A stretch of DNA of 64,000 nt from an uncultured Planctomycetaceae bacterium. GTDB taxonomy: Bacteria > Planctomycetota > Planctomycetia > Pirellulales > PALSA-1355. A model generated the notes under the pieces. That model was given only the letters and a program-made list of their open reading frames with translations, did not search any database and had not been told where the DNA came from. The stretch is from the NCBI GenBank assembly GCA_963779015.1, contig CAVZWY010000022.1, positions 3,890 through 67,889 of the forward strand, read 5' to 3'. Below, piece by piece: positions 1-64,000 of the stretch (positions within the stretch are counted from its first letter, which is position 1; each line of letters opens with the position of its first letter). The translations under genes and the position numbers were made by a program.

Positions 1-1
1 G

Positions 2-280
2 CTCTCGGTGTTCAAGTTCAAGGACACCGAGGAAGTGGTCGACCGCGGCAACAAGACGTTCTACGGTTTGGCCGCCGCCGTGTGGACCCGCGACATCGGC
101 CGCGCCACCACGTTGGCCACCCGTTTGCGGGCCGGCACCGTGTGGGTCAACTGCTACGACGTGTTCGACACGGCCGCGCCGTTCGGCGGCTTCAAGATGT
201 CGGGCATGGGCCGCGAGCTCGGTGAAGAGGGCTTGAAGCCCTACCTGGAAAACAAGACGGTCACCGTCAGCATGGCGTAG
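2..280 (+). CDS. aldehyde dehydrogenase family protein, C-terminal fragment (5' end lies outside the window)
   Basis: The ORF 8..280 translation ends ...[29 protein letters not shown], a typical ALDH C-terminus. The frame is open back to the window edge. Confidence 0.8.
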
Positions 281-322
281 TGCCGGCGGACGACGTCCAA
301 GTCTTGTATGATGCTTGATACA

Positions 323-364
323 CCGCGCCGGTCGCTGAGCACCATCAGCGCCGGCGCGGTTTTT
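323..364 (+). terminator. rho-independent terminator candidate downstream of the ALDH gene
   Basis: A 9-bp stem, CCGCGCCGG (323-331) pairing with CCGGCGCGG (351-359), is followed by TTTTT (360-364). Confidence 0.55.
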
Positions 365-428
365 CGTCGCGTCGGCGACGCGGACCCGCCGGCGGAGCCA
401 CTGGCTGATGACGCCGGTTACCGCCGGT

Positions 429-458
429 TTGACAACCCTTCGGCGCGGTCCGTAGAAT
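429..458 (+). promoter_or_regulatory. sigma70-like promoter candidate for purM
   Basis: TTGACA (429-434), an 18-nt spacer and TAGAAT (453-458) lie about 35 nt upstream of the ATG at 494. Confidence 0.5.
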
Positions 459-493
459 GCCCAACTCTCCTTCTGGCAACCGTGCGAAACGTA

Positions 494-1555
494 ATGGCCA
501 AAGCGACTTACAAGGACTCGGGGGTCGATCTCGACGTATATCGGCAGTCGATGGCCCGGCTGCCCCGGCTGTTGCATCGCACGCACAGTCCGCGCGTCAT
601 TCCCAACGACGGCGGCTTTGCCGGACTGTTTCAGCTCGACTTTGCCAGCGCGCTGTTTGCCCGCAAGTATGAAGACCCCGTGCTGGTCTCGTGCACCGAC
701 GGCGTGGGCACGAAGCTCAAGGTGGCCACGCTGGCCGGCGTACACAACACGGTGGGCATCGACCTGGTGGCCATGAGCGTCAACGACGCGCTGTGCACCG
801 GCGCCGAGCCGTTGTTCTTCCTCGACTACGTGGCCATGTCGCACGACGATCCCGCATTGCTGGAACAAATCGTCGAGGGCATCTCCAACGGTTGCAGCGA
901 AGCCGACTGCGCACTATTGGGGGGCGAGACGGCCATCATGTCCGACCTGTACGCCCGGGGCGACTACGACCTGGCCGGCTTCTGCGTGGGCGTGGCCGAC
1001 CGGGCCCGGCTGATCGACGGCCGTTCCATCTCGCCCGACGACACCATCCTGGGACTCGCCGCCAGCGGCTTGCACTCCAACGGCTACAGCCTGGTGCGCA
1101 AGATCGTCTTTGACATCGCGGGCCTGAAGGTCGGCGACCACGTCGAGGAGTTGGGCGAAACGGTCGCTCAAGCGCTGCTCACGCCCACCCGGCTGTACGT
1201 GCGCCCCATCCGCCGCGTGCTGAACTACTACACGGTCAAACGCGTCGTACACGGCATTGCCCACATCACCGGCGGCGGACTGCACGAGAACCTCGAACGC
1301 ATCCTGCCCGAAGGCATCCGCGCCGTCATCGAGCGCGACAGTTGGACCGTGCCGCCGGTGTTTCCCTGGCTGTCCCGGCTGGGAGAAGTCGATGCCGAGG
1401 AAATGGACCAGGTGTTCAACATGGGCATCGGCATGGCACTAGTCGTCAGCACCTACTATGCCGACGCCATCCGCCACCAACTGACCGACAGCGGCATCGA
1501 AAGCTGGATCATCGGCAAGACCATCGCCGGCCAGCGCGGCGTCGAGTGGGCGTGA
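494..1555 (+). CDS. purM: phosphoribosylformylglycinamidine cyclo-ligase (AIR synthetase)
   Basis: The conserved PurM N-terminus [12 protein letters not shown] starts at the internal ATG at 494 of ORF 308..1555. DGVGTKLK and AIR-synthase-like motifs are present, and the promoter motif just upstream supports the 494 start. Confidence 0.93.
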
Positions 1556-4094
1556 AGCAAATTGCCGTCGCCGTAATCAAGAGTCCCCCGGCGGAGCCGG
1601 CGGCTGCACGATTGATCGACATGCTTCCTTTGATCAGCCTCCGGCTCGGCCGGGGGATCGCATTGCGCACAACTCCGCCACGACCAAACCGCCCGAACGG
1701 CATCGCGGCCAACTCTTTGGCAGCCGGCTTGGATGGACCGGCTTCGGCAATGGCGTCGAGCACCTGTTGCTTCGTGATCAGGTCGCTCAGCACGATCGGC
1801 TTGCTGTGTTCGCCCGGCGGATAGATCGCCAGTTGCGGAATCGAGTTGCGGTTGATCGATTCCAGCGCCGACTTGATTTCGTCCGACGGCTCGGACCAGT
1901 CGGCCAGCAGTGGCACGACTTTGTTCTTCTCGATCAGTTCCTTGACGTCCTCGGTATCAATGGCAGTCGCCAGGTTCACCTTGCAGGTCAAACACCAATC
2001 GGCCGTGAAGTCGACCAGCACGGTGTGGCCTTCGGCGGTGAGCCGTTGCACCTCCGATCGGGAAAAGTTCTGCCAGGCAATCAGCGATTCGTGCGGCGTG
2101 AGCCAATGGAACGAGGCCCAACCCACCGCCAGCGCCACGGCCGTGCCTTGCGCCCAAGCCTTCATCCGCACGGGCAGCGGCTCCACGAACGAGATCCGCC
2201 CAATCCACCAACAGGCGGCCCAAATGCCGATCATCATCGCAAACGTCGGCACGATGTAGTCCTTGTCCATGAACGTGAACAAGAACACGATCGTGCCCAA
2301 CAGCACGAAACCCATGATGTGCTTGAACGTCTCCATCCACGCGCCCGGCTTCGGCAGAAAGCGAATCAATCGCGGGAACGCGCCGATCAGCAGATACGGC
2401 GAAGCCATGCCCAATCCCATGGCGCCAAAAATCAGGAATGTCACCTCGGGCGGCTGAGTCAACGTAAAGCCGAACACGGGCCCCAGAAACGGACCGCTGC
2501 ACGGCGTGGAGAGCACCGTGGCCAACGCCCCCTTGGCGAACGCGCCCACGAATCCCTCGCGACTCGCCAGGTGGTTGGCCTTGCCAGAGGCCGCGAATCC
2601 GGGAATGGGTATTTCCCAAATTCCCAGAAAGCTAAGCGCCATCGCGAACACCAGCCCCACCATCACGACGTTGAACGTGGTGGAGGTAAACTGCTGTCCC
2701 CAGCCGAGGTTCTCGTCGCTCAATCCCAAGCTCGCGCCAGTGGCCAAAACCGCCAGCACCAGAAATACGCTCATCAGGCCCAGCGAATACCAGATGTTTA
2801 GCGCCAGGATCTGCGTTCGATGCCGCCCCGATTGTTCGGCGAACGACAGAATCTTCAACCCGATGACCGGCAACACGCACGGCATGAAGTTCAACAAGAA
2901 CCCGCCCAGAAAACCAAACAGCAACACGACCGGCAGCGAGGACAATTCGCTGTCGGACGGCGCCAGCGCGCTATCGGGCTCCATGTCGGCGCGACGCGTA
3001 TTGAGTGTCTGCGCCAGCTTGGCCGCCTGGCCGTACTTGCCATCGGCAAATCGCAGCGGCGCGGCGCCGGCGTTCTTGCCGGACGCTCCGACGGCAATCG
3101 TGCCGGTAAAACTGGCGCCGCGCGGCAGATCGCACGCATCGTCCTGGCAAACCTGATAGCCGATCATGCCGTCGATCGCGTACGCGCCCGGCTTGGCGTC
3201 GGCGGGAATCTTGATCATCGTGGTCCACGCCACGTGTCCCACGTGATAGCGGGGCGCCGGCTCGCCCGGCAGCAGCGACTCGCCCACGACCACCTTGCTG
3301 TCCGTCGTGGTGCGCGAAATCGGCAAGCCCGAGGTGTTCGTCAGCACGATCAGCGTCGGCTTGTTGCCCGGCACATTGGGATCGACTCTGGCCAGCTCAT
3401 AGATGTGCCAACCCTGGGCGGGAGTCGCCTCGATCACCAACTTCGCGGTGCCGCCCGGCGCCAGGTTCGCAGGCTCGATCCGACCGCTGAGCGTCACGTG
3501 GTCATTGGGGTCGGAATAAACTTCCACGCCGGCCGCGGCCGCCGGCTCTTGCGCCGTCATGCCCGCGGTGAATTTGAATACCGTCGGCTGCAGGCAACTT
3601 GTCTCGCTGCACGTTTGGATCCGTGCCTTGCCCGAGATGTTCAGGCCGCGCGGATCGACGCCCTTGGCGACCTCGATCGACGCATGCCAGGTGACCTCGC
3701 CGGAAAACTCCTCGAACTCGTCGCCGTCCGTGCGGACCACTTCCGGCGGCAGATTGGGCAGGAATGGGCCGGTGACGCGATAGTTGGGCGATTCGTCGAC
3801 CGTGATCGTTGTAGGCACGGCCCGGACCGGCTTCTGGCTGATCGAATAGATGTGCCAGCCCGGCTGAATCGTGGCCGTCACGGCCAACGAAGCCTTGCCT
3901 GAGGCATCCGGCGGCGTGAACCCGGCGCGCACCGCGATCACCGACTCGGGCGTGGCCAGCGCGGAGTCGATTTGCCCGGTCAACGGTCGACCGGTCAGAA
4001 TGTTGTCGACTTGGGGCTGCGCCCAGGCAGCATTGGCCGCGACCACGATCACCGCGGCCCACAGCCAATAGACGAAGCGAGGCATGGTGGGCAT
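1509..4094 (-). CDS. dsbD: thiol:disulfide interchange protein DsbD-like (large periplasmic N-domain, CcdA/DsbD membrane core, C-terminal thioredoxin)
   Basis: There is a signal peptide ([25 protein letters not shown]), a membrane core with [11 protein letters not shown] and TPCSGPFLG motifs, and a thioredoxin WCLTC motif. The last ~70 aa are low-complexity and overlap purM convergently by 47 nt, so the 3' end is uncertain. Confidence 0.8.
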
Positions 4095-4351
4095 CCGTCT
4101 TATATCCTTACAAGATAAGGCATTAAGGACTAGGCAGGTATTTTAGCGTCGCAGCCAGGCTGCGGCAACGCCGCTTCACCGCGAGGGCAAGAAGGCAAGA
4201 AGTTGGGCAACGTCCGGATTTTTCGGTGCTCCGGGAGAGATTTGGAACTGCCCCTCTCTGCTGGCAGGGCAACGACTTTGCAAGCCGCTGCCAGTACGCA
4301 GTTTTGCAGCAATTGGTTCAACGATTGGCGTGTCCGCTAAAGCGGACTTCC

Positions 4352-5386
4352 CTACGGCAAATCTACGCCACTGCGTCCCTGGGCAAGGCAACCCAATCGC
4401 GCCACGAATTCGTCGACCCGGGCCAGCACGCCCGCCGGATCGCTAAATACGTGCTCTTCCAGGTACAGCCACTCCAGCCATTGCAGCCCTCCCATCAACA
4501 CGGTGCTGCGGTCGAAGGCCCCCACGAGCCGCAATTCGTCGGCACTCAGCGGGCGGATTTGCTCATAGGCCGCCAGTCCCCGCTGCCAATCCGCCGCCAC
4601 GTCGCCGGCCAGGCTTCCCAGCAAGCGAGCCACGTCGGCCGCCACGTTCTCGGGCCGCATCGAGCCAAAATCGACGATGCCGCTTACTTTGTCTCCCTCG
4701 AACAGCACGTGCGCATGCCAGATGTCGCGCAGACACGGCTGCAGACCGACTCGCCGCTGTGCTGCCGCGTTCAACGCATCCAAAACACCCGGCGCCGCAA
4801 GCGCGAACAGTTCAATCAGCCGTTGCCCGCGCGCCGCCAACTCGGGCCAAACGCCGTCGCGGGTTGCCAACCGCAACGATTCGATGCGGCCTGCCAGCAA
4901 TTCGTGCAGCCGGGCGAGCCGTTCCGCGATGCCGGGCGACGTCACTGGCCCTGCTTCCGGCAAAGGAAACGACGCGGCGGTACGGTGAAATCGCGCCAGT
5001 GCCGCCAGCGCGTGCGAGAGCTTCTCGGGCGAGGGATGTTGGCGATAGTCGGCCGCGCCGGGCAGCCAGCGCGTCAATTCCCACAAGTGTCCGGCGAATA
5101 GGACGTAGCCGTGGCGATGTTGGGTTTCCAGCGGCAACGGGATGGCGTGAAAGCCCTCCTGGTCGACGTGCCAGAGCACTGCTTGGATGAACTCGAGCCG
5201 CTGCTGATCGGGGTGCCGCGGGGGCCAGCGCCGCAGGCAAAGCGTGCCCCGCGGCGTGCGCAGCCGCCAGATCCGCGCGCCGCTGAAGCCGCCGGTTTCG
5301 GTAAGCGGTTCGATGGCGCTGGGCTGGCAGTCGTCGGGGTACAGCCGCAGCACCCGTTCGATTTTGTTGCTGCTGTCGACGGACAT
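4352..5386 (-). CDS. phosphotransferase enzyme family protein (APH / homoserine-kinase-II-like)
   Basis: The 344-aa ORF carries an HAHVLFEGDKVSGIVDFG catalytic-loop-like motif typical of the APH/ChoK kinase fold. Confidence 0.7.
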   Translation of the reverse strand: MSVDSSNKIERVLRLYPDDCQPSAIEPLTETGGFSGARIWRLRTPRGTLCLRRWPPRHPDQQRLEFIQAVLWHVDQEGFHAIPLPLETQHRHGYVLFAGHLWELTRWLPGAADYRQHPSPEKLSHALAALARFHRTAASFPLPEAGPVTSPGIAERLARLHELLAGRIESLRLATRDGVWPELAARGQRLIELFALAAPGVLDALNAAAQRRVGLQPCLRDIWHAHVLFEGDKVSGIVDFGSMRPENVAADVARLLGSLAGDVAADWQRGLAAYEQIRPLSADELRLVGAFDRSTVLMGGLQWLEWLYLEEHVFSDPAGVLARVDEFVARLGCLAQGRSGVDLP

Positions 5387-5669
5387 CGTCGGGATTCTCG
5401 CCAGCCCACGTATAGAATAAAAGCGCGCACCGCCTTTATATTCGGCACGTAGCTCACAATCACATTCCCCGCCGGCGGCAATCCAGCATAATCGCCCTGA
5501 AAACCCTGTCTTTTCCCAGCTTCGGCCAGCGACAGTTGCACCCGGAGTGTGGCCTATTGGGGGCTGGTTAGATTAGGATATATTTAACACGGTTAATGGC
5601 TGCAGGACCGGTGTCCTGCCGGCAAAAAGCAGGACTACGTCACGCCTTACGTCCCTTGTGTGAGAAACC

Positions 5670-8357
5670 ATGATGAATCCTCGCCCCCTACTGATTGGCT
5701 GCACGGTCGCCTGCCTGCTGACTGCCTGGGCTCCCTGTTCCCGGGCCGATGATCCCAAACCGGACGCGGGGGCCGAGAAAAAAGACGAAGCCAAGCCCAG
5801 CACCACCAGTAAAAGCACCACCTCCAGCTCGGGCAAGAAGAGCTATGCCGACGTCGTCAAGGACTTCAGCACGATCGACGGCATGATCAAGATGCATCGC
5901 AAGGGCAACCAACTTTTGGCCGAGCTGTCCAGCAGCGACCTGAACAAGGACTATATCGTCCTGATCTCGATCGCCAAGGGCATCGGGCGCGGACCGATCT
6001 TGGGCGGCATGACCTGGGGATTCGGCGACGATTGGATCTGGCAATTCCGCAAATCGGACGACCGGATCCATGTCGTGCGGCGAAACGTCCGCTTCAAGGC
6101 GAAAAAGGGGGATCCACAGGAGCGGGCCGTCGGACTCGCCTTCACCGACAGCGTGCTGTTCAGCCTGCCGATTATCACCACGAGCCCCAGCGGCGCGCAC
6201 GTGGTGGACATGACGAGCATCTTCATGGGCGATCTGCCGCAGATTTCCTCCACGTTGCCAGGCTTTACGTTCTCCTCCGACAAGTCGGCCTGGGCCGAAG
6301 GCTTTCCCAAGGGCTTTCCCCACAACATCGAGCTGGAAGTGGCCGCCACGTACGCCTCGAGCGGCAAGATGGATCTCGATAGCGTGGCCGACAGCCGCGG
6401 CGCCACGATTCACGTCCACTACTCGATCAGCGCGTTGCCCGAATCCGGCTACAAGCCGCGTTTGGCCGACGACCGCGTGGGCTATTTCCTCACCGTGGTC
6501 AAAGACTGGTCGCACGAAAGCGACGACGACCGCTTCGTGCGCTACATCAATCGCTGGGATCTGCAAAAGGCCGATCCCGACGCCAAGCTCTCTCCGCCCA
6601 AGAAACCGATCACGTTCTGGCTGGAAAAGACCATCCCCTATGCCTATCGCAAACCGATTCGCGAAGGCATCGAAGAATGGAACAAAGCCTTCGAGCACGC
6701 CGGCTTCGTCAACGCCATCGAAGTGCGCCAACAGCAGGACAAAGACGATTGGGATCCGGAAGACATTCGCTACAACACGTTCCGCTGGATCACGGCTAGC
6801 GCCGGTTTTGCCATGGGACCGTCGCGCGTGAATCCGCACAACGGCCAAATCCTCGACGCCGACGTGATCTTCGACGCCGACTTCTTGCAGTTCTGGAAAC
6901 GCGAGTACGAAAACTTCACCGCCGAGGGCATTGCCGCCATGACCGGCGGACCGCTCGATCTGCAAAGCTACCAGGAACAAATCCGCACCCAGGGCTCCGA
7001 CAGCGCCATCCGCTGCGAGCTGCACCACGGATTGGCTCGCGAGTTCGCACTGGGCGCCGCCGTGATGGCCGGCCGCAAGTCGAACCCCGAGGATCTCGAC
7101 CGCCTGGTGACCCAGGGGCTCAAGGAAGTGACGATGCACGAAATCGGCCATACGCTCGGCTTGCGTCACAACTTCAAGGCCAGCACGATGCTCGCGATCG
7201 ACGACGTCAACGACACCAAGAAGACCAGCGAAGTCGGCTTGTCGGCCTCGGTGATGGACTACAATCCCACCAACATCTCGCCCAAAGACGTGCCACAGGG
7301 CGATTACTTTTCGACGACCATCGGCCCCTACGACATCTGGGCCATCGAATACGGCTACAAACCGTTCAGCGGCGGCACCGAAGGCGAGGTCAAGGAACTG
7401 AAGAAAATCGCGGCCCGCGCCGGCGAGCCCGAGTTGGCCTACGCCACCGACGAAGACACCCGCGGCATCGATCCGGATCCTCTCTCGAATCGCTTCGACA
7501 TGGGCAAGGACCCCGTGGCGTATGCCAAGCAGCGCTCGCAGCTCATTGCCGAGCAATGGCCCAAAGTCATCGAGGAAACCACCAAAGACGGCGAAGGTTA
7601 TCAAAAAGTTCGCCAGGCGTTTGGCATCCTGCTGGGCAATCACGGCCAGTCGATGTACTTCGTCTCGCGCTTCATCGGCGGCATGTACGTACACCGGGCT
7701 CACAAGGGCGATCCGGATGCCCAACCGCCGTTCGTCGTCGTCGACGTGAAGAAACAGCGCGAAGCGCTCGAGTTGCTGGAAGATCAGGTGTTCAGCGATA
7801 AGCCGTTCGATTTCCCTCGCGAGCTGTATGGCTACCTCGCCAGTTCTCGCTGGTCGCACTGGGGCACCGACATGCCGATGCGCACCGACTACCCCGTGCA
7901 CGAAGTGATCGGCATGTGGCAAAGCCGGATCCTGGCGCAGTTACTCTCGTCGCTGACGCTCGAACGCTTGCACGACAGCGAACTGCATCTGCCGCCCGAC
8001 CAGGATGCCCTGACCACGGCCGAACTGCTGGATCGGTTGACCAAAGCCATCTTTGCCGAAGTCGGCAATCTGCCCGAGGGCGACTATACCAATCGCAAGC
8101 CGGCCATCAGCAGCCTGCGCCGCAACCTGCAGCGCGCCTACTTGAAGGACCTGGCCGACATCGCCCTGGGCAACACGCGGGCGCCCGAGGATTGCCAAAC
8201 CGTGGCCTACGCCGAGCTCAAGGGTTTGGAAGATCGCATCAACGCGACGCTCGACGGCAATAAGAAGCTCGACACCTACAGCCGGGCGCACCTGGAAGAA
8301 TCGGCCAGCCGCATCCACAAGGTGATCGACAGCCGCTTGACGTTCAGCCGGCCGTAA
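5670..8357 (+). CDS. secreted zinc-dependent metalloprotease (large multi-domain, zincin HExxH)
   Basis: The ORF has a signal peptide and the motif TMHEIGHTLGLRHNF. Its 895-aa architecture resembles the large uncharacterised zinc-metalloprotease family. Confidence 0.85.
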   Translation: MMNPRPLLIGCTVACLLTAWAPCSRADDPKPDAGAEKKDEAKPSTTSKSTTSSSGKKSYADVVKDFSTIDGMIKMHRKGNQLLAELSSSDLNKDYIVLISIAKGIGRGPILGGMTWGFGDDWIWQFRKSDDRIHVVRRNVRFKAKKGDPQERAVGLAFTDSVLFSLPIITTSPSGAHVVDMTSIFMGDLPQISSTLPGFTFSSDKSAWAEGFPKGFPHNIELEVAATYASSGKMDLDSVADSRGATIHVHYSISALPESGYKPRLADDRVGYFLTVVKDWSHESDDDRFVRYINRWDLQKADPDAKLSPPKKPITFWLEKTIPYAYRKPIREGIEEWNKAFEHAGFVNAIEVRQQQDKDDWDPEDIRYNTFRWITASAGFAMGPSRVNPHNGQILDADVIFDADFLQFWKREYENFTAEGIAAMTGGPLDLQSYQEQIRTQGSDSAIRCELHHGLAREFALGAAVMAGRKSNPEDLDRLVTQGLKEVTMHEIGHTLGLRHNFKASTMLAIDDVNDTKKTSEVGLSASVMDYNPTNISPKDVPQGDYFSTTIGPYDIWAIEYGYKPFSGGTEGEVKELKKIAARAGEPELAYATDEDTRGIDPDPLSNRFDMGKDPVAYAKQRSQLIAEQWPKVIEETTKDGEGYQKVRQAFGILLGNHGQSMYFVSRFIGGMYVHRAHKGDPDAQPPFVVVDVKKQREALELLEDQVFSDKPFDFPRELYGYLASSRWSHWGTDMPMRTDYPVHEVIGMWQSRILAQLLSSLTLERLHDSELHLPPDQDALTTAELLDRLTKAIFAEVGNLPEGDYTNRKPAISSLRRNLQRAYLKDLADIALGNTRAPEDCQTVAYAELKGLEDRINATLDGNKKLDTYSRAHLEESASRIHKVIDSRLTFSRP

Positions 8358-8428
8358 GTCGAAGCTGTCGGCAACAGGCATAAATGAACGACGTCGGGTC
8401 CAGGCAAACAAGGAAGGCGTGCGAGCCG

Positions 8429-8860
8429 ATGAGAATGGTCATCGCGGTCATTCAGCCCACCAAGCTCAGCGAAGTGCGCGAGGCGCTGGCCAAGATCGGG
8501 GTCACGCGCATGACAGTCTGCGACGCCCAGGGCTACGGCCGCCAGCGCGGCCAGACGCAGATCTATCGCGGCAACGAGTACAAAACCAACCTGCTGCGCA
8601 AAATCGCCCTGGAGATCCTGGTCAACGAAGACTTTCTCGATCGCACGGTGGAAACGTTGACCAGCGTGGCCCGCACCGGCGAAGAAGGCATTATCGGCGA
8701 CGGCAAAATCTTCATTCTGCCCGCGGAAAACTCGATCGACATCGGCACCGGCGCAAGGCCCCGGCGCCGTCTAGCATCGGCCAAGAGTAACAGCCTGGGG
8801 ACCCCAGCAACCCGGCCGTCCAATCGGTGCTGGCCGCCGCCGGCGGGTCGCTGCCGGTGA
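8429..8860 (+). CDS. glnB: nitrogen regulatory protein P-II with an aberrant extended C-terminus (probable frameshift near 8750-8756)
   Basis: MRMVIAVIQPTKLSEVREAL...GYGRQRGQTQIYRGNEYKTN (T-loop with a Tyr51 equivalent)...DGKIFILPAE. After IGTG the frame runs on for ~45 non-homologous aa. A 1-nt shift would give TG(E)QGPGAV followed by a stop at 8772-8774, a canonical ~115-aa P-II. Confidence 0.8.
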   Translation: MRMVIAVIQPTKLSEVREALAKIGVTRMTVCDAQGYGRQRGQTQIYRGNEYKTNLLRKIALEILVNEDFLDRTVETLTSVARTGEEGIIGDGKIFILPAENSIDIGTGARPRRRLASAKSNSLGTPATRPSNRCWPPPAGRCR

Positions 8861-9209
8861 AACAGAATCTGCCGCTGCGGTGGACCGACACCGTCACCTT
8901 CCGCCTCGGCTACGAGACCGATCTGAGCGACTTCAACGTGCTCCGCTTCGGCTACGACTATGAGCCCAACCCCTCGCCCAACTCCACGTTCAATCCGTAT
9001 CTCGGCGGCGGGCCGAAACACGTCTTCAGCCTTGGCTTCAGTCACAAGCTGCGCCGCGCCAGCGCGCCATCTTCAACGCGGCCTACCAGTACGCGTTCGG
9101 CCCCACCCGACACGTCGGCGTCAGCACGCTGGTCGGCGGCCAGTTCGACGGCAGCACCTATCAGTCCGACGCGCACTACGCGACGATGAGCCTGTCGATT
9201 CCGTACTAG
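8788..9209 (+). pseudogene. 3' remnant of a FadL/OMPP1-type outer-membrane channel gene, itself frameshifted near 9045-9062
   Basis: Frame 1 reads ...LPLRWTDTVTFRLGYETDLSDFNVLRFGYDYEPNPSP...HVFSLGFSHKL. Frame 0 then continues AIFNAAYQYAFGPTRHVGVSTLVGGQFDGSTYQSDAHYATMSLSIPY to a stop at 9207-9209. About 300 N-terminal residues of such a barrel are absent. Confidence 0.6.
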
Positions 9210-9387
9210 CGGCACGAGGCAAACGGCACGTTTGGGTGGCGCCGACGAGTGACCCGGCGTAGCTTGTCATAGCTGCAACCGGCAAGACCGCGCACCGTTT
9301 GCTCGTTGTGCGGCAACCAGCTACACTTGCCCTGGCAACGCAAATCCCGGCCCAAGCAGCACTCGACAAGCTCGCCGTCGAGAAGTC

Positions 9388-9739
9388 ATGTCCGTCCTGG
9401 TGCTCACCACCGACCTGTTGCTGCAATCGCAGCTTGCCGGCGCCGCACAGCGCGGGCCAGCCGTTCAAAACGGTCAGCTCGGTTGAGGCGCTGTTGGCCA
9501 AAGCGGCGGACGCGCCGCCGGTGCTGGTCATCCTCGATCTGTCGCTCGATACGCTTCACCCGGCAGCGCTCGTGCAACAACTGAAGGAGCAAACGCCGTC
9601 AACACGGGTGGTCGCCTTCGGACCGCACGTGCATCGCCAGCGACTGGCCGACGCCAAAGCGGCGGGCTGCGACGCCGTCATGTCGCGCGGCCAGTTTCAC
9701 GCCGAAGCGGAAGGTCTGCTACGAAGCCTGGCCGGCTAG
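9388..9739 (+). CDS. CheY-like receiver-fold protein (atypical), frameshifted near 9450-9458
   Basis: The ATG at 9388 gives MSVLVLTTDLLLQSQLAGAAQR, a beta1-alpha1 receiver start. It joins the 9299..9739 frame (...GQPFKTVSSVEALL...VLVILDLSL...VVAFGPHV...) only with a 1-nt shift at a GGG run. Confidence 0.5.
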
Positions 9740-9771
9740 CCGCGTGCGCAGCCGCCGCGGCCCGACGCGTG

Positions 9772-11131
9772 CTATCCCGTTGGCGCCGGAGCATCGTCGG
9801 CCGGCTCCACGATGCCGTCATCGCCGGTCTTCAAGGGAGGCAGTCCGTGCAGTTGCTGCTCCTCGGGAAAATACACTTCGTCCAACTCCGTGGCGTCGAC
9901 TTCGCGTCGCAGCAGAAAATAAATCGCGGTCGTGGCAACCCAGAAGTAGCTGAACACGAACGCCAGCGTCAGGGTCGTCACGCAGCCGTTCCAAAACAGG
10001 ATGAACCGCGCGCCGGTACGCCCAAGATTGCCTAGTTCGTCCGCGCTATTCATCACGGCCAACCGATCCGCGCCGCTGCCCCAACTGACGCCCCAATAGC
10101 TCAACTCGATGATCCAAAAGGCAAACTGCGTCACCACGAACCACGCCAACACGCCAACAACGGCGGCCAACACGGCATAAAGAAAGTATCGCAACGGCCG
10201 TTGCATTACATAGGCATACGCATGGCTCAGCGCCAAAAGCGTCGGTACCCTCGGTGCTGATCGCAGCCCACATCAGCGGCCAGCAAAAGTAGAGCCCGAT
10301 CAACAAGAACGCCATGATAAAGCCGCCAACGAGGACCAGCGGCCAGACGATGCCGGCCACCAGCAGCCCGAAGTCTTTCTGCATCATCAGCCCGACCAGC
10401 GCCAACACGGCGGCGCCCATGAACGTCAGCAAGATGGGCATCAGCGGCGCCGCGACATACGAAAACCAGCGCGGCCGCACGAAGCCCCCCACTTTGCGCC
10501 ACGAAACATTCTCTTGCCGTGCCAACGAGACCGCGGCAATCCGCGTAATCGCGCCCCCAAAAAAGGCCCACACCGCCAGACTCCACAGTGCGCAACAAAG
10601 CCAGTACGTCCATTGCGTGAGGGTCGTCTCGGCACGATAAAACTTCTTGAACGGATCACCGATCGCGGTCCATCCGCGCACCAGCGGGCTGCCGTGTTCC
10701 CAAGTCTCCAGCGACAGCAAATCGCCGGGCTGCAAGGCAACGATGCGTCCCTCCCAAGGCCAAGCGCCATTGAGATCCATTTCGTTTTGCAAAGTCAGGT
10801 TGTCCGTGTTGGCAAACAGATCGCCCAGCACGCGCCAGCCGGCCGTGGTTCCCACCAGCGCCAGCGCCGCCAACACCAGCAGCCGAACGTTGAGCGCCAT
10901 CCGCGCCGCCGACAGCAGGCGCAACACCGGAAACAGTTCCTGCCACGCCACCGCCCTGAGAGTGTCACGATCCTGTGCCATTCGACCAGCTCCAGACCCC
11001 GCAAAAATGCCCAGACTACCCGCCCGCACGGCAAGTATACGATTTATCCAGTCCGCCAAGAATAGCGAATGGGGCGGAACGCTACGAGGGCCAAGAGAGT
11101 CCAGGCGGCTGTAATCGATCGCCGCGATCAC
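9772..11131 (-). CDS. polytopic membrane protein of unknown function, split by a frameshift near 10225-10240
   Basis: ORF 10046..11131 ends ...AAISTEGTDAFGA, and ORF 9772..10236 continues LSHAYAYVMQRPLRYFLYAV... with further TM helices. The GTG start overlaps the yacG stop (GTGA). Confidence 0.6.
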
Positions 11132-11331
11132 AACGCGTCGTCATCGTCATCCGCTCGGTGGGCATCGTCGGCTGGATCCCATTCTTCCGACTCGCGAAAC
11201 GGGATCGAGATATCCTCGTTGAGCCAGCGGCCCAAGTCGATGCTCCGGCAGCGAGCACTGCAAAAGGGCATCGCCGCCGAATGCTCGGAGTCGAACGGCT
11301 GGCCACAGGTTGGACACTTTACGGCGGCCAT
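11128..11331 (-). CDS. yacG: DNA gyrase inhibitor YacG-like zinc-binding protein
   Basis: The protein reads MAAVKCPTCGQPF...MPFCSARCRSIDLGRWLNEDISIP, followed by an acidic tail. Confidence 0.8.
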   Translation of the reverse strand: MAAVKCPTCGQPFDSEHSAAMPFCSARCRSIDLGRWLNEDISIPFRESEEWDPADDAHRADDDDDAL

Positions 11332-11360
11332 GGAACGGTTCACGCGCCAAAGCACGCGTG

Positions 11361-11735
11361 TTATTTGTCGGCCCCTTTGTTCTTCTTCGACGGCTTGCTG
11401 CCGCCGGAGCTTTCGCTCTTGCCGGCGCTGTCTGACTTGGCGCTGTCCGACTTGGCGCTGGCGCCCTCGCTCTTGCTGGACGAATCCGAACTCTTCGACG
11501 CGCTGTCGCCGTTTTTGGAACTATCGGCGCTGGCGCCCTTCTTGTACGACTCGCTGCGATAGTCGGTCTGATAGAAGCCCGATCCTTTGAACATAATCGC
11601 GGCGCCGGTGCCAAACAACCGGCGCAGCTTCAGCTTTTTGCACTGGGGGCACTTTTTTTGAATGGGATCGTTGATCCCTTGAAACAGCTCAAACTTATGA
11701 CCGCAGGCGTCACATTCATAGTCATACGTAGGCAT
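11361..11735 (-). CDS. FmdB-family zinc-ribbon protein with a Ser/Lys-rich tail
   Basis: MPTYDYECDACGHKFELFQGINDPIQKKCPQCKK matches the CxxC..CxxC FmdB signature. The start is taken at the internal Met of ORF 11361..11774. Confidence 0.8.
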   Translation of the reverse strand: MPTYDYECDACGHKFELFQGINDPIQKKCPQCKKLKLRRLFGTGAAIMFKGSGFYQTDYRSESYKKGASADSSKNGDSASKSSDSSSKSEGASAKSDSAKSDSAGKSESSGGSKPSKKNKGADK

Positions 11736-11784
11736 AGACGACGTGTCCTGGAGTGGCCGAAAATACTTTTGCACGTGCGCCGAG

Positions 11785-12363
11785 CTAGCTCGATACGATC
11801 ACCTGTGCCGGACGCACGACCCGATCGTACAGCGTGTACCCGTCCTGCACGACCATCATCACCGTGTTGGGCGGATACTCCGCCGAGGGCTGTTGGGAGA
11901 TCGCTTCGTGGAACGCGGGGTCGAACGGCTGGTGCAGCGCGTCGATTCGCTTGCAGTCGTGGCGCCCCAAGACATCGAGCAGCGTCTGTGAGATCATCTT
12001 CACGCCCTCCAGCAGCCCGTTGCCGCCCGGCGACTTCTCGGCAGCCGCGATAGCCCGCGACATGTTGTCCAGCACCGGCAGCAAGTCGTGCAGCAAGGGC
12101 ACGATGGCATGGCGGCGCTCGTCTTCCATTTCGCGGCGCGCGCGTTTGCGAAAGTTGTCCAGCTCGGCCTGGGCGCGCAGCACGCGATCGTTGGCGTCCT
12201 CCAAGTCCGAGCGCAGCTTGTTCAATTCGCCTTCGCTGGCCTCGAGCGCCGCATCGGCCAATTGGCCCGCATCTGACTGATCCGAGCCGGCCCGATCCGA
12301 GCCAGCATTACCAGCGGTTTGTTTTTGTTCGTCGGACATTGATCCAACCTCCGCCCTCGACAC
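11785..12363 (-). CDS. grpE: nucleotide exchange factor GrpE
   Basis: The protein contains LRAQAELDNFRKRARREMEDERRHA and PFDPAFHEAISQ motifs. Confidence 0.92.
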   Translation of the reverse strand: MSRAEVGSMSDEQKQTAGNAGSDRAGSDQSDAGQLADAALEASEGELNKLRSDLEDANDRVLRAQAELDNFRKRARREMEDERRHAIVPLLHDLLPVLDNMSRAIAAAEKSPGGNGLLEGVKMISQTLLDVLGRHDCKRIDALHQPFDPAFHEAISQQPSAEYPPNTVMMVVQDGYTLYDRVVRPAQVIVSS

Positions 12364-12372
12364 GGCGCCACG

Positions 12373-13506
12373 CTAGTGGTCGCCAAAAAACTCTCGCACC
12401 TTGTCAAAAAAGCTCTTGCGGTGCGGGCTCACCTCGACATGATCCTGTTCGGCCAGTTGCCGCAGCAACGTTTCTTGTGCCTCGCTCAATGTCTTGGGCA
12501 CTTCGATGTTCACCTGCACCAGCAAATCGCCGATGCCGCGCCCGCGCGGGCTGGGCAGCCCCTTGCCACGCAGCTTGAACACTTCACCCGACTGCGTGCC
12601 CGCGGGAATCTTCAAATCAATCGGGCCGTCGAGCGTAGGCACTTCCAGCGTCGCGCCCAGCGCCGCCTGCGAATAGGCGATCGGCATGCGCACGATCAGA
12701 TGCTGTCCGTCACGCTGAAACAGCGCGTGCTCCTTGACCGTGATGAAGCAGTAGCAGTCGCCGCGCGGTCCGCCGCTGGGACTGGGCTCGCCCTCGCCGG
12801 GCAGACGCACCCGCATTTGATCGTCGATGCCGGCCGGAATCTGCACTTCGCGCCGCACGTCCTTGAGCACGAAGCCCGCGGCGCGGCACGTCGGGCAAGG
12901 CTCTTTGATCACCGTTCCGCTGCCGTGGCACGACGGACAGGTCGTCTGCACGCGGAAAATGCCGGTGCTCTGGATCACCTGGCCGCGGCCGCCGCAATAC
13001 GGGCACCTGCTGCGTTGCGAACCCGGCTTGGCCCCGCTGCCCTCGCAATCGGTGCAAATCTCGTGGCGTTGGAACTCGACCGTCACCGTGGCGCCGCGCG
13101 CGGCCTGCATCAGGTCGAGCGTCACGTCGCAGCGGACGTCGGCGCCGCGGCTGCTGCGCCGTCTGCGGCCGCCGCCGAACAAATCGCCGAATCCACTATC
13201 GCCGAAGATATCTCCGAACGCGGCAAAGATGTCGTTGACGTCCGCAAAACCGCGGCCGCCCGAGTTGCCGCCGAAGGCCGCGTGGCCATAGCGGTCGTAC
13301 TGGGCCCGCCGCTCGCCGTCGCCCAGCACCTCGAAGGCCTCAGCGCACTCTTTGAACATCACCACGGCTTCGGTGTCGCCGGGGTTCTTGTCCGGGTGAA
13401 ACTTGATCGCCAACTTGCGATATGCGTCGGCAATCTGCTTGTCCGTGGCCGATCGTGTGACGCCCAGGACCTCGTAGTAATCACGTTTACCGGCCATTGA
13501 CGGCAT
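12373..13506 (-). CDS. dnaJ: molecular chaperone DnaJ
   Basis: The protein has a J-domain (DYYEVLGV...HPDKNPGD), a G/F region and four CxxCxGxG zinc-finger repeats. Its stop lies 9 nt before the grpE start. Confidence 0.95.
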   Translation of the reverse strand: MPSMAGKRDYYEVLGVTRSATDKQIADAYRKLAIKFHPDKNPGDTEAVVMFKECAEAFEVLGDGERRAQYDRYGHAAFGGNSGGRGFADVNDIFAAFGDIFGDSGFGDLFGGGRRRRSSRGADVRCDVTLDLMQAARGATVTVEFQRHEICTDCEGSGAKPGSQRSRCPYCGGRGQVIQSTGIFRVQTTCPSCHGSGTVIKEPCPTCRAAGFVLKDVRREVQIPAGIDDQMRVRLPGEGEPSPSGGPRGDCYCFITVKEHALFQRDGQHLIVRMPIAYSQAALGATLEVPTLDGPIDLKIPAGTQSGEVFKLRGKGLPSPRGRGIGDLLVQVNIEVPKTLSEAQETLLRQLAEQDHVEVSPHRKSFFDKVREFFGDH

Positions 13507-13607
13507 GGTTTGGATGCGGTTTCGTTCGTGCGAGGCTCGGTGAATTATAGGGCGCGCCTTGCAAGTGCGTCACCGCCAATTTGCAAAGCCGCGCTTGCGC
13601 CGCAAAC

Positions 13608-13635
13608 GGGCCACTCCAGTCGGCTGAAGTGGCCC
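13608..13635 (-). terminator. GC hairpin between groEL1 and dnaJ (possible attenuator or terminator; no T-tract)
   Basis: GGGCCACT (13608-13615) pairs with AGTGGCCC (13628-13635), about 25 nt downstream of the groEL1 stop. Confidence 0.3.
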
Positions 13636-13660
13636 GGCGTTGCCTGGCTCGCGCGGCATC

Positions 13661-15280
13661 CTAACGAACGCTGCCCTCGACGCGCGTTTTTTCCTTGTCT
13701 TCCTTGTCGAAGTTCGTAACCAAAGCTTCGGTCGTCAGCATCAGTCCGGCGATGCTGGCAGCGTTGCTCAGCGCGGTGCGGACCACTTTGGCCGGATCGA
13801 TAATGCCCGACCTGACCATGTCGACGTACTTGCCCGCGTTCGCGTCGTAGCCGGTGTTGGTGGGCTTCTGGCTCACTTCGTCGACCACGACCGATCCGTC
13901 GATACCGCAGTTGTCCGCAATCTGCTTCATCGGAGCCGACAGCGAGTGCAGCACGATATCGACGCCGATCTTCTCGTCCCCCTTGGCGTGCGAGCGAACG
14001 GCCTCGACGGCTTCGCGGCAACGCAACAGCGCCACGCCGCCGCCGGGCAAAATGCCTTCTTCCACCGCGGCGCGCGTCGCGTGCAGCGCGTCTTCGACGC
14101 GGGCCTTCTTCTGCTTCATGTCGGCTTCCGAAGCGGCTCCGACCGAGACGATCGCCACCCCGCCTGTCAGCTTGGCCAGCCGCTCCTGATACTTCTCTTT
14201 GTCGTAGTCGCTTTCCGTGGCGTCGATCTGATTGCGAATCTGCTGGATGCGATTCTGAATGTCGGCCGGCTTGCCGGCGCCCTTGACCAGCGTGGTCGAT
14301 TCCTTGTCGACCGTGATCTGCTTGGCCTTGCCCAGGTGCTCCAGCGTCAGACTTTCGAGCTTCAGCCCCAGGTCTTCGCTGATCAGCGTGCCGGCGGTCA
14401 GCACGGCGATGTCGCCGAGCATCGCCTTGCGGCGGTCGCCAAAGCCAGGCGCCTTGACGGCACACACGTTCAGCACGCCCCGCAGCTTGTTCACCACCAG
14501 CGTGGTCAGCGCTTCGCCGTCCACGTCCTCGGCGATGATCAACAGCGGGCGGCCGGACTGGGCCGTTTGCTCCAGCAATGGCACCAGCTCGCGCAGATTG
14601 CTGATCTTCTTTTCGTGGATGAGGATCAACGCGTCTTCGAGCTGGCAATCCATTTCCGCTGGACGATTGATGAAATAGGGCGAAATAAAGCCCTTGTCGA
14701 ACTGCATGCCCTCGACCAATTCCTTGGTCGTTTCCAGGGTCTTGCCCTCTTCGACCGTAATCACGCCGTCCTTGCCCACTTTCTCCATGACGTCGGCCAA
14801 CAGCTCGCCGATCTCCGCGTCGTTGTTGGCGCTGATGGCGCCGACCTGGGCGATCTCATCCTTGCTGGAAACCGGCTTGGCCATCGATTGTAGCTTCTCC
14901 ACCGCGGCAGCCACGGCCTTTTCGATGCCGCGACGCACGGCCATGGGATTGCTGCCCGCAGCGATGTTGCGCGTGCCTTCCTTGAAGATGGCCCGCGCCA
15001 GCACGGTGGCGGTCGTCGTGCCGTCACCGGCAATGTCCGAGGTCTTGGAAGCCACTTCGTTCACGAGCTTGGCGCCCATGTTTTCGAAACGGTCTTCGAG
15101 TTCCACTTCTTTGCTGACCGTGACGCCGTCTTTGGTCACCGTCGGGCCGCCAAACGACTTGTCGATGATCACGTTCTTGCCCGTCGGGCCCATCGTGACC
15201 GCGACCGCATCGGCCAGTTTCTCCACCCCGCGCAACATTTTCGCGCGGGCCGTATCTTGGAAGAGTAGTTGCTTTGCCAC
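13661..15280 (-). CDS. groEL: chaperonin GroEL (copy 1)
   Basis: A GTG start gives (M)[18 protein letters not shown], and the [11 protein letters not shown] motif is present. The length is ~539 aa. The longer ORF reaching 15376 is an upstream extension. Confidence 0.95.
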
Positions 15281-15382
15281 GATGGCGTTCCTCGTGAGTC
15301 GTTGAATGGTTGAGTGAGTCGTTCCTTTACCGGCGGTCTCGCGCCCCGTCGAGCGGCGTGCTCGCCGGTCCGACATACGCTC

Positions 15383-15499
15383 GGCGAGCCCCCTACAGCA
15401 CCTTGGCGAGCCCCCTACAGCACCTTGGCGAGCCCCCTACAGCACCCTTGGCGAGCCCCCTACAGCACCTTGGCGAGCCCCCTACAGCACCTTGGCGAG
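15383..15499 (-). repeat. tandem repeat of period 22 nt (one 23-nt unit), 5.3 copies, duplicating the 3' end of groES
   Basis: GGCGAG restarts at 15383, 15405, 15427, 15450, 15472 and 15494. Read on the minus strand the unit is GGGGCTCGCCAAGGTGCTGTAG, which is 4 nt plus the last five groES codons (LAKVL) and the TAG stop. Confidence 0.9.
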
Positions 15500-15778
15500 T
15501 ATATCGCCCTCGCGCAGGATCTTGACGTCCTTGCCGGACACTTCGATGTCGCTGCCGGAGTACTTGCCATAGATCACGACGTCGCCGACGCTCACCGAGA
15601 GTTCGCCGCGATTGCCGTTGTCCAGCATTCGACCGGGGCCCACCGACACGACCTTGCCACGCTGCGGTTTTTCCTTCGCCGTATCGGGCAGCACGATGCC
15701 GCCAGACGTTCGCTCTTCCGCTTCCTGGGGTTCGACTACAACGCGGTCGTCGAGGGGACGCAATCGCACGTTCGCCAT
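15482..15778 (-). CDS. groES: co-chaperonin GroES
   Basis: The 98-aa protein reads [44 protein letters not shown]. Confidence 0.95.
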
Positions 15779-15871
15779 GGTTGAGTTTCCTTCAAGTGCT
15801 TTGTTGGTTGATGTTTTTTTGAGATGTGCCTAACGCGCCGAGAAAGCGAGATCGGGCCGGGCTTGCGCGAC

Positions 15872-17551
15872 TTACATCATGCCACCCATGCCGCCCATTC
15901 CCATGCCGCCCATTCCTCCCATGCCACCCATGCCGTGGTCGTGGTGGTCGTGATCGCCGGCTTCCTCTTCCGAGGGCACTTCGGTGATCAGCGATTCGGT
16001 GGTCAGCAGCAGCGCGGCCACGCTGGCGGCGTTCTGTAGCGCCGTGCGGACCACTTTTGCCGGGTCGATGATTCCGGCGGCAACCAGATCGCCATAGGTG
16101 TCCCTGTCGGCGTCGTAGCCTTCGTTCTTACCTTTCAACTGCCGCACGCGATTGACCACGACGGCGCCATCGAGGCCCGCGTTTTCGGCAATCGCACGCA
16201 GCGGATAATCGAGCACGTTGCGAACGATGTCCGCGCCAAGCTTTTCGTCACCTTGCACGTCGAGCTTGGCCAGCGAGCTTTCGGCGCGAATCAGGGCCAT
16301 GCCGCCGCCAGGAACGATGCCTTCTTCCAAGGCGGCCTGCGTGGCGGCCTTGGCGTCTTCGAGCAGCGCCTTGCGTTCCTTCATTTCCGTTTCGGTCGCG
16401 GCCCCGCAATTGATCTGCGCCACGCCGCCGGCCAGCTTGGCCAGCCGCTCCTGCAACTTCTCGCGGTCGTACTCGCTGTCGGTCACCTCGATCTCTTTGC
16501 GAATCTGTTCGGCGCGGCCTTCAATGGCCTCTTTCTTGCCGGCCCCGCCCACGATCGTCGTGTTCTCGCTGTCGATCGTGATCTTCCGCGCTTTTCCCAA
16601 ATCGGCGAGCTTCACGCTATCGAGCGAAATGCCCAAGTCTTTGAAGATGGCCGTGCCCGCGGTGAGAGTGGCCAGATCGCCGAGAATCGCCTTGCGGCGA
16701 TCGCCGTAGCCGGGCGCTTTGACGGCACACACATTCAAGATGCCGCGCATCTTGTTGACCACCAACGTGGCCAGGGCCTCGCCCTCCACGTCTTCGGCGA
16801 TGATCAGCAGCGGCTTGTTGGCCTTGCTCACCGCTTCGAGAATGGGCACCAACGTCTTGGCGCTGGAGATCTTTTCTTCATAGATCAGCACCAGGGCGCT
16901 TTCCAGTTCGACCTTCTGATTTTCCTGGTCGGTGACGAAGTGCGGCGACAGATAGCCGCGATCGAACTGCATGCCTTCGACCACTTCGACGTAGGTTTCG
17001 GCCTGGCGCCCTTCCTCGACCGTGATCACGCCGTCCTTGCCCACTTTCAGGAAGGCTTCGGCCAGCACGCTGCCGATCGTCGGATCGTTGTTGCCGGCGA
17101 TGGTCGCCACTTGCATGATCTCTTTCTTGCTCTTCTCGTCGATCGGCGTGGCGCTCTTGGCAATCGCGGCGCTCACCGCCTCGGTGGCCTTGTTGATGCC
17201 GCGCGCCAGGGCCATGGGATCGGCGCCGGCGGCAATCATCTTCAAGCCTTCCTTGAAGATCGCCTCGGCCAGCACGGTGGCGGTCGTGGTGCCGTCGCCC
17301 GCCACGTCGTTCGTCTTGCTGGCGGCTTCCTTCACCAACTGGGCGCCCAGGTTCTCGTACGGATCGTCGAGTTCGACGTTCTCCGCCACGGTCACACCGT
17401 CCTTGGTCACCTTGGGCGAACCCCAACCCTTGTCCAATACCGCGTTACGACCACGCGGGCCCAAAGTGCTGCGAACGGCTCGTGCCAGCTTGCTCACGCC
17501 GGCGGCCAATGCCTTGCGTGCTTCTTCGTCAAAGACCATCTGCTTTGCCAC
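15872..17551 (-). CDS. groEL: chaperonin GroEL (copy 2, His-rich plus GGM-repeat C-terminus)
   Basis: A GTG start gives (M)[14 protein letters not shown], and the protein ends [27 protein letters not shown]. The ORF extension to 17638 is non-homologous. Confidence 0.95.
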
Positions 17552-17718
17552 GCGGAGATCCTCCTGGAGCGATCTAGGAACTCGACAGCCCGCTTCGCGG
17601 CACCCGCACTGGGGACCGCCGAAAGTCAGGCCGCGCAAAATTGTCTGTTCGGCTGCGGGCCAAAAAAGCGGACAGTCGCCACAAATGGCAGCCGCCGGCC
17701 CACATTGCCCCCTGCTAA

Positions 17719-17736
17719 CGCAAGGCCTGTGCCAAG
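17719..17736 (-). promoter_or_regulatory. sigma54-type (-24/-12) promoter-like motif upstream of groEL2
   Basis: The minus strand reads TGGCAC-aggcc-TTGC, an exact TGGCAC-N5-TTGC match. It is correctly oriented and ~170 nt upstream of the groEL2 GTG. Confidence 0.3.
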
Positions 17737-17924
17737 CGATCTAGCGACATCACAAAGCGTTTCACCACAATGCGTTACGACCGACCGACCGACCGCTACA
17801 TCCTTCGTCGGCAACGCGTACAATCCGCGGAAAATGCCATTTTGGCAGCACCTGCGCACGCGGCGCAGCGTAGAATTCCTTGATTGAACCGCCCGCGGCC
17901 ACACACATCTCGGGGAGCGAAGTC

Positions 17925-18095
17925 ATGTTGCGCTGGGCCCTTACGTTTCTGATCGTTGCGCTGATTGCCGGCGCGCTTGGTTTCGTGGGACTGGAAGGCC
18001 TGGCCATGCAGATCGCCAGGATTCTGTTCTTCGTGTTCCTGGTGCTCTTCGTGATCGCGCTGCTCACCGGCCGCCGCCCGATGGCCGGTTCGTAA
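17925..18095 (+). CDS. small DUF1328/UPF0391-like membrane protein
   Basis: [47 protein letters not shown] forms two TM helices, a typical YtjA-like sequence. Confidence 0.75.
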
Positions 18096-18109
18096 AAACG
18101 GGTCAGAAC

Positions 18110-18243
18110 GGCTCTGTAGAGAACTCTACCAGGGTGCTATGTTCGAACCGGTCGAAAGCACGTCGTTGAACTCGAAAATCGCGTGGCTTCTGACTGGACT
18201 GTTTGCCGGTTTCGACGTGTGAGCGAGTGTTTTCTACAGAGCC
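18110..18243 (+). mobile_element. 134-bp MITE-like element, copy A
   Basis: The terminal inverted repeats are GGCTCTGTAGAGAAC... and ...GTTTTCTACAGAGCC. The element is flanked by the 9-bp direct duplication GGTCAGAAC (18101-18109 and 18244-18252). Confidence 0.8.
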
Positions 18244-18251
18244 GGTCAGAA

Positions 18252-18965
18252 CTATTTATTGTGATCGGTACTGGGCAGCTTTTTTGGCCTTCCGCGCGGA
18301 CGGATGGTCAGGTCTAAATCCAGTCGCTTTGCCAGCCGTTTCAGCCACGCCTTGTCGCCATACGGCCGGCCACTCTCGCTGCAACGGCGGATCGCAGCCA
18401 ACTTCCCTTCCGCGATCGGCCGATGCACCTTCCCGGCCCATTTGCGCCGGCGCGTCACCGGATTCGACGAAAGCCCGTCATGGAGCGACAGCGCATCGAT
18501 CAGAACGTCGCTCTTCCCGTCGCCGTGCGCCCGATAACTGCTCCAGGGATATTCTTCCGCGCGGCGTACGATTTTTGCCCGCAGCGGATTGGCCTCGATA
18601 TAGCGCAGCACGGTCAACAGATGCTCGTCGTTCTGGATGACCGGGCTCTTGAAGCGACCCTGCCAGACGTGGCCGCCGGAACGGTGATTTCCGTGATACC
18701 GCCGGGTATGCGATACCAGCAGGCTCTGCATGATGCGGCTGATCGACGCGCCCGTCGGGCGGATCAAGAGGTGGAAATGGTTGTCGAGCAGGCAATAGCC
18801 GTAGAGTTCGAAGGGTTTCCGCTCTTTGAGTTCACCGAGTGCCTTGAGAAAGGCCTCGAAATCTCCTTTTTTCAGGAACACGGGCTGACGGTTATTGCCG
18901 CGATTGATGATGTGGTAAACTAATCCATCATCGACAGGTCGCAGCGGCCGTAGCATGGCCGGCAC
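18252..18965 (-). CDS. REP-associated tyrosine transposase (RAYT) / IS200-like Y1 HUH transposase
   Basis: The protein carries LVYHIINRGNNRQPVF, an HUH motif (NHFHLLIRP), GHVWQGRFKS and RYIEANPLRA...YPWSSY. The ATG at 18956 is an alternative start. Confidence 0.85.
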   Translation of the reverse strand: MPAMLRPLRPVDDGLVYHIINRGNNRQPVFLKKGDFEAFLKALGELKERKPFELYGYCLLDNHFHLLIRPTGASISRIMQSLLVSHTRRYHGNHRSGGHVWQGRFKSPVIQNDEHLLTVLRYIEANPLRAKIVRRAEEYPWSSYRAHGDGKSDVLIDALSLHDGLSSNPVTRRRKWAGKVHRPIAEGKLAAIRRCSESGRPYGDKAWLKRLAKRLDLDLTIRPRGRPKKLPSTDHNK

Positions 18966-19009
18966 TGTAGCGGATCCGCCGCCGACACGTCAAGAAAATA
19001 GTTCTGACC

Positions 19010-19072
19010 GGCTCTGTAGAAAACTCTACCAGGGTGCTATGTTCGAACCGGTCGAAAGCACGTCGTTGAACT
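19010..19072 (+). mobile_element. MITE-like element, partial copy B (left 63 bp only)
   Basis: It matches copy A from GGCTCTGTAGAAAACTCTACCAGGG... to ...CGTCGTTGAACT. Homology stops where the IS66-type terminus begins at 19077. Confidence 0.75.
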
Positions 19073-19216
19073 GCAAGCGTCCGGCCTACCCATTGTGTCG
19101 CTGGGTGGCTTGAGCCAGGGCGCGGCGTTTCTGTCGGCATGCACGTTGGGCGTTAGCGCGGCTTTCTTGCTCGTGCTGCCGATAGTCGCGGACCGACTCG
19201 GGGTGGGCCTGGGCCC

Positions 19217-20739
19217 CAGCCCTTTCAAGCTGTCAGTGATGGCAGCTATCGGTGGGCTTCGAGTTGTTGAAGTTCGTCGTATAACTCGTCACGATGCCTG
19301 GAGTTGAATTGTTTCTCCAGGAGGTGAGGCGATGATTCTTTCCGAGGTGTTTCAGCAGTTTGTCAAAGAGAGCCCGGTGTGCGTGATGGTCAGTGCAACG
19401 TTGGAGAATGTGTTGTCGTCCAAACGAGTGGACGATCTCTTCGCGCGCACGGCGATTCGGCAGCATCCCAGCGAGTTGTTGTTCTCCAGCGTGGCGGATG
19501 TGATGGGGCTGGTGGTGGCCCGGATTCGACCCTCGGTCCATGCCGCCTATCAGGCTCGGGCGGAATCGTTCCAGGTATCGTTGGCCGCGCTGTACGACAA
19601 GCTGCGCGGCATCGAATCGAACGTGTCGCGGACCTTGGTTCGCGAGACGGCCGAGCGGATGGGGGCCATCGTCCGCCAGACAGGCGGCACGTTTCCGGAG
19701 TTGTTGCCCGGTTATCGCACGTTGATCGCCGACGGCAATCATCTGCCAGCCAGCCAGCGGCGTTTGAAGGAACTGCGGACGCTGAACGTGGCGCCGCTGC
19801 CGGGCCATACCGTGGTCGTCTTCGATCCGGCGCTGATGCTGGCCGTGGACGTGCTGCCCTGCGCGGATGGCCATGCCTCGGAACGAACGTTGCTGCCGGC
19901 GTTGTTGGAAAGGCTCGAAGCGAAGGACCTGCTGATCGCCGACCGCAATTTCTGCACCACGCAGTTCTTGCTCGACATCGATCGGCGCGGCGCGTATTTC
20001 TTGATTCGGCAACACGGCAGTTCGCTCAAATACGAACTGGTCGGACGACGACGAAAGATCGGTCGCATCGCCACGGGCATGGTTTACGAGCAGGATCTGC
20101 GGCTTTTGGGGGCCCGCGACGAGACGCCGATCATCCGGCGGATCACGATCAAGTTGGACGAACCGACGCGGGACGGCGACGACGAGATTCACGTGCTGAG
20201 CAACCTGCCGGCCAAAATCAAGGCCTTGAAACTGGCGACGTTGTATCGCCAGCGGTGGACCGTGGAAGGCGCGTTTCAAGAACTGGAAGCTCATCTGAAG
20301 AGCGAGATCGAAACGCTGGCCTATCCGCAAGCGGCGTTGTTCGCGTTTTGTCTGGCGTTGGTTTCTTACAACGTGCTGAGCGTGGTCCGGGCCGCGCTGC
20401 GCGGCGCTCACGGCCACGACAAGGTCGAGAACGAAGTTTCCAGCTACTACCTGGCCGACGAAGTGGCCGGCGTCTCGCGCGGCCTGACGATCCTGTTGCC
20501 CGGCGACTTCTGGCACGAACGGTTCGCCCAACAAACGCCGAGCCAAATGGCCCAGCTCCTGCTGGCCTGGGCGCGTCAGGTGCGACTCTCCGCATTCCGC
20601 AAACATCGACGCGGACCGAAAAAGAAACCGCCGAAATCCAACAGCAAAAAAGGCCGCGGCCATATCGCCACCCAAAAAATACTCGACGCGCGAAAACGAA
20701 CGCCAGCACTGCATTAACTGACAGCTTGAAAGGACTGGC
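19217..20739 (+). mobile_element. IS4-family insertion sequence (1523 bp) nested in IS66 tnpC
   Basis: The terminal IRs are CAGCCCTTTCAAGCTGTCAGT and ACTGACAGCTTGAAAGGACTGGC, with a 17-bp perfect core. An 8-bp target duplication, CTGGGCCC, sits at 19209-19216 and 20740-20747. Confidence 0.8.
19332..20717 (+). CDS. IS4-family DDE transposase
   Basis: The 461-aa protein has LIADRNF, a YRQRWTVEGAFQELEAHLK (Y-x2-R-x3-E-x6-K-like) signature and DDE spacing. Confidence 0.85.
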   Translation: MILSEVFQQFVKESPVCVMVSATLENVLSSKRVDDLFARTAIRQHPSELLFSSVADVMGLVVARIRPSVHAAYQARAESFQVSLAALYDKLRGIESNVSRTLVRETAERMGAIVRQTGGTFPELLPGYRTLIADGNHLPASQRRLKELRTLNVAPLPGHTVVVFDPALMLAVDVLPCADGHASERTLLPALLERLEAKDLLIADRNFCTTQFLLDIDRRGAYFLIRQHGSSLKYELVGRRRKIGRIATGMVYEQDLRLLGARDETPIIRRITIKLDEPTRDGDDEIHVLSNLPAKIKALKLATLYRQRWTVEGAFQELEAHLKSEIETLAYPQAALFAFCLALVSYNVLSVVRAALRGAHGHDKVENEVSSYYLADEVAGVSRGLTILLPGDFWHERFAQQTPSQMAQLLLAWARQVRLSAFRKHRRGPKKKPPKSNSKKGRGHIATQKILDARKRTPALH

Positions 20740-21517
20740 CTGGGCCCAGACGTCGGGCAACAGGGGCGTGAGTTGCTGCGGCGTGGGTGGTGCCTCGCCG
20801 TGCTGCGTTCTCAGGGTTGCCAGTCGCTCCATCACGTCGCGCAGGTAAGCCCACACATCCAGATGATGTCGCGCGGCGCTGGCCACGACCGTATAGAGCA
20901 CGGCTGCCCGCGGTCCGGCTGCGGGGCTGCCGATGAAGAGCCAGTTGCGGCGTCCGATGGTCAGCGCCTGCGGATCGCGTTCGGTGTCGTTGTTGTCGAT
21001 CGGCAGGCGGCCGTCGTCGATGTAGTTCACCAGCGCCGACCACTGGTTCCGCGCGTAGCCGACCGCTTCGCCCCATTTCAGCTTGGGCAGCGCCGCCGAC
21101 GCCTGCTCAGCGAGCCACGCGCGCAGCCGATCCAACAACGGCACGGCCTCGCGCTGCCGTAGTGCATGTCGTTCGTCGGGCGAGAAATCCCGTGCGCGGT
21201 CTTCGAGGTCGTACAACTGCTGAAAGAAGGCCAGCGCCTCGGCCGACAGCCGGGAGTGTGAGCTCTTGGCTTCCTCGAACTTGCGGCGTGCATGTGCCCA
21301 GCAGCAACTGGCATTGATCCGTCCGCCGCTACCCAGATAGACCCCCTGGTTGACGCCATAGGCGTCGACTTTCACCGTGCCGCGAAAATTCCGCAGAAAC
21401 GCACTGGGTCCGTCCCGCGCGCGACTCTCATGAAAGTAGAATACATCGCCTGAGCGGACGAAGTTTCAAGAATTCCGAAGATGTTTTTTTCGGGTAAGCG
21501 CGTGGGATACAGCGTCA

Positions 21518-21865
21518 TCATCCCGCCTGCCGCCAGCGCTTTCGCGGCCGCGTTTGTTTCAGATCGACGCCGGCGAGGATCAGCGCCAGTTGCTGGGCCG
21601 TGAGGGTCATCGAGTCGCCGTCATGCGCGGGTAGGGCGAACGTCCCCCGCTGAAGCTGCTTGTAAAAAATCACGAACCCATCCCCCTCCCAGAGCATCAG
21701 CTTGAGCCGGTCGCGGCGGCGATTCACGAACACGAACCAATCGCCCGACAGCGGATCCTGCCGCAGCGCTTCGACAATGATGCCGTGCAAACCAGAAAAC
21801 GATTTTCTCATGTCGGTCGCGGCCGTGTACAGAAACACGCGCACCGGCGCGGGCACGTTCAGCAC
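21518..21865 (-). CDS. tnpB: IS66 accessory protein TnpB (Orf2)
   Basis: The protein reads VRVFLYTAATDMRKSFSGLHGIIVEALRQDPLSGDWFVFVNRRRDRLKLMLWEGDGFVIFYKQL. Confidence 0.85.
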   Translation of the reverse strand: MLNVPAPVRVFLYTAATDMRKSFSGLHGIIVEALRQDPLSGDWFVFVNRRRDRLKLMLWEGDGFVIFYKQLQRGTFALPAHDGDSMTLTAQQLALILAGVDLKQTRPRKRWRQAG

Positions 21866-22333
21866 GGGCGACGCTCCTCGCGCAACGCCGTGCTCGAAGA
21901 GTTGCGCGTCGAGGTCGCGGCCGAGGCGCTCGTGTCGCAGACCTGCATCGCCGCGCGAAGGGCAGTCAGCACCAGTTCGTGCGTCGCCCGCGGCGGCAGC
22001 ATGATGATCACGCCGCCGGGAAGCGTGATCCGGATTCCCTCGGACCCGGGCCAGCTAGTCGTCGGCACCTGGACGAACCGTTGGCCGCCGAGTTGGGCTG
22101 TCCGACGAACGACTGGGCCGCCGGTTCGCACTCGCCGGCTGCCGGCTCAATCGTTTGCGCCAGTTGAAGAACGATGGCTGCGAAACCCGCTCTTGCCGGC
22201 AGAACTCGGCGATCGATAGTCCGCTGCGCCGCCAGTTGGCGAGCCGCTCCCGCCACTGCGCAGCCAAAACGCTGCTTGCCAATCGGGCCATGGCTCGTGC
22301 TCCCGCGCCTGAGAAAAAAACGATTTCACTCAA
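21859..22333 (-). pseudogene. tnpA: IS66 TnpA (Orf1), frameshifted near 22060-22130
   Basis: The N-terminal half (ORF 22055..22333) has WRERLANWRRSGLSIAEFCRQERVSQPSFFNWRKRL. The C-terminal half (ORF 21859..22131) has FVQVP...IRITLPGGVIIMLPPRATHELVLTALRAAM and lies in another frame. Confidence 0.7.
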
Positions 22334-22334
22334 G

Positions 22335-22664
22335 CTACCGCACGCGCCAAGAATGGGTGGACCGAGCGCCTTTCAAATTGGCGCGGTAATATCGACCAAG
22401 CGAAGCCGCCGCCTTCGCATATTTCATGTCTCGCGAGAGCGGGCCGTTGCCGCGCTGCACGGCGTTCCGCTTTTGGTGGGGCATGGGCTGGCCGGGGTTC
22501 GTCAACAGTGCGACCAGTGGCCGCTTGCCGGCGTCGAACTTCAAATACGGCTCGGGCGCGGCGCTGAGATCAAAGCGATCGCTGATGGCCGACGAGACTT
22601 GAAGCCGTTCATCTAGCCAGTCGGTCCAGAGGTCTTCGCAATAGCGGCAGAAATCTGTTTTCAT
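22335..22664 (-). CDS. hypothetical protein, probably 3'-truncated by the IS66 insertion
   Basis: The 109-aa ORF has no family I recognise. Its stop abuts the putative IS66 left end, and MITE copy C lies 30 nt upstream. Confidence 0.3.
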   Translation of the reverse strand: MKTDFCRYCEDLWTDWLDERLQVSSAISDRFDLSAAPEPYLKFDAGKRPLVALLTNPGQPMPHQKRNAVQRGNGPLSRDMKYAKAAASLGRYYRANLKGARSTHSWRVR

Positions 22665-22693
22665 GCGCGGCTCGTTTGGAAAGGGCAGGCGTC

Positions 22694-22827
22694 GGCTCTG
22701 TAGAGAACTCTACCAGGGTGCTATGTTCGAACCGGTCGAAAGCACGTCGTTGAACTCGAAAATCGCGTGGCTTCTGACTGGACTGTTTGCCGGTTTCGAC
22801 GTGTGAGCGAGTGTTTTCTACAGAGCC
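22694..22827 (+). mobile_element. 134-bp MITE-like element, copy C
   Basis: It is near-identical to copy A and is flanked by the 9-bp duplication GCAGGCGTC (22685-22693 and 22828-22836). Confidence 0.85.
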
Positions 22828-22834
22828 GCAGGCG

Positions 22835-23347
22835 TCAGTTTTGTAGGTGGAATGGTTGGGGGTGACGGGTCCAGAATCCGGTCCATTGGGTGGTTTGGCT
22901 GAGGAGGAGGGCGTGGAGGTGGCACATGGCGTTGCTGCCGCGCTCGCCCCAGCGCATCCCGGCACCTTTCAGTCTTTGGGTGACGACGGGCTCTGTAGAA
23001 AACACTCGCTCACACGTCGAAACCGGCAAACAGTCCAGTCAGAAGCCACGCGATTTTCGAGTTCAACGACGTGCTTTCGACCGGTTCGAACATAGCACCC
23101 TGGTAGAGTTCTCTACAGAGCCGGTGACGACGCGTTTGCAACTCGACTCCACCGGCCCCGAACCGATCTGCCAGCCGTTGGCGAGGTAACGCGGATAGTC
23201 CATCCGGTGTTCATGGTTTCGGAAGTATTGCAACTCGGCGCGGTGCGTCTCCAATCGCTCGACGCCCCAAAGCGTTGTGTCGAGTTGCTCGAAGATCCGA
23301 CGTAGCGTCGAGCCCCCCCTGATGCTTGAGCGTGTGACACCACGTTT
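22835..23347 (-). pseudogene. C-terminal remnant of an ISKra4/ISLre2-like DDE transposase (family assignment tentative), interrupted by MITE copy D and truncated by the IS1634-family element
   Basis: The sequence reads ...ELQYFRNHEHRMDYPRYLANGWQIGSGPVESSCKRVVT, then the MITE, then VVTQRLKGAGMRWGERGSNAMCHLHALLLSQ.... The duplicated VVT codons are the MITE target duplication. Confidence 0.55.
22989..23122 (-). mobile_element. 134-bp MITE-like element, copy D (inverted relative to A and C)
   Basis: It has the same sequence in reverse orientation and is flanked by GGTGACGACG on both sides (22979-22988 and 23123-23132). Confidence 0.85.
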
Positions 23348-25320
23348 TAGCCCAAGTTCCCCAGCGTTGAAACAAAATTGGGGCGGGGAGTGATTTTCTG
23401 GAAGGTTGTTGTGACGCAAGTCGTTTTGCGATGGCGATGGGACGGGGCGTCGGCGAGTTTTTTCTGGCGTCGGGCGTGTAGTGGAAAAACTCCCGCCGAA
23501 TCGCCGCTAACATCAGGGCATGTTCTTGCGGCCTCTCTACCGCCGACGCGACGGCCAGCGCGAAGCGTATTGGGCGCTCGTCGAGTCGTACCGCACCGAA
23601 CGGGGCCCGCGGCAGCGAACGGTGGCTTACCTGGGACTGATGGACGAGGCTGGCCGGCTGGGTATGGAACAGGCAGCCGACCCACGACCGCCAGTGTTGC
23701 AACACGAGCTGTTCCCACGGGCCAAGACCGAGCCGCGCTTCGTCGAGGTCGACCGCGCGGCGGTGCGGGTCGAGAACTGCCGGCAGTTCGGCGCGCCTTG
23801 GTTGGCGTTGGAACTGGTCAAACAACTCGGACTCCACGAGTTCTTGGAGCATGCGCTGCCAACGGGACAAGAGCACGTGCCCTGGTCGTTGACGGCGTTG
23901 ATCCTGGTCATCGCGCGGCTCCGTGAGCCTTCCAGCGAATTGCACATCGCCGAACATTTCTATCGGCAGAGCGGCTTGTGCGATCTGCTCGGCGTTCCGG
24001 TCGGCAAGGTAGATGACAACCGCCTCTATCGCGGGCTCGACGAACTGCTGCCGCACAAACGGGCGCTGGAGGCGTTTCTCAAGCAACGCTTCGGCGAGTT
24101 GTTCGCCATCGAGTACGACCTGTTGCTGTACGACGTGACCAGCACGTACTTCGAGGGGCAGGCCAGTGCCAATCCCTTGGCCCAGCGCGGTTACTCGCGC
24201 GATCATCGGCCCGACTGCAAACAGGTTTGCATCGGCCTGGTGGTGACGCGCTGCGGCCTGCCGTTGGGCTACGAAGTCTTCGCCGGAAATCGGCACGATT
24301 CGACCACGTTGGAGGAGATTGTCGAGACGATGGAAGCCCGCTATGGCCGAGCCCAACGCATCTGGGCGCTGGATCGCGGCATGGTCTCACGGGACAACCT
24401 CGACTTCCTGAATGCCGGCGGGCGGCAGTACATCGTGGGCACGCCCAAGAGCCAGCTCAAGCGGTTCGAACAACAACTGGCGGCGCGGGACTGGCACGCG
24501 ATCCGCGACGGGCTGGAGGTCAAGTTGTGTCCCTGTCCCGACGGGAGCAGCGAGACCTACATTCTTTGTCGCAGCCGGGATCGTCGCCAGAAGGAGCAAG
24601 CGATGCACGCGCGGTTCGAGAAGCGCATCGAGGAAGGGTTGGCCAAGATCGCGGCCAGTTGCCTCAAACGCGCCCAGCCGGTGGGGCAAATCGAGCGGCG
24701 CGTGGGACGCTTGCTGGGACAGAACACGCGGGCCGCGGGCCTGTTCGAGATTCAGATTCGCGCGGCCGCCAACGGCGCCGCGCGGGTCAGTTGGAAGAAG
24801 GTCGAGAAGTGGCGCGCGTGGGCACAACTGAGCGAAGGCTCGTATGTGCTGCGCGGCAACGTGAGCGGCTGGAGCGACGAAGACCTGTGGCGTGCCTACA
24901 TCCAATTGACCGACGCGGAGACGGCCTTCCGCATCCACAAGAGCGACCTCTCGCTACGCCCGGTATGGCATCAGAAGCAGGACCGCGTGCTGGCGCACAT
25001 TCTGGTTTGTTTCTTGGCCTTCGTGCTTTGGAAGTTCCTGGGCCAGCTCTGCCAGCGGGCCGGCCTGGGAAACGAACCGCGGCGGGTCCTGACCGAGTTG
25101 AGTGAGCTGCGCGTGGTCGATGTCGTGCTGCCCACGAAAGACGGTCGCGAGCTTCGCACGCGTTGCGTGACCCAGCCCAGCCCGCACCAGAAAATCCTGC
25201 TCCAGCGGCTCGGCTTGAAACTACCCGGCCGCCTGCGCACGACCGACTTGTAGTGGAAAAATCAACCCGCCGCGCATTCGGGCGCAAGCACTTACGTCAA
25301 ACGTTGGGGAAGTTGGGTTA
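23348..25320 (+). mobile_element. IS1634-family insertion sequence (~1.97 kb)
   Basis: The terminal IRs are TAGCCCAAGTTCCCCAGCGTT (23348-) and AACGTTGGGGAAGTTGGGTTA (-25320), matching at ~18/21 positions. I saw no clear target duplication. Confidence 0.65.
23520..25253 (+). CDS. IS1634-family (IS4-related) DDE transposase
   Basis: The protein carries MFLRPLYRRRDGQREAYWALVESYRTERGPRQRTVAYLG, DVTSTYFEG, RGYSRDHRPDCKQV, DRGMVS and WRAYIQLTDAETAFRIHKSDL. Confidence 0.85.
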   Translation: MFLRPLYRRRDGQREAYWALVESYRTERGPRQRTVAYLGLMDEAGRLGMEQAADPRPPVLQHELFPRAKTEPRFVEVDRAAVRVENCRQFGAPWLALELVKQLGLHEFLEHALPTGQEHVPWSLTALILVIARLREPSSELHIAEHFYRQSGLCDLLGVPVGKVDDNRLYRGLDELLPHKRALEAFLKQRFGELFAIEYDLLLYDVTSTYFEGQASANPLAQRGYSRDHRPDCKQVCIGLVVTRCGLPLGYEVFAGNRHDSTTLEEIVETMEARYGRAQRIWALDRGMVSRDNLDFLNAGGRQYIVGTPKSQLKRFEQQLAARDWHAIRDGLEVKLCPCPDGSSETYILCRSRDRRQKEQAMHARFEKRIEEGLAKIAASCLKRAQPVGQIERRVGRLLGQNTRAAGLFEIQIRAAANGAARVSWKKVEKWRAWAQLSEGSYVLRGNVSGWSDEDLWRAYIQLTDAETAFRIHKSDLSLRPVWHQKQDRVLAHILVCFLAFVLWKFLGQLCQRAGLGNEPRRVLTELSELRVVDVVLPTKDGRELRTRCVTQPSPHQKILLQRLGLKLPGRLRTTDL

Positions 25321-27107
25321 GAACTCCAGCGCCCGAAACGCAGACAGTCCCATCCGCATGGGGACAAACGTGGCCAGCGCTCCAACGAGACAGCGCCCAG
25401 AGTGCCCAGGACCAGCCAGACTTGCACCCAGAGCGGCTGAATGTCGGTTTGCATCGTGGCCACGTAGAAATGCGAGGGCAGCGCCGTGAGCAAGACGACC
25501 ACGATGATGTAGAAGGCGCTGACCACCAGGCTCAAGGTGCCTCCGAAGCCGGCGGCGATTTTCGAGGGAGACTCCTCGCGCAGGTCGGGCATCTTGGCGC
25601 CCAGCCCCACGGCAATGCCGGCCAGGCCCACGCACAGCAGCACGCACGTCAATTGGTGAATCGCCAGCACGATGGTCGAGATCCCCAGCATCAGGTCGCT
25701 CAGCAGGATCAATCCGCAGCACGGAAGCGTGGCGCCCGCCGCGGCGAACAAGAATTTGCTCCACAGAATGGCTTCGCGCCGCACCGGCAACATGCACAAG
25801 ATCCAGAATCGGCGTCCTTCCAGGCTCAACATCGGAAAGATGAAGCGCGTCGTAAACGTCGACAGGATCAATCCCACCACCGCCAGGTTCAAAAAGCTGA
25901 TCATGTTGACCCAGGCGGCGTAGTTAACGTCGTAGCTGAAGCGGCGGATGTTTGCGAAATAGAGCGTCAGCAGTCCGAAGAAAATCAGAAACTGCGACCA
26001 CTGCACCGGATCGCGGCGAAACAGCCGCAGGTCTTTGACGATCAACAGCCGCATCGGCGCCGTTAGCAGCGGCATGCTCATGGCCAGCCGATCGAGCCAG
26101 AATTTCGCTCGGGGCTGACGTCGCGCGCGGTCGGTGCGCAGTTCGCTATAGCTAATGCGATAAATGCGAGCTCCCACGGCCACCGCCAGCACGCGAAAGA
26201 ACAAGGCATTGGAAATCAGCAGCGACAAAAACAGCAAACTCTCGGCCCACGAAGCGCGGCCGGCCGGCGTTGTTTCGTTGTGGGCCGCTTCGAGCAATCC
26301 GGCGCTGAGCCACCAGCTTGGCAGCAGCCGATGCTCGCTGAATTGCAGCCGCGCGAGCATCTCTTGAAACCACAGCGGCGTCAGCAGGTCCCCCTCGGTG
26401 CGTTCCAACAGCGACCAGCCGATGAGCAACAGAACCGTCGCGGCGGCCAGCGACGCCAACAGCAGAAAATGCCGCTGCATTCGCGCAATCTGATGCACGA
26501 AAAGCATGCACACGATGGCGCCGGCCCCGCCCGGAATGTACACGAACGCTCCCATGAACGCCGGCAACAGTGCGAAGTAATACCAGGGAGCGTTCGCCTG
26601 CAAGCCGTACGCGACGAGCATGGGGCTGCCCAACAGCAGAAAGCCCCAACTGGAAAACACGATCGCTTCCTGAAACTTGTGCAGGACGATGCGTTCGGGC
26701 CGAATGGGCGTGGTCAGTAGAAACTCGGCCTCATCCGAGCAATACAGCCCGCCGTACAGAATGATGCCCGAGGAGAGCACCAGCATCATCATCAGCGAAG
26801 CGAAGAACACGTTGTAGATTGCCTGGACGGTTTGGGCGTACGTGTCCTCGTGGCCGATGGCCAGATTCAAAAACTCAAATCCGCCGACGAACAATCGAAA
26901 CAATCCATACCAGAACAGAGCGCTCAAAACAACGACCAGCGTCACGCGGAGCCTGGCGGTGAAAAGCGCCTGGCGCAGTGACGCAGCCACGGTCCGCCAC
27001 CGCACCCACCACAACAACCGCGCCTCGGCGTTGTGGCTGAGCTCGCCGGTCTCGTCGCGCGTCGCGTGCTCCAGCGGAGCCGGCAGGGCATGGGCCAGCT
27101 CGCTCAT
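25318..27107 (-). CDS. ABC-2-type exporter permease (large, ~12 TM), C-terminal frameshift near 25385-25395
   Basis: The 628-aa ORF is polytopic. The native tail ...VGALATFVPMRMGLSAFRALEF lies in another frame and ends at TAA 25318-25320, which coincides with the last bases of the IS right end. Confidence 0.75.
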
Positions 27108-27901
27108 GCCGAATGCTCCTCGCCCGCCGCGGCGCGGGGCGATTCGGCGGTCGGGGCGCCGTTTTCAGATGCCGCCATCTTTCCGGACGTGAAGCTCAAG
27201 TAGAGTTGTTCGAGCGATCGCTCGCGCGTGGCCAGTTCCTCGCGCAATTCATCGATCGTGCCCAAAAACTGCAATTGGCCCTTGTCCACGATTCCCACTC
27301 GATCGGCGATCTCCTCGGCAATGGCCAGTAGATGCGTCGACATGAACGTGGTCTGGCCGGCGGCCGATTTCGCCCGCAACAGATCCTTGATCATTCGCAC
27401 GCTGCGGGGGTCGAGGCCCACCATCGGCTCGTCGATCACGAGTACTTTGGGATCGTGCAACAGCGCCGCGGCAAACGCCAATCGCTGTTTCATGCCGTGC
27501 GAATAGCTCTCCGTCAAATCGTCGACAAAGTCGTGCAACTCGAACGTGGCAATCTGCTCGGCAATTTTTTCGGCCGTGTCGCGATCATCAATGCCGTACA
27601 TTTGGGCAATGAATTGCAGGAATTCCCGGCCGGAAAGCTTGTCGTACAAATAGGGCACGTCGGGCACATAACCCAACAGGCGATTTGCCGCGCGGCCGGT
27701 GCTCGTGACATCGTGCCCACAGAGACGGATCGTTCCCGAACTGGGCCGTAGCAATCCCACGATCATCTTGATCGTGGTGGTTTTGCCGGCGCCGTTGGGA
27801 CCGAGAAACGCAAACAATTCGCCGCGCGGGATCTCCAGCGTCAGCTCGGAGACGGCGACTTTCTCGCCATAGCGACGGGTAACCTGGTCAAATTGAATCA
27901 T
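27104..27901 (-). CDS. ABC transporter ATP-binding protein
   Basis: Walker A (GPNGAGKTT), the signature LSGRE-type region and Walker B (LVIDEP) are present. A 4-nt overlap with the permease start suggests translational coupling. Confidence 0.9.
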   Translation of the reverse strand: MIQFDQVTRRYGEKVAVSELTLEIPRGELFAFLGPNGAGKTTTIKMIVGLLRPSSGTIRLCGHDVTSTGRAANRLLGYVPDVPYLYDKLSGREFLQFIAQMYGIDDRDTAEKIAEQIATFELHDFVDDLTESYSHGMKQRLAFAAALLHDPKVLVIDEPMVGLDPRSVRMIKDLLRAKSAAGQTTFMSTHLLAIAEEIADRVGIVDKGQLQFLGTIDELREELATRERSLEQLYLSFTSGKMAASENGAPTAESPRAAAGEEHSA

Positions 27902-27956
27902 GCGAAACGTTCTGCCCGATCATGGCTGTTTGATGTGACGGCCGCGCCACGCGTTG

Positions 27957-28912
27957 TCACGGCGCAACTCGCGGGGGCGGTTCGAGCATGACCGTTCGCA
28001 AGTCGTCCGACAATTCACCGGACAAACCGGGACCCAGGGCATCGACAAGATCGTCGGCCATGACTCTCGGCATGCGAACAAACACCAAGCGCGACCGCAG
28101 CACCGCCGCTTCCTGGCGCACCACGAGCCCATCGTCGCGAACCCACATGCGGCCGCGTACGTTGTCGCCCGCTGGGCCCGCGCCGGATCACTGCGAAATA
28201 CGACCAACTTGCCAGTGTCTTGCTGGCCGTTCCAATTGATTTTTTCCACCTGCTCGACATGCGCGTGCAGAATTTCCATCGGACTGGTGGGCGGACGAAA
28301 CGGATTGTACAGCGGCACGGTCCATCGCTGTCCGACGCGCAGCGCCGGCATCATGGCCTGGGGCGACAACTCGTCGCTCATCAAGGCGTTTGGCGGCAAA
28401 TAACATTCAAATGTCTTGGGGATGTCGCCCGAGCGAACCGTGATCGACAGCGTCGAGCCCTCGACCTGGCCACTGATCTTGATGGCGTCGCGAATCTCGG
28501 CAATTCGCACGCGGGACTCGAATCTGACAAGCCGCCCCAACGGGTCGATGACCATTTGGCTTTGCTTGTCGACGTCGAGCCGACCCAGGTCGCCTAGCGC
28601 CGGCTTGAGCACTTTGTTCAGCCAACCGGGGGCCAATTCATCCAAGGGCAGCTTGGCCAGATAGACGCGGCTGTGCAACTCCGCGATATTGTCCTTGCGC
28701 CGCACCAGTCTGCTGGCGGCCCAGCCGATCGGCCGGCTGTCGATGTAAATGCTCCAGCATGCGACGGGCTGTCGTCGGCTCTCTTCGAGAATCGCCTGAT
28801 AGCTTGGCGGCTCTCCTACCCGCAGCGGCGGCAACACCTTGGCCACGACCAGCCACGTCATGGTGGCCAACCAGAACAGCACCACGATTACGTTAAATGG
28901 GTGATTCCCCAT
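27957..28912 (-). CDS. membrane-anchored hypothetical protein upstream of the ABC exporter, frameshifted near 28180-28195
   Basis: There is an N-terminal TM helix (VIVVLFWLATMTWLVVAKV). The coherent continuation ...SGAGPAGDNVRGRMWVRDDGLVVRQEAAVLRSRLVFVRMP... is found in a second frame that ends at 27957. Confidence 0.5.
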
Positions 28913-29031
28913 ACGCGACGACTGGCCTGCTTAGCTGCCTGTCCCGGAGTCACGACGAACACCCCTGAGTCTAAACCATCATGCCTAAGTTGACGAGGCG
29001 CGGCACGCGGCACGACGGCGCGCACCATGAC

Positions 29032-29057
29032 GTAGCAGAATTCGCAAGAATTCAGCC
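29032..29057. repeat. 26-nt palindrome-containing motif, copy 1 (GTAGCAGAATTCGCAAGAATTCAGCC)
   Basis: It matches 43949-43974 at 25/26 positions. The core is (C)AGAATTC-GCAA-GAATTCAG, and it lies ~120-145 nt upstream of the minus-strand gene starting at 28912. Confidence 0.6.
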
Positions 29058-29257
29058 CATTCAATTTTTGGCCCGACGACTTCAGCCAGCATTGCCGTAG
29101 GCCAGTCGAACCTCAGGTGCAAGCCGCTTGTCCAGACGCTTGTTCCGACGGGAACGAAGCCTCGCCAACGGCGAGGTGGAAGTTGAATTCTTCGTAAGAT
29201 TGCCGTTGCGGCGCGTTTTTCCGCTAAGATGATGAGCTACGAGTTGGCGAGGCGCTT

Positions 29258-29273
29258 TGTGATTTCTTTCACA
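29258..29273. promoter_or_regulatory. CRP/FNR-type palindrome TGTGA-N6-TCACA
   Basis: The perfect site TGTGAtttcttTCACA sits in the 476-nt AT-richer divergent intergenic region, ~115 nt upstream of the ATG at 29389. Confidence 0.3.
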
Positions 29274-29388
29274 ATGCGATATGCACTGCATTCGCAATAT
29301 CAGGAACTTTTATTGAACGGTCGCTGCAATTTCGGTATGATGAGCCGGCTTTGGCAGGATTGGCCTAGGTAAGGGAGGTACCGAAATC

Positions 29389-29619
29389 ATGTCCATGTAT
29401 TTCGTTCAGGAATGCCCAACCTGCGGCCGCACTTTGCAGGTTTCCGTCGAGTATTTGGGCCGCCAGGTTGTGTGCCAACATTGCCACGGACGCTTTGAGG
29501 CGTGCGACCCGGCCAACTCTGGACAGCGGCCCATATCCGACTCGGGCATCGACCTGCTCCGTCGCGCCGATCGACTGCTGGGTTCAACGGGCGATCATGA
29601 CCCGTCCAGCGTGATGTAG
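29389..29619 (+). CDS. small zinc-ribbon protein (CxxC...CxxC)
   Basis: MSMYFVQECPTCGRTLQVSVEYLGRQVVCQHCHGRF is followed by a disordered tail. A GGAGG-like sequence lies upstream of the ATG. Confidence 0.45.
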   Translation: MSMYFVQECPTCGRTLQVSVEYLGRQVVCQHCHGRFEACDPANSGQRPISDSGIDLLRRADRLLGSTGDHDPSSVM

Positions 29620-29646
29620 TCGCCGTCGGAATCATTCGCCGCAGGG

Positions 29647-30936
29647 TCATTTGCCCAGCGCTGCCAGGTCGTCGAAGAACCGCGGATAGGTTTTCGCCGT
29701 GCAGCCCGGGGCGTTGATCACGACACCGGGAATTCTCAGGCCGGCCAGGGCCATGCTCATCGCCATGCGATGGTCGGCGTAAGTGTCGATCGTCTCGCCG
29801 TGGAGCGAACCCGGTTGAATCCTTAACCCGTCCGGCCTTTCGGTCACTTCCGCTCCGAGTTTGCGCAATTCGGTGGCCAAGGCGGCAATGCGGTCCGTCT
29901 CTTTGTGGCGAATGTGCGCCACGCCACGGATATCGGTCGGCCCGCTGGCGAACAGTGCCACGGCGGCCAGCGTTTGCACGGTGTCGCTGATCGCGTTCAT
30001 CTCCAGCTCGACCCCCACCAACGGACCGCCTTCCACCGTGATGCCGTCCGGCGCGTAGGTGACACGGCAGCCCATCTTGGCCAGGCAATCGCAAAACGCC
30101 ACGTCGCCTTGCAAGCTGTCGCGCGAAAGGCCGGCCACGCGCACGCGTCCGCCCGCAATCGCCGCTGCCGCCCAGAAGTAGCTGGCCGCCGACGCGTCGG
30201 GCTCGATTTCGTATGTCCGCGCCGTATATCCGGTGCGGGCGATTTCGAAACGCGACAACTCGTCGTCGTGCGAGACCTGGGCGCCAAACGCTCGCATCAC
30301 GTCCACGGTCATGCGTGCATACGGCTGGGACACCAACGGACCGTCGATCGTGATTTCCACGGGCGTCTCGGAACTTCCGGCGGCGGATGGGGCCACGAGC
30401 AACAGCGCCGTGAGGAACTGGCTGGACACATCGCCGCGAATCCGAGCGCGGTCGAGCGCCAGGCCAGCGGCGCGCACCATCACCGGCGGACAGCCGGTTC
30501 CCATTTCACTACCGGCATCCACGCCGATAGCGGCCAGCGCGTCGAGCAGGTCCTTGATCGGTCGCTCGTGCATGCGCGGCGTGCCGTGCAAGCGATAGAT
30601 CCCGTGCCCCAGGGCGACAAGCGCCGTCAAGAACCGCACCGTGGTGCCGCTATTGGCGATATATAGGTCGGCGAAGTTTTGCGGAATGTCACCCCCTCGG
30701 CCGCCGACGATGAGCGTTTGCCCGTCGTGCTGCTCCTCGATCGAAAAATCCAGCGCCCTTAGCGCGTCGATCATCACCTGCGTGTCTTCGCTCGCCAGCG
30801 CGCCGCTGAGCGTCGAAGTGCCCCGCGCCAGCGCGGCGCATACCAGCGCGCGGTTGGTCAGGCTCTTGGATCCGGGCGGGCGCACTTCGGCGTCGAGCGG
30901 TTGGCCCAGGGGATGGATTTCAATGCTCTCGGGCAC
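29647..30936 (-). CDS. aroA: 3-phosphoshikimate 1-carboxyvinyltransferase (EPSP synthase)
   Basis: The protein contains PPGSKSLTNRALVCAALARGTSTLSGALASEDTQVM. The start is placed at GTG 30936 (429 aa). The ORF stays open up to 31176, but that stretch would overlap the upstream gene. Confidence 0.9.
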   Translation of the reverse strand: MPESIEIHPLGQPLDAEVRPPGSKSLTNRALVCAALARGTSTLSGALASEDTQVMIDALRALDFSIEEQHDGQTLIVGGRGGDIPQNFADLYIANSGTTVRFLTALVALGHGIYRLHGTPRMHERPIKDLLDALAAIGVDAGSEMGTGCPPVMVRAAGLALDRARIRGDVSSQFLTALLLVAPSAAGSSETPVEITIDGPLVSQPYARMTVDVMRAFGAQVSHDDELSRFEIARTGYTARTYEIEPDASAASYFWAAAAIAGGRVRVAGLSRDSLQGDVAFCDCLAKMGCRVTYAPDGITVEGGPLVGVELEMNAISDTVQTLAAVALFASGPTDIRGVAHIRHKETDRIAALATELRKLGAEVTERPDGLRIQPGSLHGETIDTYADHRMAMSMALAGLRIPGVVINAPGCTAKTYPRFFDDLAALGK

Positions 30937-31003
30937 GATCGTGAGCCCTGTTCGGCGAAAGGTCAACGTGGACAGCGAAAAAGGAGCAGGGTCGCAAGCG
31001 AGT

Positions 31004-32242
31004 TCAGCGTTCGGCGATCTTCCACAAATGCTTGTCGCTGCGCACATACAATGCGCCGGATGAAATCGCCGGCGACGCTTGAATCGGCCCTTCCAACTTT
31101 CCCTTGCCGATGATCTCGGCCTCGCCATTTTCTTGCAATTCCACGACTTGGCCCGACCCGTCCTGGTTGATCGCATACAGCCGATTGCCGACCAGCGCGG
31201 GCGTGCCCCAGTAGGCTCCTTCCAATCGGACGCGCGTCAGGATTTTGCCATCGGCCACGTCGGCACTCGTCAGCACCCCAGCCCGATTGACCATATACAA
31301 CCGTCCGTCGGCGGACAGCATGCTGGCGGCGCCCGGTTGCAGACGCGATTCGTTCCATAGCACTTCCGGCGTGGCCGTCGAGTCCGGACGGATGGCCGTG
31401 GTTCCGTTCGATGCCACATACACGACGCCGTCGACGACCAGCGCCGACGAAATCGCGTCACACGCTCCTTCATACGCCCACACCTCGCGACCCGTTTTCG
31501 GTTCGTGCGCCGAGAGCTTTGTGGTGGACTGCACCAGCACCAGGTCTTCGCCGGGCTTCTCGCCCCGCGCCGCTACGGGCGAAGCCCAACTGGCTTCGCG
31601 CGGCCGCTCGACGCGCCACAGCGGCTCGCCCGTCTTCTTGTTGACTCCGGTGACGAACGAATCACCCTGGCATTCCACCTGCGCGACGACCGTTTCGCCG
31701 ATCACCAATGGCGAGGAGGACATGCCGACGTCGTTTCCTGCTTTGGGAAAATCATAGGCCAGCCCGCGCAACCACTTCAGATTGCCATCCAGATCCAAGC
31801 AGATCAGATCGTTCGAGGAGAAGAAGGCAAAGATCGATTCACCGTCGCTCACCGGCGTGGGCGCGGCGTTGGCACTGGAAGGATGCGACAATGTGCGGCC
31901 CGTGGCCCAGAATTGCCGCTCCCACAGTTGCTTGCCGCCGCCGGCGTCGAAGCACAGCACGTGCAGTCGATCCTGATTGATTCCGCTGGAGGACGTGACG
32001 ATCACGCGGTCGCCCACCACGATCGGGCTCGACGGGCCACGCCCGGGTAAATCGACTTTCCAGGCGATGTTCTCGCCGTCACTCCAGGAGACCGGCGGCT
32101 GCGCGTCATCGGTGACACTGTTGCTGCCGGGGCCGCGAAACTGCGGCCAGTCGCCGGCCCACAACGTTGGCGAATAACTGCCAATGGCCAAGGCTCCAAA
32201 GGTCAGAGCTAGTGTCGCACGGTAGAGCAGGGGATGGATCAC
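31004..32242 (-). CDS. PQQ-like beta-propeller repeat protein (secreted)
   Basis: It has a signal peptide, WPQFRGPGSNSV and repeated ...G.lyA.d..tG...W motifs. Confidence 0.8.
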   Translation of the reverse strand: MIHPLLYRATLALTFGALAIGSYSPTLWAGDWPQFRGPGSNSVTDDAQPPVSWSDGENIAWKVDLPGRGPSSPIVVGDRVIVTSSSGINQDRLHVLCFDAGGGKQLWERQFWATGRTLSHPSSANAAPTPVSDGESIFAFFSSNDLICLDLDGNLKWLRGLAYDFPKAGNDVGMSSSPLVIGETVVAQVECQGDSFVTGVNKKTGEPLWRVERPREASWASPVAARGEKPGEDLVLVQSTTKLSAHEPKTGREVWAYEGACDAISSALVVDGVVYVASNGTTAIRPDSTATPEVLWNESRLQPGAASMLSADGRLYMVNRAGVLTSADVADGKILTRVRLEGAYWGTPALVGNRLYAINQDGSGQVVELQENGEAEIIGKGKLEGPIQASPAISSGALYVRSDKHLWKIAER

Positions 32243-32248
32243 TCGCGG

Positions 32249-33434
32249 TTACTCCGTGGTGGCTTGCGCCGTGGCTTCGCGCGGGCGAGGGCGCGGAGCA
32301 GGGCGATCGGTCGAGAGAATGGCCTGACCCAGCGCGTCGCAAACGCGCAATTGAAACTTCCAATCCTGGGCCCAGTCCTCGGTTTGTTCGTTCTGGCAGA
32401 TCTTGACCAGGATCACGTTCTTGCCCTTCTTCAGCGTTCCATGGCCGACATACTGGTCGATGGCCTCGTTGGTGTGATAGGTGTCGGCCGATGCCAACAG
32501 TTGGCCGTTGAGCCACAGTTTCACGGCGTTGCCCGATCCGAGGCGCACATCGGCGGGGCGCTCCTGGTCGCTGATGAACTCGGCCATGGCATAACCGGCG
32601 GCGCCCATGTGCTTGCCAATTGCCTTGTTCAGATCCACCGAACCGTATTCATCGTCGGTATGATGCTCGGTCCATCTCGCCTCGCCGGCCAAACCGTCGT
32701 AATCCGCCGACAGGTCGATCGATTCCTCGGGAGGATAGACCTTGTCGAAGCCCGTGCCGCCGGTGCTGTCAAACGGGCCGATCAGCTTCCAATCGAGAAT
32801 GAAACCGAAATGCTCGGCCAGATCGACTGGGTTGCCCAACTTGTCGAGCGCCTCAGCCACCAGTTTCACCTGGTCGAGATCGCGCCGCGGAGAGCGCTTT
32901 GCGATAGTTGTCGATGGCCTCGTCGGTTTGCTCCTGCTCGGCCGCTGCTTCTGCCTCGGCAATCACGCGGGCCACGGCGTCGCGCCGTAACTCGAGGGAC
33001 GGGTCGTCCAGCATGCCTGGAATCAAACGATCGGGCGCGGACGAATCGACACGGGCGATCCATTCGTACGCGAGACGTCGGGCTCGGGGATTGTGCTGCC
33101 GCTGGCGGAGGAATTCTTCCAGCCCGGCGGTGGGCAATGGTTCGCCGCTGTTTACATGTCGCTCGGCGATCGCATCCACGGCGGCGCGGATCCAGTTGGC
33201 GGCCAGCGGATCGGCGTTGTCCAACGCGGCCAGGATGGTCGGCAATTGGTAGGCGTCGGCCGAGCCGGTCAGGGCCGCCCAAGCTTGTGAGGCGTCCCGA
33301 TTGCCCACGCCCTCGCGTTCCACTTTCTGCATGGCCGCCAGCCATTGCGCGACGCCGTCGGATTGAGCCACGGCCGGCATGCACGCTCCCAGCCATAGCA
33401 AGGTTGCGGATGCCGTGACAACAAACGATCGCAT
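32249..33434 (-). CDS. secreted hypothetical protein (helical N-domain plus beta-sandwich-like C-domain), frameshifted near 32870-32890
   Basis: It has the signal peptide MRSFVVTASATLLWLGACMPAVAQ. ...NYRKALSAAR in ORF 32853..33665 continues as DLDQVKLVAEALDKLG... in ORF 32249..32962. Confidence 0.5.
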
Positions 33435-33665
33435 ACGAGTCTCCGGTCGAGTATCTACGGGCGGAATTCCGGGCGTATTTGGGAGGTTAGGGGCGGGGCA
33501 TCGCGGGGGCTGCCGAGGATGTGCCCATTGTAGTGCATCGGCTACGGCGAGGGAACGTGTCGGAGCGCATGTTCGGGCGTGCCGGCCGTGACGCGAGCCA
33601 TTACAATACAACGATGGCAACGCATTCCCACGGCAACTGAATTCCAACGGCTCGGACCAAGGCAA

Positions 33666-35946
33666 ATGCGACAGCTCAAACGTGGTGGCGGATGGCAGGC
33701 GGTTTGGTACACGCTGCGCAAGGCACGTGAAGCGGGCGGCGTCGTCAAACTTTGGAAAGCGATGCGCTCAAAAAACGCCTGCAAGACCTGCGCCCTGGGC
33801 ATGGGAGGCCAGGCCGGTGGAATGGTCAACGAGGTGGGACACTTTCCCGAAGTCTGCAAAAAATCGCTCCAAGCCATGGCCGCCGACATGCAAGGCGCCA
33901 TCCGGCCCGAATTCTTCGAGACCTATTCCATTCCACAGCTTCAGGCGTTTTCGCCTCGCGAACTGGAGAGCTGCGGGCGGATCGCAACCCCGTTATTGCT
34001 AACCAAAGGCTCACAAAAATATCGCCCGATCGAATGGGACGAGGCGCTTGAGCGCATCGAAACCAAGCTCACGCAAATTGCGCCGCGCGAAAGCTTCTGG
34101 TACTTCAGCGGCCGCAGTTCGAATGAGGCGGGTTTCTTGTTGCAGTTGCTGGCGCGGCTGTACGGCACCAACAACGTCAACAACTGCAGCTACTATTGTC
34201 ACCAGGCCAGCGGCGTGGGGCTCAACCAATCGCTGGGCACCGGCACGGCCACGGTCTCGCTGGCCGACGTCGAGGGCGCCGACCTCGTGTTCTTGATCGG
34301 CGGCAATCCGGCCAGCAACCATCCGCGCTTGTTGCGCACGCTAATGCAGGTGCGCCGCAATGGCGGGCAGGTGATTGTCGTCAACCCCGTGATCGAGACC
34401 GGGCTGGTCAACTTTGCCGTACCCAGCGACGTGCGCAGCTTGCTTTTTGGTTCCGAGATTGCCAGCTTGTACGTCCAGCCGCACATCGGTGGAGATTTGG
34501 CGTTGCTGACCGGTGTGGCCAAACGCATCGAAGAAATGGGCGCCAGCGATGTGCCGTTCTTGGAGCGGCACACGACCGGGTGGGAAGAATTCAAAACGCA
34601 TCAGGCTGAGATTTCCTGGCATGAAATCTGCGAAAAGTCGGGCGTGTCGCGCCACGACATCGACGAGATGGCCCGCCGCTATGCGGCCGCCCAGCGCGTT
34701 GTTTTCGCGTGGACGATGGGCATTACCCACCATGTACACGGCGTGCAAAACGTGCGCGCGATCGCAAATCTGGCGCTGATGCGCGGCATGGTCGGCCGGC
34801 CCCATGCCGGACTGATGCCGATCCGCGGCCACTCGAATGTACAAGGCATGGGCTCGATGGGGGTGACGCCCAAACTCAAGGACGCCATCCTCGAACGCCT
34901 GCAGAGTCATTTCGGAGTGCAACTGCCCAGCGAGGCCGGGCTCGACACCATGGCCTGCATGGAAGCCGCGGCGCGCGGGGAACTCAAGTTCGGTTGGTGC
35001 CTGGGAGGCAACCTCTACGGCTCAAATCCCGATGCCGGCGCTGACGGCACGTGCGCTGGAAAAGCTCGAATTGCTCATCTACCTGAACACCACGTTGAAC
35101 ACCGGGCATGCACATGGCCTTGGGCAGGACACGATCATCCTGCCGGTGCTTGCTCGCGATGAAGAGCCGCAGCCCACGACGCAGGAGTCGATGTTCAACT
35201 TTGTGCGTTTGAGCGATGGCGGTCCGGCCCGCCTGGCGGGGCCGCGCAGCGAAGTGCGGATCGTTGCCGAGTTGGGCCGCCGCCTCAAAGGGTCTGGCGG
35301 GCCGGTGGATTGGGAGCAGATGGCCGAAACGGGGCGCATTCGCCAGGCCATCGCCCGGATCATCCCCGGCTGGGAAAAAATCGGCCAGATTGACGCAACC
35401 AGGCAGGAATTCGAGATCGCAGGTCGCCGCATCAGCGAGCCGAAGTTTCCCACGTCCAGCGGCCGGGCCAGCTTGCAGGTGCACTCCCTGCCCCCGTTGG
35501 CTGGCAGCGACGGCCAATTGCGGCTGATGACGGTCCGCAGCGAGGGCCAATTCAACACCGTGGTGTACGAGGACTACGATCTGTATCGTGGCCAGGATCG
35601 CCGTGACGTCGTGCTCGTGCATCCCACGGATCTGGCCGCTCGGGGGATCACAAACGGTCAACGGGTGACGGTCGCGAGCGAAACCGGTGCTTTAAGTAAC
35701 ATCATCGCAAGGGCTTACGACAGAATTCGTGCCGGCAACGTGCTCATGTACTTTCCCGAGGCCAACGTCCTGGTGCCGCGAAAAGTAGATCCCGCCTCGC
35801 GCACCCCGGCCTTCAAGAACGTGCTGGTCACGCTGGAGCCCATGCCGGCCCGCCCAGGCGAAGCGGTCGCAAGCAATGGATATGGCGGGGTGTACACGCC
35901 GGCGGCAGCCGGGCCATCCTCCCGGGACCAGATGCGGGCCTGCTGA
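33666..35946 (+). CDS. FdhF/YdeP-family molybdopterin oxidoreductase, frameshifted near 35030-35045
   Basis: The protein contains GGGWQAVWYTLRKA, CKTCALGMGGQ and the molybdopterin domains. ...GGNLYGSNPDA in ORF 33579..35162 continues as ALTARALEKLELLIYLNTTLNTGH... in ORF 35032..35946. Confidence 0.8.
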
Positions 35947-36149
35947 GCCGATCGGACGCTATCGTGCCAATGGGAAGAAGGCATCCCCCCTGGATGTCGG
36001 TCTATTTCTACCCGAGTGGTCTGGTATTTCGATTACTTTTGGTTAAGATGACGGGGATTCACGCTAGTGGATTGCGAGCGCCGTGTGGCCACCGGTCTGG
36101 GCGTTTAGCAGACTGTTTTTCATGTGTTTGTGTTTAGGAGTGTGTGTGT

Positions 36150-36362
36150 ATGGCGGCCGGTAAGATTAAAAAGATTGTTCAGGACAAGGGCTTTGGTTTC
36201 ATTCAGACCGACAGCGGACAAGACGTGTTTTTCCATCACTCGACCGTGGCCGATCAGGGCTTCGATACGTTGAGCGAAGGTCAGCAGGTCGAGTACACCG
36301 TGGACGACGGCGCCTCGAACAAGGGCAAAGGTCCCCGGGCTGCGTCGGTCGTGCCCGCCTAG
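36150..36362 (+). CDS. csp: cold-shock protein (CspA family)
   Basis: MAAGKIKKIVQDKGFGFIQTDSGQDVFFHHS contains the RNP1 and RNP2 motifs. Confidence 0.92.
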   Translation: MAAGKIKKIVQDKGFGFIQTDSGQDVFFHHSTVADQGFDTLSEGQQVEYTVDDGASNKGKGPRAASVVPA

Positions 36363-36406
36363 TGAGGGAGTACCCCCCAGGAAACTCAAGAAACATTGAA
36401 CGGGCA

Positions 36407-36439
36407 GCGGGCCGGGCATCCCCCGGCCCGCTTTGTTTT
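36407..36439 (+). terminator. rho-independent terminator after csp (placed between convergent genes)
   Basis: A 10-bp perfect stem, GCGGGCCGGG pairing with CCCGGCCCGC, has the loop CATCC and is followed by TTTGTTTT. Confidence 0.7.
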
Positions 36440-36465
36440 GCGCACTTGCGCATCCCTCGTGCGAA

Positions 36466-36744
36466 CTACTTGCCGTCGGCGGTGGTCGGATCGATGACGG
36501 CTTTCACCTCGGAAATGCAGTTGGCCGGAAATCCCGCCTGCTGGGCATGTTCCTCGATCATTTGCTTGTTCGGTGCAATGTAGACGCAGTAGATCTTGTC
36601 ATCCGTCACATAGCTGTGCTGCCATTGAATTTGCGGCCCCAGCTTCCGCAACACGTTGCACGATGTCTGCGAGGCAGCCTGAAGCGCGTCGGGCGGCAGC
36701 GAGCCGGCACCCGGCATGTTTCGTTCGATCACGTATTTCGGCAT
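36466..36744 (-). CDS. DUF4242-like small protein
   Basis: The protein reads MPKYVIERNMPGAGSLPPDALQAASQTSCNVLRKLGPQIQWQHSYVTDDKIYCVYIAPN. The start is taken at the internal Met of ORF 36466..36888. Confidence 0.6.
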   Translation of the reverse strand: MPKYVIERNMPGAGSLPPDALQAASQTSCNVLRKLGPQIQWQHSYVTDDKIYCVYIAPNKQMIEEHAQQAGFPANCISEVKAVIDPTTADGK

Positions 36745-36941
36745 CGCATGGGTCTCCTGGTTCGCCTGCGTGAAATCATCCAACATCGACCAAGATTCTG
36801 CCCCAACGGCCGGCCCGTCGCAATAAGTCAGACGGCGGACAATTTGACGCCGGCACAAGTGGTGCGCATGATCGTGTTCATGCAGCACCTAACTTTTCGC
36901 CTCGCCCAAGCGTTGATTCTGGCTCTACTCGGGCGCATCCG

Positions 36942-38023
36942 TTGTGCGCGCTCGACGTCGAGCATGTCGTTGTTTATCGCGAGAGCGGTCGGTTCGGCGG
37001 CTGGCCGGCCAATCACGGCATGTGGAATTGGGGCGACGAGCTCCTGGTGGGCTTTAGCGCCGGTTACTACAAGGACAACGGGCGCGGCTATCACGCGATC
37101 GACCACGAACGGCCCGAGGAACATCTGCTGGCGCGCAGTCTCGATGGCGGCTTGACCTGGAAGATCGAAAACCCGGCCGAGCAGGGCGCGCTCATTCCCG
37201 CGGCGAAGCGCTGCACGGCACCGAGTTGCCCCGCGTAGTCGATCGTCCTTGGGTCGATTGTCCTGGCGGAATCGACTTTGCGCATCCCGACTTCGCCATG
37301 ACGCTGCGCATGTCGGACAACCACGGCGGCATGTCGCGCTTCTTCTATTCCTACGATCGCGGACACACCTGGCAGGGACCGTTCAAGTTTCCCATGCTGG
37401 GACTCAAGGGAATTGCTTGCCGCACTGACTATCTGGTCAACGGCCCGCACGATTGTTCGGTCTTCTCGACGGCGTCGAAGTCGAACGGGCTCGAAGGGCG
37501 GCCGTTTTGCGCTCGCACCACCGACGGCGGCAAAACGTGGAACTTCGTCGGCTGGATCGGCCCGGAGCCGCCCGGCTATGCGATCATGCCCTCCACCGTG
37601 CGGCTGGCCGACAACGGACTGCTCTCGGCAATTCGCGTTCGCGACGGCGACCGTAGTTGGATCGAAGCGTACTTCTCCGGCGATCAGGGCGTGCAGTGGG
37701 AGAAACGCAGCACGCCGGCGCCCGACACCGGAGAAGGCAATCCCGCGGCCATGCTGCGATTGCAGGACGGCCGAATCTGCATCACCTATGGCGTGCGCGC
37801 CGAGCCTTTTGGCATGCGTGCGCGGCTCAGCAACGACGACGGGCGCACCTGGGGCCGAGAAATCGTGCTGCGCGACGATGGCGGCGGCCGCGACCTGGGC
37901 TATCCGCGCAGCATCCAGCGTCCCGATGGCAAGGTGGTGACGACCTACTACTTCTATCACGACCATGTCGAGCCGCGCTACATCGCCGCCACCATCTGGG
38001 ATCCGGCCCAAGTGACCGACTAG
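36942..38023 (+). CDS. BNR/sialidase-fold (exo-alpha-sialidase-like) protein, frameshifted near 37195-37210
   Basis: SxDxGxTW-type repeats are present (SLDGGLTW, SYDRGHTW, TTDGGKTW, SGDQGVQW, SNDDGRTW). ...GALIPA joins ...ALHGTELPRVVDRPW only across a 1-nt shift. Confidence 0.65.
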
Positions 38024-38208
38024 CGGCCAGTTTCCCGCCCGGAACGGTTGGTTGAATTCAAAGCCGTGCGGCCCGGATTCTCATTCTCGGACGCGATTGG
38101 CGGCCTAGTCAGCAACAATTGTCTGGACAACAATTGTCTGGACCGATAGTATAGTAAGTGGCGCAACTCTTGTGCCCACTGTACTTTCGCATCACCGGAA
38201 ATGCTTCC

Positions 38209-39459
38209 ATGGGCTCCGCAAATGGCTCGGCGGTGAAATCAGACGTCGACGTGGTCGTCATCGGCGGCGGTCCGGCTGGCTCCACCGTATCGACCCTGGT
38301 CGCACAACAAGGCTATCGGGTGGAATTGTTCGAACGCGAGCACTTTCCCCGGTTCCATATCGGTGAGTCGTTAATCCCCGAAACGTACTGGGTCTTCGAG
38401 CGGCTCAACATGCTCGACAAGCTGCGCAACAGCCCCTTCGTGAAGAAACACAGTGTGCAGTTTGTCGGCTCGAGCGGGCGGCTGTCCGAACCGTTCTATT
38501 TCTGGGACAACAAGCCGCACGAATGCTCGCAGACCTGGCAGGTGTTGCGGAGCGAATTCGATAAGATGATGCTCGACAACGCGCGCGAGCACGGCGTGCA
38601 AGCCCACGAAGGCGTGCGTGTGTTGGAGGTGCTGTTCGAGGGCGAACGCGCCGTCGGCGTGCGCATCAAGGGAGAGGACGGCGCCGAGCGCACCGTGCAC
38701 GCCAAAGTCGTCGTCGATGCCAGTGGCCAAAGTACGATGATTTCCAGCCGCCTGAAGTTGCGCGTGACGGATCCCGATCTCAAGAAGGGCGCGGTGTGGA
38801 GCTACTTCGAGGGCGCCTATCGCGACGAAGGCCGCGATGAGGGCGCCACGATGGTGCTGGCGACCGAAGGCCGCAAGGGTTGGTTCTGGTACATTCCGCT
38901 GCACCGCAACATCGTCAGCGTCGGCGTCGTCTCGTCGTTCGAATATCTGTTCGACGGACGCGGCAGCCACGAGCAGATTTTCCATGAAGAACTCCAGCGC
39001 TGCCCGGCGGCCAAAAAACGCGTCTCGCAGGGCAAACGCGCCGCCGATTTCTACGCCACCAAGGACTACTCCTATCGTGCCAGCCGGGCTGCCGGCGACG
39101 GTTGGGTACTGGTCGGCGATGCATACGGCTTTCTCGATCCGCTGTATTCTTCGGGCGTGTTGCTGGCGCTCAAGTCGGGGCAGTTCGCAGCCGATGCGAT
39201 CGTCGACGGCCTGGCCAAGGGTGACACTTCGGCCGCGCAATTGGGCAACTGGACTTCCGGATACAACAAGGGCATGGAACGCATGCGGCGGCTGGTCTGC
39301 GAATACTACGACGGCTTCAGCTTCGGACAGTTCATCAAGCGCCATCCCGACCTGAAGGGGCACATCACCGACCTGTTGATCGGCGATTTGTTCGACGACA
39401 AAGTGGACGACGTCGTCGGGCCCATGAACGCCATGAAGAACGGCGCCGCGGCAGAATAG
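38209..39459 (+). CDS. FAD-dependent oxidoreductase, flavin-dependent-halogenase-like
   Basis: The protein has the GxGxxG motif (VVVIGGGPAGS), the WxWxIP motif (GWFWYIPL) and GFLDPLYSSGV. The start is taken at MGSANGS. Confidence 0.7.
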   Translation: MGSANGSAVKSDVDVVVIGGGPAGSTVSTLVAQQGYRVELFEREHFPRFHIGESLIPETYWVFERLNMLDKLRNSPFVKKHSVQFVGSSGRLSEPFYFWDNKPHECSQTWQVLRSEFDKMMLDNAREHGVQAHEGVRVLEVLFEGERAVGVRIKGEDGAERTVHAKVVVDASGQSTMISSRLKLRVTDPDLKKGAVWSYFEGAYRDEGRDEGATMVLATEGRKGWFWYIPLHRNIVSVGVVSSFEYLFDGRGSHEQIFHEELQRCPAAKKRVSQGKRAADFYATKDYSYRASRAAGDGWVLVGDAYGFLDPLYSSGVLLALKSGQFAADAIVDGLAKGDTSAAQLGNWTSGYNKGMERMRRLVCEYYDGFSFGQFIKRHPDLKGHITDLLIGDLFDDKVDDVVGPMNAMKNGAAAE

Positions 39460-39476
39460 TCGCAGGGACGCGCGGG

Positions 39477-42066
39477 CTAGCGCTTGCCGTCCGTCTGGTC
39501 GCGCAATTGGTTTTGCCAGGCCTGCAAGCGCTCGAGCGCCGCCAGCGGCGTGGTTTCGTCGAGGTTCAACTCCCGCAATTGGCCTACGACGAGATGCTCT
39601 TCCGCGGCAAACAGCGTCAGTTGCAAGTCGGAGGTCTTGATCCGCCGCGCGCGTCGCGCCAGTTTGCTCTGCCCCTGGGCGTCGAGCTGTTCGTTTTCTA
39701 GCTGCGCCAGGATCTGCTTGGCCCGTTCGACCACTTGCGGCGGCACGCCCGCCAAGCGGGCCACGTGAATGCCATAGCTCTTGTCGGCTGCTCCGGGCAG
39801 GATCTTGTGCAAGAACACCACCTGGTCCTGCCATTCCCGCACGGCGACGTTGAAATTGCGCACGCCGGGGAGCGAGCTGGCCAACGTGGTCAACTCATGA
39901 TAGTGCGTGGCAAACAGCGTGCGGCAGCCGACCGCATCGTGCAGATACTCGACCACGGCCCAGGCCAGCGACAGCCCGTCATAGGTGCTGGTGCCGCGTC
40001 CGATTTCGTCGAGAATCACCAGGCTCCGCGGCGTGGCATTGTTGAGAATGCGCGCGCTCTCGATCATTTCGACCATGAAGGTGCTTTGCCCCCGCGCCAA
40101 CTCGTCGCTGGCGCCCACGCGCGCGAATATCCTGTCGGCGATGCCGATCGTTGCGCTGCGCCGGCACGAAGCTTCCCATCTGAGCCATCAGCGTCATCAG
40201 CGCCACCTGGCGAATGAACGTGCTCTTGCCCGCCATGTTGGGGCCGGTAATCAGCAGCGAAAAGCCATCCACCGGGCCGCACACCGTATCATTCGGCACG
40301 AACGAGCCCTCGGCGATCCGCGTATCGAGCACCGGATGCCGGCCATCGGTAATCTGCAGGACGGGCTCCTCCACCAGCGTCGGCCGGCAATAATCGCGAT
40401 GGCGGGCCAAATCCGCCAGCGACACCAGCACATCCAACTGCGCCAGCACCATCGCCGTGCGCTGGATTCGCGGCGCGCTGGCAGCCACCGTCTCGCGCAA
40501 TTCGCAGAAGAGTTTGTATTCCAGATCCTGCGCCTTTTCATCCGCCGACAGCACGCGTTCTTCGTACTCCTTCAACTCGGGAGTAATGTAGCGCTCGGCG
40601 TTCTTCACCGTCTGCTTGCGAATGTAGTGCTCGGGAATCTTGGCAGCGTGCGTATGCGTGATCTCCAGGTAATAGCCGAAGACCTTGTTGAAACCCACCT
40701 TCAGATTCGAGATTCCGCTGCGCTGCGACTCTTCGGCCTGATAGGCGGCGATCCATTGCTTGCCGCCGCTGGTCAATTCCCGCAGCCCGTCGAGCTCGGT
40801 GGAAAACCCATCGCGAATAAAGCCCCCTTCGCGGCTGTTCAAGGGACAATCATCCGCCAACGCTCGTTCGAGCACCGCGCGCACTTCGCAGCACGGATCG
40901 AGCTCGGCCTCCAACTGCCGCAGTAGCGCGGCTTGTCGGGCCGTGATCTTGGCTTTGATCGTCGGCAAGCCGCGCAGCGTCCGGCCAATGAAGCTCAAGT
41001 CGCGCGGGCTGGCGCGGCCGGTTGTCACGCGGGTCAGCAGCCGCTCCAGGTCGTACACGCCGCGGAGCTGGTCTTGCAATGCGTTGGCCAGACCGGCATC
41101 GGTCACCAATTCCGCCACGGCGCCCAGCCGCTCGTCAATCGGCTCGATCTTCGTCAGCGGATTGCTCAGCCAATCGGCCAACAGCCGCGAGCCCATCGCG
41201 GTGACCGTGCGATCGATCACGTCCAGCAACGATCCTTCGCGGCGGCCGTCGCGATACGTGCAGGTGACTTCCAGACTGCGGCGCGTGGCCGCGTCGATTT
41301 CCAACGTGTCACCCGGCGCATAGCGTACCAGCCGGTCGATGTGCACCAGCGACGCCTTTTGCGTTTCGCTCAGATAGCTCAACACCGCGCCGGCCGCGCG
41401 GATGGCCGGCCCGTCGTCGTCGTGAAAGCCAAAACCCTCCAGGCTGGCCACGGCAAAGTGCTTGTGCAACGCCTCACGAGCCGTATCCGCGGCAAAATCC
41501 CAACTCGGGCGGCGCGTGACCATCGTCTCCATCGCCGCCACGACGGCCGGCAGTTCGACGTCTTCGCCGACCAGGCATTCGGCCGGTCCGATGCGTGCCA
41601 ATTCATCGCCCAGACGCACCGCCGGCAAGCGCACCGCCAGAAAGCGTCCGGTCGATACGTCGATCCAGGCAAGTCCGGCGGCGTCACTCTCCACGATCAG
41701 CGCGGCCAGGTAATTGCTGGCGCGTGGATCCAACAGCGCGTCGTCGGTCACGGTGCCTGCGGTCACGACGCGCGTGACTTCGCGTCGCACGAGCCCCTTG
41801 GCCTGCTTGGCGTCTTCCATCTGGTCGCAGATGGCCACGCGCATGCCGGCCGCGATCAGCTTGGCCAGATAGCTTTCCAACTGGTGATGCGGAAAGCCGG
41901 CCATGGGCACGGGGTTTTCGCCCTTGTCGCGACTGGTCAGCGCCAAGCCCAGCAACCGCGCGGCCGTCTTGGCATCGTCGTGAAACAGCTCATAGAAGTC
42001 TCCCATGCGAAACAGCAACAGCGCATCAGGGCACGCCGCTTTGGCGTCCTGATACTGCTTCATCAT
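39477..42066 (-). CDS. mutS: DNA mismatch repair protein MutS, reading frame broken near 40140-40155
   Basis: The protein begins [28 protein letters not shown] and has Walker [10 protein letters not shown]. ...MGSFVPAQR in ORF 39979..42117 must shift 1 nt to continue [29 protein letters not shown]...[12 protein letters not shown] in ORF 39477..40118. Confidence 0.92.
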
Positions 42067-42185
42067 GGGGCTGGTCGGCACGCGCGCGTTCTCCCGATTG
42101 AACGCGCATGCTAGCAAACGAGACAGCCCAACGGGAGGGGCCCGCGAAATGCTCCCAGCGGCGCCGTGCGCGAGAATCGCGCAAG

Positions 42186-42730
42186 TCAGAACGTGCCGGT
42201 GGCCAGGCGTTCGGCCAGCGCCGAGGCCACCGCGGCGATGGTCTGCCGATCGGTCGGTTCCATCGCGGCCACGGCGCGGATGACCATTGCCTGCTGCTGG
42301 GGCTCGAGACTGGCGATCAGCTCGGCGCCGTATGCCGCCGGCACGTGCGAGGCCACCAGCGCGATCGTCTGCGGACGCTCATCCGCCAACGCTTCGGCCA
42401 GGGCGTCGGTGCGACATCGTGTACGAACGAAAACGGCCGGATCGCCAGCGGCTGGTCGGCATGCGTCGCCGGCGTTTGCTTGCGCAGGGAAGTCACTGCC
42501 GCCGTGGGCGCGTCGTGAACTCGGCGCGCGTCGGAGCGGGCCGCTTCGGCCTCGGCAAATTCCAGAATGACCGCTTCCTGCTCCACGGCTTCGAGCGTTT
42601 CCACCCGGGCCATTTCGGCCGTTACCGCTTCGACCTCTGGCGGAGTGAGCCGCGCCAACAAGCGATCGGCCTGCTCTTCCGACAGCGTCATCAACAGCAC
42701 CGCCGCTTTGCGCAGCTCAGCTTTTGACAT
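42186..42730 (-). CDS. FliG-like protein with N-terminal and middle (ARM) domains only, frameshifted near 42400-42416
   Basis: LRKAAVLLMTLSEEQADRLLARLTPPEVEAVTAEMARV is followed by PFSFVHDV..DALAEALADERPQTIALVASHVPAAYGAELIASLEPQQQAMVIRAVAAM. No C-terminal torque-generating domain is present. Confidence 0.55.
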
Positions 42731-42893
42731 CGAAGTGGCTTTCGCCGTGCGGCGTGTTCAACCAATGCTCGAGAAACGTCGCCACCGTGGCGGGACGGCT
42801 TTGAGCGATTTCGTTCAGACGGGCTTGCAACTGTCCCGCATGGACAGGACCCCAAACCGTGGACACCGCCTTGCCCGACGTTGGCGGCATGCC
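42717..42893 (-). CDS. small ORF resembling the FliG-binding C-terminal peptide of FliF
   Basis: ...GQLQARLNEIAQSRPATVATFLEHWLNT resembles the FliF C-terminal helix. The ORF overlaps the start of the FliG-like gene, and its own start is uncertain. Confidence 0.3.
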   Translation of the reverse strand, partial: GMPPTSGKAVSTVWGPVHAGQLQARLNEIAQSRPATVATFLEHWLNTPHGESHFDVKS

Positions 42894-43097
42894 TGCGCCG
42901 CCGGGCGATGAAGTTTGACAGACATGGATTCTCCGCACACGAATCAAGAGAAAGAGAGACCGCTGGCGGCGTTTATCGTCGCCCGGCGGCGCAATCCTTT
43001 AGCCAACCGTCAAACTACGCCCTATGCGGAGAATCCGCATGCTGGCAGTGCGAGCAGTTGCACGGCGGGTGCCGGTGGTATGGGCATTCTCAGCCAC

Positions 43098-43832
43098 CTA
43101 CGGCAATTCGCGAATCCGCAGATTGCGGAACTCGACCGGCGCTCCCTCCGACTCCAGGCACAGGTAGCCGGTGCGCGGTTCGCACTGCGTGCCGCCAGAG
43201 ACTTCCTCGCCGTTGACCCACAGCCGCACCTCGCCGTTGATCGCCCGCACGTAGTAGTGGTTCCACTGGTTGACGCCCTTGGAGAGGTTCTTGGTGGGAA
43301 AGCTGCGGCGGCCATCGGGCGCCACCGGCGGAAAGGGCTTCATCGTCGAGCTGCCGACCGGAAACACGTCGCCGTGGCTGGTGAACCAATCGGCCTTCTT
43401 GCCCGTGCGGGCTTCGTACTGCTCGGTGTAGCCGTGATCGAGTACCTGCACCTCGATGCCATGCGGCAGGCTGCCGGGTTTGAGCGCGGCCAGCGACGCT
43501 TCGGGCACCCACACGAACACGCCCGAGTTGCCGCCCGACTTCAAATGCCGCCACTCGACCACCAACTCGAAGTTGGCAACCGGCTCGCGCGAACGAATCA
43601 CGCCCACCGGCTGGCCCGTGCATTGGATCTCACCCGACTTCCACGACCAGGTATCCGCCGCGCAGTTCACATTCACGAAGTCCGCTTCGCCCAAGGTCCG
43701 CCAGCCAGGCCCCCTGCCATCGATAGCGGCCTTCGGCAGCGCCGGCTCCTCGGCGCCGAGCAGCGTCACTCCAAACGTGGCAAGACATCCCAATACCGAC
43801 GTCACACGGCAGATGCGAATCAAACGTTGCAT
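43098..43832 (-). CDS. DUF1080 (3-keto-disaccharide hydrolase-like) domain protein, secreted
   Basis: It has a signal peptide (MQRLIRICRVTSVLGCLATFGV) and the motifs NFELVVEWRHLKSGGNSGVFVW, WNHYYVRAINGEVRLWVNG and LCLESEGAPVEFRNLRI. Confidence 0.8.
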   Translation of the reverse strand: MQRLIRICRVTSVLGCLATFGVTLLGAEEPALPKAAIDGRGPGWRTLGEADFVNVNCAADTWSWKSGEIQCTGQPVGVIRSREPVANFELVVEWRHLKSGGNSGVFVWVPEASLAALKPGSLPHGIEVQVLDHGYTEQYEARTGKKADWFTSHGDVFPVGSSTMKPFPPVAPDGRRSFPTKNLSKGVNQWNHYYVRAINGEVRLWVNGEEVSGGTQCEPRTGYLCLESEGAPVEFRNLRIRELP

Positions 43833-43948
43833 GGAGTTCGGCTCCGGGCTGATGGCAAGAGATCCTGGCGAGCGGCCCGATTTTCGCATGGACACGTCAA
43901 CCATGTCAAAGCGCCAGCCAAACAGAGTGTAGCAAGTGCCTCTGGCAT

Positions 43949-43974
43949 GTAGCTGAATTCGCAAGAATTCAGCC
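43949..43974. repeat. 26-nt palindrome-containing motif, copy 2 (GTAGCTGAATTCGCAAGAATTCAGCC)
   Basis: The perfect 9-bp stem GCTGAATTC / GAATTCAGC has a GCAA loop. The motif lies ~120-145 nt upstream of the DUF1080 gene start at 43832. Confidence 0.6.
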
Positions 43975-44284
43975 GATCCCGAACCGAAGTCTTGCGACGG
44001 TCCGGCGACTTCAGCGACCTATGTCTTAAAACGTTGCCACACCCGCCAATCTTGTAGTCGGCGCAGGATCGCATTCGAGCAAGCCGCATGGCACGTCGAC
44101 GCTTGGGTTAAGAACGGGCCAAGGTGCCGAGTCGATGCGCTCAAGGACGTAACCGGGTTACGCATCCTGCCACGAGCCAATGGTCGACCGCGATACGTCT
44201 ACACCTCGTGCATTGCGCGCATCGAACGGGGCGAAACGCGCCTTGATCGGCACGCACGGCACCTGCGCAGCCGCCAAGCGGGCT

Positions 44285-44339
44285 TGCGAGCGCTACGTCA
44301 ATCGCTGCAATGAGTGGGCGGGGGTTGCAGGGTGGCGAG
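44285..44339. repeat. G-rich ~55-nt repeat, copy 1
   Basis: TGCGAGCGCTACGTCAATCGCTGCAATGAGTGGGCGGGGGTTGCAGGGTGGCGAG lies immediately 3' of the minus-strand gene ending at 44356. Confidence 0.7.
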
Positions 44340-44355
44340 ACTGAGGCGCGTCGCC

Positions 44356-44735
44356 TCAGTTGACGGATGTTCCATAGGAGACAACGTGACCGTTAGCGTC
44401 CAACTTAAAGCCGAGTGCCTCGTCGTCCAATGAGAATGCACCCGATCTCTCTAGCCCAAGCACGTAAACCACGTCCCACTGCTCGAAGCCGCTCCAGGTA
44501 TCCGGTTTTCCGAGCAAAGTGACAACGTCGTTTTTCGACCAGCCATGAAAGTCATATCGCGACAAGAGATCATCGACCATTTCGCTCCGAGCCGTACGTG
44601 TCTCGACACGCGGGTTCGCGTGCTTCCACGCGCCAGTCTCGAAGCGGGTTGGCATTGCGAGCCAAACAAGCAACCCCGCGCACGCGGCAAAACCAAACAG
44701 CGTCCGCAGCGAGAAGCGCAGCCAGCGGCGGTTAG
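44356..44735 (-). CDS. small membrane-anchored protein with an RRWLRFSLRTLF N-terminal module and a SmpA/BamE-like C-terminal domain; ATG out of frame by 1 nt
   Basis: The frame reads PRTPNRRWLRFSLRTLFGFAACAGLLVWLAMP.... The ATGACCCCGCACCCC start has one extra nucleotide relative to the paralogues at 46666 and 47094. Confidence 0.5.
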
Positions 44736-44799
44736 GGGTGCGGGGTCATTCGCCTAAACGAGTGAATAGCCATACGGTCGCTATGGTCACGCCAACTAA

Positions 44800-45440
44800 T
44801 CGACCACGGCCAGAGGCCGTGGGTTTAGGAAGGCCCCTCCGAAGGGGCCGGATACATGGGGAAGGCCCCGTTGGGGCCACTAGGGTTACTCCAGATCCAA
44901 CTTGCCTTGCCGTTCGTCCTGTTGCTCTTGCTCACGGATGTACTGGCGCACACGCATTTCATCCAGCCCAACCGTGCTCACACAGTAGCCAGCGGCCCAA
45001 AAATGCAAGCCTGTCATCCTTCGTTCCTTCAGCAACTCACGGTGGATGCGAACCGCACTCTTGCCTTTCAGGAACCCGATCGTGTGCGCCACGCTGTACT
45101 TGGGCGGGATGCTCAAGCACATGTGGATGTGGTCCGGCATGCAGCGCCCCTCCAGCAACTCGATTCCTCGCTGGCGACACAGCTCTCGCAGAATCGCCCC
45201 TACTTCCCGTTTCAATCGTCCGTAAAATACCCGACGCCGAAACTTTGGTATGATCACCACGTGGTACTTGCATTCCCACCGCACGTGGGAAAGACTTTGC
45301 CAGTCGTGCATAGGTTGCTCCTTCCTGCCCCAACGGGCCTTCCCGGAAGGACAGCCTATGCCGTCTGGCAACCCCATGCACCACGCACCGCTCCGAAGCT
45401 CTTCGGGTCACACGGCCAGAGGCCGTGGGTTTAATGACTG
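44800..45440 (-). mobile_element. IS200/IS605-family element
   Basis: The 23-bp direct repeat CACGGCCAGAGGCCGTGGGTTTA occurs at 44805-44827 and 45411-45433. Each copy forms the hairpin (C)CACGGCC-AGA-GGCCGTG(G), bracketing tnpA. Confidence 0.75.
44886..45311 (-). CDS. tnpA: IS200/IS605-family Y1 transposase TnpA
   Basis: The protein has MHDWQSLSHVRWECKYHVVIIPKFRRRVF and the HUH motif DHIHMCLSIPPKYSV, then ...FWAAGYCVSTVG. Confidence 0.88.
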   Translation of the reverse strand: MHDWQSLSHVRWECKYHVVIIPKFRRRVFYGRLKREVGAILRELCRQRGIELLEGRCMPDHIHMCLSIPPKYSVAHTIGFLKGKSAVRIHRELLKERRMTGLHFWAAGYCVSTVGLDEMRVRQYIREQEQQDERQGKLDLE

Positions 45441-45515
45441 ACTAATATGGACACGAATGCAACCCATTCGCTCCGAGTAAGGGGCCGACGCTTGCTCATC
45501 CCAGCATTGTAGCAC

Positions 45516-45550
45516 GAGCGCGAGTGGGCGGGGGTTGTGGGGTGGCGAGG
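45516..45550. repeat. G-rich repeat, copy 2 (core only)
   Basis: GAGCGCGAGTGGGCGGGGGTTGTGGGGTGGCGAGG lies immediately 3' of the gene ending at 45562. Confidence 0.65.
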
Positions 45551-45561
45551 GGCGTCAGGGC

Positions 45562-46146
45562 CTATTTTGTCGCGGTTGATACTTCTTCGACAACGATCTG
45601 CTCATCGTGACTTTCCGGCAATTGGCTTGGCTTCTTCCCGGCAATGTAAATCTGCCAGACATCTACACTGAGTTGCTTTCGGCTAAGTTCCTTTCGCCAA
45701 CCGACCGCCAATCCGTCACTACGATAAACCAGAGGATTCCAATGGTCCTTGCCGAGCCATTCGACCGCCTCGGCAACTGTTTTGAAATGCTGCTGACCCT
45801 CTTGGACAACACCCCGACTGATCCCTTTGTGCGGTTGCCAGTGGTCGCCGGGTCCGGGGAAGTAAATCCCAAGGCTTCCGTGCCAGCGCTCGCCACGCGG
45901 CCACATTTCAACAGAGCGCGTGGCCCCTTCCCAGGTATACGATCGCTTGAGCCCCTGCCCGGCAGTGATCGTAATCGTGCCGACAGGAGTCGTCGCAGCG
46001 ATCTTCATGCCCGGGGACATGACGATCTCGTTGTTTGCAGGCACCGGCCCATCGCCGACCATATCTCCCTGCGACGGTTGACACGAAGATGCAAGCACAC
46101 AGCTCAGAATAAGCCAGTGCAGCAAGGTGCGCTTGGGAGCGTTCAT
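45562..46146 (-). CDS. putative lipoprotein of unknown function
   Basis: MNAPKRTLLHWLILSCVLASSC is a signal peptide with a lipobox-like Cys. I recognised no family. Confidence 0.45.
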   Translation of the reverse strand: MNAPKRTLLHWLILSCVLASSCQPSQGDMVGDGPVPANNEIVMSPGMKIAATTPVGTITITAGQGLKRSYTWEGATRSVEMWPRGERWHGSLGIYFPGPGDHWQPHKGISRGVVQEGQQHFKTVAEAVEWLGKDHWNPLVYRSDGLAVGWRKELSRKQLSVDVWQIYIAGKKPSQLPESHDEQIVVEEVSTATK

Positions 46147-46198
46147 GACTTGCCTCCCACAATCGGTAGCATGATCGTCAGGCATCACTAGACAAATA

Positions 46199-46261
46199 TC
46201 GCCCGCAGCGAGAATCGCAGCCAGCGGCGGTCAGGGGATTGATCTGCCATGGGATCATGCA
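46199..46261 (-). pseudogene. 20-codon remnant of the RRWLRFSLR N-terminal module
   Basis: The remnant MADQSPDRRWLRFSLRAIFV ends in a stop and sits directly upstream of the lipoprotein gene. Confidence 0.4.
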
Positions 46262-46333
46262 TTGTCCGCCGACCGGCGGAGGCCAACCAAGCTAAATCGC
46301 TAGCATTGATGTTATAGGAGCGTAGCCATCGGG

Positions 46334-46666
46334 CTATTCTGCAATCGCCCATTCGACTTTTGCTTCGGGGAACAATCGCTTGACTTCGTTTAGTTGAACT
46401 TCCTCATCTTCGCTGAGTGCCGTTCGCGACTCCTTCCACAACGCGCCGTATCCCCTTTCGCCAAACAGGCCCAGCATTCCAGGTGGATTAGCCAGGGCGT
46501 AGGGAGGGTGCGGAGTCCATGCTTGGTGTTGCCAATCGTTGAGCGCTGCATGCCGCTGTCGAATCCACCTAAACTCGCAACCCAACCAACACGCCAACAC
46601 CGTCACCGCAACGAACAACGTCCGCAACGAGAAACGCAGCCAGCGGCGGTTAGGGGTGGGAGTCAT
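46334..46666 (-). CDS. small membrane-anchored protein, RRWLRFSLRTLF family
   Basis: The protein begins MTPTPNRRWLRFSLRTLFVAVTVLACWLGCEFRWIRQRH and carries LGLFGERGYG and RLFPEA motifs shared with the next gene. Confidence 0.55.
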   Translation of the reverse strand: MTPTPNRRWLRFSLRTLFVAVTVLACWLGCEFRWIRQRHAALNDWQHQAWTPHPPYALANPPGMLGLFGERGYGALWKESRTALSEDEEVQLNEVKRLFPEAKVEWAIAE

Positions 46667-46671
46667 TGCGT

Positions 46672-47094
46672 CTACATTTTGAAGCCGTCATATGCTGAAC
46701 CGGTGGATTGCTTGACCCGGCTAGGCGGTGACGCGGATTGCGGCTCAGTCCAAGTAAGATCGATCTGAGCCTCGGGGAAAAGTTGCCGCAAGTGGTCGAG
46801 TTCGATTGTTTCCGATTGAGTTAGTTTGAGGTCGGGGCTAGAGACTTCGAATAGCAGGATCCCATAGCCACGTTCTCCGAATAAGCCCAGAATTCCCGGC
46901 GCGTCAACGAGCAAGGGCCACCCGGTAAATGCGTAAAACTCATCGCCGCTGTCGATTCGACCAGAACCAATCGCGCGGTGCCGCTGCCGAATCCAATTCA
47001 ACTCGCAACCCAACCAACACACCAACACCGTCACCACCACGAACAGCGTCCGCAGCGAGAATCGTAGCCAGCGGCGGTTAGGGGTGGGGGTCAT
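46672..47094 (-). CDS. small membrane-anchored protein, RRWLRFSLRTLF family (paralogue of 46334..46666)
   Basis: The protein begins MTPTPNRRWLRFSLRTLFVVVTVLVCWLGCELNWIRQRH and carries LGLFGERGYG and QLFPEA motifs. Confidence 0.55.
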   Translation of the reverse strand: MTPTPNRRWLRFSLRTLFVVVTVLVCWLGCELNWIRQRHRAIGSGRIDSGDEFYAFTGWPLLVDAPGILGLFGERGYGILLFEVSSPDLKLTQSETIELDHLRQLFPEAQIDLTWTEPQSASPPSRVKQSTGSAYDGFKM

Positions 47095-47115
47095 CGGGAG
47101 TGCATTCGATCTGGC

Positions 47116-47574
47116 TTATGGCTGCTCGAATGGATCGGAGTCCTCGCCTTCGGTTGGTGGAAGATCGGGCATCTCTTCGGATTCGTCCCTTGGGATGACC
47201 TTGGGGATTGGAACCCAACGGAATCGATATCGCCCGCTCACGCAATGCCGCCTCAACACCCATGTTTGTCCGGTGGTTGAGTCCAACATGATGATCGCCT
47301 GGCCGAACCGTTCCAGGCTATATCGATGCGGCGTGCTCGAGGCAGGCTCACGATGCTCCGGCCCGATGTCGTTGATCAGCGGAAAAGCATCGCCGACCCG
47401 ATCCATCGGCACGCCACGCGCACCGGGAAGCCCTAATTGGGCTCCAAAGCAACTACTTGAATTTACCCAGATCGTGACGGCGACCATGAGTACCTGCCGA
47501 TTCATCGGGTGCCAGATACGGCGGGGTTTCTCGTCACGACGCATGCCCCCATTATAGCCAACGAGCCCAAACAT
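47116..47574 (-). CDS. hypothetical secreted protein or lipoprotein
   Basis: The 152-aa ORF has a hydrophobic N-region, VLMVAVTIWVNSSSC, and an acidic C-terminal tail. Confidence 0.4.
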   Translation of the reverse strand: MFGLVGYNGGMRRDEKPRRIWHPMNRQVLMVAVTIWVNSSSCFGAQLGLPGARGVPMDRVGDAFPLINDIGPEHREPASSTPHRYSLERFGQAIIMLDSTTGQTWVLRRHCVSGRYRFRWVPIPKVIPRDESEEMPDLPPTEGEDSDPFEQP

Positions 47575-47617
47575 GCCCCTATCCCAAACCTGCCGCCAGC
47601 CATCCGCGCCGCGAGTG

Positions 47618-47671
47618 TGCGAGCGCTACGTCAATCGCTGCAATGAGTGGGCGGGGGTTGTGGGGTGGCAG
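47618..47671. repeat. G-rich ~55-nt repeat, copy 3
   Basis: TGCGAGCGCTACGTCAATCGCTGCAATGAGTGGGCGGGGGTTGTGGGGTGGCAG lies 3' of the gene ending at 47708. Confidence 0.7.
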
Positions 47672-47707
47672 GGGTGATTGCGAAGCGTGCGATTGGCGTA
47701 TCGTTGG

Positions 47708-47914
47708 CTACCGATCGGCTGCGTCAATCCAACGCTCAAATTCGTCCGCAGGGACGAAGCAGGGCCACGGCTCACCAGCAGACCGAGACGTCAATTCCCA
47801 GGCGCGATACACTTCGACCGTAAACGCCGAAACCACGATGCAAATCGTCACCACCACGAACAGCGTCCGTAGCGAAAACCGGGGCCAGCGGCGGCAAGTG
47901 TTCGCCATGGTCAT
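47708..47914 (-). CDS. small membrane-anchored protein, RRW(P)RFSLRTLF family
   Basis: The protein begins MTMANTCRRWPRFSLRTLFVVVTICIVVSAF. Confidence 0.45.
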   Translation of the reverse strand: MTMANTCRRWPRFSLRTLFVVVTICIVVSAFTVEVYRAWELTSRSAGEPWPCFVPADEFERWIDAADR

Positions 47915-47944
47915 GGATGGGCGAGCGAAAAACGGGTGCGTGAT

Positions 47945-48223
47945 TTAGTCGATGGCCGGAGGATCGTCGTCATGGTGCTGCCACTCTACGATCGCGCCGA
48001 CTAAAGCGCAGAGAATAGCCCAAGACGCCAACTTTAGCTGCCAATCCGGGGAAGGCTCACTTCGGAAATAGATCACTGCCCCATACAGCGCGACGCCTGT
48101 GGCCGCGACGCCAATTGCGCGGCGAACTACACTCCCACGTGTTGCATGCGGGTTCGTCTTGGCAAGAAGACCCCAAGGCTTACCGAATTGAAACCAGCGA
48201 TTGTTGGGGCTGGGTTCACTCAT
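47945..48223 (-). CDS. small two-TM hypothetical protein
   Basis: The 92-aa ORF begins MSEPSPNNRWFQF and has two hydrophobic helices. Confidence 0.4.
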   Translation of the reverse strand: MSEPSPNNRWFQFGKPWGLLAKTNPHATRGSVVRRAIGVAATGVALYGAVIYFRSEPSPDWQLKLASWAILCALVGAIVEWQHHDDDPPAID

Positions 48224-48622
48224 GCCCGAAATATAGCAGGTAGCGTCACCGGCCCTTACCCGGCAACACTTGATAGAGAGACCCGCGAACCGTCAACACA
48301 CGCGACTGTCTTTCTTGCGTATTGCCCCCAGCGTGCCCGCGCGCTATCACGCGCACCTTGAGGCCGCCAGTCGTGCCGGCCGCGCAGGCGACGCGGCCGC
48401 GCCAGCGGCGGCATTCTTTGTCTCGCTTTGCCAGTTTATCGGCGAGTGCTCGCCGCTAGCAGTGGTTGCCGTCCAACGGGACGGCACGCCGACCTTTCGT
48501 CTCGCTTTTCTGCGTGCAAAACTCTGCCGTCGGCGGGTGACGCTGGTCGCCGGGGAGGTTGGGGGACGAAGAATACTGCAGGGGCCATTCCACCGCTCAC
48601 CGCACTCGCCCGTCTGCCCACC

Positions 48623-49575
48623 ATGACCAAACGCGCTGGTGTCGTTCTGGCGTGGGGCGTCACGCTGTTGTGGTCGTGCGTGGGCGTGGCCCGGGCCGCC
48701 GAGTGCGAGCCGTTGCAGTTCGGGCCGAGCGAGTTTTCAATCAGTGCCTGGTCTGAAAACGAATGGCGCTTGCTGCCGCACGACGATTGCCTTCGGCCGC
48801 GGAAGCTGTTCGCCTGGCCCGGGACGGAGCGGGCGTACGTCAACGGCCACGAGAATACGCCGCTGCAATCCGACCGGCCGACGTTCACGCAAGCCAATAC
48901 GGTGGTCGGCCTGCGCCGCGTGCAGGTCGAGTCGGGCTATACGTACATTCGCATCAGCGACAACGGCCCGCTGCGCACGGCCAACTCCGTGCCCGAGACG
49001 TTGCTGCGCGTGGGCGTGCTGGCCGAGTGGTGCGAGTTCCGCGTCGGCTGGAGTTCCGGCACGAATTCGCCGCGCGCAATTCGGCCGCCAGCATCTTCAG
49101 CGGCGCCGACCAACTCTACCTGGGAACTAAGTTCGCATTGACGTCTCAGGACGGCTGGCGACCGCAAATGGTCATCCTGCCTCAGATGAACATCTCGACG
49201 AACAAGGCAAACTGGAATGCCGGCGGCGTCGAGCCGGGCGTGAATTGGCTGTATGGCTGGCAGATCAACGAGTGGCTCTTCCTCGATGGCAGCACGCAAG
49301 TCAATCGGGCACGCGACGAAACGCGCTCGTGGTATGGACAATTCGCGCAGTCGCTCGTGTTCAACTATCAGGTGACCGGGCGGCTCAAATGTTTCACCGA
49401 GTGGTTCGCATTTTTTCCGGCCGGATCGGCCACCGCGCTGCCGCAACACTACGCCAATGGCGGCTTCACCTATCACGTCACGCCCAACTTCCAACTCGAC
49501 ATGCACGTCGGAGCCGGCCTCAACGGGCCCGCCGACAACATGTTCATCGGCAGCGGCATGGTTGCCCGGTTCTGA
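48623..49575 (+). CDS. outer-membrane beta-barrel of the MetA-pathway/transporter-like family, frameshifted near 49062-49075
   Basis: It has the signal peptide MTKRAGVVLAWGVTLLWSCVGVARA and the motif SDRPTFTQANTVVGLRRVQVESGYTY. ...RVGWSSGTN joins FAARNSAASIFSGADQLYLGTKFAL...GSGMVARF across a 1-nt shift. Confidence 0.65.
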
Positions 49576-49926
49576 ACGAGCCAAGTTCGAGCGGGGGAAG
49601 TGCCGCCATCCAATAAAGACAACCCTTGCCATCGACTGACAGAATCCGTCGCCCAATCCGCTGCATCATGCTTGCCGAGACTGGCTGAATGGGCACTCCA
49701 TTCGATGTTGGGGGACTACCGCGCACACAAGGTTCCGTCGGCCGTCGCCGGCCCCAAATGTTGGGGCTGGACAAACTCAGCAGCACTACGGCCAAGTTGA
49801 CATTGGCTCGTTGCCTGCGGCGGTCGCCAAGTCTTTCAGTGACATCGGTTTAGATGACGGCAGTGGTTTTCTTGCGTGTGATTTTCGCTATCATTTAAGA
49901 AGTCCACCATATCGGAAGGTCCCGAC

Positions 49927-52140
49927 ATGAAAGCTGCGACCAGAAACCGGCTCGTCATCGGCGCCTCCCTGGCGGTGGCCCTGCTGGCATTCAATGCTGG
50001 CGTCGACTATCGCAAGACCCGCGAACTACACGAAAGCTCGCAGTGGGTCATCCATTCCCATGAAGTGCACGATGCCTTGGTATCGCTGCTCTCGACGCTC
50101 AAGGACGCCGAAACGGGCCAACGCGGGTATGTAATCACAGGCGAAGCGGAATACCTCGCGCCCTACCACGATGCTTTGGCCCGCCATCGAACCGCCATCG
50201 AGCGAGTCGCCGAATTGACGGCGGACGATCCAGAACAGCAGGCCGACTTGCAGCGGCTACGGGGTCTCATTTCGGCCAAGCTCGATGAAATAGAAGAAGT
50301 GGTTTCAATTCGCAAGGCGCAAAGCTTCGACGCGGCGCGAGCGATGGTGGAGACCGACTACGGCAAGCGATCGATGGATGGCATTCGTTCGCTGGTGGAT
50401 ACGATGCAGGGCCGGGAAAAAAGTCTCTTGCAGGCGCGGCAAAGAGCCGACAACGCGGCCTATCGCTCCTCCGTGGCGGCCATCGCGGTGTCCGCAATAG
50501 CCGGCCTGGCAGTTGTTGCCGCGTTTTTATTGCTCTTGCGAGCCTATATCAAATCGGTCGTTCACTCGGCGGACCGGCTGTATGAGCAGCGTGAGTTGCT
50601 GCGAGCCACTCTTCTGAGTATCGGGGACGGCGTTATCGCCACGGACGTGGTGGGAAACGTGACGTTCCTGAACGACGTTGCTCAGCGTCTGACCGGTTGG
50701 CCTGAAACGGAGGCCAAGGGGACGGCGTGAGAAACCGTTTTCAAGATTGTCAATGAGGAAAACGGCAAGCCGGTCGTCAACCCGGCCGTTCGCGCTTTGG
50801 CCGAAGGTAAGGTCGTTGGACTTGCGAATCATACGATCTTGATCGGAAAGGACGGCATCGAGTGGCCTATCGACGACAGCGCTGCGCCGATCACGAGCGC
50901 GGATGGCAAAGTGAGGGGAGCCATTCTCGTTTTCCGAGAGATCAGCAGACGGAAAAAACAAGAGCAGGAATTGCGGCAGCACGCAGCCGCGCTGGCGGAA
51001 GCCGATCGCCGCAAGGACGAATTCCTGGCCGTGCTTGCGCACGAGTTGCGCAATCCCTTGGCCCCGATCAGCAGCGCTTTGCAACTCTGGCCATTCGTCG
51101 AAAACGACCGGAGCGAAATGGAGAATCTGCGCGTCATGATGGATCGTCAGTTGCAGATGATGATTCGACTGATCGACGATCTGCTGGACGTGTCGCGCAT
51201 TAGCCGAGGAACCATCCAGGTACACAAACAGCCCGTCGACCTTGCGATGGTGGTATCGGGAGCCGTCGACACGGTGAAGCCGCTGATGGATTCGTCAGGG
51301 CACCGGCTTATGCTCATACTTCCCGAGCAGCCGCTGTACGTCGACGGCGATGTTGCCAGGCTCAATCAAATACTTGGAAACATCTTGAACAATGCGGCGA
51401 AATTCACGGGACGCGCCGGAGCGATATGGATAACGGTCGAACGGGCCGACGGTCGCGCCGTCGTCAAGATCCGGGACGATGGCCCCGGCATTCCAAAGCA
51501 AATGCTCGGCGAGATTTTCGAGCTGTTCCGCCAGGTCGACGGATCGCTAAATCGACCTCACAGCGGACTCGGAATCGGCCTGACCCTCGTCAAACGATTG
51601 GTCGAGATGCACGGCGGAACGGTCGAAGCGCACAGCGAAGGGCCGGGCAAAGGAAGCGAATTCGTCGTGGCGCTTCCCCAGAGCAAATCGACCGACGAAA
51701 CGCTCTTGAGTGCAGCACGCTACCGGCCTCATCTTGTATCGGGAGTCCCGTTGCATCGGATCGTGGTTGTCGATGATATCGTTGCGTCCGCGAAAATGGT
51801 CGCGATGATGTTGACCGCGATCGGACAGCAAGTCGTGACTTTCAACGACGGAGCATCGGCCATCGAATGGATTCTTGCCCACGACGCGGACGTCGTGCTG
51901 CTCGACATCGCCATGCCGGGGATGAACGGCTATGAAGTCGCGCAGCGCCTGCGGCAAGAACGGCCAAAATTGGTATTGGTCGCGCTGACGGGCTACGGTC
52001 AAGAGGATGATCGGCGGCGGGCGTTCGAAGCCGGCTTCAACCACCATCTTGTCAAGCCGGTGACCATCGAGGTTTTGGAACAGATTCTCTTGACGGTCCC
52101 AAGCCGTCGTGAGGGAGCCGATTCGGCAATCGTTAAATAA
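49927..52140 (+). CDS. hybrid sensor histidine kinase (CHASE3-TM-PAS-HisKA-HATPase-receiver) with an in-frame TGA at 50728-50730
   Basis: ORFs 49927..50730 and 50797..52140 are in the same frame. The CHASE3 region, the PAS domain (split by the stop), the H-box LAHELRNPL, the HATPase G-boxes and the receiver domain are all present. Confidence 0.85.
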
Positions 52141-52161
52141 TGCCGCATCTGACGAGGAGAC

Positions 52162-52542
52162 ATGAAGACCATGGGACTTCCGATTCTACTAGTTGACGAC
52201 GACCCGGACTCTTGTGCGGCCGCGGCCAAGCTGCTGTGGGCGTGGGGCTACCAGGCCGACGTTGCCCACGATGGCCCCACCGCGCTGAAGCTCGCCGATG
52301 ATCGACCCTATAGCCTGGCGATTATCGACTACAAGATGCCGGGCATGAACGGCGTCGAATTGTTCCAGCAGTTGCACGACTTGCAGCCCAGCCTCAAGGG
52401 TGTTTTCCTTACGGGGTTCGCGACGATCGACGTGGTGTTTCCAGCGATCGAGTCGGGCGTGCTCCGTGTCTTGCAGAAGCCAGTCGATTTCAAGGAGCTC
52501 ATGCCCATCATTGAAGAATACGTGGGCCTACCGAACACATGA
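52162..52542 (+). CDS. single-domain response regulator (receiver)
   Basis: The protein contains LLVDDDPDS...LAIIDYKMPGMNGVELF...VFLTGF...KP. Confidence 0.85.
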   Translation: MKTMGLPILLVDDDPDSCAAAAKLLWAWGYQADVAHDGPTALKLADDRPYSLAIIDYKMPGMNGVELFQQLHDLQPSLKGVFLTGFATIDVVFPAIESGVLRVLQKPVDFKELMPIIEEYVGLPNT

Positions 52543-52730
52543 TCGCATCGACCCGGCGCCGCGAACAACGCACGGCATCATTCCAGCGGCGCCAGGGCGA
52601 TCGCCCTCAAAATGCGACAACGGCGTGACTCGGGAGGAGTCGAAAGATCTGCGCATGCCAAGCGAGCCCAATTGCTCAGCCGTCCAACAAAAACAGCCCT
52701 TGTCATCTCCTGACAAGAGCCGTCGGCGAG

Positions 52731-52803
52731 TGGAGCGGAAGGGAGTCGAACCCTCGACCTCTGCATTGCGAACGCAGCGCTCTCCCAACTGAGCTACCGC
52801 CCC
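52731..52803 (-). tRNA. tRNA-Ala (anticodon CGC)
   Basis: I folded the cloverleaf by hand from GGGGCGGTAGCTCAGTTGGGAGAGCGCTGCGTTCGCAATGCAGAGGTCGAGGGTTCGACTCCCTTCCGCTCCA. It has a G3:U70 pair and the anticodon loop TTCGCAA. No CCA is encoded. Confidence 0.95.
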
Positions 52804-52883
52804 GAAAGTCGTTCGGCGTGCGCCTTGACGCACCGACGTGCAGTCTGTGCGACCGCAGTGGCGCCGCGCCGAACCGATTCAAC

Positions 52884-52912
52884 ATTCTAGGGCGACCAGG
52901 CCGGACTGTCCA
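52884..52912 (-). promoter_or_regulatory. sigma70-like promoter candidate upstream of tRNA-Ala
   Basis: The minus strand reads TGGACA, a 17-nt spacer, then TAGAAT, ~80 nt upstream of the tRNA 5' end. Confidence 0.4.
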
Positions 52913-52981
52913 GGCGAACTGGGCCGCCGCTAGCGGGCACATCGAACCCTAACACCAGGCCGTGCCGGTACGCGGGGAGAG

Positions 52982-54453
52982 CTACGGTTCCAAGCCCAGG
53001 CTCTTGCGATACGCCTGGCGCTGGGCGTCGCGGCCAAGCTCGTCGGTGATCTGGTTCCACGCGGCCGCCGCGTCGGCCAGCGCGACGATGGGCGAGGCTT
53101 CGCCGCCCAGCACCTGGGCCACCGCGGAATCGAGGGCCGCCAGGTAGCGGTCGTGGCCCGGGATGCGCAGCGCCAGCAGATACGTGGGCCGATTCACCGC
53201 GTCGCGCGCCGACTCGCCATACTCTCGCGCGGCTTCCGCGTCGGTGCCGGCGTCGACCCACGGCTGTGTCAGCCGCAGTTGCGAGCGGCGATAGAGCGTG
53301 GTGGCCGCACTGGCGCTACTGACGCTGCCGATGTCGCCGCCCCAGTTCTTGCCCGACAGCCAGGCCAGGAACTGAAACGCCGCTTGCGAGTTGGCGCTGC
53401 CCTCGCAGAGCGAAGCCAGTCGGCCCGACAGCCCCAGCAGCGTGACGTGTACGCCTTCCTGCTCGTTGCGGCTCTCCCACGAGTTGTCGGCATAGTTGTA
53501 AACGTCGTCCGAGCCGGGCAGCTCGCAAAAGCTCGTGGCGACTGGCGTGGGCGACGGTTTGCTCGCGCACTGATGCGCCGGCCAGGCGATGGCCATGGCG
53601 CATTGGCCCTGCAGAAACGCGTCGCGCGCCGCATCGAGGTCGACGGGTGCGCGGATCGGCGGGGCCGAACTTCGCATCCGCCACCAACTCTTCCAGAGCG
53701 CGGCACGTAGCCCACGCCGTCGATGAGCGGTTGCATCGTATCCATATTGAACAGCGTCGAGTAATGATCGCGATGTTTGACGTGCGCGGCGGCGCGGGCC
53801 AGCAGCATTCGCCCTGCCCAGCCCGCGGCCAAGGGTTCGATGCAGCCATGCCATGCCGCCTCGGCTCCCGGCGCAGCTTCGACAAGGTTCTCGCGCTTGG
53901 CAAAGAATTCGGCCAGTTCGTGATACTCCTTCCACGTGCGCGGCGGGCGGCGGTGGAACTTCTCGAACAGATCGGCGCGATAGTAGCAAGTCAGCACGGG
54001 CGACCCCAACGGCACGGCCAACGTTGCTTGCCCCCAGCGAGTGGCGGCAATCTGCAACAACTCGAACGTATCGCTCCAGGCCAACTCACGATTGCTCGGG
54101 TAGTCCGCCGGCAGCGGCATCAGCCAGTTCCGCTCGGCAAAGGTGCCCAGCAGGGCCGACGGATAGATCACCGCGTCGCTGCCCAGCGGCAGCGATTCGG
54201 CGGAGACCAGTTCGGCGCTGGTTGTCTCGGTGATCGAAAGCGTGGCGCCGCTGCGGGCTTTCCATTCGCCGCTGACTTGACGAATCGCCTCGGCCAGCGC
54301 GGGATCATCGGCCACGACCAGTTGGATTTGCACATCGCGAGCCGGCGCCGCCTCGGGCGCGGCTGTGGAATCCGACCGCGGCCTGCAGCCACCGGATGCC
54401 GTAACCAGCAGCAACACGAGCCCAACGATTCGATGGAGCGTCCGACGTTGCAT
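52982..54453 (-). CDS. extracellular solute-binding protein (ABC sugar-type), two frameshifts near 53640-53710
   Basis: It has the lipoprotein-like leader MQRRTLHRIVGLVLLLVTASGGC. The coding sense passes through all three minus frames: ...MQPLIDGVGYV, then RALEELVADAKFGP, then ...APVDLDAARDAFLQGQCAMAIAWPA.... Confidence 0.7.
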
Positions 54454-54659
54454 GAAATCTCCCGAGTAATCCGCCCGGCCGCCGAGAAAACGCGGCCCCG
54501 CAGTGCATGGTAGAGCCCCCGGCCGGCATTGGTCAATCGTAGGCAAGTGAGCGCAAACCGCCGGCGGTTGAAAGCAGCCGAGCGGGCAGAGTACAATCCC
54601 GCCATCTCATTTCCGCGGCGTGGCAGCGCGGCAATTCTGATCCAGGTTTGGCGGTATCC

Positions 54660-56191
54660 ATGAGCGTATTTCTCGGCATCGACATCGGCACTTCCGGCAC
54701 CAAGACGCTGGCCATCGATCCTCGTGGCAAGATCCTGGCCGAAGCGACCAGCCCTTACCCCTCCTACCATCCCAAGCCGCTGTGGAGCGAACAAGACCCG
54801 GACGACTGGTGGCAAGCCACGGTGAAGACCGTGCGCTCGGTGGTCAAGCAGGCGAAAATCAAACCGGCGGACGTGAAATCGATCGGACTGTCGGGCCAGA
54901 TGCACGGTTCGGTGTTTCTCGACAAGAAGGACCGCGTAATCCGTCGCGCGCTGTTGTGGAACGACCAGCGCACCGCGGCGGAGTGCGACGAGATCGAACG
55001 CCGTGCCGGCGGCCGCGCGGCACTGATCCGCATGGTGGCCAACCCCGCGCTCACCGGCTTCACGGCGCCCAAGATCCTTTGGCTGCGCAATCACGAGCCC
55101 CGCAACTTCGACAAGACGGCCAAGGTGCTATTGCCCAAGGACGACGTGCGCCGCCGCATGACGGGCGAATATGCCACCGACGTCAGCGACGCCAGCGGTA
55201 TGCTGCTGTTGGACGTGGCGAAGCGCAACTGGTCGACGGAGTTGCTCGGCAAGCTCGAGTTCGCTCGCTCGCTCTTCGGTCAGTGCTACGAATCGGAGGA
55301 GATCACCGGCAAGCTCACGAAAGAGGCCGCCAAGCAACTCGGCCTGACCACCGATTGCATGGTCGTCGGCGGGGCAGGGGATTGCGCCGCCGGCGCCGTG
55401 GGCAATGGCATCGTCAGCCGCGGCACGCTCTCCACCTCGATCGGCACCGGCGCGGTGATGTTCGTCCACAGCGACACCGTGGAAGTCGATCCGCTGGGGC
55501 GACTGCACACGTTTTGCCACGCGGTACACGGCAAGTGGCACATGATGGGAGTGAGTCTCACCGGCGGCGGCTGCCTGCAATGGTTTCGCAACAAGTTGTG
55601 CCAGGCCGAGATCGCCGCGGCCAAGAGAACCAAGATCGATCCCTACACGATCATCACCGAGGAAGCGGCCAAGATTCCTTCGGGCTGCGAGGGCCTCATT
55701 TTTCTTCCCTACCTTGCCGGCGAACGCACGCCGCACGCCGATCCGGACGCCCGCGGTTGTTTTATCGGCCTGACGCTGGCGCACTGCGCGGCCACATGGT
55801 GCGTGCCGTGATGGAAGGCGTGGGCTACGAGATGCGCGACAGCCTGGAGATCATTCAGGAACTGGGCGTGCCGGTGCGGCAAATTCGGGCCTCGGGCGGT
55901 GGATCCAAGAGTCCCCTGTGGCGGCAGATCCAGGCTGATGTGTTTGGCCAGAAGGTGGTGACGATCAACGCCGAAGAGGGGCCGGCATACGGCGTGGCCC
56001 TGTTGGCGGCCGTGGGAGCCGGCGTGTTCAAGAACGTCGAGGAAGCGTGCCAGGCCACGATCCGCGTAGTAAAGGAAACAAAGCCCAATGCCGCCGCTCG
56101 CAAGGTGCACGACAAGGCGTTTCCGATCTATCAAGGGCTCTATCGCTCGCTGAAAGACGACTTCAAGCGCATCGCCGCCCTCGAAAACTGA
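54660..56191 (+). CDS. xylB: xylulokinase, frameshifted near 55780-55795
   Basis: The protein has [20 protein letters not shown] and [11 protein letters not shown]. ...[10 protein letters not shown] joins ..[21 protein letters not shown]...[20 protein letters not shown] across a 1-nt shift. Confidence 0.9.
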
Positions 56192-56259
56192 TACCATGGT
56201 CCTTGGGCGCTGCGGCGAAGTCGGCCGCGCCGACATTCGCAATCCTCGCGAGGGAGTGC

Positions 56260-57204
56260 ATGGCCATCCTCTATCTGACCGAAGCCGACGTCGAAACGCT
56301 TGTGGACATGCCCACGGCGATTGCCGTTTGCGAGGAAGCATTTCGCCGGCTGGCTGCGGGTGAGGCCGACAATGTGCCGAGAACCCGCGCCCTTGCGCCG
56401 GGCATCGTGTTGCACTCGATGAGTGCCGCGGCGGCCTATCTGGGCATGGTCGGCGTGAAAACCTACACCACCACCAAGCAGGGCGCGCGATTCCGCCTCG
56501 ATCTGTACGACGCAACCGGCGCGCCGGTTGCCATGATCGAGGCCGATCGGCTCGGGCAACTGCGCACCGGCGCCACGACCGGCGTGGCCGTTCAGGCCAT
56601 GGCCGATCCCGAAGCCAAGGAAGTCGGCCTGTTCGGATCGGGTTGGCAAGCGCAAAGCCAATTGGTCGCCGTGGCTTCGGCACGAGGAATCGAGGTGGCG
56701 TACGTCTACAGTCGCAACGAGCAACGCCGCCGCGATTTTGCCGAATTGATGTCCGCCCGCCTGCACGTCGACGTCCGCCCCGTCGATCGTCCACAAGAAG
56801 CCGCCGAGGAACTACCGATCGTGGTCACGGCCACGCACAGCCGCGAGCCGGTGTTCGACGGTTCGTGGCTGGCCGAAGGCTCGTTGGTCTGCGCCATTGG
56901 ATCGAACTGGCTCAATCGTGCCGAGATTGACTCCACGGTCGTGCGTCGCGCCGACAACATCGTCTGCGACAGCGTCAAAGCCTGCCGCAACGAAGCGGGC
57001 GACTTTTCCGACGCGCTTTCCAAGGGGATCTTCGATTGGAGCCGCGCGGTGGAGCTGGCCGACGTGGTGACCGGGCGGGCAACGGGCCGCAACATGCGAG
57101 AGAGCATCACGCTGTTCAAATCGGTCGGCCTGGCACTGGAAGACGTCGCCCTGGGCGCCAAGGTGTTCCAGCGAGCTCGCGCAAAAATGTCGGTCGCGAA
57201 CTGA
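56260..57204 (+). CDS. ornithine cyclodeaminase / mu-crystallin family protein
   Basis: The protein has MAILYLTEADVETLVDMPTAI, LGQLRTGATTGVA and the Rossmann motif GLFGSGWQA. AGGGAG lies upstream of the ATG at 56260. Confidence 0.85.
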   Translation: MAILYLTEADVETLVDMPTAIAVCEEAFRRLAAGEADNVPRTRALAPGIVLHSMSAAAAYLGMVGVKTYTTTKQGARFRLDLYDATGAPVAMIEADRLGQLRTGATTGVAVQAMADPEAKEVGLFGSGWQAQSQLVAVASARGIEVAYVYSRNEQRRRDFAELMSARLHVDVRPVDRPQEAAEELPIVVTATHSREPVFDGSWLAEGSLVCAIGSNWLNRAEIDSTVVRRADNIVCDSVKACRNEAGDFSDALSKGIFDWSRAVELADVVTGRATGRNMRESITLFKSVGLALEDVALGAKVFQRARAKMSVAN

Positions 57205-57454
57205 CTTTCTAGATCGCGCTTTGGTTCGCTCGGGCCGGCCTCTCAGGGCGCGGCCTCTCTGTAACAATCGGCGCAACCCGTCTCTTCGTGTCGACCGCGT
57301 CAGCCGCACACTTCAATCGCGCACTTTTGCACCCGGCGAGTGCAGCGGCCGCATGCGTCAACGGCTCACGCTTCGCGCGACCAACGCGTCGATCTTGGGC
57401 GACCTATATTCCCAACAGGGAACGTTCAATTCGTGGTCGAAGAGCGAGAGACTG

Positions 57455-58839
57455 ATGCCGGACAACTCCTTCGAAGCGCCCGAGAACCGCGCCGCCAAGT
57501 CGCCGTCGAAGAGCACGAAAAAGCCGCCCAAGCCGCTGCGCCACTCGCGCATGCAGTTCGAGCCGCTCGAGCCGCGGAATATGATGGCCGGCGACGCGGC
57601 GACCGCCACCAGCGAGGTGTTGCAAGCCTCGCAGATGAGCGCGTTCTTCGAGCAGTCGGCGCTCTATATGGATCGCCAGCCGGCAACGTTTCCCACGGTC
57701 TCGTGGCTCGCCCATTTGGAGCGACCGCAGATCGAGCCGCGCCGCGCCGACTCGGTCGAACTCATCGAGAAAACGAACGATCTCATTGAGTCCGAGCTGG
57801 GCCACGGCAAGGTCCGCATTGGCGGCATGCTGCCACCCGGCGTTGGCGCCCGTGCCTCGGGCGGACTGCGCCGCTTGATCCGCGTCGACATCGGCTGGCC
57901 CGATCACGTATACGCTCCGTATGTCGACATCACCGCGACGCCGATGTTCGACTTCGTCGAGTCCGCGGTCAGCGAAGGCATTTTGTACTACAACCTGGCC
58001 AATATTTCGGCTGACCCGCAAAATCGACCCAGTTGGGGCGGCGATCCCAACCGCGCCGTCGACGGCGGCGCCTTCGACGCGCAGTTGCGCGAGCAGATTC
58101 ACGAGTTGCGCCTCTGGGCGGCGATGTGGCGGTCTCCTTTGGCGGTCCGCACGGCAAGTCGCTGGCCGAAGCCATTGAAAACGTCGACGAGCTGAAGCAG
58201 GCTTATCGCAACGTCATCGATGCCTATGGCCTGTGCCGCATCGACTTCGATCTCTCCGCCGAAGCGCTCGACAACCACCAGGCGATCGAGCGCAACTGGC
58301 AAGCCGTTGCCGAGCTGCAGCGAGAAATGTCCGAACTCGGGGCTCCGCTGGAGGTGTGGGTTACACTGCCCGCAACGCGCAAGGGATTGGGCGAAGCAGC
58401 GCTCGACGCGGTTCGCTCGGCCGGACAGAACGGCGTCAACCTCGATGGCGTCAACCTCAAGACCGATTACCACGATGCGACCGAGCCGCAGGCGGACCGA
58501 CGGACGGGCCGCGAGACGATCGAAACCACGGTCAATGCCTACTACCAGTTGCGCCGCACGCTGCTGCCCGATGCTAACACCGGCGAAGTGTGGGTAAAAG
58601 TCGGCATCACGCCGGTTGCCGGTTCCGACGGCGCCACGTTTGGTCCCACAGACGCCCGCGAAGTGTACGGCTTTGCCGAGAAACAGCACTTGGGTATGGT
58701 GAGTCTGTGGACGCTCAACCGCGACGCCCGGCCACAGGGACAAGGCGCCCAGAAGGCTCCTGCCGCACAGCCCGCGGCGTCCGAAGGCTTCGACATTTCG
58801 CAGATCTTCAGCGAGTTTGGCAAACTGATGCCGCGGTAG
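57455..58839 (+). CDS. secreted GH18 (chitinase-like) fold protein, frameshifted near 58108-58118
   Basis: It has an LEPLEPRNMMAG leader and YAPYVDIT. ...ELRLW joins GGDVAVSFGGPHG...RIDFDLS...TPVAGSDG... across a 1-nt shift at a G run. The DxDxE position reads DFDLS. Confidence 0.6.
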
Positions 58840-58887
58840 GCGGTCGATGCTCGCTCTGGCGAACTGCCGTATTGCACCCGTCCCGGT

Positions 58888-60006
58888 TTATCGCGCCCCG
58901 ACGTCCGACCACTTGCGCAACTCCGGACCGGTATATCTCGCTCGTGGACGGATCAGCCGGTTGTTGTCGAGTTGCTCGATCACGTGCGCTGCCCAGCCGG
59001 CAACCCGGCTCACGACAAACAGCGGTGTGTAGAGATCGACGTCCAGGCCCATGTAGTGATAGAGCCGCGCGCTGGGCCAATCCAGATTCGGGGGCAGGCC
59101 CTTCTCGGTGCGTACGATGGACTCGATCGTGTCGGCCATGGCCTCCATGTTCTCGTTGCCCGTTTCCGCAGCCAACTGCTGGCAAAGCGTTCGCAGATAG
59201 GCGGCGCGGGGATCGCCCGTTTTGTAGACGCGATGGCCAAAGCCCATGATGCGCCGTTTCTTGGCCAATGCATCGCGAATCCAGGCTTCGGCCTTGTCGG
59301 CCGTGCCGACTTCCTTCAGCACGGCCATCACGGCCTCGTTAGCGCCGCCGTGCAAAGGCCCCTTGAGCGCGCCAATGGCGGCGGTCACCGCCGAATGCAC
59401 GTCGGAGAGCGTCGAACTCACCACGCGCGCAGCGAACGTCGAAGCGTTGTATTCATGTTCGGCATAGAGGATCAACGATACGTCCATCGCCTTGGTCAGC
59501 CGTTCGCTGGGCTTCTTGTCGAACAGCATCCACAGGATGTTGCCGGCCAGCGAAAGCTCACGATCATAGGCGACGGGCTTTTGCTTCTTCGCCAGGCGAT
59601 AGCGCGACGTCATCACCACCGGCAACTGAGCCAGCAGGTGTTCGGCCTTCCGCACGTTGGCGTCGTGACTGTTGTCCGGCGTGTCGGCGTCCCAATGGGC
59701 CAGGGCGCTTGCCCCGGTCCGCATGATGTCCATCATGGCGACGCCGTCGGGTATCTTGGCGAGCAACTCGGTGAGTGGCGCGGGGATGGCGGCGCTTTTG
59801 GCCAGCCGGTCGCCAAACGCCCGCAGTTGGTCGCCATTGGGCGGGTCGCCGTGCACCAGCAAGTAGGCCACTTCCTCGAACGTGGCGTGCTCGGCCAGAT
59901 CCTCGATCGAATAGCCGCGATACTGCAAACCGCCGGCAATGGTGCTGATCGCCGTTTCGCCGGCGACGACCCCTTCGAGCCCTGGCGAGTAAATGGGTTC
60001 GGACAT
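58888..60006 (-). CDS. prpC: citrate synthase family protein, probably 2-methylcitrate synthase
   Basis: The 372-aa protein has GFGHRVYKTGDPRA and lies directly downstream of a methylisocitrate-lyase gene. Confidence 0.85.
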   Translation of the reverse strand: MSEPIYSPGLEGVVAGETAISTIAGGLQYRGYSIEDLAEHATFEEVAYLLVHGDPPNGDQLRAFGDRLAKSAAIPAPLTELLAKIPDGVAMMDIMRTGASALAHWDADTPDNSHDANVRKAEHLLAQLPVVMTSRYRLAKKQKPVAYDRELSLAGNILWMLFDKKPSERLTKAMDVSLILYAEHEYNASTFAARVVSSTLSDVHSAVTAAIGALKGPLHGGANEAVMAVLKEVGTADKAEAWIRDALAKKRRIMGFGHRVYKTGDPRAAYLRTLCQQLAAETGNENMEAMADTIESIVRTEKGLPPNLDWPSARLYHYMGLDVDLYTPLFVVSRVAGWAAHVIEQLDNNRLIRPRARYTGPELRKWSDVGAR

Positions 60007-60122
60007 GGCAACCTTTCTTCGAAAACAACACCCCGTATACCGCGACGTGACGGTCGAACGGCCAAACCAAGCGTCAAAATGTTTGCTCGTCGGGCGAGAT
60101 TGCCGCCGCGCGAAGCTGGGAG

Positions 60123-61006
60123 CTAGCTGGGCCCTTTTTCAGTGGAGTAGGCCCGGTCGCGCTCTTCGTAGTTTTTGTATTCTATCAGATCATAGAGTTC
60201 CTGCCGCGTTTGCATCTGCTCCAGCAAGGCGGCCTGGCTACCGTCCGCCGCGATGACCGTCAGCGCCTTTTCGATGGCTTTCATCGCCACGCGCAACAGC
60301 GTCACCGGATAGATTGCCGCAGCGTAGCCCATCTGACTCAGCTCCGCGAGCGATAGCAATGGGCTCTTGCCGAACTCGGTCATGTTGGCAACGAGTGGCG
60401 CGCTGACGGCTTTGGCAAACTTGGCAAACTCGTCGGCCGTGGCCAGCGCTTCAGGAAATATCCAATCCGCGCCGGCATCGAGATAGCGCTTGCGCGCTGC
60501 ACGGCGTCGTCAAAATTGGTCACGCCCCGCGCATCGGTGCGGGCAAGAAGCACGAGGCTATCGTCCGCCCGCGCCGCAGCGGCGGCGCGGAGTTTTGCGC
60601 ACATCTCTTCGGCTTCGATCAAGGACTTGCCCGACAGATGCCCGCAGCGTTTGGAAAACGGCTGGTCCTCGAGTTGGATGGCCGCGGCGCCGGCCCGTTC
60701 GAGTTCTTCGATAGTTCGCTCGACCTGCATCGTGCCGCCGAAGCCCGTGTCGGCGTCCACCATCACGGGTATCTTCACGCTGCGCGCCAGCCGCGCGGTT
60801 TGTTGCGCCAGTTCGGTGAGCGTGAACAGCCCGATGTCGGGCACGGCCAGCGCGCCGGCCGAAAACGCGCCTCCGGATAAATATGCCGCCTGGAAACCGG
60901 CTCGTTCGATCAGCCGCCCCGCCAGCGCGTTGTGGGCCCCCGGCACTTGAATGGTCGATTTCGCCGCGGAGTCTCGCAGCAGCTTGCCGGGCGATGGTCG
61001 AGTCAT
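60123..61006 (-). CDS. prpB: methylisocitrate lyase (ICL/PEP-mutase superfamily), frameshifted near 60484-60494
   Basis: The protein has VPGAHNALAGRLIERAGFQAAYLSGGA, VDADTGFG, IQLEDQPFSKRCGHL and LLARTDA. ...DDAVQRA(K)RYLDAGADWIFPEAL...NMTEFGKSP continues only after a 1-nt shift at an AA/AAA run. Confidence 0.88.
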
Positions 61007-61135
61007 GGGCATACCAGGTGGGACGAAATGGGCGACCTGCAAACGCCGAATATACGCCGTCGGGGAAGCCATACGCAAGCCGCCACGCCGTGCGCCCTGG
61101 CCATTGTCCCGCCTGCGGATTACGCTGAGACCGGT

Positions 61136-62741
61136 ATGCATAGCTCGTTTGCTGCCAATCGGCGGGACCCCGGTCACGCTGCGTCTCGCCGGCGCGCGTT
61201 GCTGGAGATTGCGCTGATTTTTCTCGTGCTGTTCATCGAGGGAGCTTGGCCAGCGCCCGAAGCCAACGAGCCGCACTATCTGAGCAAAGCCCGACACTAC
61301 TGGGACGCCAGTTGGTGTGCCGGCGACTTTTTCTGCAACTCGGCCGATGCCCACCAGGTGTTCTATTGGACGTTCGGCTGGTTGACGCAATGGCTTTCCT
61401 TTGTGCGCTCGCCTGGTGCGGAAGGCTGACAACCTGGTGGTTGCTGGCTTGGGCCTGGCGACGTCTGAGCTGGGCGCTGCTGCCGGCCCACTACTACGCC
61501 GTGCTTTCGGCGGCGCTGTTGGTGACGTTGGTCGGCCGCTTCTCCATGGCCGGCGAGTGGCTTGTCGGCGGCGTCGAAGCCAAGGGCTTTGCCTACGTGC
61601 TGGTACTGCTCGGTCTCGAAGGATTGGTGCGCGCTCGCTGGGGATCCGCGCTGCTGTTGTTTGGCGCTGCCTCGGCATGCCACGTGGTGATCGGTGGTTG
61701 GTCGGTCGTGGCGGCGGGCATGGTCTGGCTGGCCAGTGCCGATCGGCCGCCCCTTGCGCGGCTCATTCTGCCGCTGGTTGGCGGATTGATACTGGCCCTG
61801 CCAGGTCTGGTGCCAGCGCTGATGCTCACGCGCGGCGTCGATCCGCAAATCGTGACCGCGGCGAACCGGATCTATGTCTATGAACGGCTGTATCACCATC
61901 TGGTGCCACAACAGTTCGGCGTCTGGTTCAGCGTCGGCAACTGGGATGTGCTAGTCGTGGCGCGGCATTTGATGCTGGTGGGCGTGCTGGTCGGTTGGGT
62001 CTGGTGGGCCCGGCCGCTGAGTGCGCGGTATCGCCGTTTGTGTCTGTTCGTCGCGGCCACAGTCGGTATCTCGGCCGCCGGCATGTTGATCGCCATGGTG
62101 GTGCCGGTTGCGCCGGATCTGGCTGCCGCGTTTTTGCGTTTCTACTGGTTTCGCATGTCCGATGTCATGGTCCCCGTTGGAGTGGCGCTGTTGACGATCG
62201 AGATCCTCGCGCGCTTCCAGCGATCGCGCCCGCGCTGCATGTTGCCGGTTTGGCACTGGCGATGCTGTTCGTAGCCGCCAATTTGGGCGCGACCATCGTA
62301 TGGCGACAGCGCCACCCCGGTCCGCCGGCCGATGCGTACACGAAGAATCTCGATGACTGGCGCCAGATGTGCGACTGGGCGCGCACCAACACTCCTCCTG
62401 ACGCGGTTTTCCTCACGCCACGGCTGGCCCAAACATTTCGCTGGTATGCCCAGCGGGCCGAGGTCGTCAATCGCAAGGACATTCCCCAGGATGCGCCCGG
62501 CATCGTCGAATGGTGGCGTCGCAATGTAGAGATTCATCGGGCAGACGAAGTCACGTCCGACGCGCGTTGGCGAGCATCGCTGGCCGAGCTTGGCGCCGAT
62601 CGCCTCAAGATCCTCGGACGGCAATACGGCGCCGACTATGTCATCACCAGAGCCGACCCGCCGCTGCCCTTGCCGCGAGTCGGTCCGCCCAGCGCCACCT
62701 ACGCGATCTATCGACTGACCGACGAACGATCCCAGCGCTAG
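61136..62741 (+). CDS. large polytopic membrane protein of unknown function, two frameshifts (near 61400 and 62215-62232)
   Basis: The N-terminus reads ...EANEPHYLSKARHYWDASWCAGDFF.SADAHQVFYWTFGWL and is followed by ~10 TM helices and a soluble C-terminal domain. The coding sense passes through three plus-strand frames. Confidence 0.55.
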
Positions 62742-62832
62742 TCGATGATTTGCAAACTGCGATAGCCCTTCAAACCGCGTTTGACCTTTCCGCCCGCTAG
62801 CGCGGATAATTGGGGCGTCTCTCCGTCGTACC

Positions 62833-63471
62833 GTGGGCCTGCCCGTGAACGATCCGTTGCCATCCCGCCTTGAGGCCCGCCTGCAAGAGCCATTGCCGCA
62901 GTGGGCGGCCCAATCGCGTTTTCAGCCCGAGCTTAGTTTTGGTCGGCATCGTGGCCCTGCCGAGCGCGGCGCCCGGCTCGCGGCGGTGCTGGTGGCGCTG
63001 TTCCCGCGCGACGGCGCCTGGCATTTGCCCCTTATCCTCCGCCCCGCGCACATGCTCGATCACGCCGGCCAGGTCAGCCTACCCGGCGGAGTGATCGAGC
63101 CGGGCGAGACAGGGCGCGAGGCGGCACTGCGGGAATACGTCGAAGAGCTGGGCGCCCCGGCCGAGCACGTACGGATTCTCGGACGTCTTTCCGACTTGTA
63201 TTTGTTCGCCAGCAACTTTTGCATCGAGCCGTGGGTCGGCGTGGTGTCGCGGCCGCCACACTGGATGCCCAGTCCAGATGAAGTCGACCGCGTGCTCGAA
63301 TTGCCGCTGTCGCACCTGCTCGATCCAGCCAATACCGGAACGTTCGAACGCCGCCAGGGCTCCATCGTTTTTCAAGCCCCCTGCATTCACCTCGATTCGC
63401 TCAGCATCTGGGGCGCCACCAGCATGGTGTTGGCCGAACTGGCCGCCGTGCTGACCGAATTACTCGAATAG
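62833..63471 (+). CDS. NUDIX hydrolase (CoA-pyrophosphatase-like)
   Basis: The Nudix box is LPGGVIEPGETGREAALREYVEELG. Confidence 0.85.
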   Translation: MGLPVNDPLPSRLEARLQEPLPQWAAQSRFQPELSFGRHRGPAERGARLAAVLVALFPRDGAWHLPLILRPAHMLDHAGQVSLPGGVIEPGETGREAALREYVEELGAPAEHVRILGRLSDLYLFASNFCIEPWVGVVSRPPHWMPSPDEVDRVLELPLSHLLDPANTGTFERRQGSIVFQAPCIHLDSLSIWGATSMVLAELAAVLTELLE

Positions 63472-63511
63472 CACGCCAAGGATCGCATATCCACCACGCG
63501 TGCGCACGCAA

Positions 63512-64000
63512 ATGATGCCTTCCGATCCTCGTCCGCGGGCCGTCGTGTTTGATCTCGATGGGCTGATGTTCAATACCGAAGAGCTCTATCAGGGCGTTGG
63601 CGCGGAGATTCTCCGACGTCGCGGCAAGCCGTTCGAGGCCGAATTGCTCGACGCAATGATGGGCTGTCCGGCCCGCGTGGCGCTGCAGCGGATGATCGAC
63701 TGGCACCAACTGGACGACACGGTGGCCCAATTGGCGAGCGAAACCGACGAGCTATTTGCCAGCGTGCTCGACGATCGGCTCGACGTAATGCCCGGCTTGC
63801 TGGACCTGCTGGCCGAACTCGAAGCGGGCGGGATGCCCAAGGCGATTGCCACCAGCAGCGGCCCGGCATTCGTGCAGATCGTGCTCGCCAAGTTCGATCT
63901 GGCGCCGCGATTCGAATTCGTGCTCACCTGCGACGATGTCGTATACGGCAAGCCCCACCCGGAAATCTATCAGCAAGCGGCGGCGCGCTTCCGGCTGCAG
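63512..64000 (+). CDS. HAD-superfamily hydrolase (beta-phosphoglucomutase-like), 3' end lies outside the window
   Basis: I translated this myself: MMPSDPRPRAVVFDLDGLMFNTEELY (motif I DxDG), ...AIATSS..., ...VVYGKPHPEIY. The frame is open to the window end, so it is absent from the ORF track. Confidence 0.8.
   Translation, partial: MMPSDPRPRAVVFDLDGLMFNTEELYQGVGAEILRRRGKPFEAELLDAMMGCPARVALQRMIDWHQLDDTVAQLASETDELFASVLDDRLDVMPGLLDLLAELEAGGMPKAIATSSGPAFVQIVLAKFDLAPRFEFVLTCDDVVYGKPHPEIYQQAAARFRLQ

Follow-up and report, generated by a model that had tools for sequence, protein, structure and literature searches.

Frame breaks along the contig

The window, a stretch of 64,000 nucleotides from a metagenome contig (104.7 kb) of the order Pirellulales, contains about 55 genes. 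A chaperone cluster (grpE, dnaJ, two groEL, groES), aroA and a citrate synthase gene, probably prpC, are intact, while about 19 genes, roughly a third, are broken. IS elements and gene remnants are also found in the region. Some genuine decay is present: IS66 tnpC is truncated and FadL survives as a fragment, and only these two look old.

A first-pass annotation had listed 21 frame breaks. Same-strand frame switches were called with a codon-usage Viterbi model that had been trained on long ORFs of the window itself. The switches fell 0-45 nt from nearly all listed sites, providing independent detection. Breaks were regarded as confirmed where intact orthologues in related Pirellulales contigs, or protein homologues, aligned across the junction. 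By homology, 18 of the 21 were confirmed (8753, 9454, 10231, 25392, 28184, 32882, 35040, 37197, 40156, 42413, 49068, 53650, 53700, 55785, 58114, 60491, 61405 and 62233), relatives being intact at the same sites. Two others (FadL fragment, 9055; IS66 tnpA, 22090) had weaker support. Thus, the claim that some twenty genes are truly broken was borne out. The last break, placed at 44727 in a small anchor protein, had to be dropped: no support for any shift was obtained at this site, and an in-frame TTG start at 44673 accounts for the ORF without one. The statement that every gene call is affected also went too far; the intervals 1-8.7 kb and 10.3-22 kb are free of breaks. Conversely, an in-frame stop in a histidine kinase gene (50728-50730) was absent from the list. 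The sites are as follows (bases lost are in brackets).

8747..8762, + strand: P-II (glnB-like) tail; 2-nt GC deletion, GGCGC[GC]AA
8964..9186, + strand: FadL/TodX C-terminal fragment; frame change of the -1 class near 9055
9446..9460, + strand: receiver-like protein; 2-nt CG deletion, CAGCGCG[CG]GGC; re-insertion gives QRAG
10224..10237, - strand: membrane protein, ~420 aa; 2-nt GC deletion, GGCGC[GC]TG; re-insertion gives FGALSH
22040..22160, - strand: IS66 tnpA (orf1); frame change of the +1/-2 class, located to the interval only
25386..25398, - strand: ABC-2 permease tail; 1-nt deletion, GCC to GC
28175..28189, - strand: conserved protein, ~317 aa; 1-nt deletion, GGG to GG
32875..32888, - strand: secreted TPR-like protein; 2-nt CG deletion, GCGGCGCG[CG]AT; re-insertion gives AARDLDQ
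35031..35047, + strand: molybdopterin oxidoreductase (760 aa in relatives; first annotated as YdeP-like); 1-nt insertion
37194..37208, + strand: BNR_2 sialidase-like protein; 1-nt deletion, e.g. CCCC to CCC
40149..40164, - strand: mutS, ATPase domain; 2-nt GC deletion, GGCGC[GC]AGC; re-insertion gives VPARSATIG
42405..42418, - strand: FliG_N/FliG_M-like protein; 1-nt deletion
49043..49057, + strand: outer-membrane protein, Phenol_MetA_deg family; 1-nt deletion
50728..50730, + strand: CHASE3-PAS-HisKA-HATPase-REC hybrid kinase; in-frame TGA within the PAS domain
53638..53651, - strand: solute-binding protein, second shift; 1-nt insertion, CC to CCC
53693..53706, - strand: solute-binding protein, first shift; 1-nt insertion, C to CC
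55779..55793, + strand: xylulokinase (FGGY family; xylB); 1-nt deletion in the codon after LAH
58109..58123, + strand: ~555-aa protein (first annotated as GH18-like); 1-nt deletion, possibly GGGG to GGG
60482..60496, - strand: prpB-like PEP-mutase/methylisocitrate lyase; 1-nt deletion, possibly AAA to AA
61403..61416, + strand: large membrane protein, first shift; 1-nt deletion, e.g. CCG to CG
62229..62280, + strand: large membrane protein, second shift; -1 class, located to the interval only

Nature and distribution of the lesions

Nineteen lesions could be classified: 16 deletions (11 of 1 nt and 5 of 2 nt) and three 1-nt insertions, an excess of deletions with a binomial p between 0.001 and 0.008. 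Hence the shifts are indeed single-nucleotide, as first described, in most cases, the exceptions being the five 2-nt deletions. All five represent the loss of one GC unit from a GCGCGC-type run. In the P-II gene, the loss causes the normal stop (8772-8774) to be bypassed and the ORF to extend to 8857; four relatives end with (R/Q)GP(E/G)(A/S)(V/I)*, placing four residues opposite 10 nt of the window, and the P-II profile is matched at positions 1-100 of 102. In the receiver-like protein, relatives L087 and L086 have (Q/P)RAG at the junction, where the two frames of the window share a 2-nt overlap. The ~420-aa membrane protein splits at 10229/10233 in alignments with about 25 related loci (frames -2 and -3), and FGALSH is found in L087, L088 and L089. 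AARDLDQ is likewise present in the L084 orthologue (394 aa) of the secreted protein, which aligns as two HSPs with an indel of -2. The mutS gene is split over two frames, with an indel of -2 in 11 of 12 comparisons, and its gene call in the window is a truncation of 700 aa instead of 868 aa.

The 1-nt deletions lie in runs of 2-4 bases wherever the base can be placed. Direct DNA alignment of the ABC-2 permease gene to L085 (95% amino acid identity) shows one C to be missing; the ORF is 628 aa long versus an expected ~597 aa, homologues having 596-600 aa. The ~317-aa protein breaks at 28184 against its orthologues in L083 and L084, and all 4 comparisons give an indel of -1. The BNR_2 protein changes frame past ALIP, within a segment that reads ALIPRGEALHG in L001 and L082. 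Against its L001 orthologue (185 aa), the FliG-like protein switches between frames -1 and -3 at 42413, 8 nt being present for 3 codons. Gene calls for the outer-membrane protein consist of a 172-aa and a 135-aa fragment, and many homologues span the junction in one continuous alignment. For xylulokinase, 100 of 102 comparisons with related loci gave an indel of -1, and the gene is intact in 80 of 80 such loci. The ~555-aa protein splits at 58111/58117 against its L003 orthologue (indel -1). In the prpB-like gene the indel is -1 in all 13 comparisons, and the PEP_mutase profile match in the first frame ends at position 165 of 240. The first shift of the large membrane protein, whose open frame in L003 is 585 aa, gave -1 in 6 of 6 comparisons. 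Its second shift is seen as a frame change against the L003 and L004 orthologues (indels -1 and -4); the base could not be placed because the loop is poorly conserved.

As to the insertions, an extra C separates V from R in a segment of the solute-binding protein that reads FVRAL(D/E)EL in three relatives; farther along the gene, the six residues from GP/SP to D(I/P)xxxR in three relatives correspond to 19 nt in the window. When aligned to the window, the molybdopterin oxidoreductase orthologues of L001, L082 and L084 break at 35029-35039, giving an indel of +1; were the loop longer by one residue, a -2 event would fit as well.

At the two sites with weaker support, the position of the frame change is approximate. 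The shift in the FadL fragment, which is present in no relative compared, is only bounded by the overlap of two open frames; joining the frames extends the Pfam Toluene_X match from 309-369 to 309-414 of 421. IS66 tnpA has its N-terminal part in one frame and the part beginning FVQVP in the next; when joined, residues 1-120 align in one piece to ORFs on planctomycete plasmids.

The kinase stop is the one in-frame stop in the window, as against about 20 indels. Homologues of this kinase are single proteins of ~737 aa, and all seven that align here have Leu at the stop position, encoded by TTG in the nearest relative. TTA accounts for 4 of the 785 Leu codons of the window. Turning TTG into TGA requires a two-base change or a -1/+1 pair, a change that would be typical of a local miscall.

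With ~20 lesions in 52.6 kb of coding sequence, the density is about 1 per 2.6 kb, or ~0.04% of coding bases window-wide. Lesion positions are compatible with a uniform spread (KS p = 0.43), and two genes with double lesions (the solute-binding and large membrane proteins) are unremarkable at this density. No lesion was found in any of the window's 126 homopolymers of at least 5 nt, 30 of which have at least 6. The emphasis initially placed on homopolymers was only partly right, since one event in four is the loss of a GC dinucleotide. This contraction is strongly enriched, 5 of 20 events falling in a sequence fraction of 1-2.5% (p from 2e-6 to 1e-4). The absence of accumulated decay around the breaks, also noted initially, agrees with the identity of MutS to that of L001, 87% before the break and 91% after it, in the only gene with both sides measured.

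Related contigs and published long-read assemblies

The reference-free scan for frame switches gave 3.2 per 10 kb coding in the window, versus 0-2.0 (median ~0.5) in 20 short-read or isolate loci, so that the breaks exceed chance. Within the same order, loci from MFD (Nanopore-only) and one ENA 'contig_' locus gave values from 0 to 7.3 per 10 kb, four of them between 4.4 and 7.3 (L166, 7.3; L007, 6.0; L066, 4.4; L056, 4.4); Nanopore-only status is established for the MFD genomes and not for L166. Apart from the window, MFD loci alone had frameshifts backed by at least two independent relatives (six in 21.5 kb in L007, one each in L066 and L033); there were none in the short-read loci with enough coverage to score. 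The control events are of two types: runs of 2-4 in GC-rich surroundings lose 1 nt, and +1/-2 events adjoin GCGC. In L166 (ENA contig_7982), MFS, RND and OEP genes and the same hybrid kinase are fragmented. Thus, L007 and L166 are damaged as the window is, and L056 and L066 likewise at lower density.

The MFD genomes were assembled from Nanopore reads only, with Flye and one round of Medaka (PMC12313526). In a MinION-only assembly (Kastor study), errors affected <0.05% of bases; 69% were indels, for the most part false deletions at runs of 2-8 (PMC12007338). The window resembles these assemblies in density (~0.04-0.05%), in short runs being hit, in the predominance of indels and of deletions over insertions, and in genes being split into adjacent ORFs in different frames (PMC12007338, PMC12313526). 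It differs from them in that a quarter of its lesions are 2-nt losses from GC runs, a class not found described there, and it departs from the R9-era Nanopore picture in having no lesion in a long homopolymer. No paper was found that lists the shortening of (GC)3 to (GC)2 among known Nanopore errors.

Origin of the breaks and consequences

Together, these results suggest that the breaks are very probably consensus indel errors, left in a metagenome assembly of long, Nanopore-type reads that received no polishing with accurate ones. We infer the Nanopore-type origin from the lesion pattern and the control loci. At modest coverage, the basecaller and the consensus step would under-count bases in short runs and shorten GCGCGC-type stretches by one GC unit. 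The outcome would be about one small deletion, sometimes an insertion, per 2.6 kb, and gene callers would then split or truncate the genes bearing lesions. The breaks would thus belong to the class of assembly artefacts rather than reflect a biological feature.

The first-pass annotation had offered two options: indel-type sequencing or assembly error, which the data support, and inactivation in a mismatch-repair-deficient lineage, against which the evidence speaks. That the lesions are real and recent, dispensable genes having been inactivated after loss of mismatch repair through the mutS frameshift or under relaxed selection, appears improbable. The broken ATPase domain of mutS provides a possible biological cause, yet at the observed density a lesion would strike this 2.6-kb gene by chance with a probability of 0.63. 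The broken genes are all plausibly dispensable, and the chaperones, aroA and citrate synthase are intact together (p ~0.04 under random placement, for a set chosen after the data were seen); against this, about a third of the genes are broken without flanking decay (the two sides measured in MutS) and at uniformly spread positions. The IS elements and gene remnants of the region and the enriched GC contraction would also suit a biological origin, loss of a GC unit from alternating GC runs being also a natural type of slippage. However, slippage without mismatch repair concentrates in the longest runs, which are untouched here; substitutions far outnumber indels in natural mutation spectra, whereas the window has a single stop, itself needing two base changes. 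Moreover, like damage recurs in Nanopore-only contigs from unrelated members of the order and never in short-read ones. Lineages lacking MutS or MutL accumulate indels at simple repeats. The window is like such hypermutators in its broken mutS and its slippage-like contractions of short repeats, including dinucleotides, but unlike them in its intact long homopolymers, in the near-absence of a nonsense signal, in having a third of its genes broken without decay and in sharing the pattern with unrelated long-read contigs. An environmental Pirellulales population that recently lost MutS, bears the unusual signature of shedding GC units from (GC)3 while long homopolymers remain stable, and stands at the onset of gene loss is a shade less probable still.

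Pseudogenes of reductive evolution were also considered, and rejected for want of decay downstream of the MutS break. Recently host-restricted bacteria carry pseudogenes with stops, larger deletions and IS insertions inside genes. The window is like such early-stage genomes in having many genes with one small lesion each and IS elements nearby; theirs are lesions of mixed ages and types, whereas those of the window are uniform in kind and placement and all apparently recent.

We think it very improbable that the consensus blends co-existing strains, haplotypes with short indels having been merged into a chimera carried by no single cell. The sequence comes from a metagenome with no conspecific on record, and two lesions lie 50 nt apart in the solute-binding protein gene. 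Yet natural strain variation in conserved coding sequence very rarely takes the form of frameshifting indels, so that blending is unlikely to yield some 20 frameshifts; short-read metagenome assemblies of related populations lack relative-backed frameshifts, and a blend would in any case be a sub-type of assembly artefact. Programmed recoding, by ribosomal frameshifting or transcriptional slippage, has a practically negligible chance of being the cause: its one attraction is that both gene halves look fully coding, whereas no slippery heptamer or long A/T run is found at the break sites, the shifts are of three kinds (-1, -2 and +1), and the protein is in one frame in every relative examined.

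Since the lesion pattern matches uncorrected long-read error, the gene calls need repair before use. About a third of them are truncated or split, and fragments of broken genes from this contig already sit in public protein collections. Other public Pirellulales 'contig_' records (L007, L166, L056 and L066) share the damage; assembly type should therefore be a filter in comparative and pseudogene studies of this group. One error in four in this 62% GC genome is the loss of a GC unit from a GCGCGC-type run, which offers a concrete target for polishing tools. Behind the broken calls, the actual organism most likely has intact genes, and to read the contig as missing mismatch repair, xylulokinase, methylisocitrate lyase or P-II would be wrong.

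Frame breaks and their classes

The first-pass annotation had described about 20 single-nucleotide frameshifts, listed at 21 sites, in otherwise conserved genes. The window has a GC content of 62%, with about 80% GC at the third position in real genes. A codon model trained on its own long, high-GC3 ORFs was applied through a Viterbi path with seven states (non-coding plus six frames). This homology-free scan placed same-strand frame switches 0-45 nt from almost every listed site and left 1-8.3 kb and 12.4-20.7 kb free of switches.

The closest kin of the window's MutS and other proteins are Pirellulales (Planctomycetota) metagenome-assembled genomes, the top MutS match showing 88-89% identity. 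Exact look-ups of four window proteins (a transposase, the window's own MutS call, a cold-shock protein and GroES) gave no match from the same population. The syntenic loci compared were L001 (GCA_041750795), L003, L082, L084, L083, L085 (whose ABC permease is 95% identical to the window's), L086-L089 and eighty loci around xylB; L003, L082 and L084 are three stretches of a single 379,572-bp SPAdes-style contig. Since DNA alignments to relatives (about 80% identity) contained excess gaps that prevented indel placement, they were dropped and the indels were located and classed by protein-guided codon comparison. The comparison with close relatives that the first-pass annotation had proposed bore out its observation: orthologues are single ORFs in all fetched loci, whereas the window copies align in two frames. 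The breaks are thus real at 18 of the 21 sites and plausible at two more (the FadL fragment and IS66 tnpA); five, however, are 2-nt rather than single-nucleotide deletions. The remaining site, at 44727 in a small anchor protein, was rejected as unsupported: neither frame matched in Pfam, and a TTG start suffices to explain the ORF.

Frame breaks by class and approximate window position
1-nt deletions (11 sites)
near 9055: FadL fragment; class from frame only
25392: GCC to GC, visible directly in DNA against L085
28184: GGG to GG
37197
42413
49068: outer-membrane protein; many homologues span the junction in one stretch, own gene calls being 172-aa and 135-aa fragments
55785: xylB; 100 of 102 comparisons in support
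58114
60491: 13 of 13 comparisons in support
61405
62233
2-nt deletions (5 sites)
8753 (8747-8762): P-II tail
9454 (9446-9460): receiver-like protein; QRAG restored
10231 (10224-10237): membrane protein; FGALSH restored
32882 (32875-32888): AARDLDQ restored
40156 (40149-40164): mutS; VPARSATIG restored
1-nt insertions (3 sites)
35040: a -2 event would fit too
53650: solute-binding protein
53700: solute-binding protein
Moderate support
22090: IS66 tnpA; the frame-joined protein aligns as one piece

In each 2-nt deletion an alternating GC run of 6-7 nt is one GC unit short, as in GGCGC[GC]TG, and putting the unit back yields exactly the relatives' residues at all five sites. There are 16 deletions and 3 insertions (binomial p 0.001-0.008).

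A lesion of another kind, absent from the first-pass list, affects a CHASE3-PAS-HisKA-HATPase-REC hybrid kinase (49927-52140, + strand), which is interrupted within its PAS domain by an in-frame TGA at 50728-50730. Homologues of the kinase are undivided and about 737 aa long, and the window's own gene call is a 433-aa C-terminal piece. Leu occupies this position in all seven aligned homologues and is encoded by TTG in the nearest relative. The sole Leu codon one step from TGA is TTA, which accounts for 4 of the window's 785 Leu codons; the TGA thus requires either that two adjacent bases changed or that a -1/+1 pair occurred.

Genuine features of the region

The FadL fragment, the truncation of the IS66 tnpC and an extra block of about 9 kb are real features of the region.

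Features of the region
8791-9206: FadL/TodX outer-membrane transporter fragment, C-terminal part only (profile positions 309-414 of 421), between P-II and receiver-like genes
11364-17570, - strand: continuous break-free cluster of zinc-ribbon protein, grpE, dnaJ, groEL, groES and a second groEL, the latter ending in a long GGM repeat tail
18303-18908: IS200-like gene
19332-20717: DDE_Tnp_1 transposase
within 18300-25300: IS66 unit with truncated tnpC (profile positions 107-282 of 284 matched, N-terminal part missing)
23520-25253: second DDE_Tnp_1 transposase
about 43.9-52.7 kb: extra block
44889-45194: IS200-like Y1 transposase fragment, in the extra block
45.2-48.6 kb: 3.4-kb stretch without coding signal, 58% GC, in the extra block
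52730-52803, - strand: tRNA-Ala (anticodon CGC), intact

The P-II and receiver-like genes are directly adjacent in relatives, without the fragment, which makes the fragment a true remnant or insertion, about 600 nt long. Where relatives have the genes that come after the ABC permease, the window has the mobile-element-rich interval 18300-25300. The extra block, which also includes an isolated receiver domain along with the outer-membrane protein and the hybrid kinase, is missing in both close relatives (L001 and L003), where the mutS/FliG-like block directly adjoins the block of solute-binding protein and tRNA-Ala. This tRNA, identical to that of the related locus L005, was the only one returned by a structured-RNA probe; the T-run just upstream of it reads TTT in the window and TTTT in L001.

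Breaks in related contigs

In a reciprocal comparison, initial "events" in short-read loci proved only to reflect the window's own breaks, with one supporting source apiece. These were discarded, and backing by at least two independent relatives was therefore required for each frameshift. Apart from the window, frameshifts so backed were confined to MFD contigs, Nanopore-only metagenome contigs of the same order (six in 21.5 kb of L007, one each in L066 and L033); short-read loci covered well enough for scoring had none. The MFD events resemble those of the window: GG to G, AAAA to AAA and CC to C in GC-rich context, and +1/-2 beside GCGC. The MFD genomes were assembled from Nanopore reads only, with Flye --nano-hq and one Medaka round (PMC12313526). 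The nearest homologue of the kinase lies on L166, a 151-kb ENA record (contig_7982) presumed from its "contig_" name to be a long-read contig; in its positions 1-21497 not only this kinase but also the genes for MFS, RND adaptor, OEP and AcrB are fragmented.

Frame switches per 10 kb coding in the reference-free scan
Window: 3.2
L166: 7.3
L007 (1-21515): 6.0
L066: 4.4
L056 (MFD contig): 4.4
20 short-read or isolate loci: 0-2.0, median about 0.5

L007, L166, L056 and L066 are public "contig_" records of related Pirellulales with 4-7 frameshift-like breaks per 10 kb coding, and their fragments are stored as separate proteins in public collections.

Origin of the breaks

The most economical reading, which we consider very probable, is that the breaks are an assembly artefact: the window would stem from a long-read assembly left without polishing, and the breaks would be consensus errors. 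Sequencing or assembly error was the first of two interpretations offered in the first-pass annotation. It is supported by the like damage in long-read contigs and by a placement compatible with a uniform distribution (KS p = 0.43). In a MinION-only assembly of a genome of 59% GC, errors affected less than 0.05% of bases and 69% were indels, mainly bases falsely deleted from runs of 2-8 (PMC12007338); their density and direction agree with those of the breaks.

The second interpretation, recent inactivation in a mismatch-repair-deficient lineage, is disfavoured. Real mutations in a mutS-null or decaying lineage would accord with the frameshift in mutS itself, whose own gene call (on a 104,716-bp contig) is a 700-aa truncation, although at the observed density the chance of a hit in a 2.6-kb gene such as this is 0.63. 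Also in its favour, the chaperone cluster and aroA are unbroken (p about 0.04, post hoc), and the five GC-repeat contractions fit slippage, of which contraction of GC repeats is a natural type. In the window and relatives, 1.1-2.5% of the sequence lies in alternating GC runs of at least 6 nt, which hold 5 of 20 events (p 2e-6 to 1e-4); no specific description of dinucleotide contraction in short GC runs was found in the literature consulted on Nanopore data. A depletion of such runs in the window was considered and dropped: their count (1.7 per kb, against 2.1-3.9 in the closest short-read relatives) is inside natural variation, L088 and L089 being lower still. Against real mutations stand the untouched long homopolymers (no event falls in the window's 126 runs of at least 5 nt, 30 of them at least 6) and uniform placement, the near absence of stop codons, the lack of decay around the breaks (MutS is 87% identical to a relative ahead of its break and 91% past it) and the finding of like damage only in unrelated contigs known (MFD) or presumed (L166) to be long-read. 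We regard this origin as improbable, and a consensus blended from several strains as somewhat less probable still. Programmed recoding of the broken genes is practically excluded, since slippery motifs are absent at the sites and all orthologues are in a single frame.

The breaks are most probably artefactual and of low biological interest; gene calls of this contig and of similar public contigs require frame correction.
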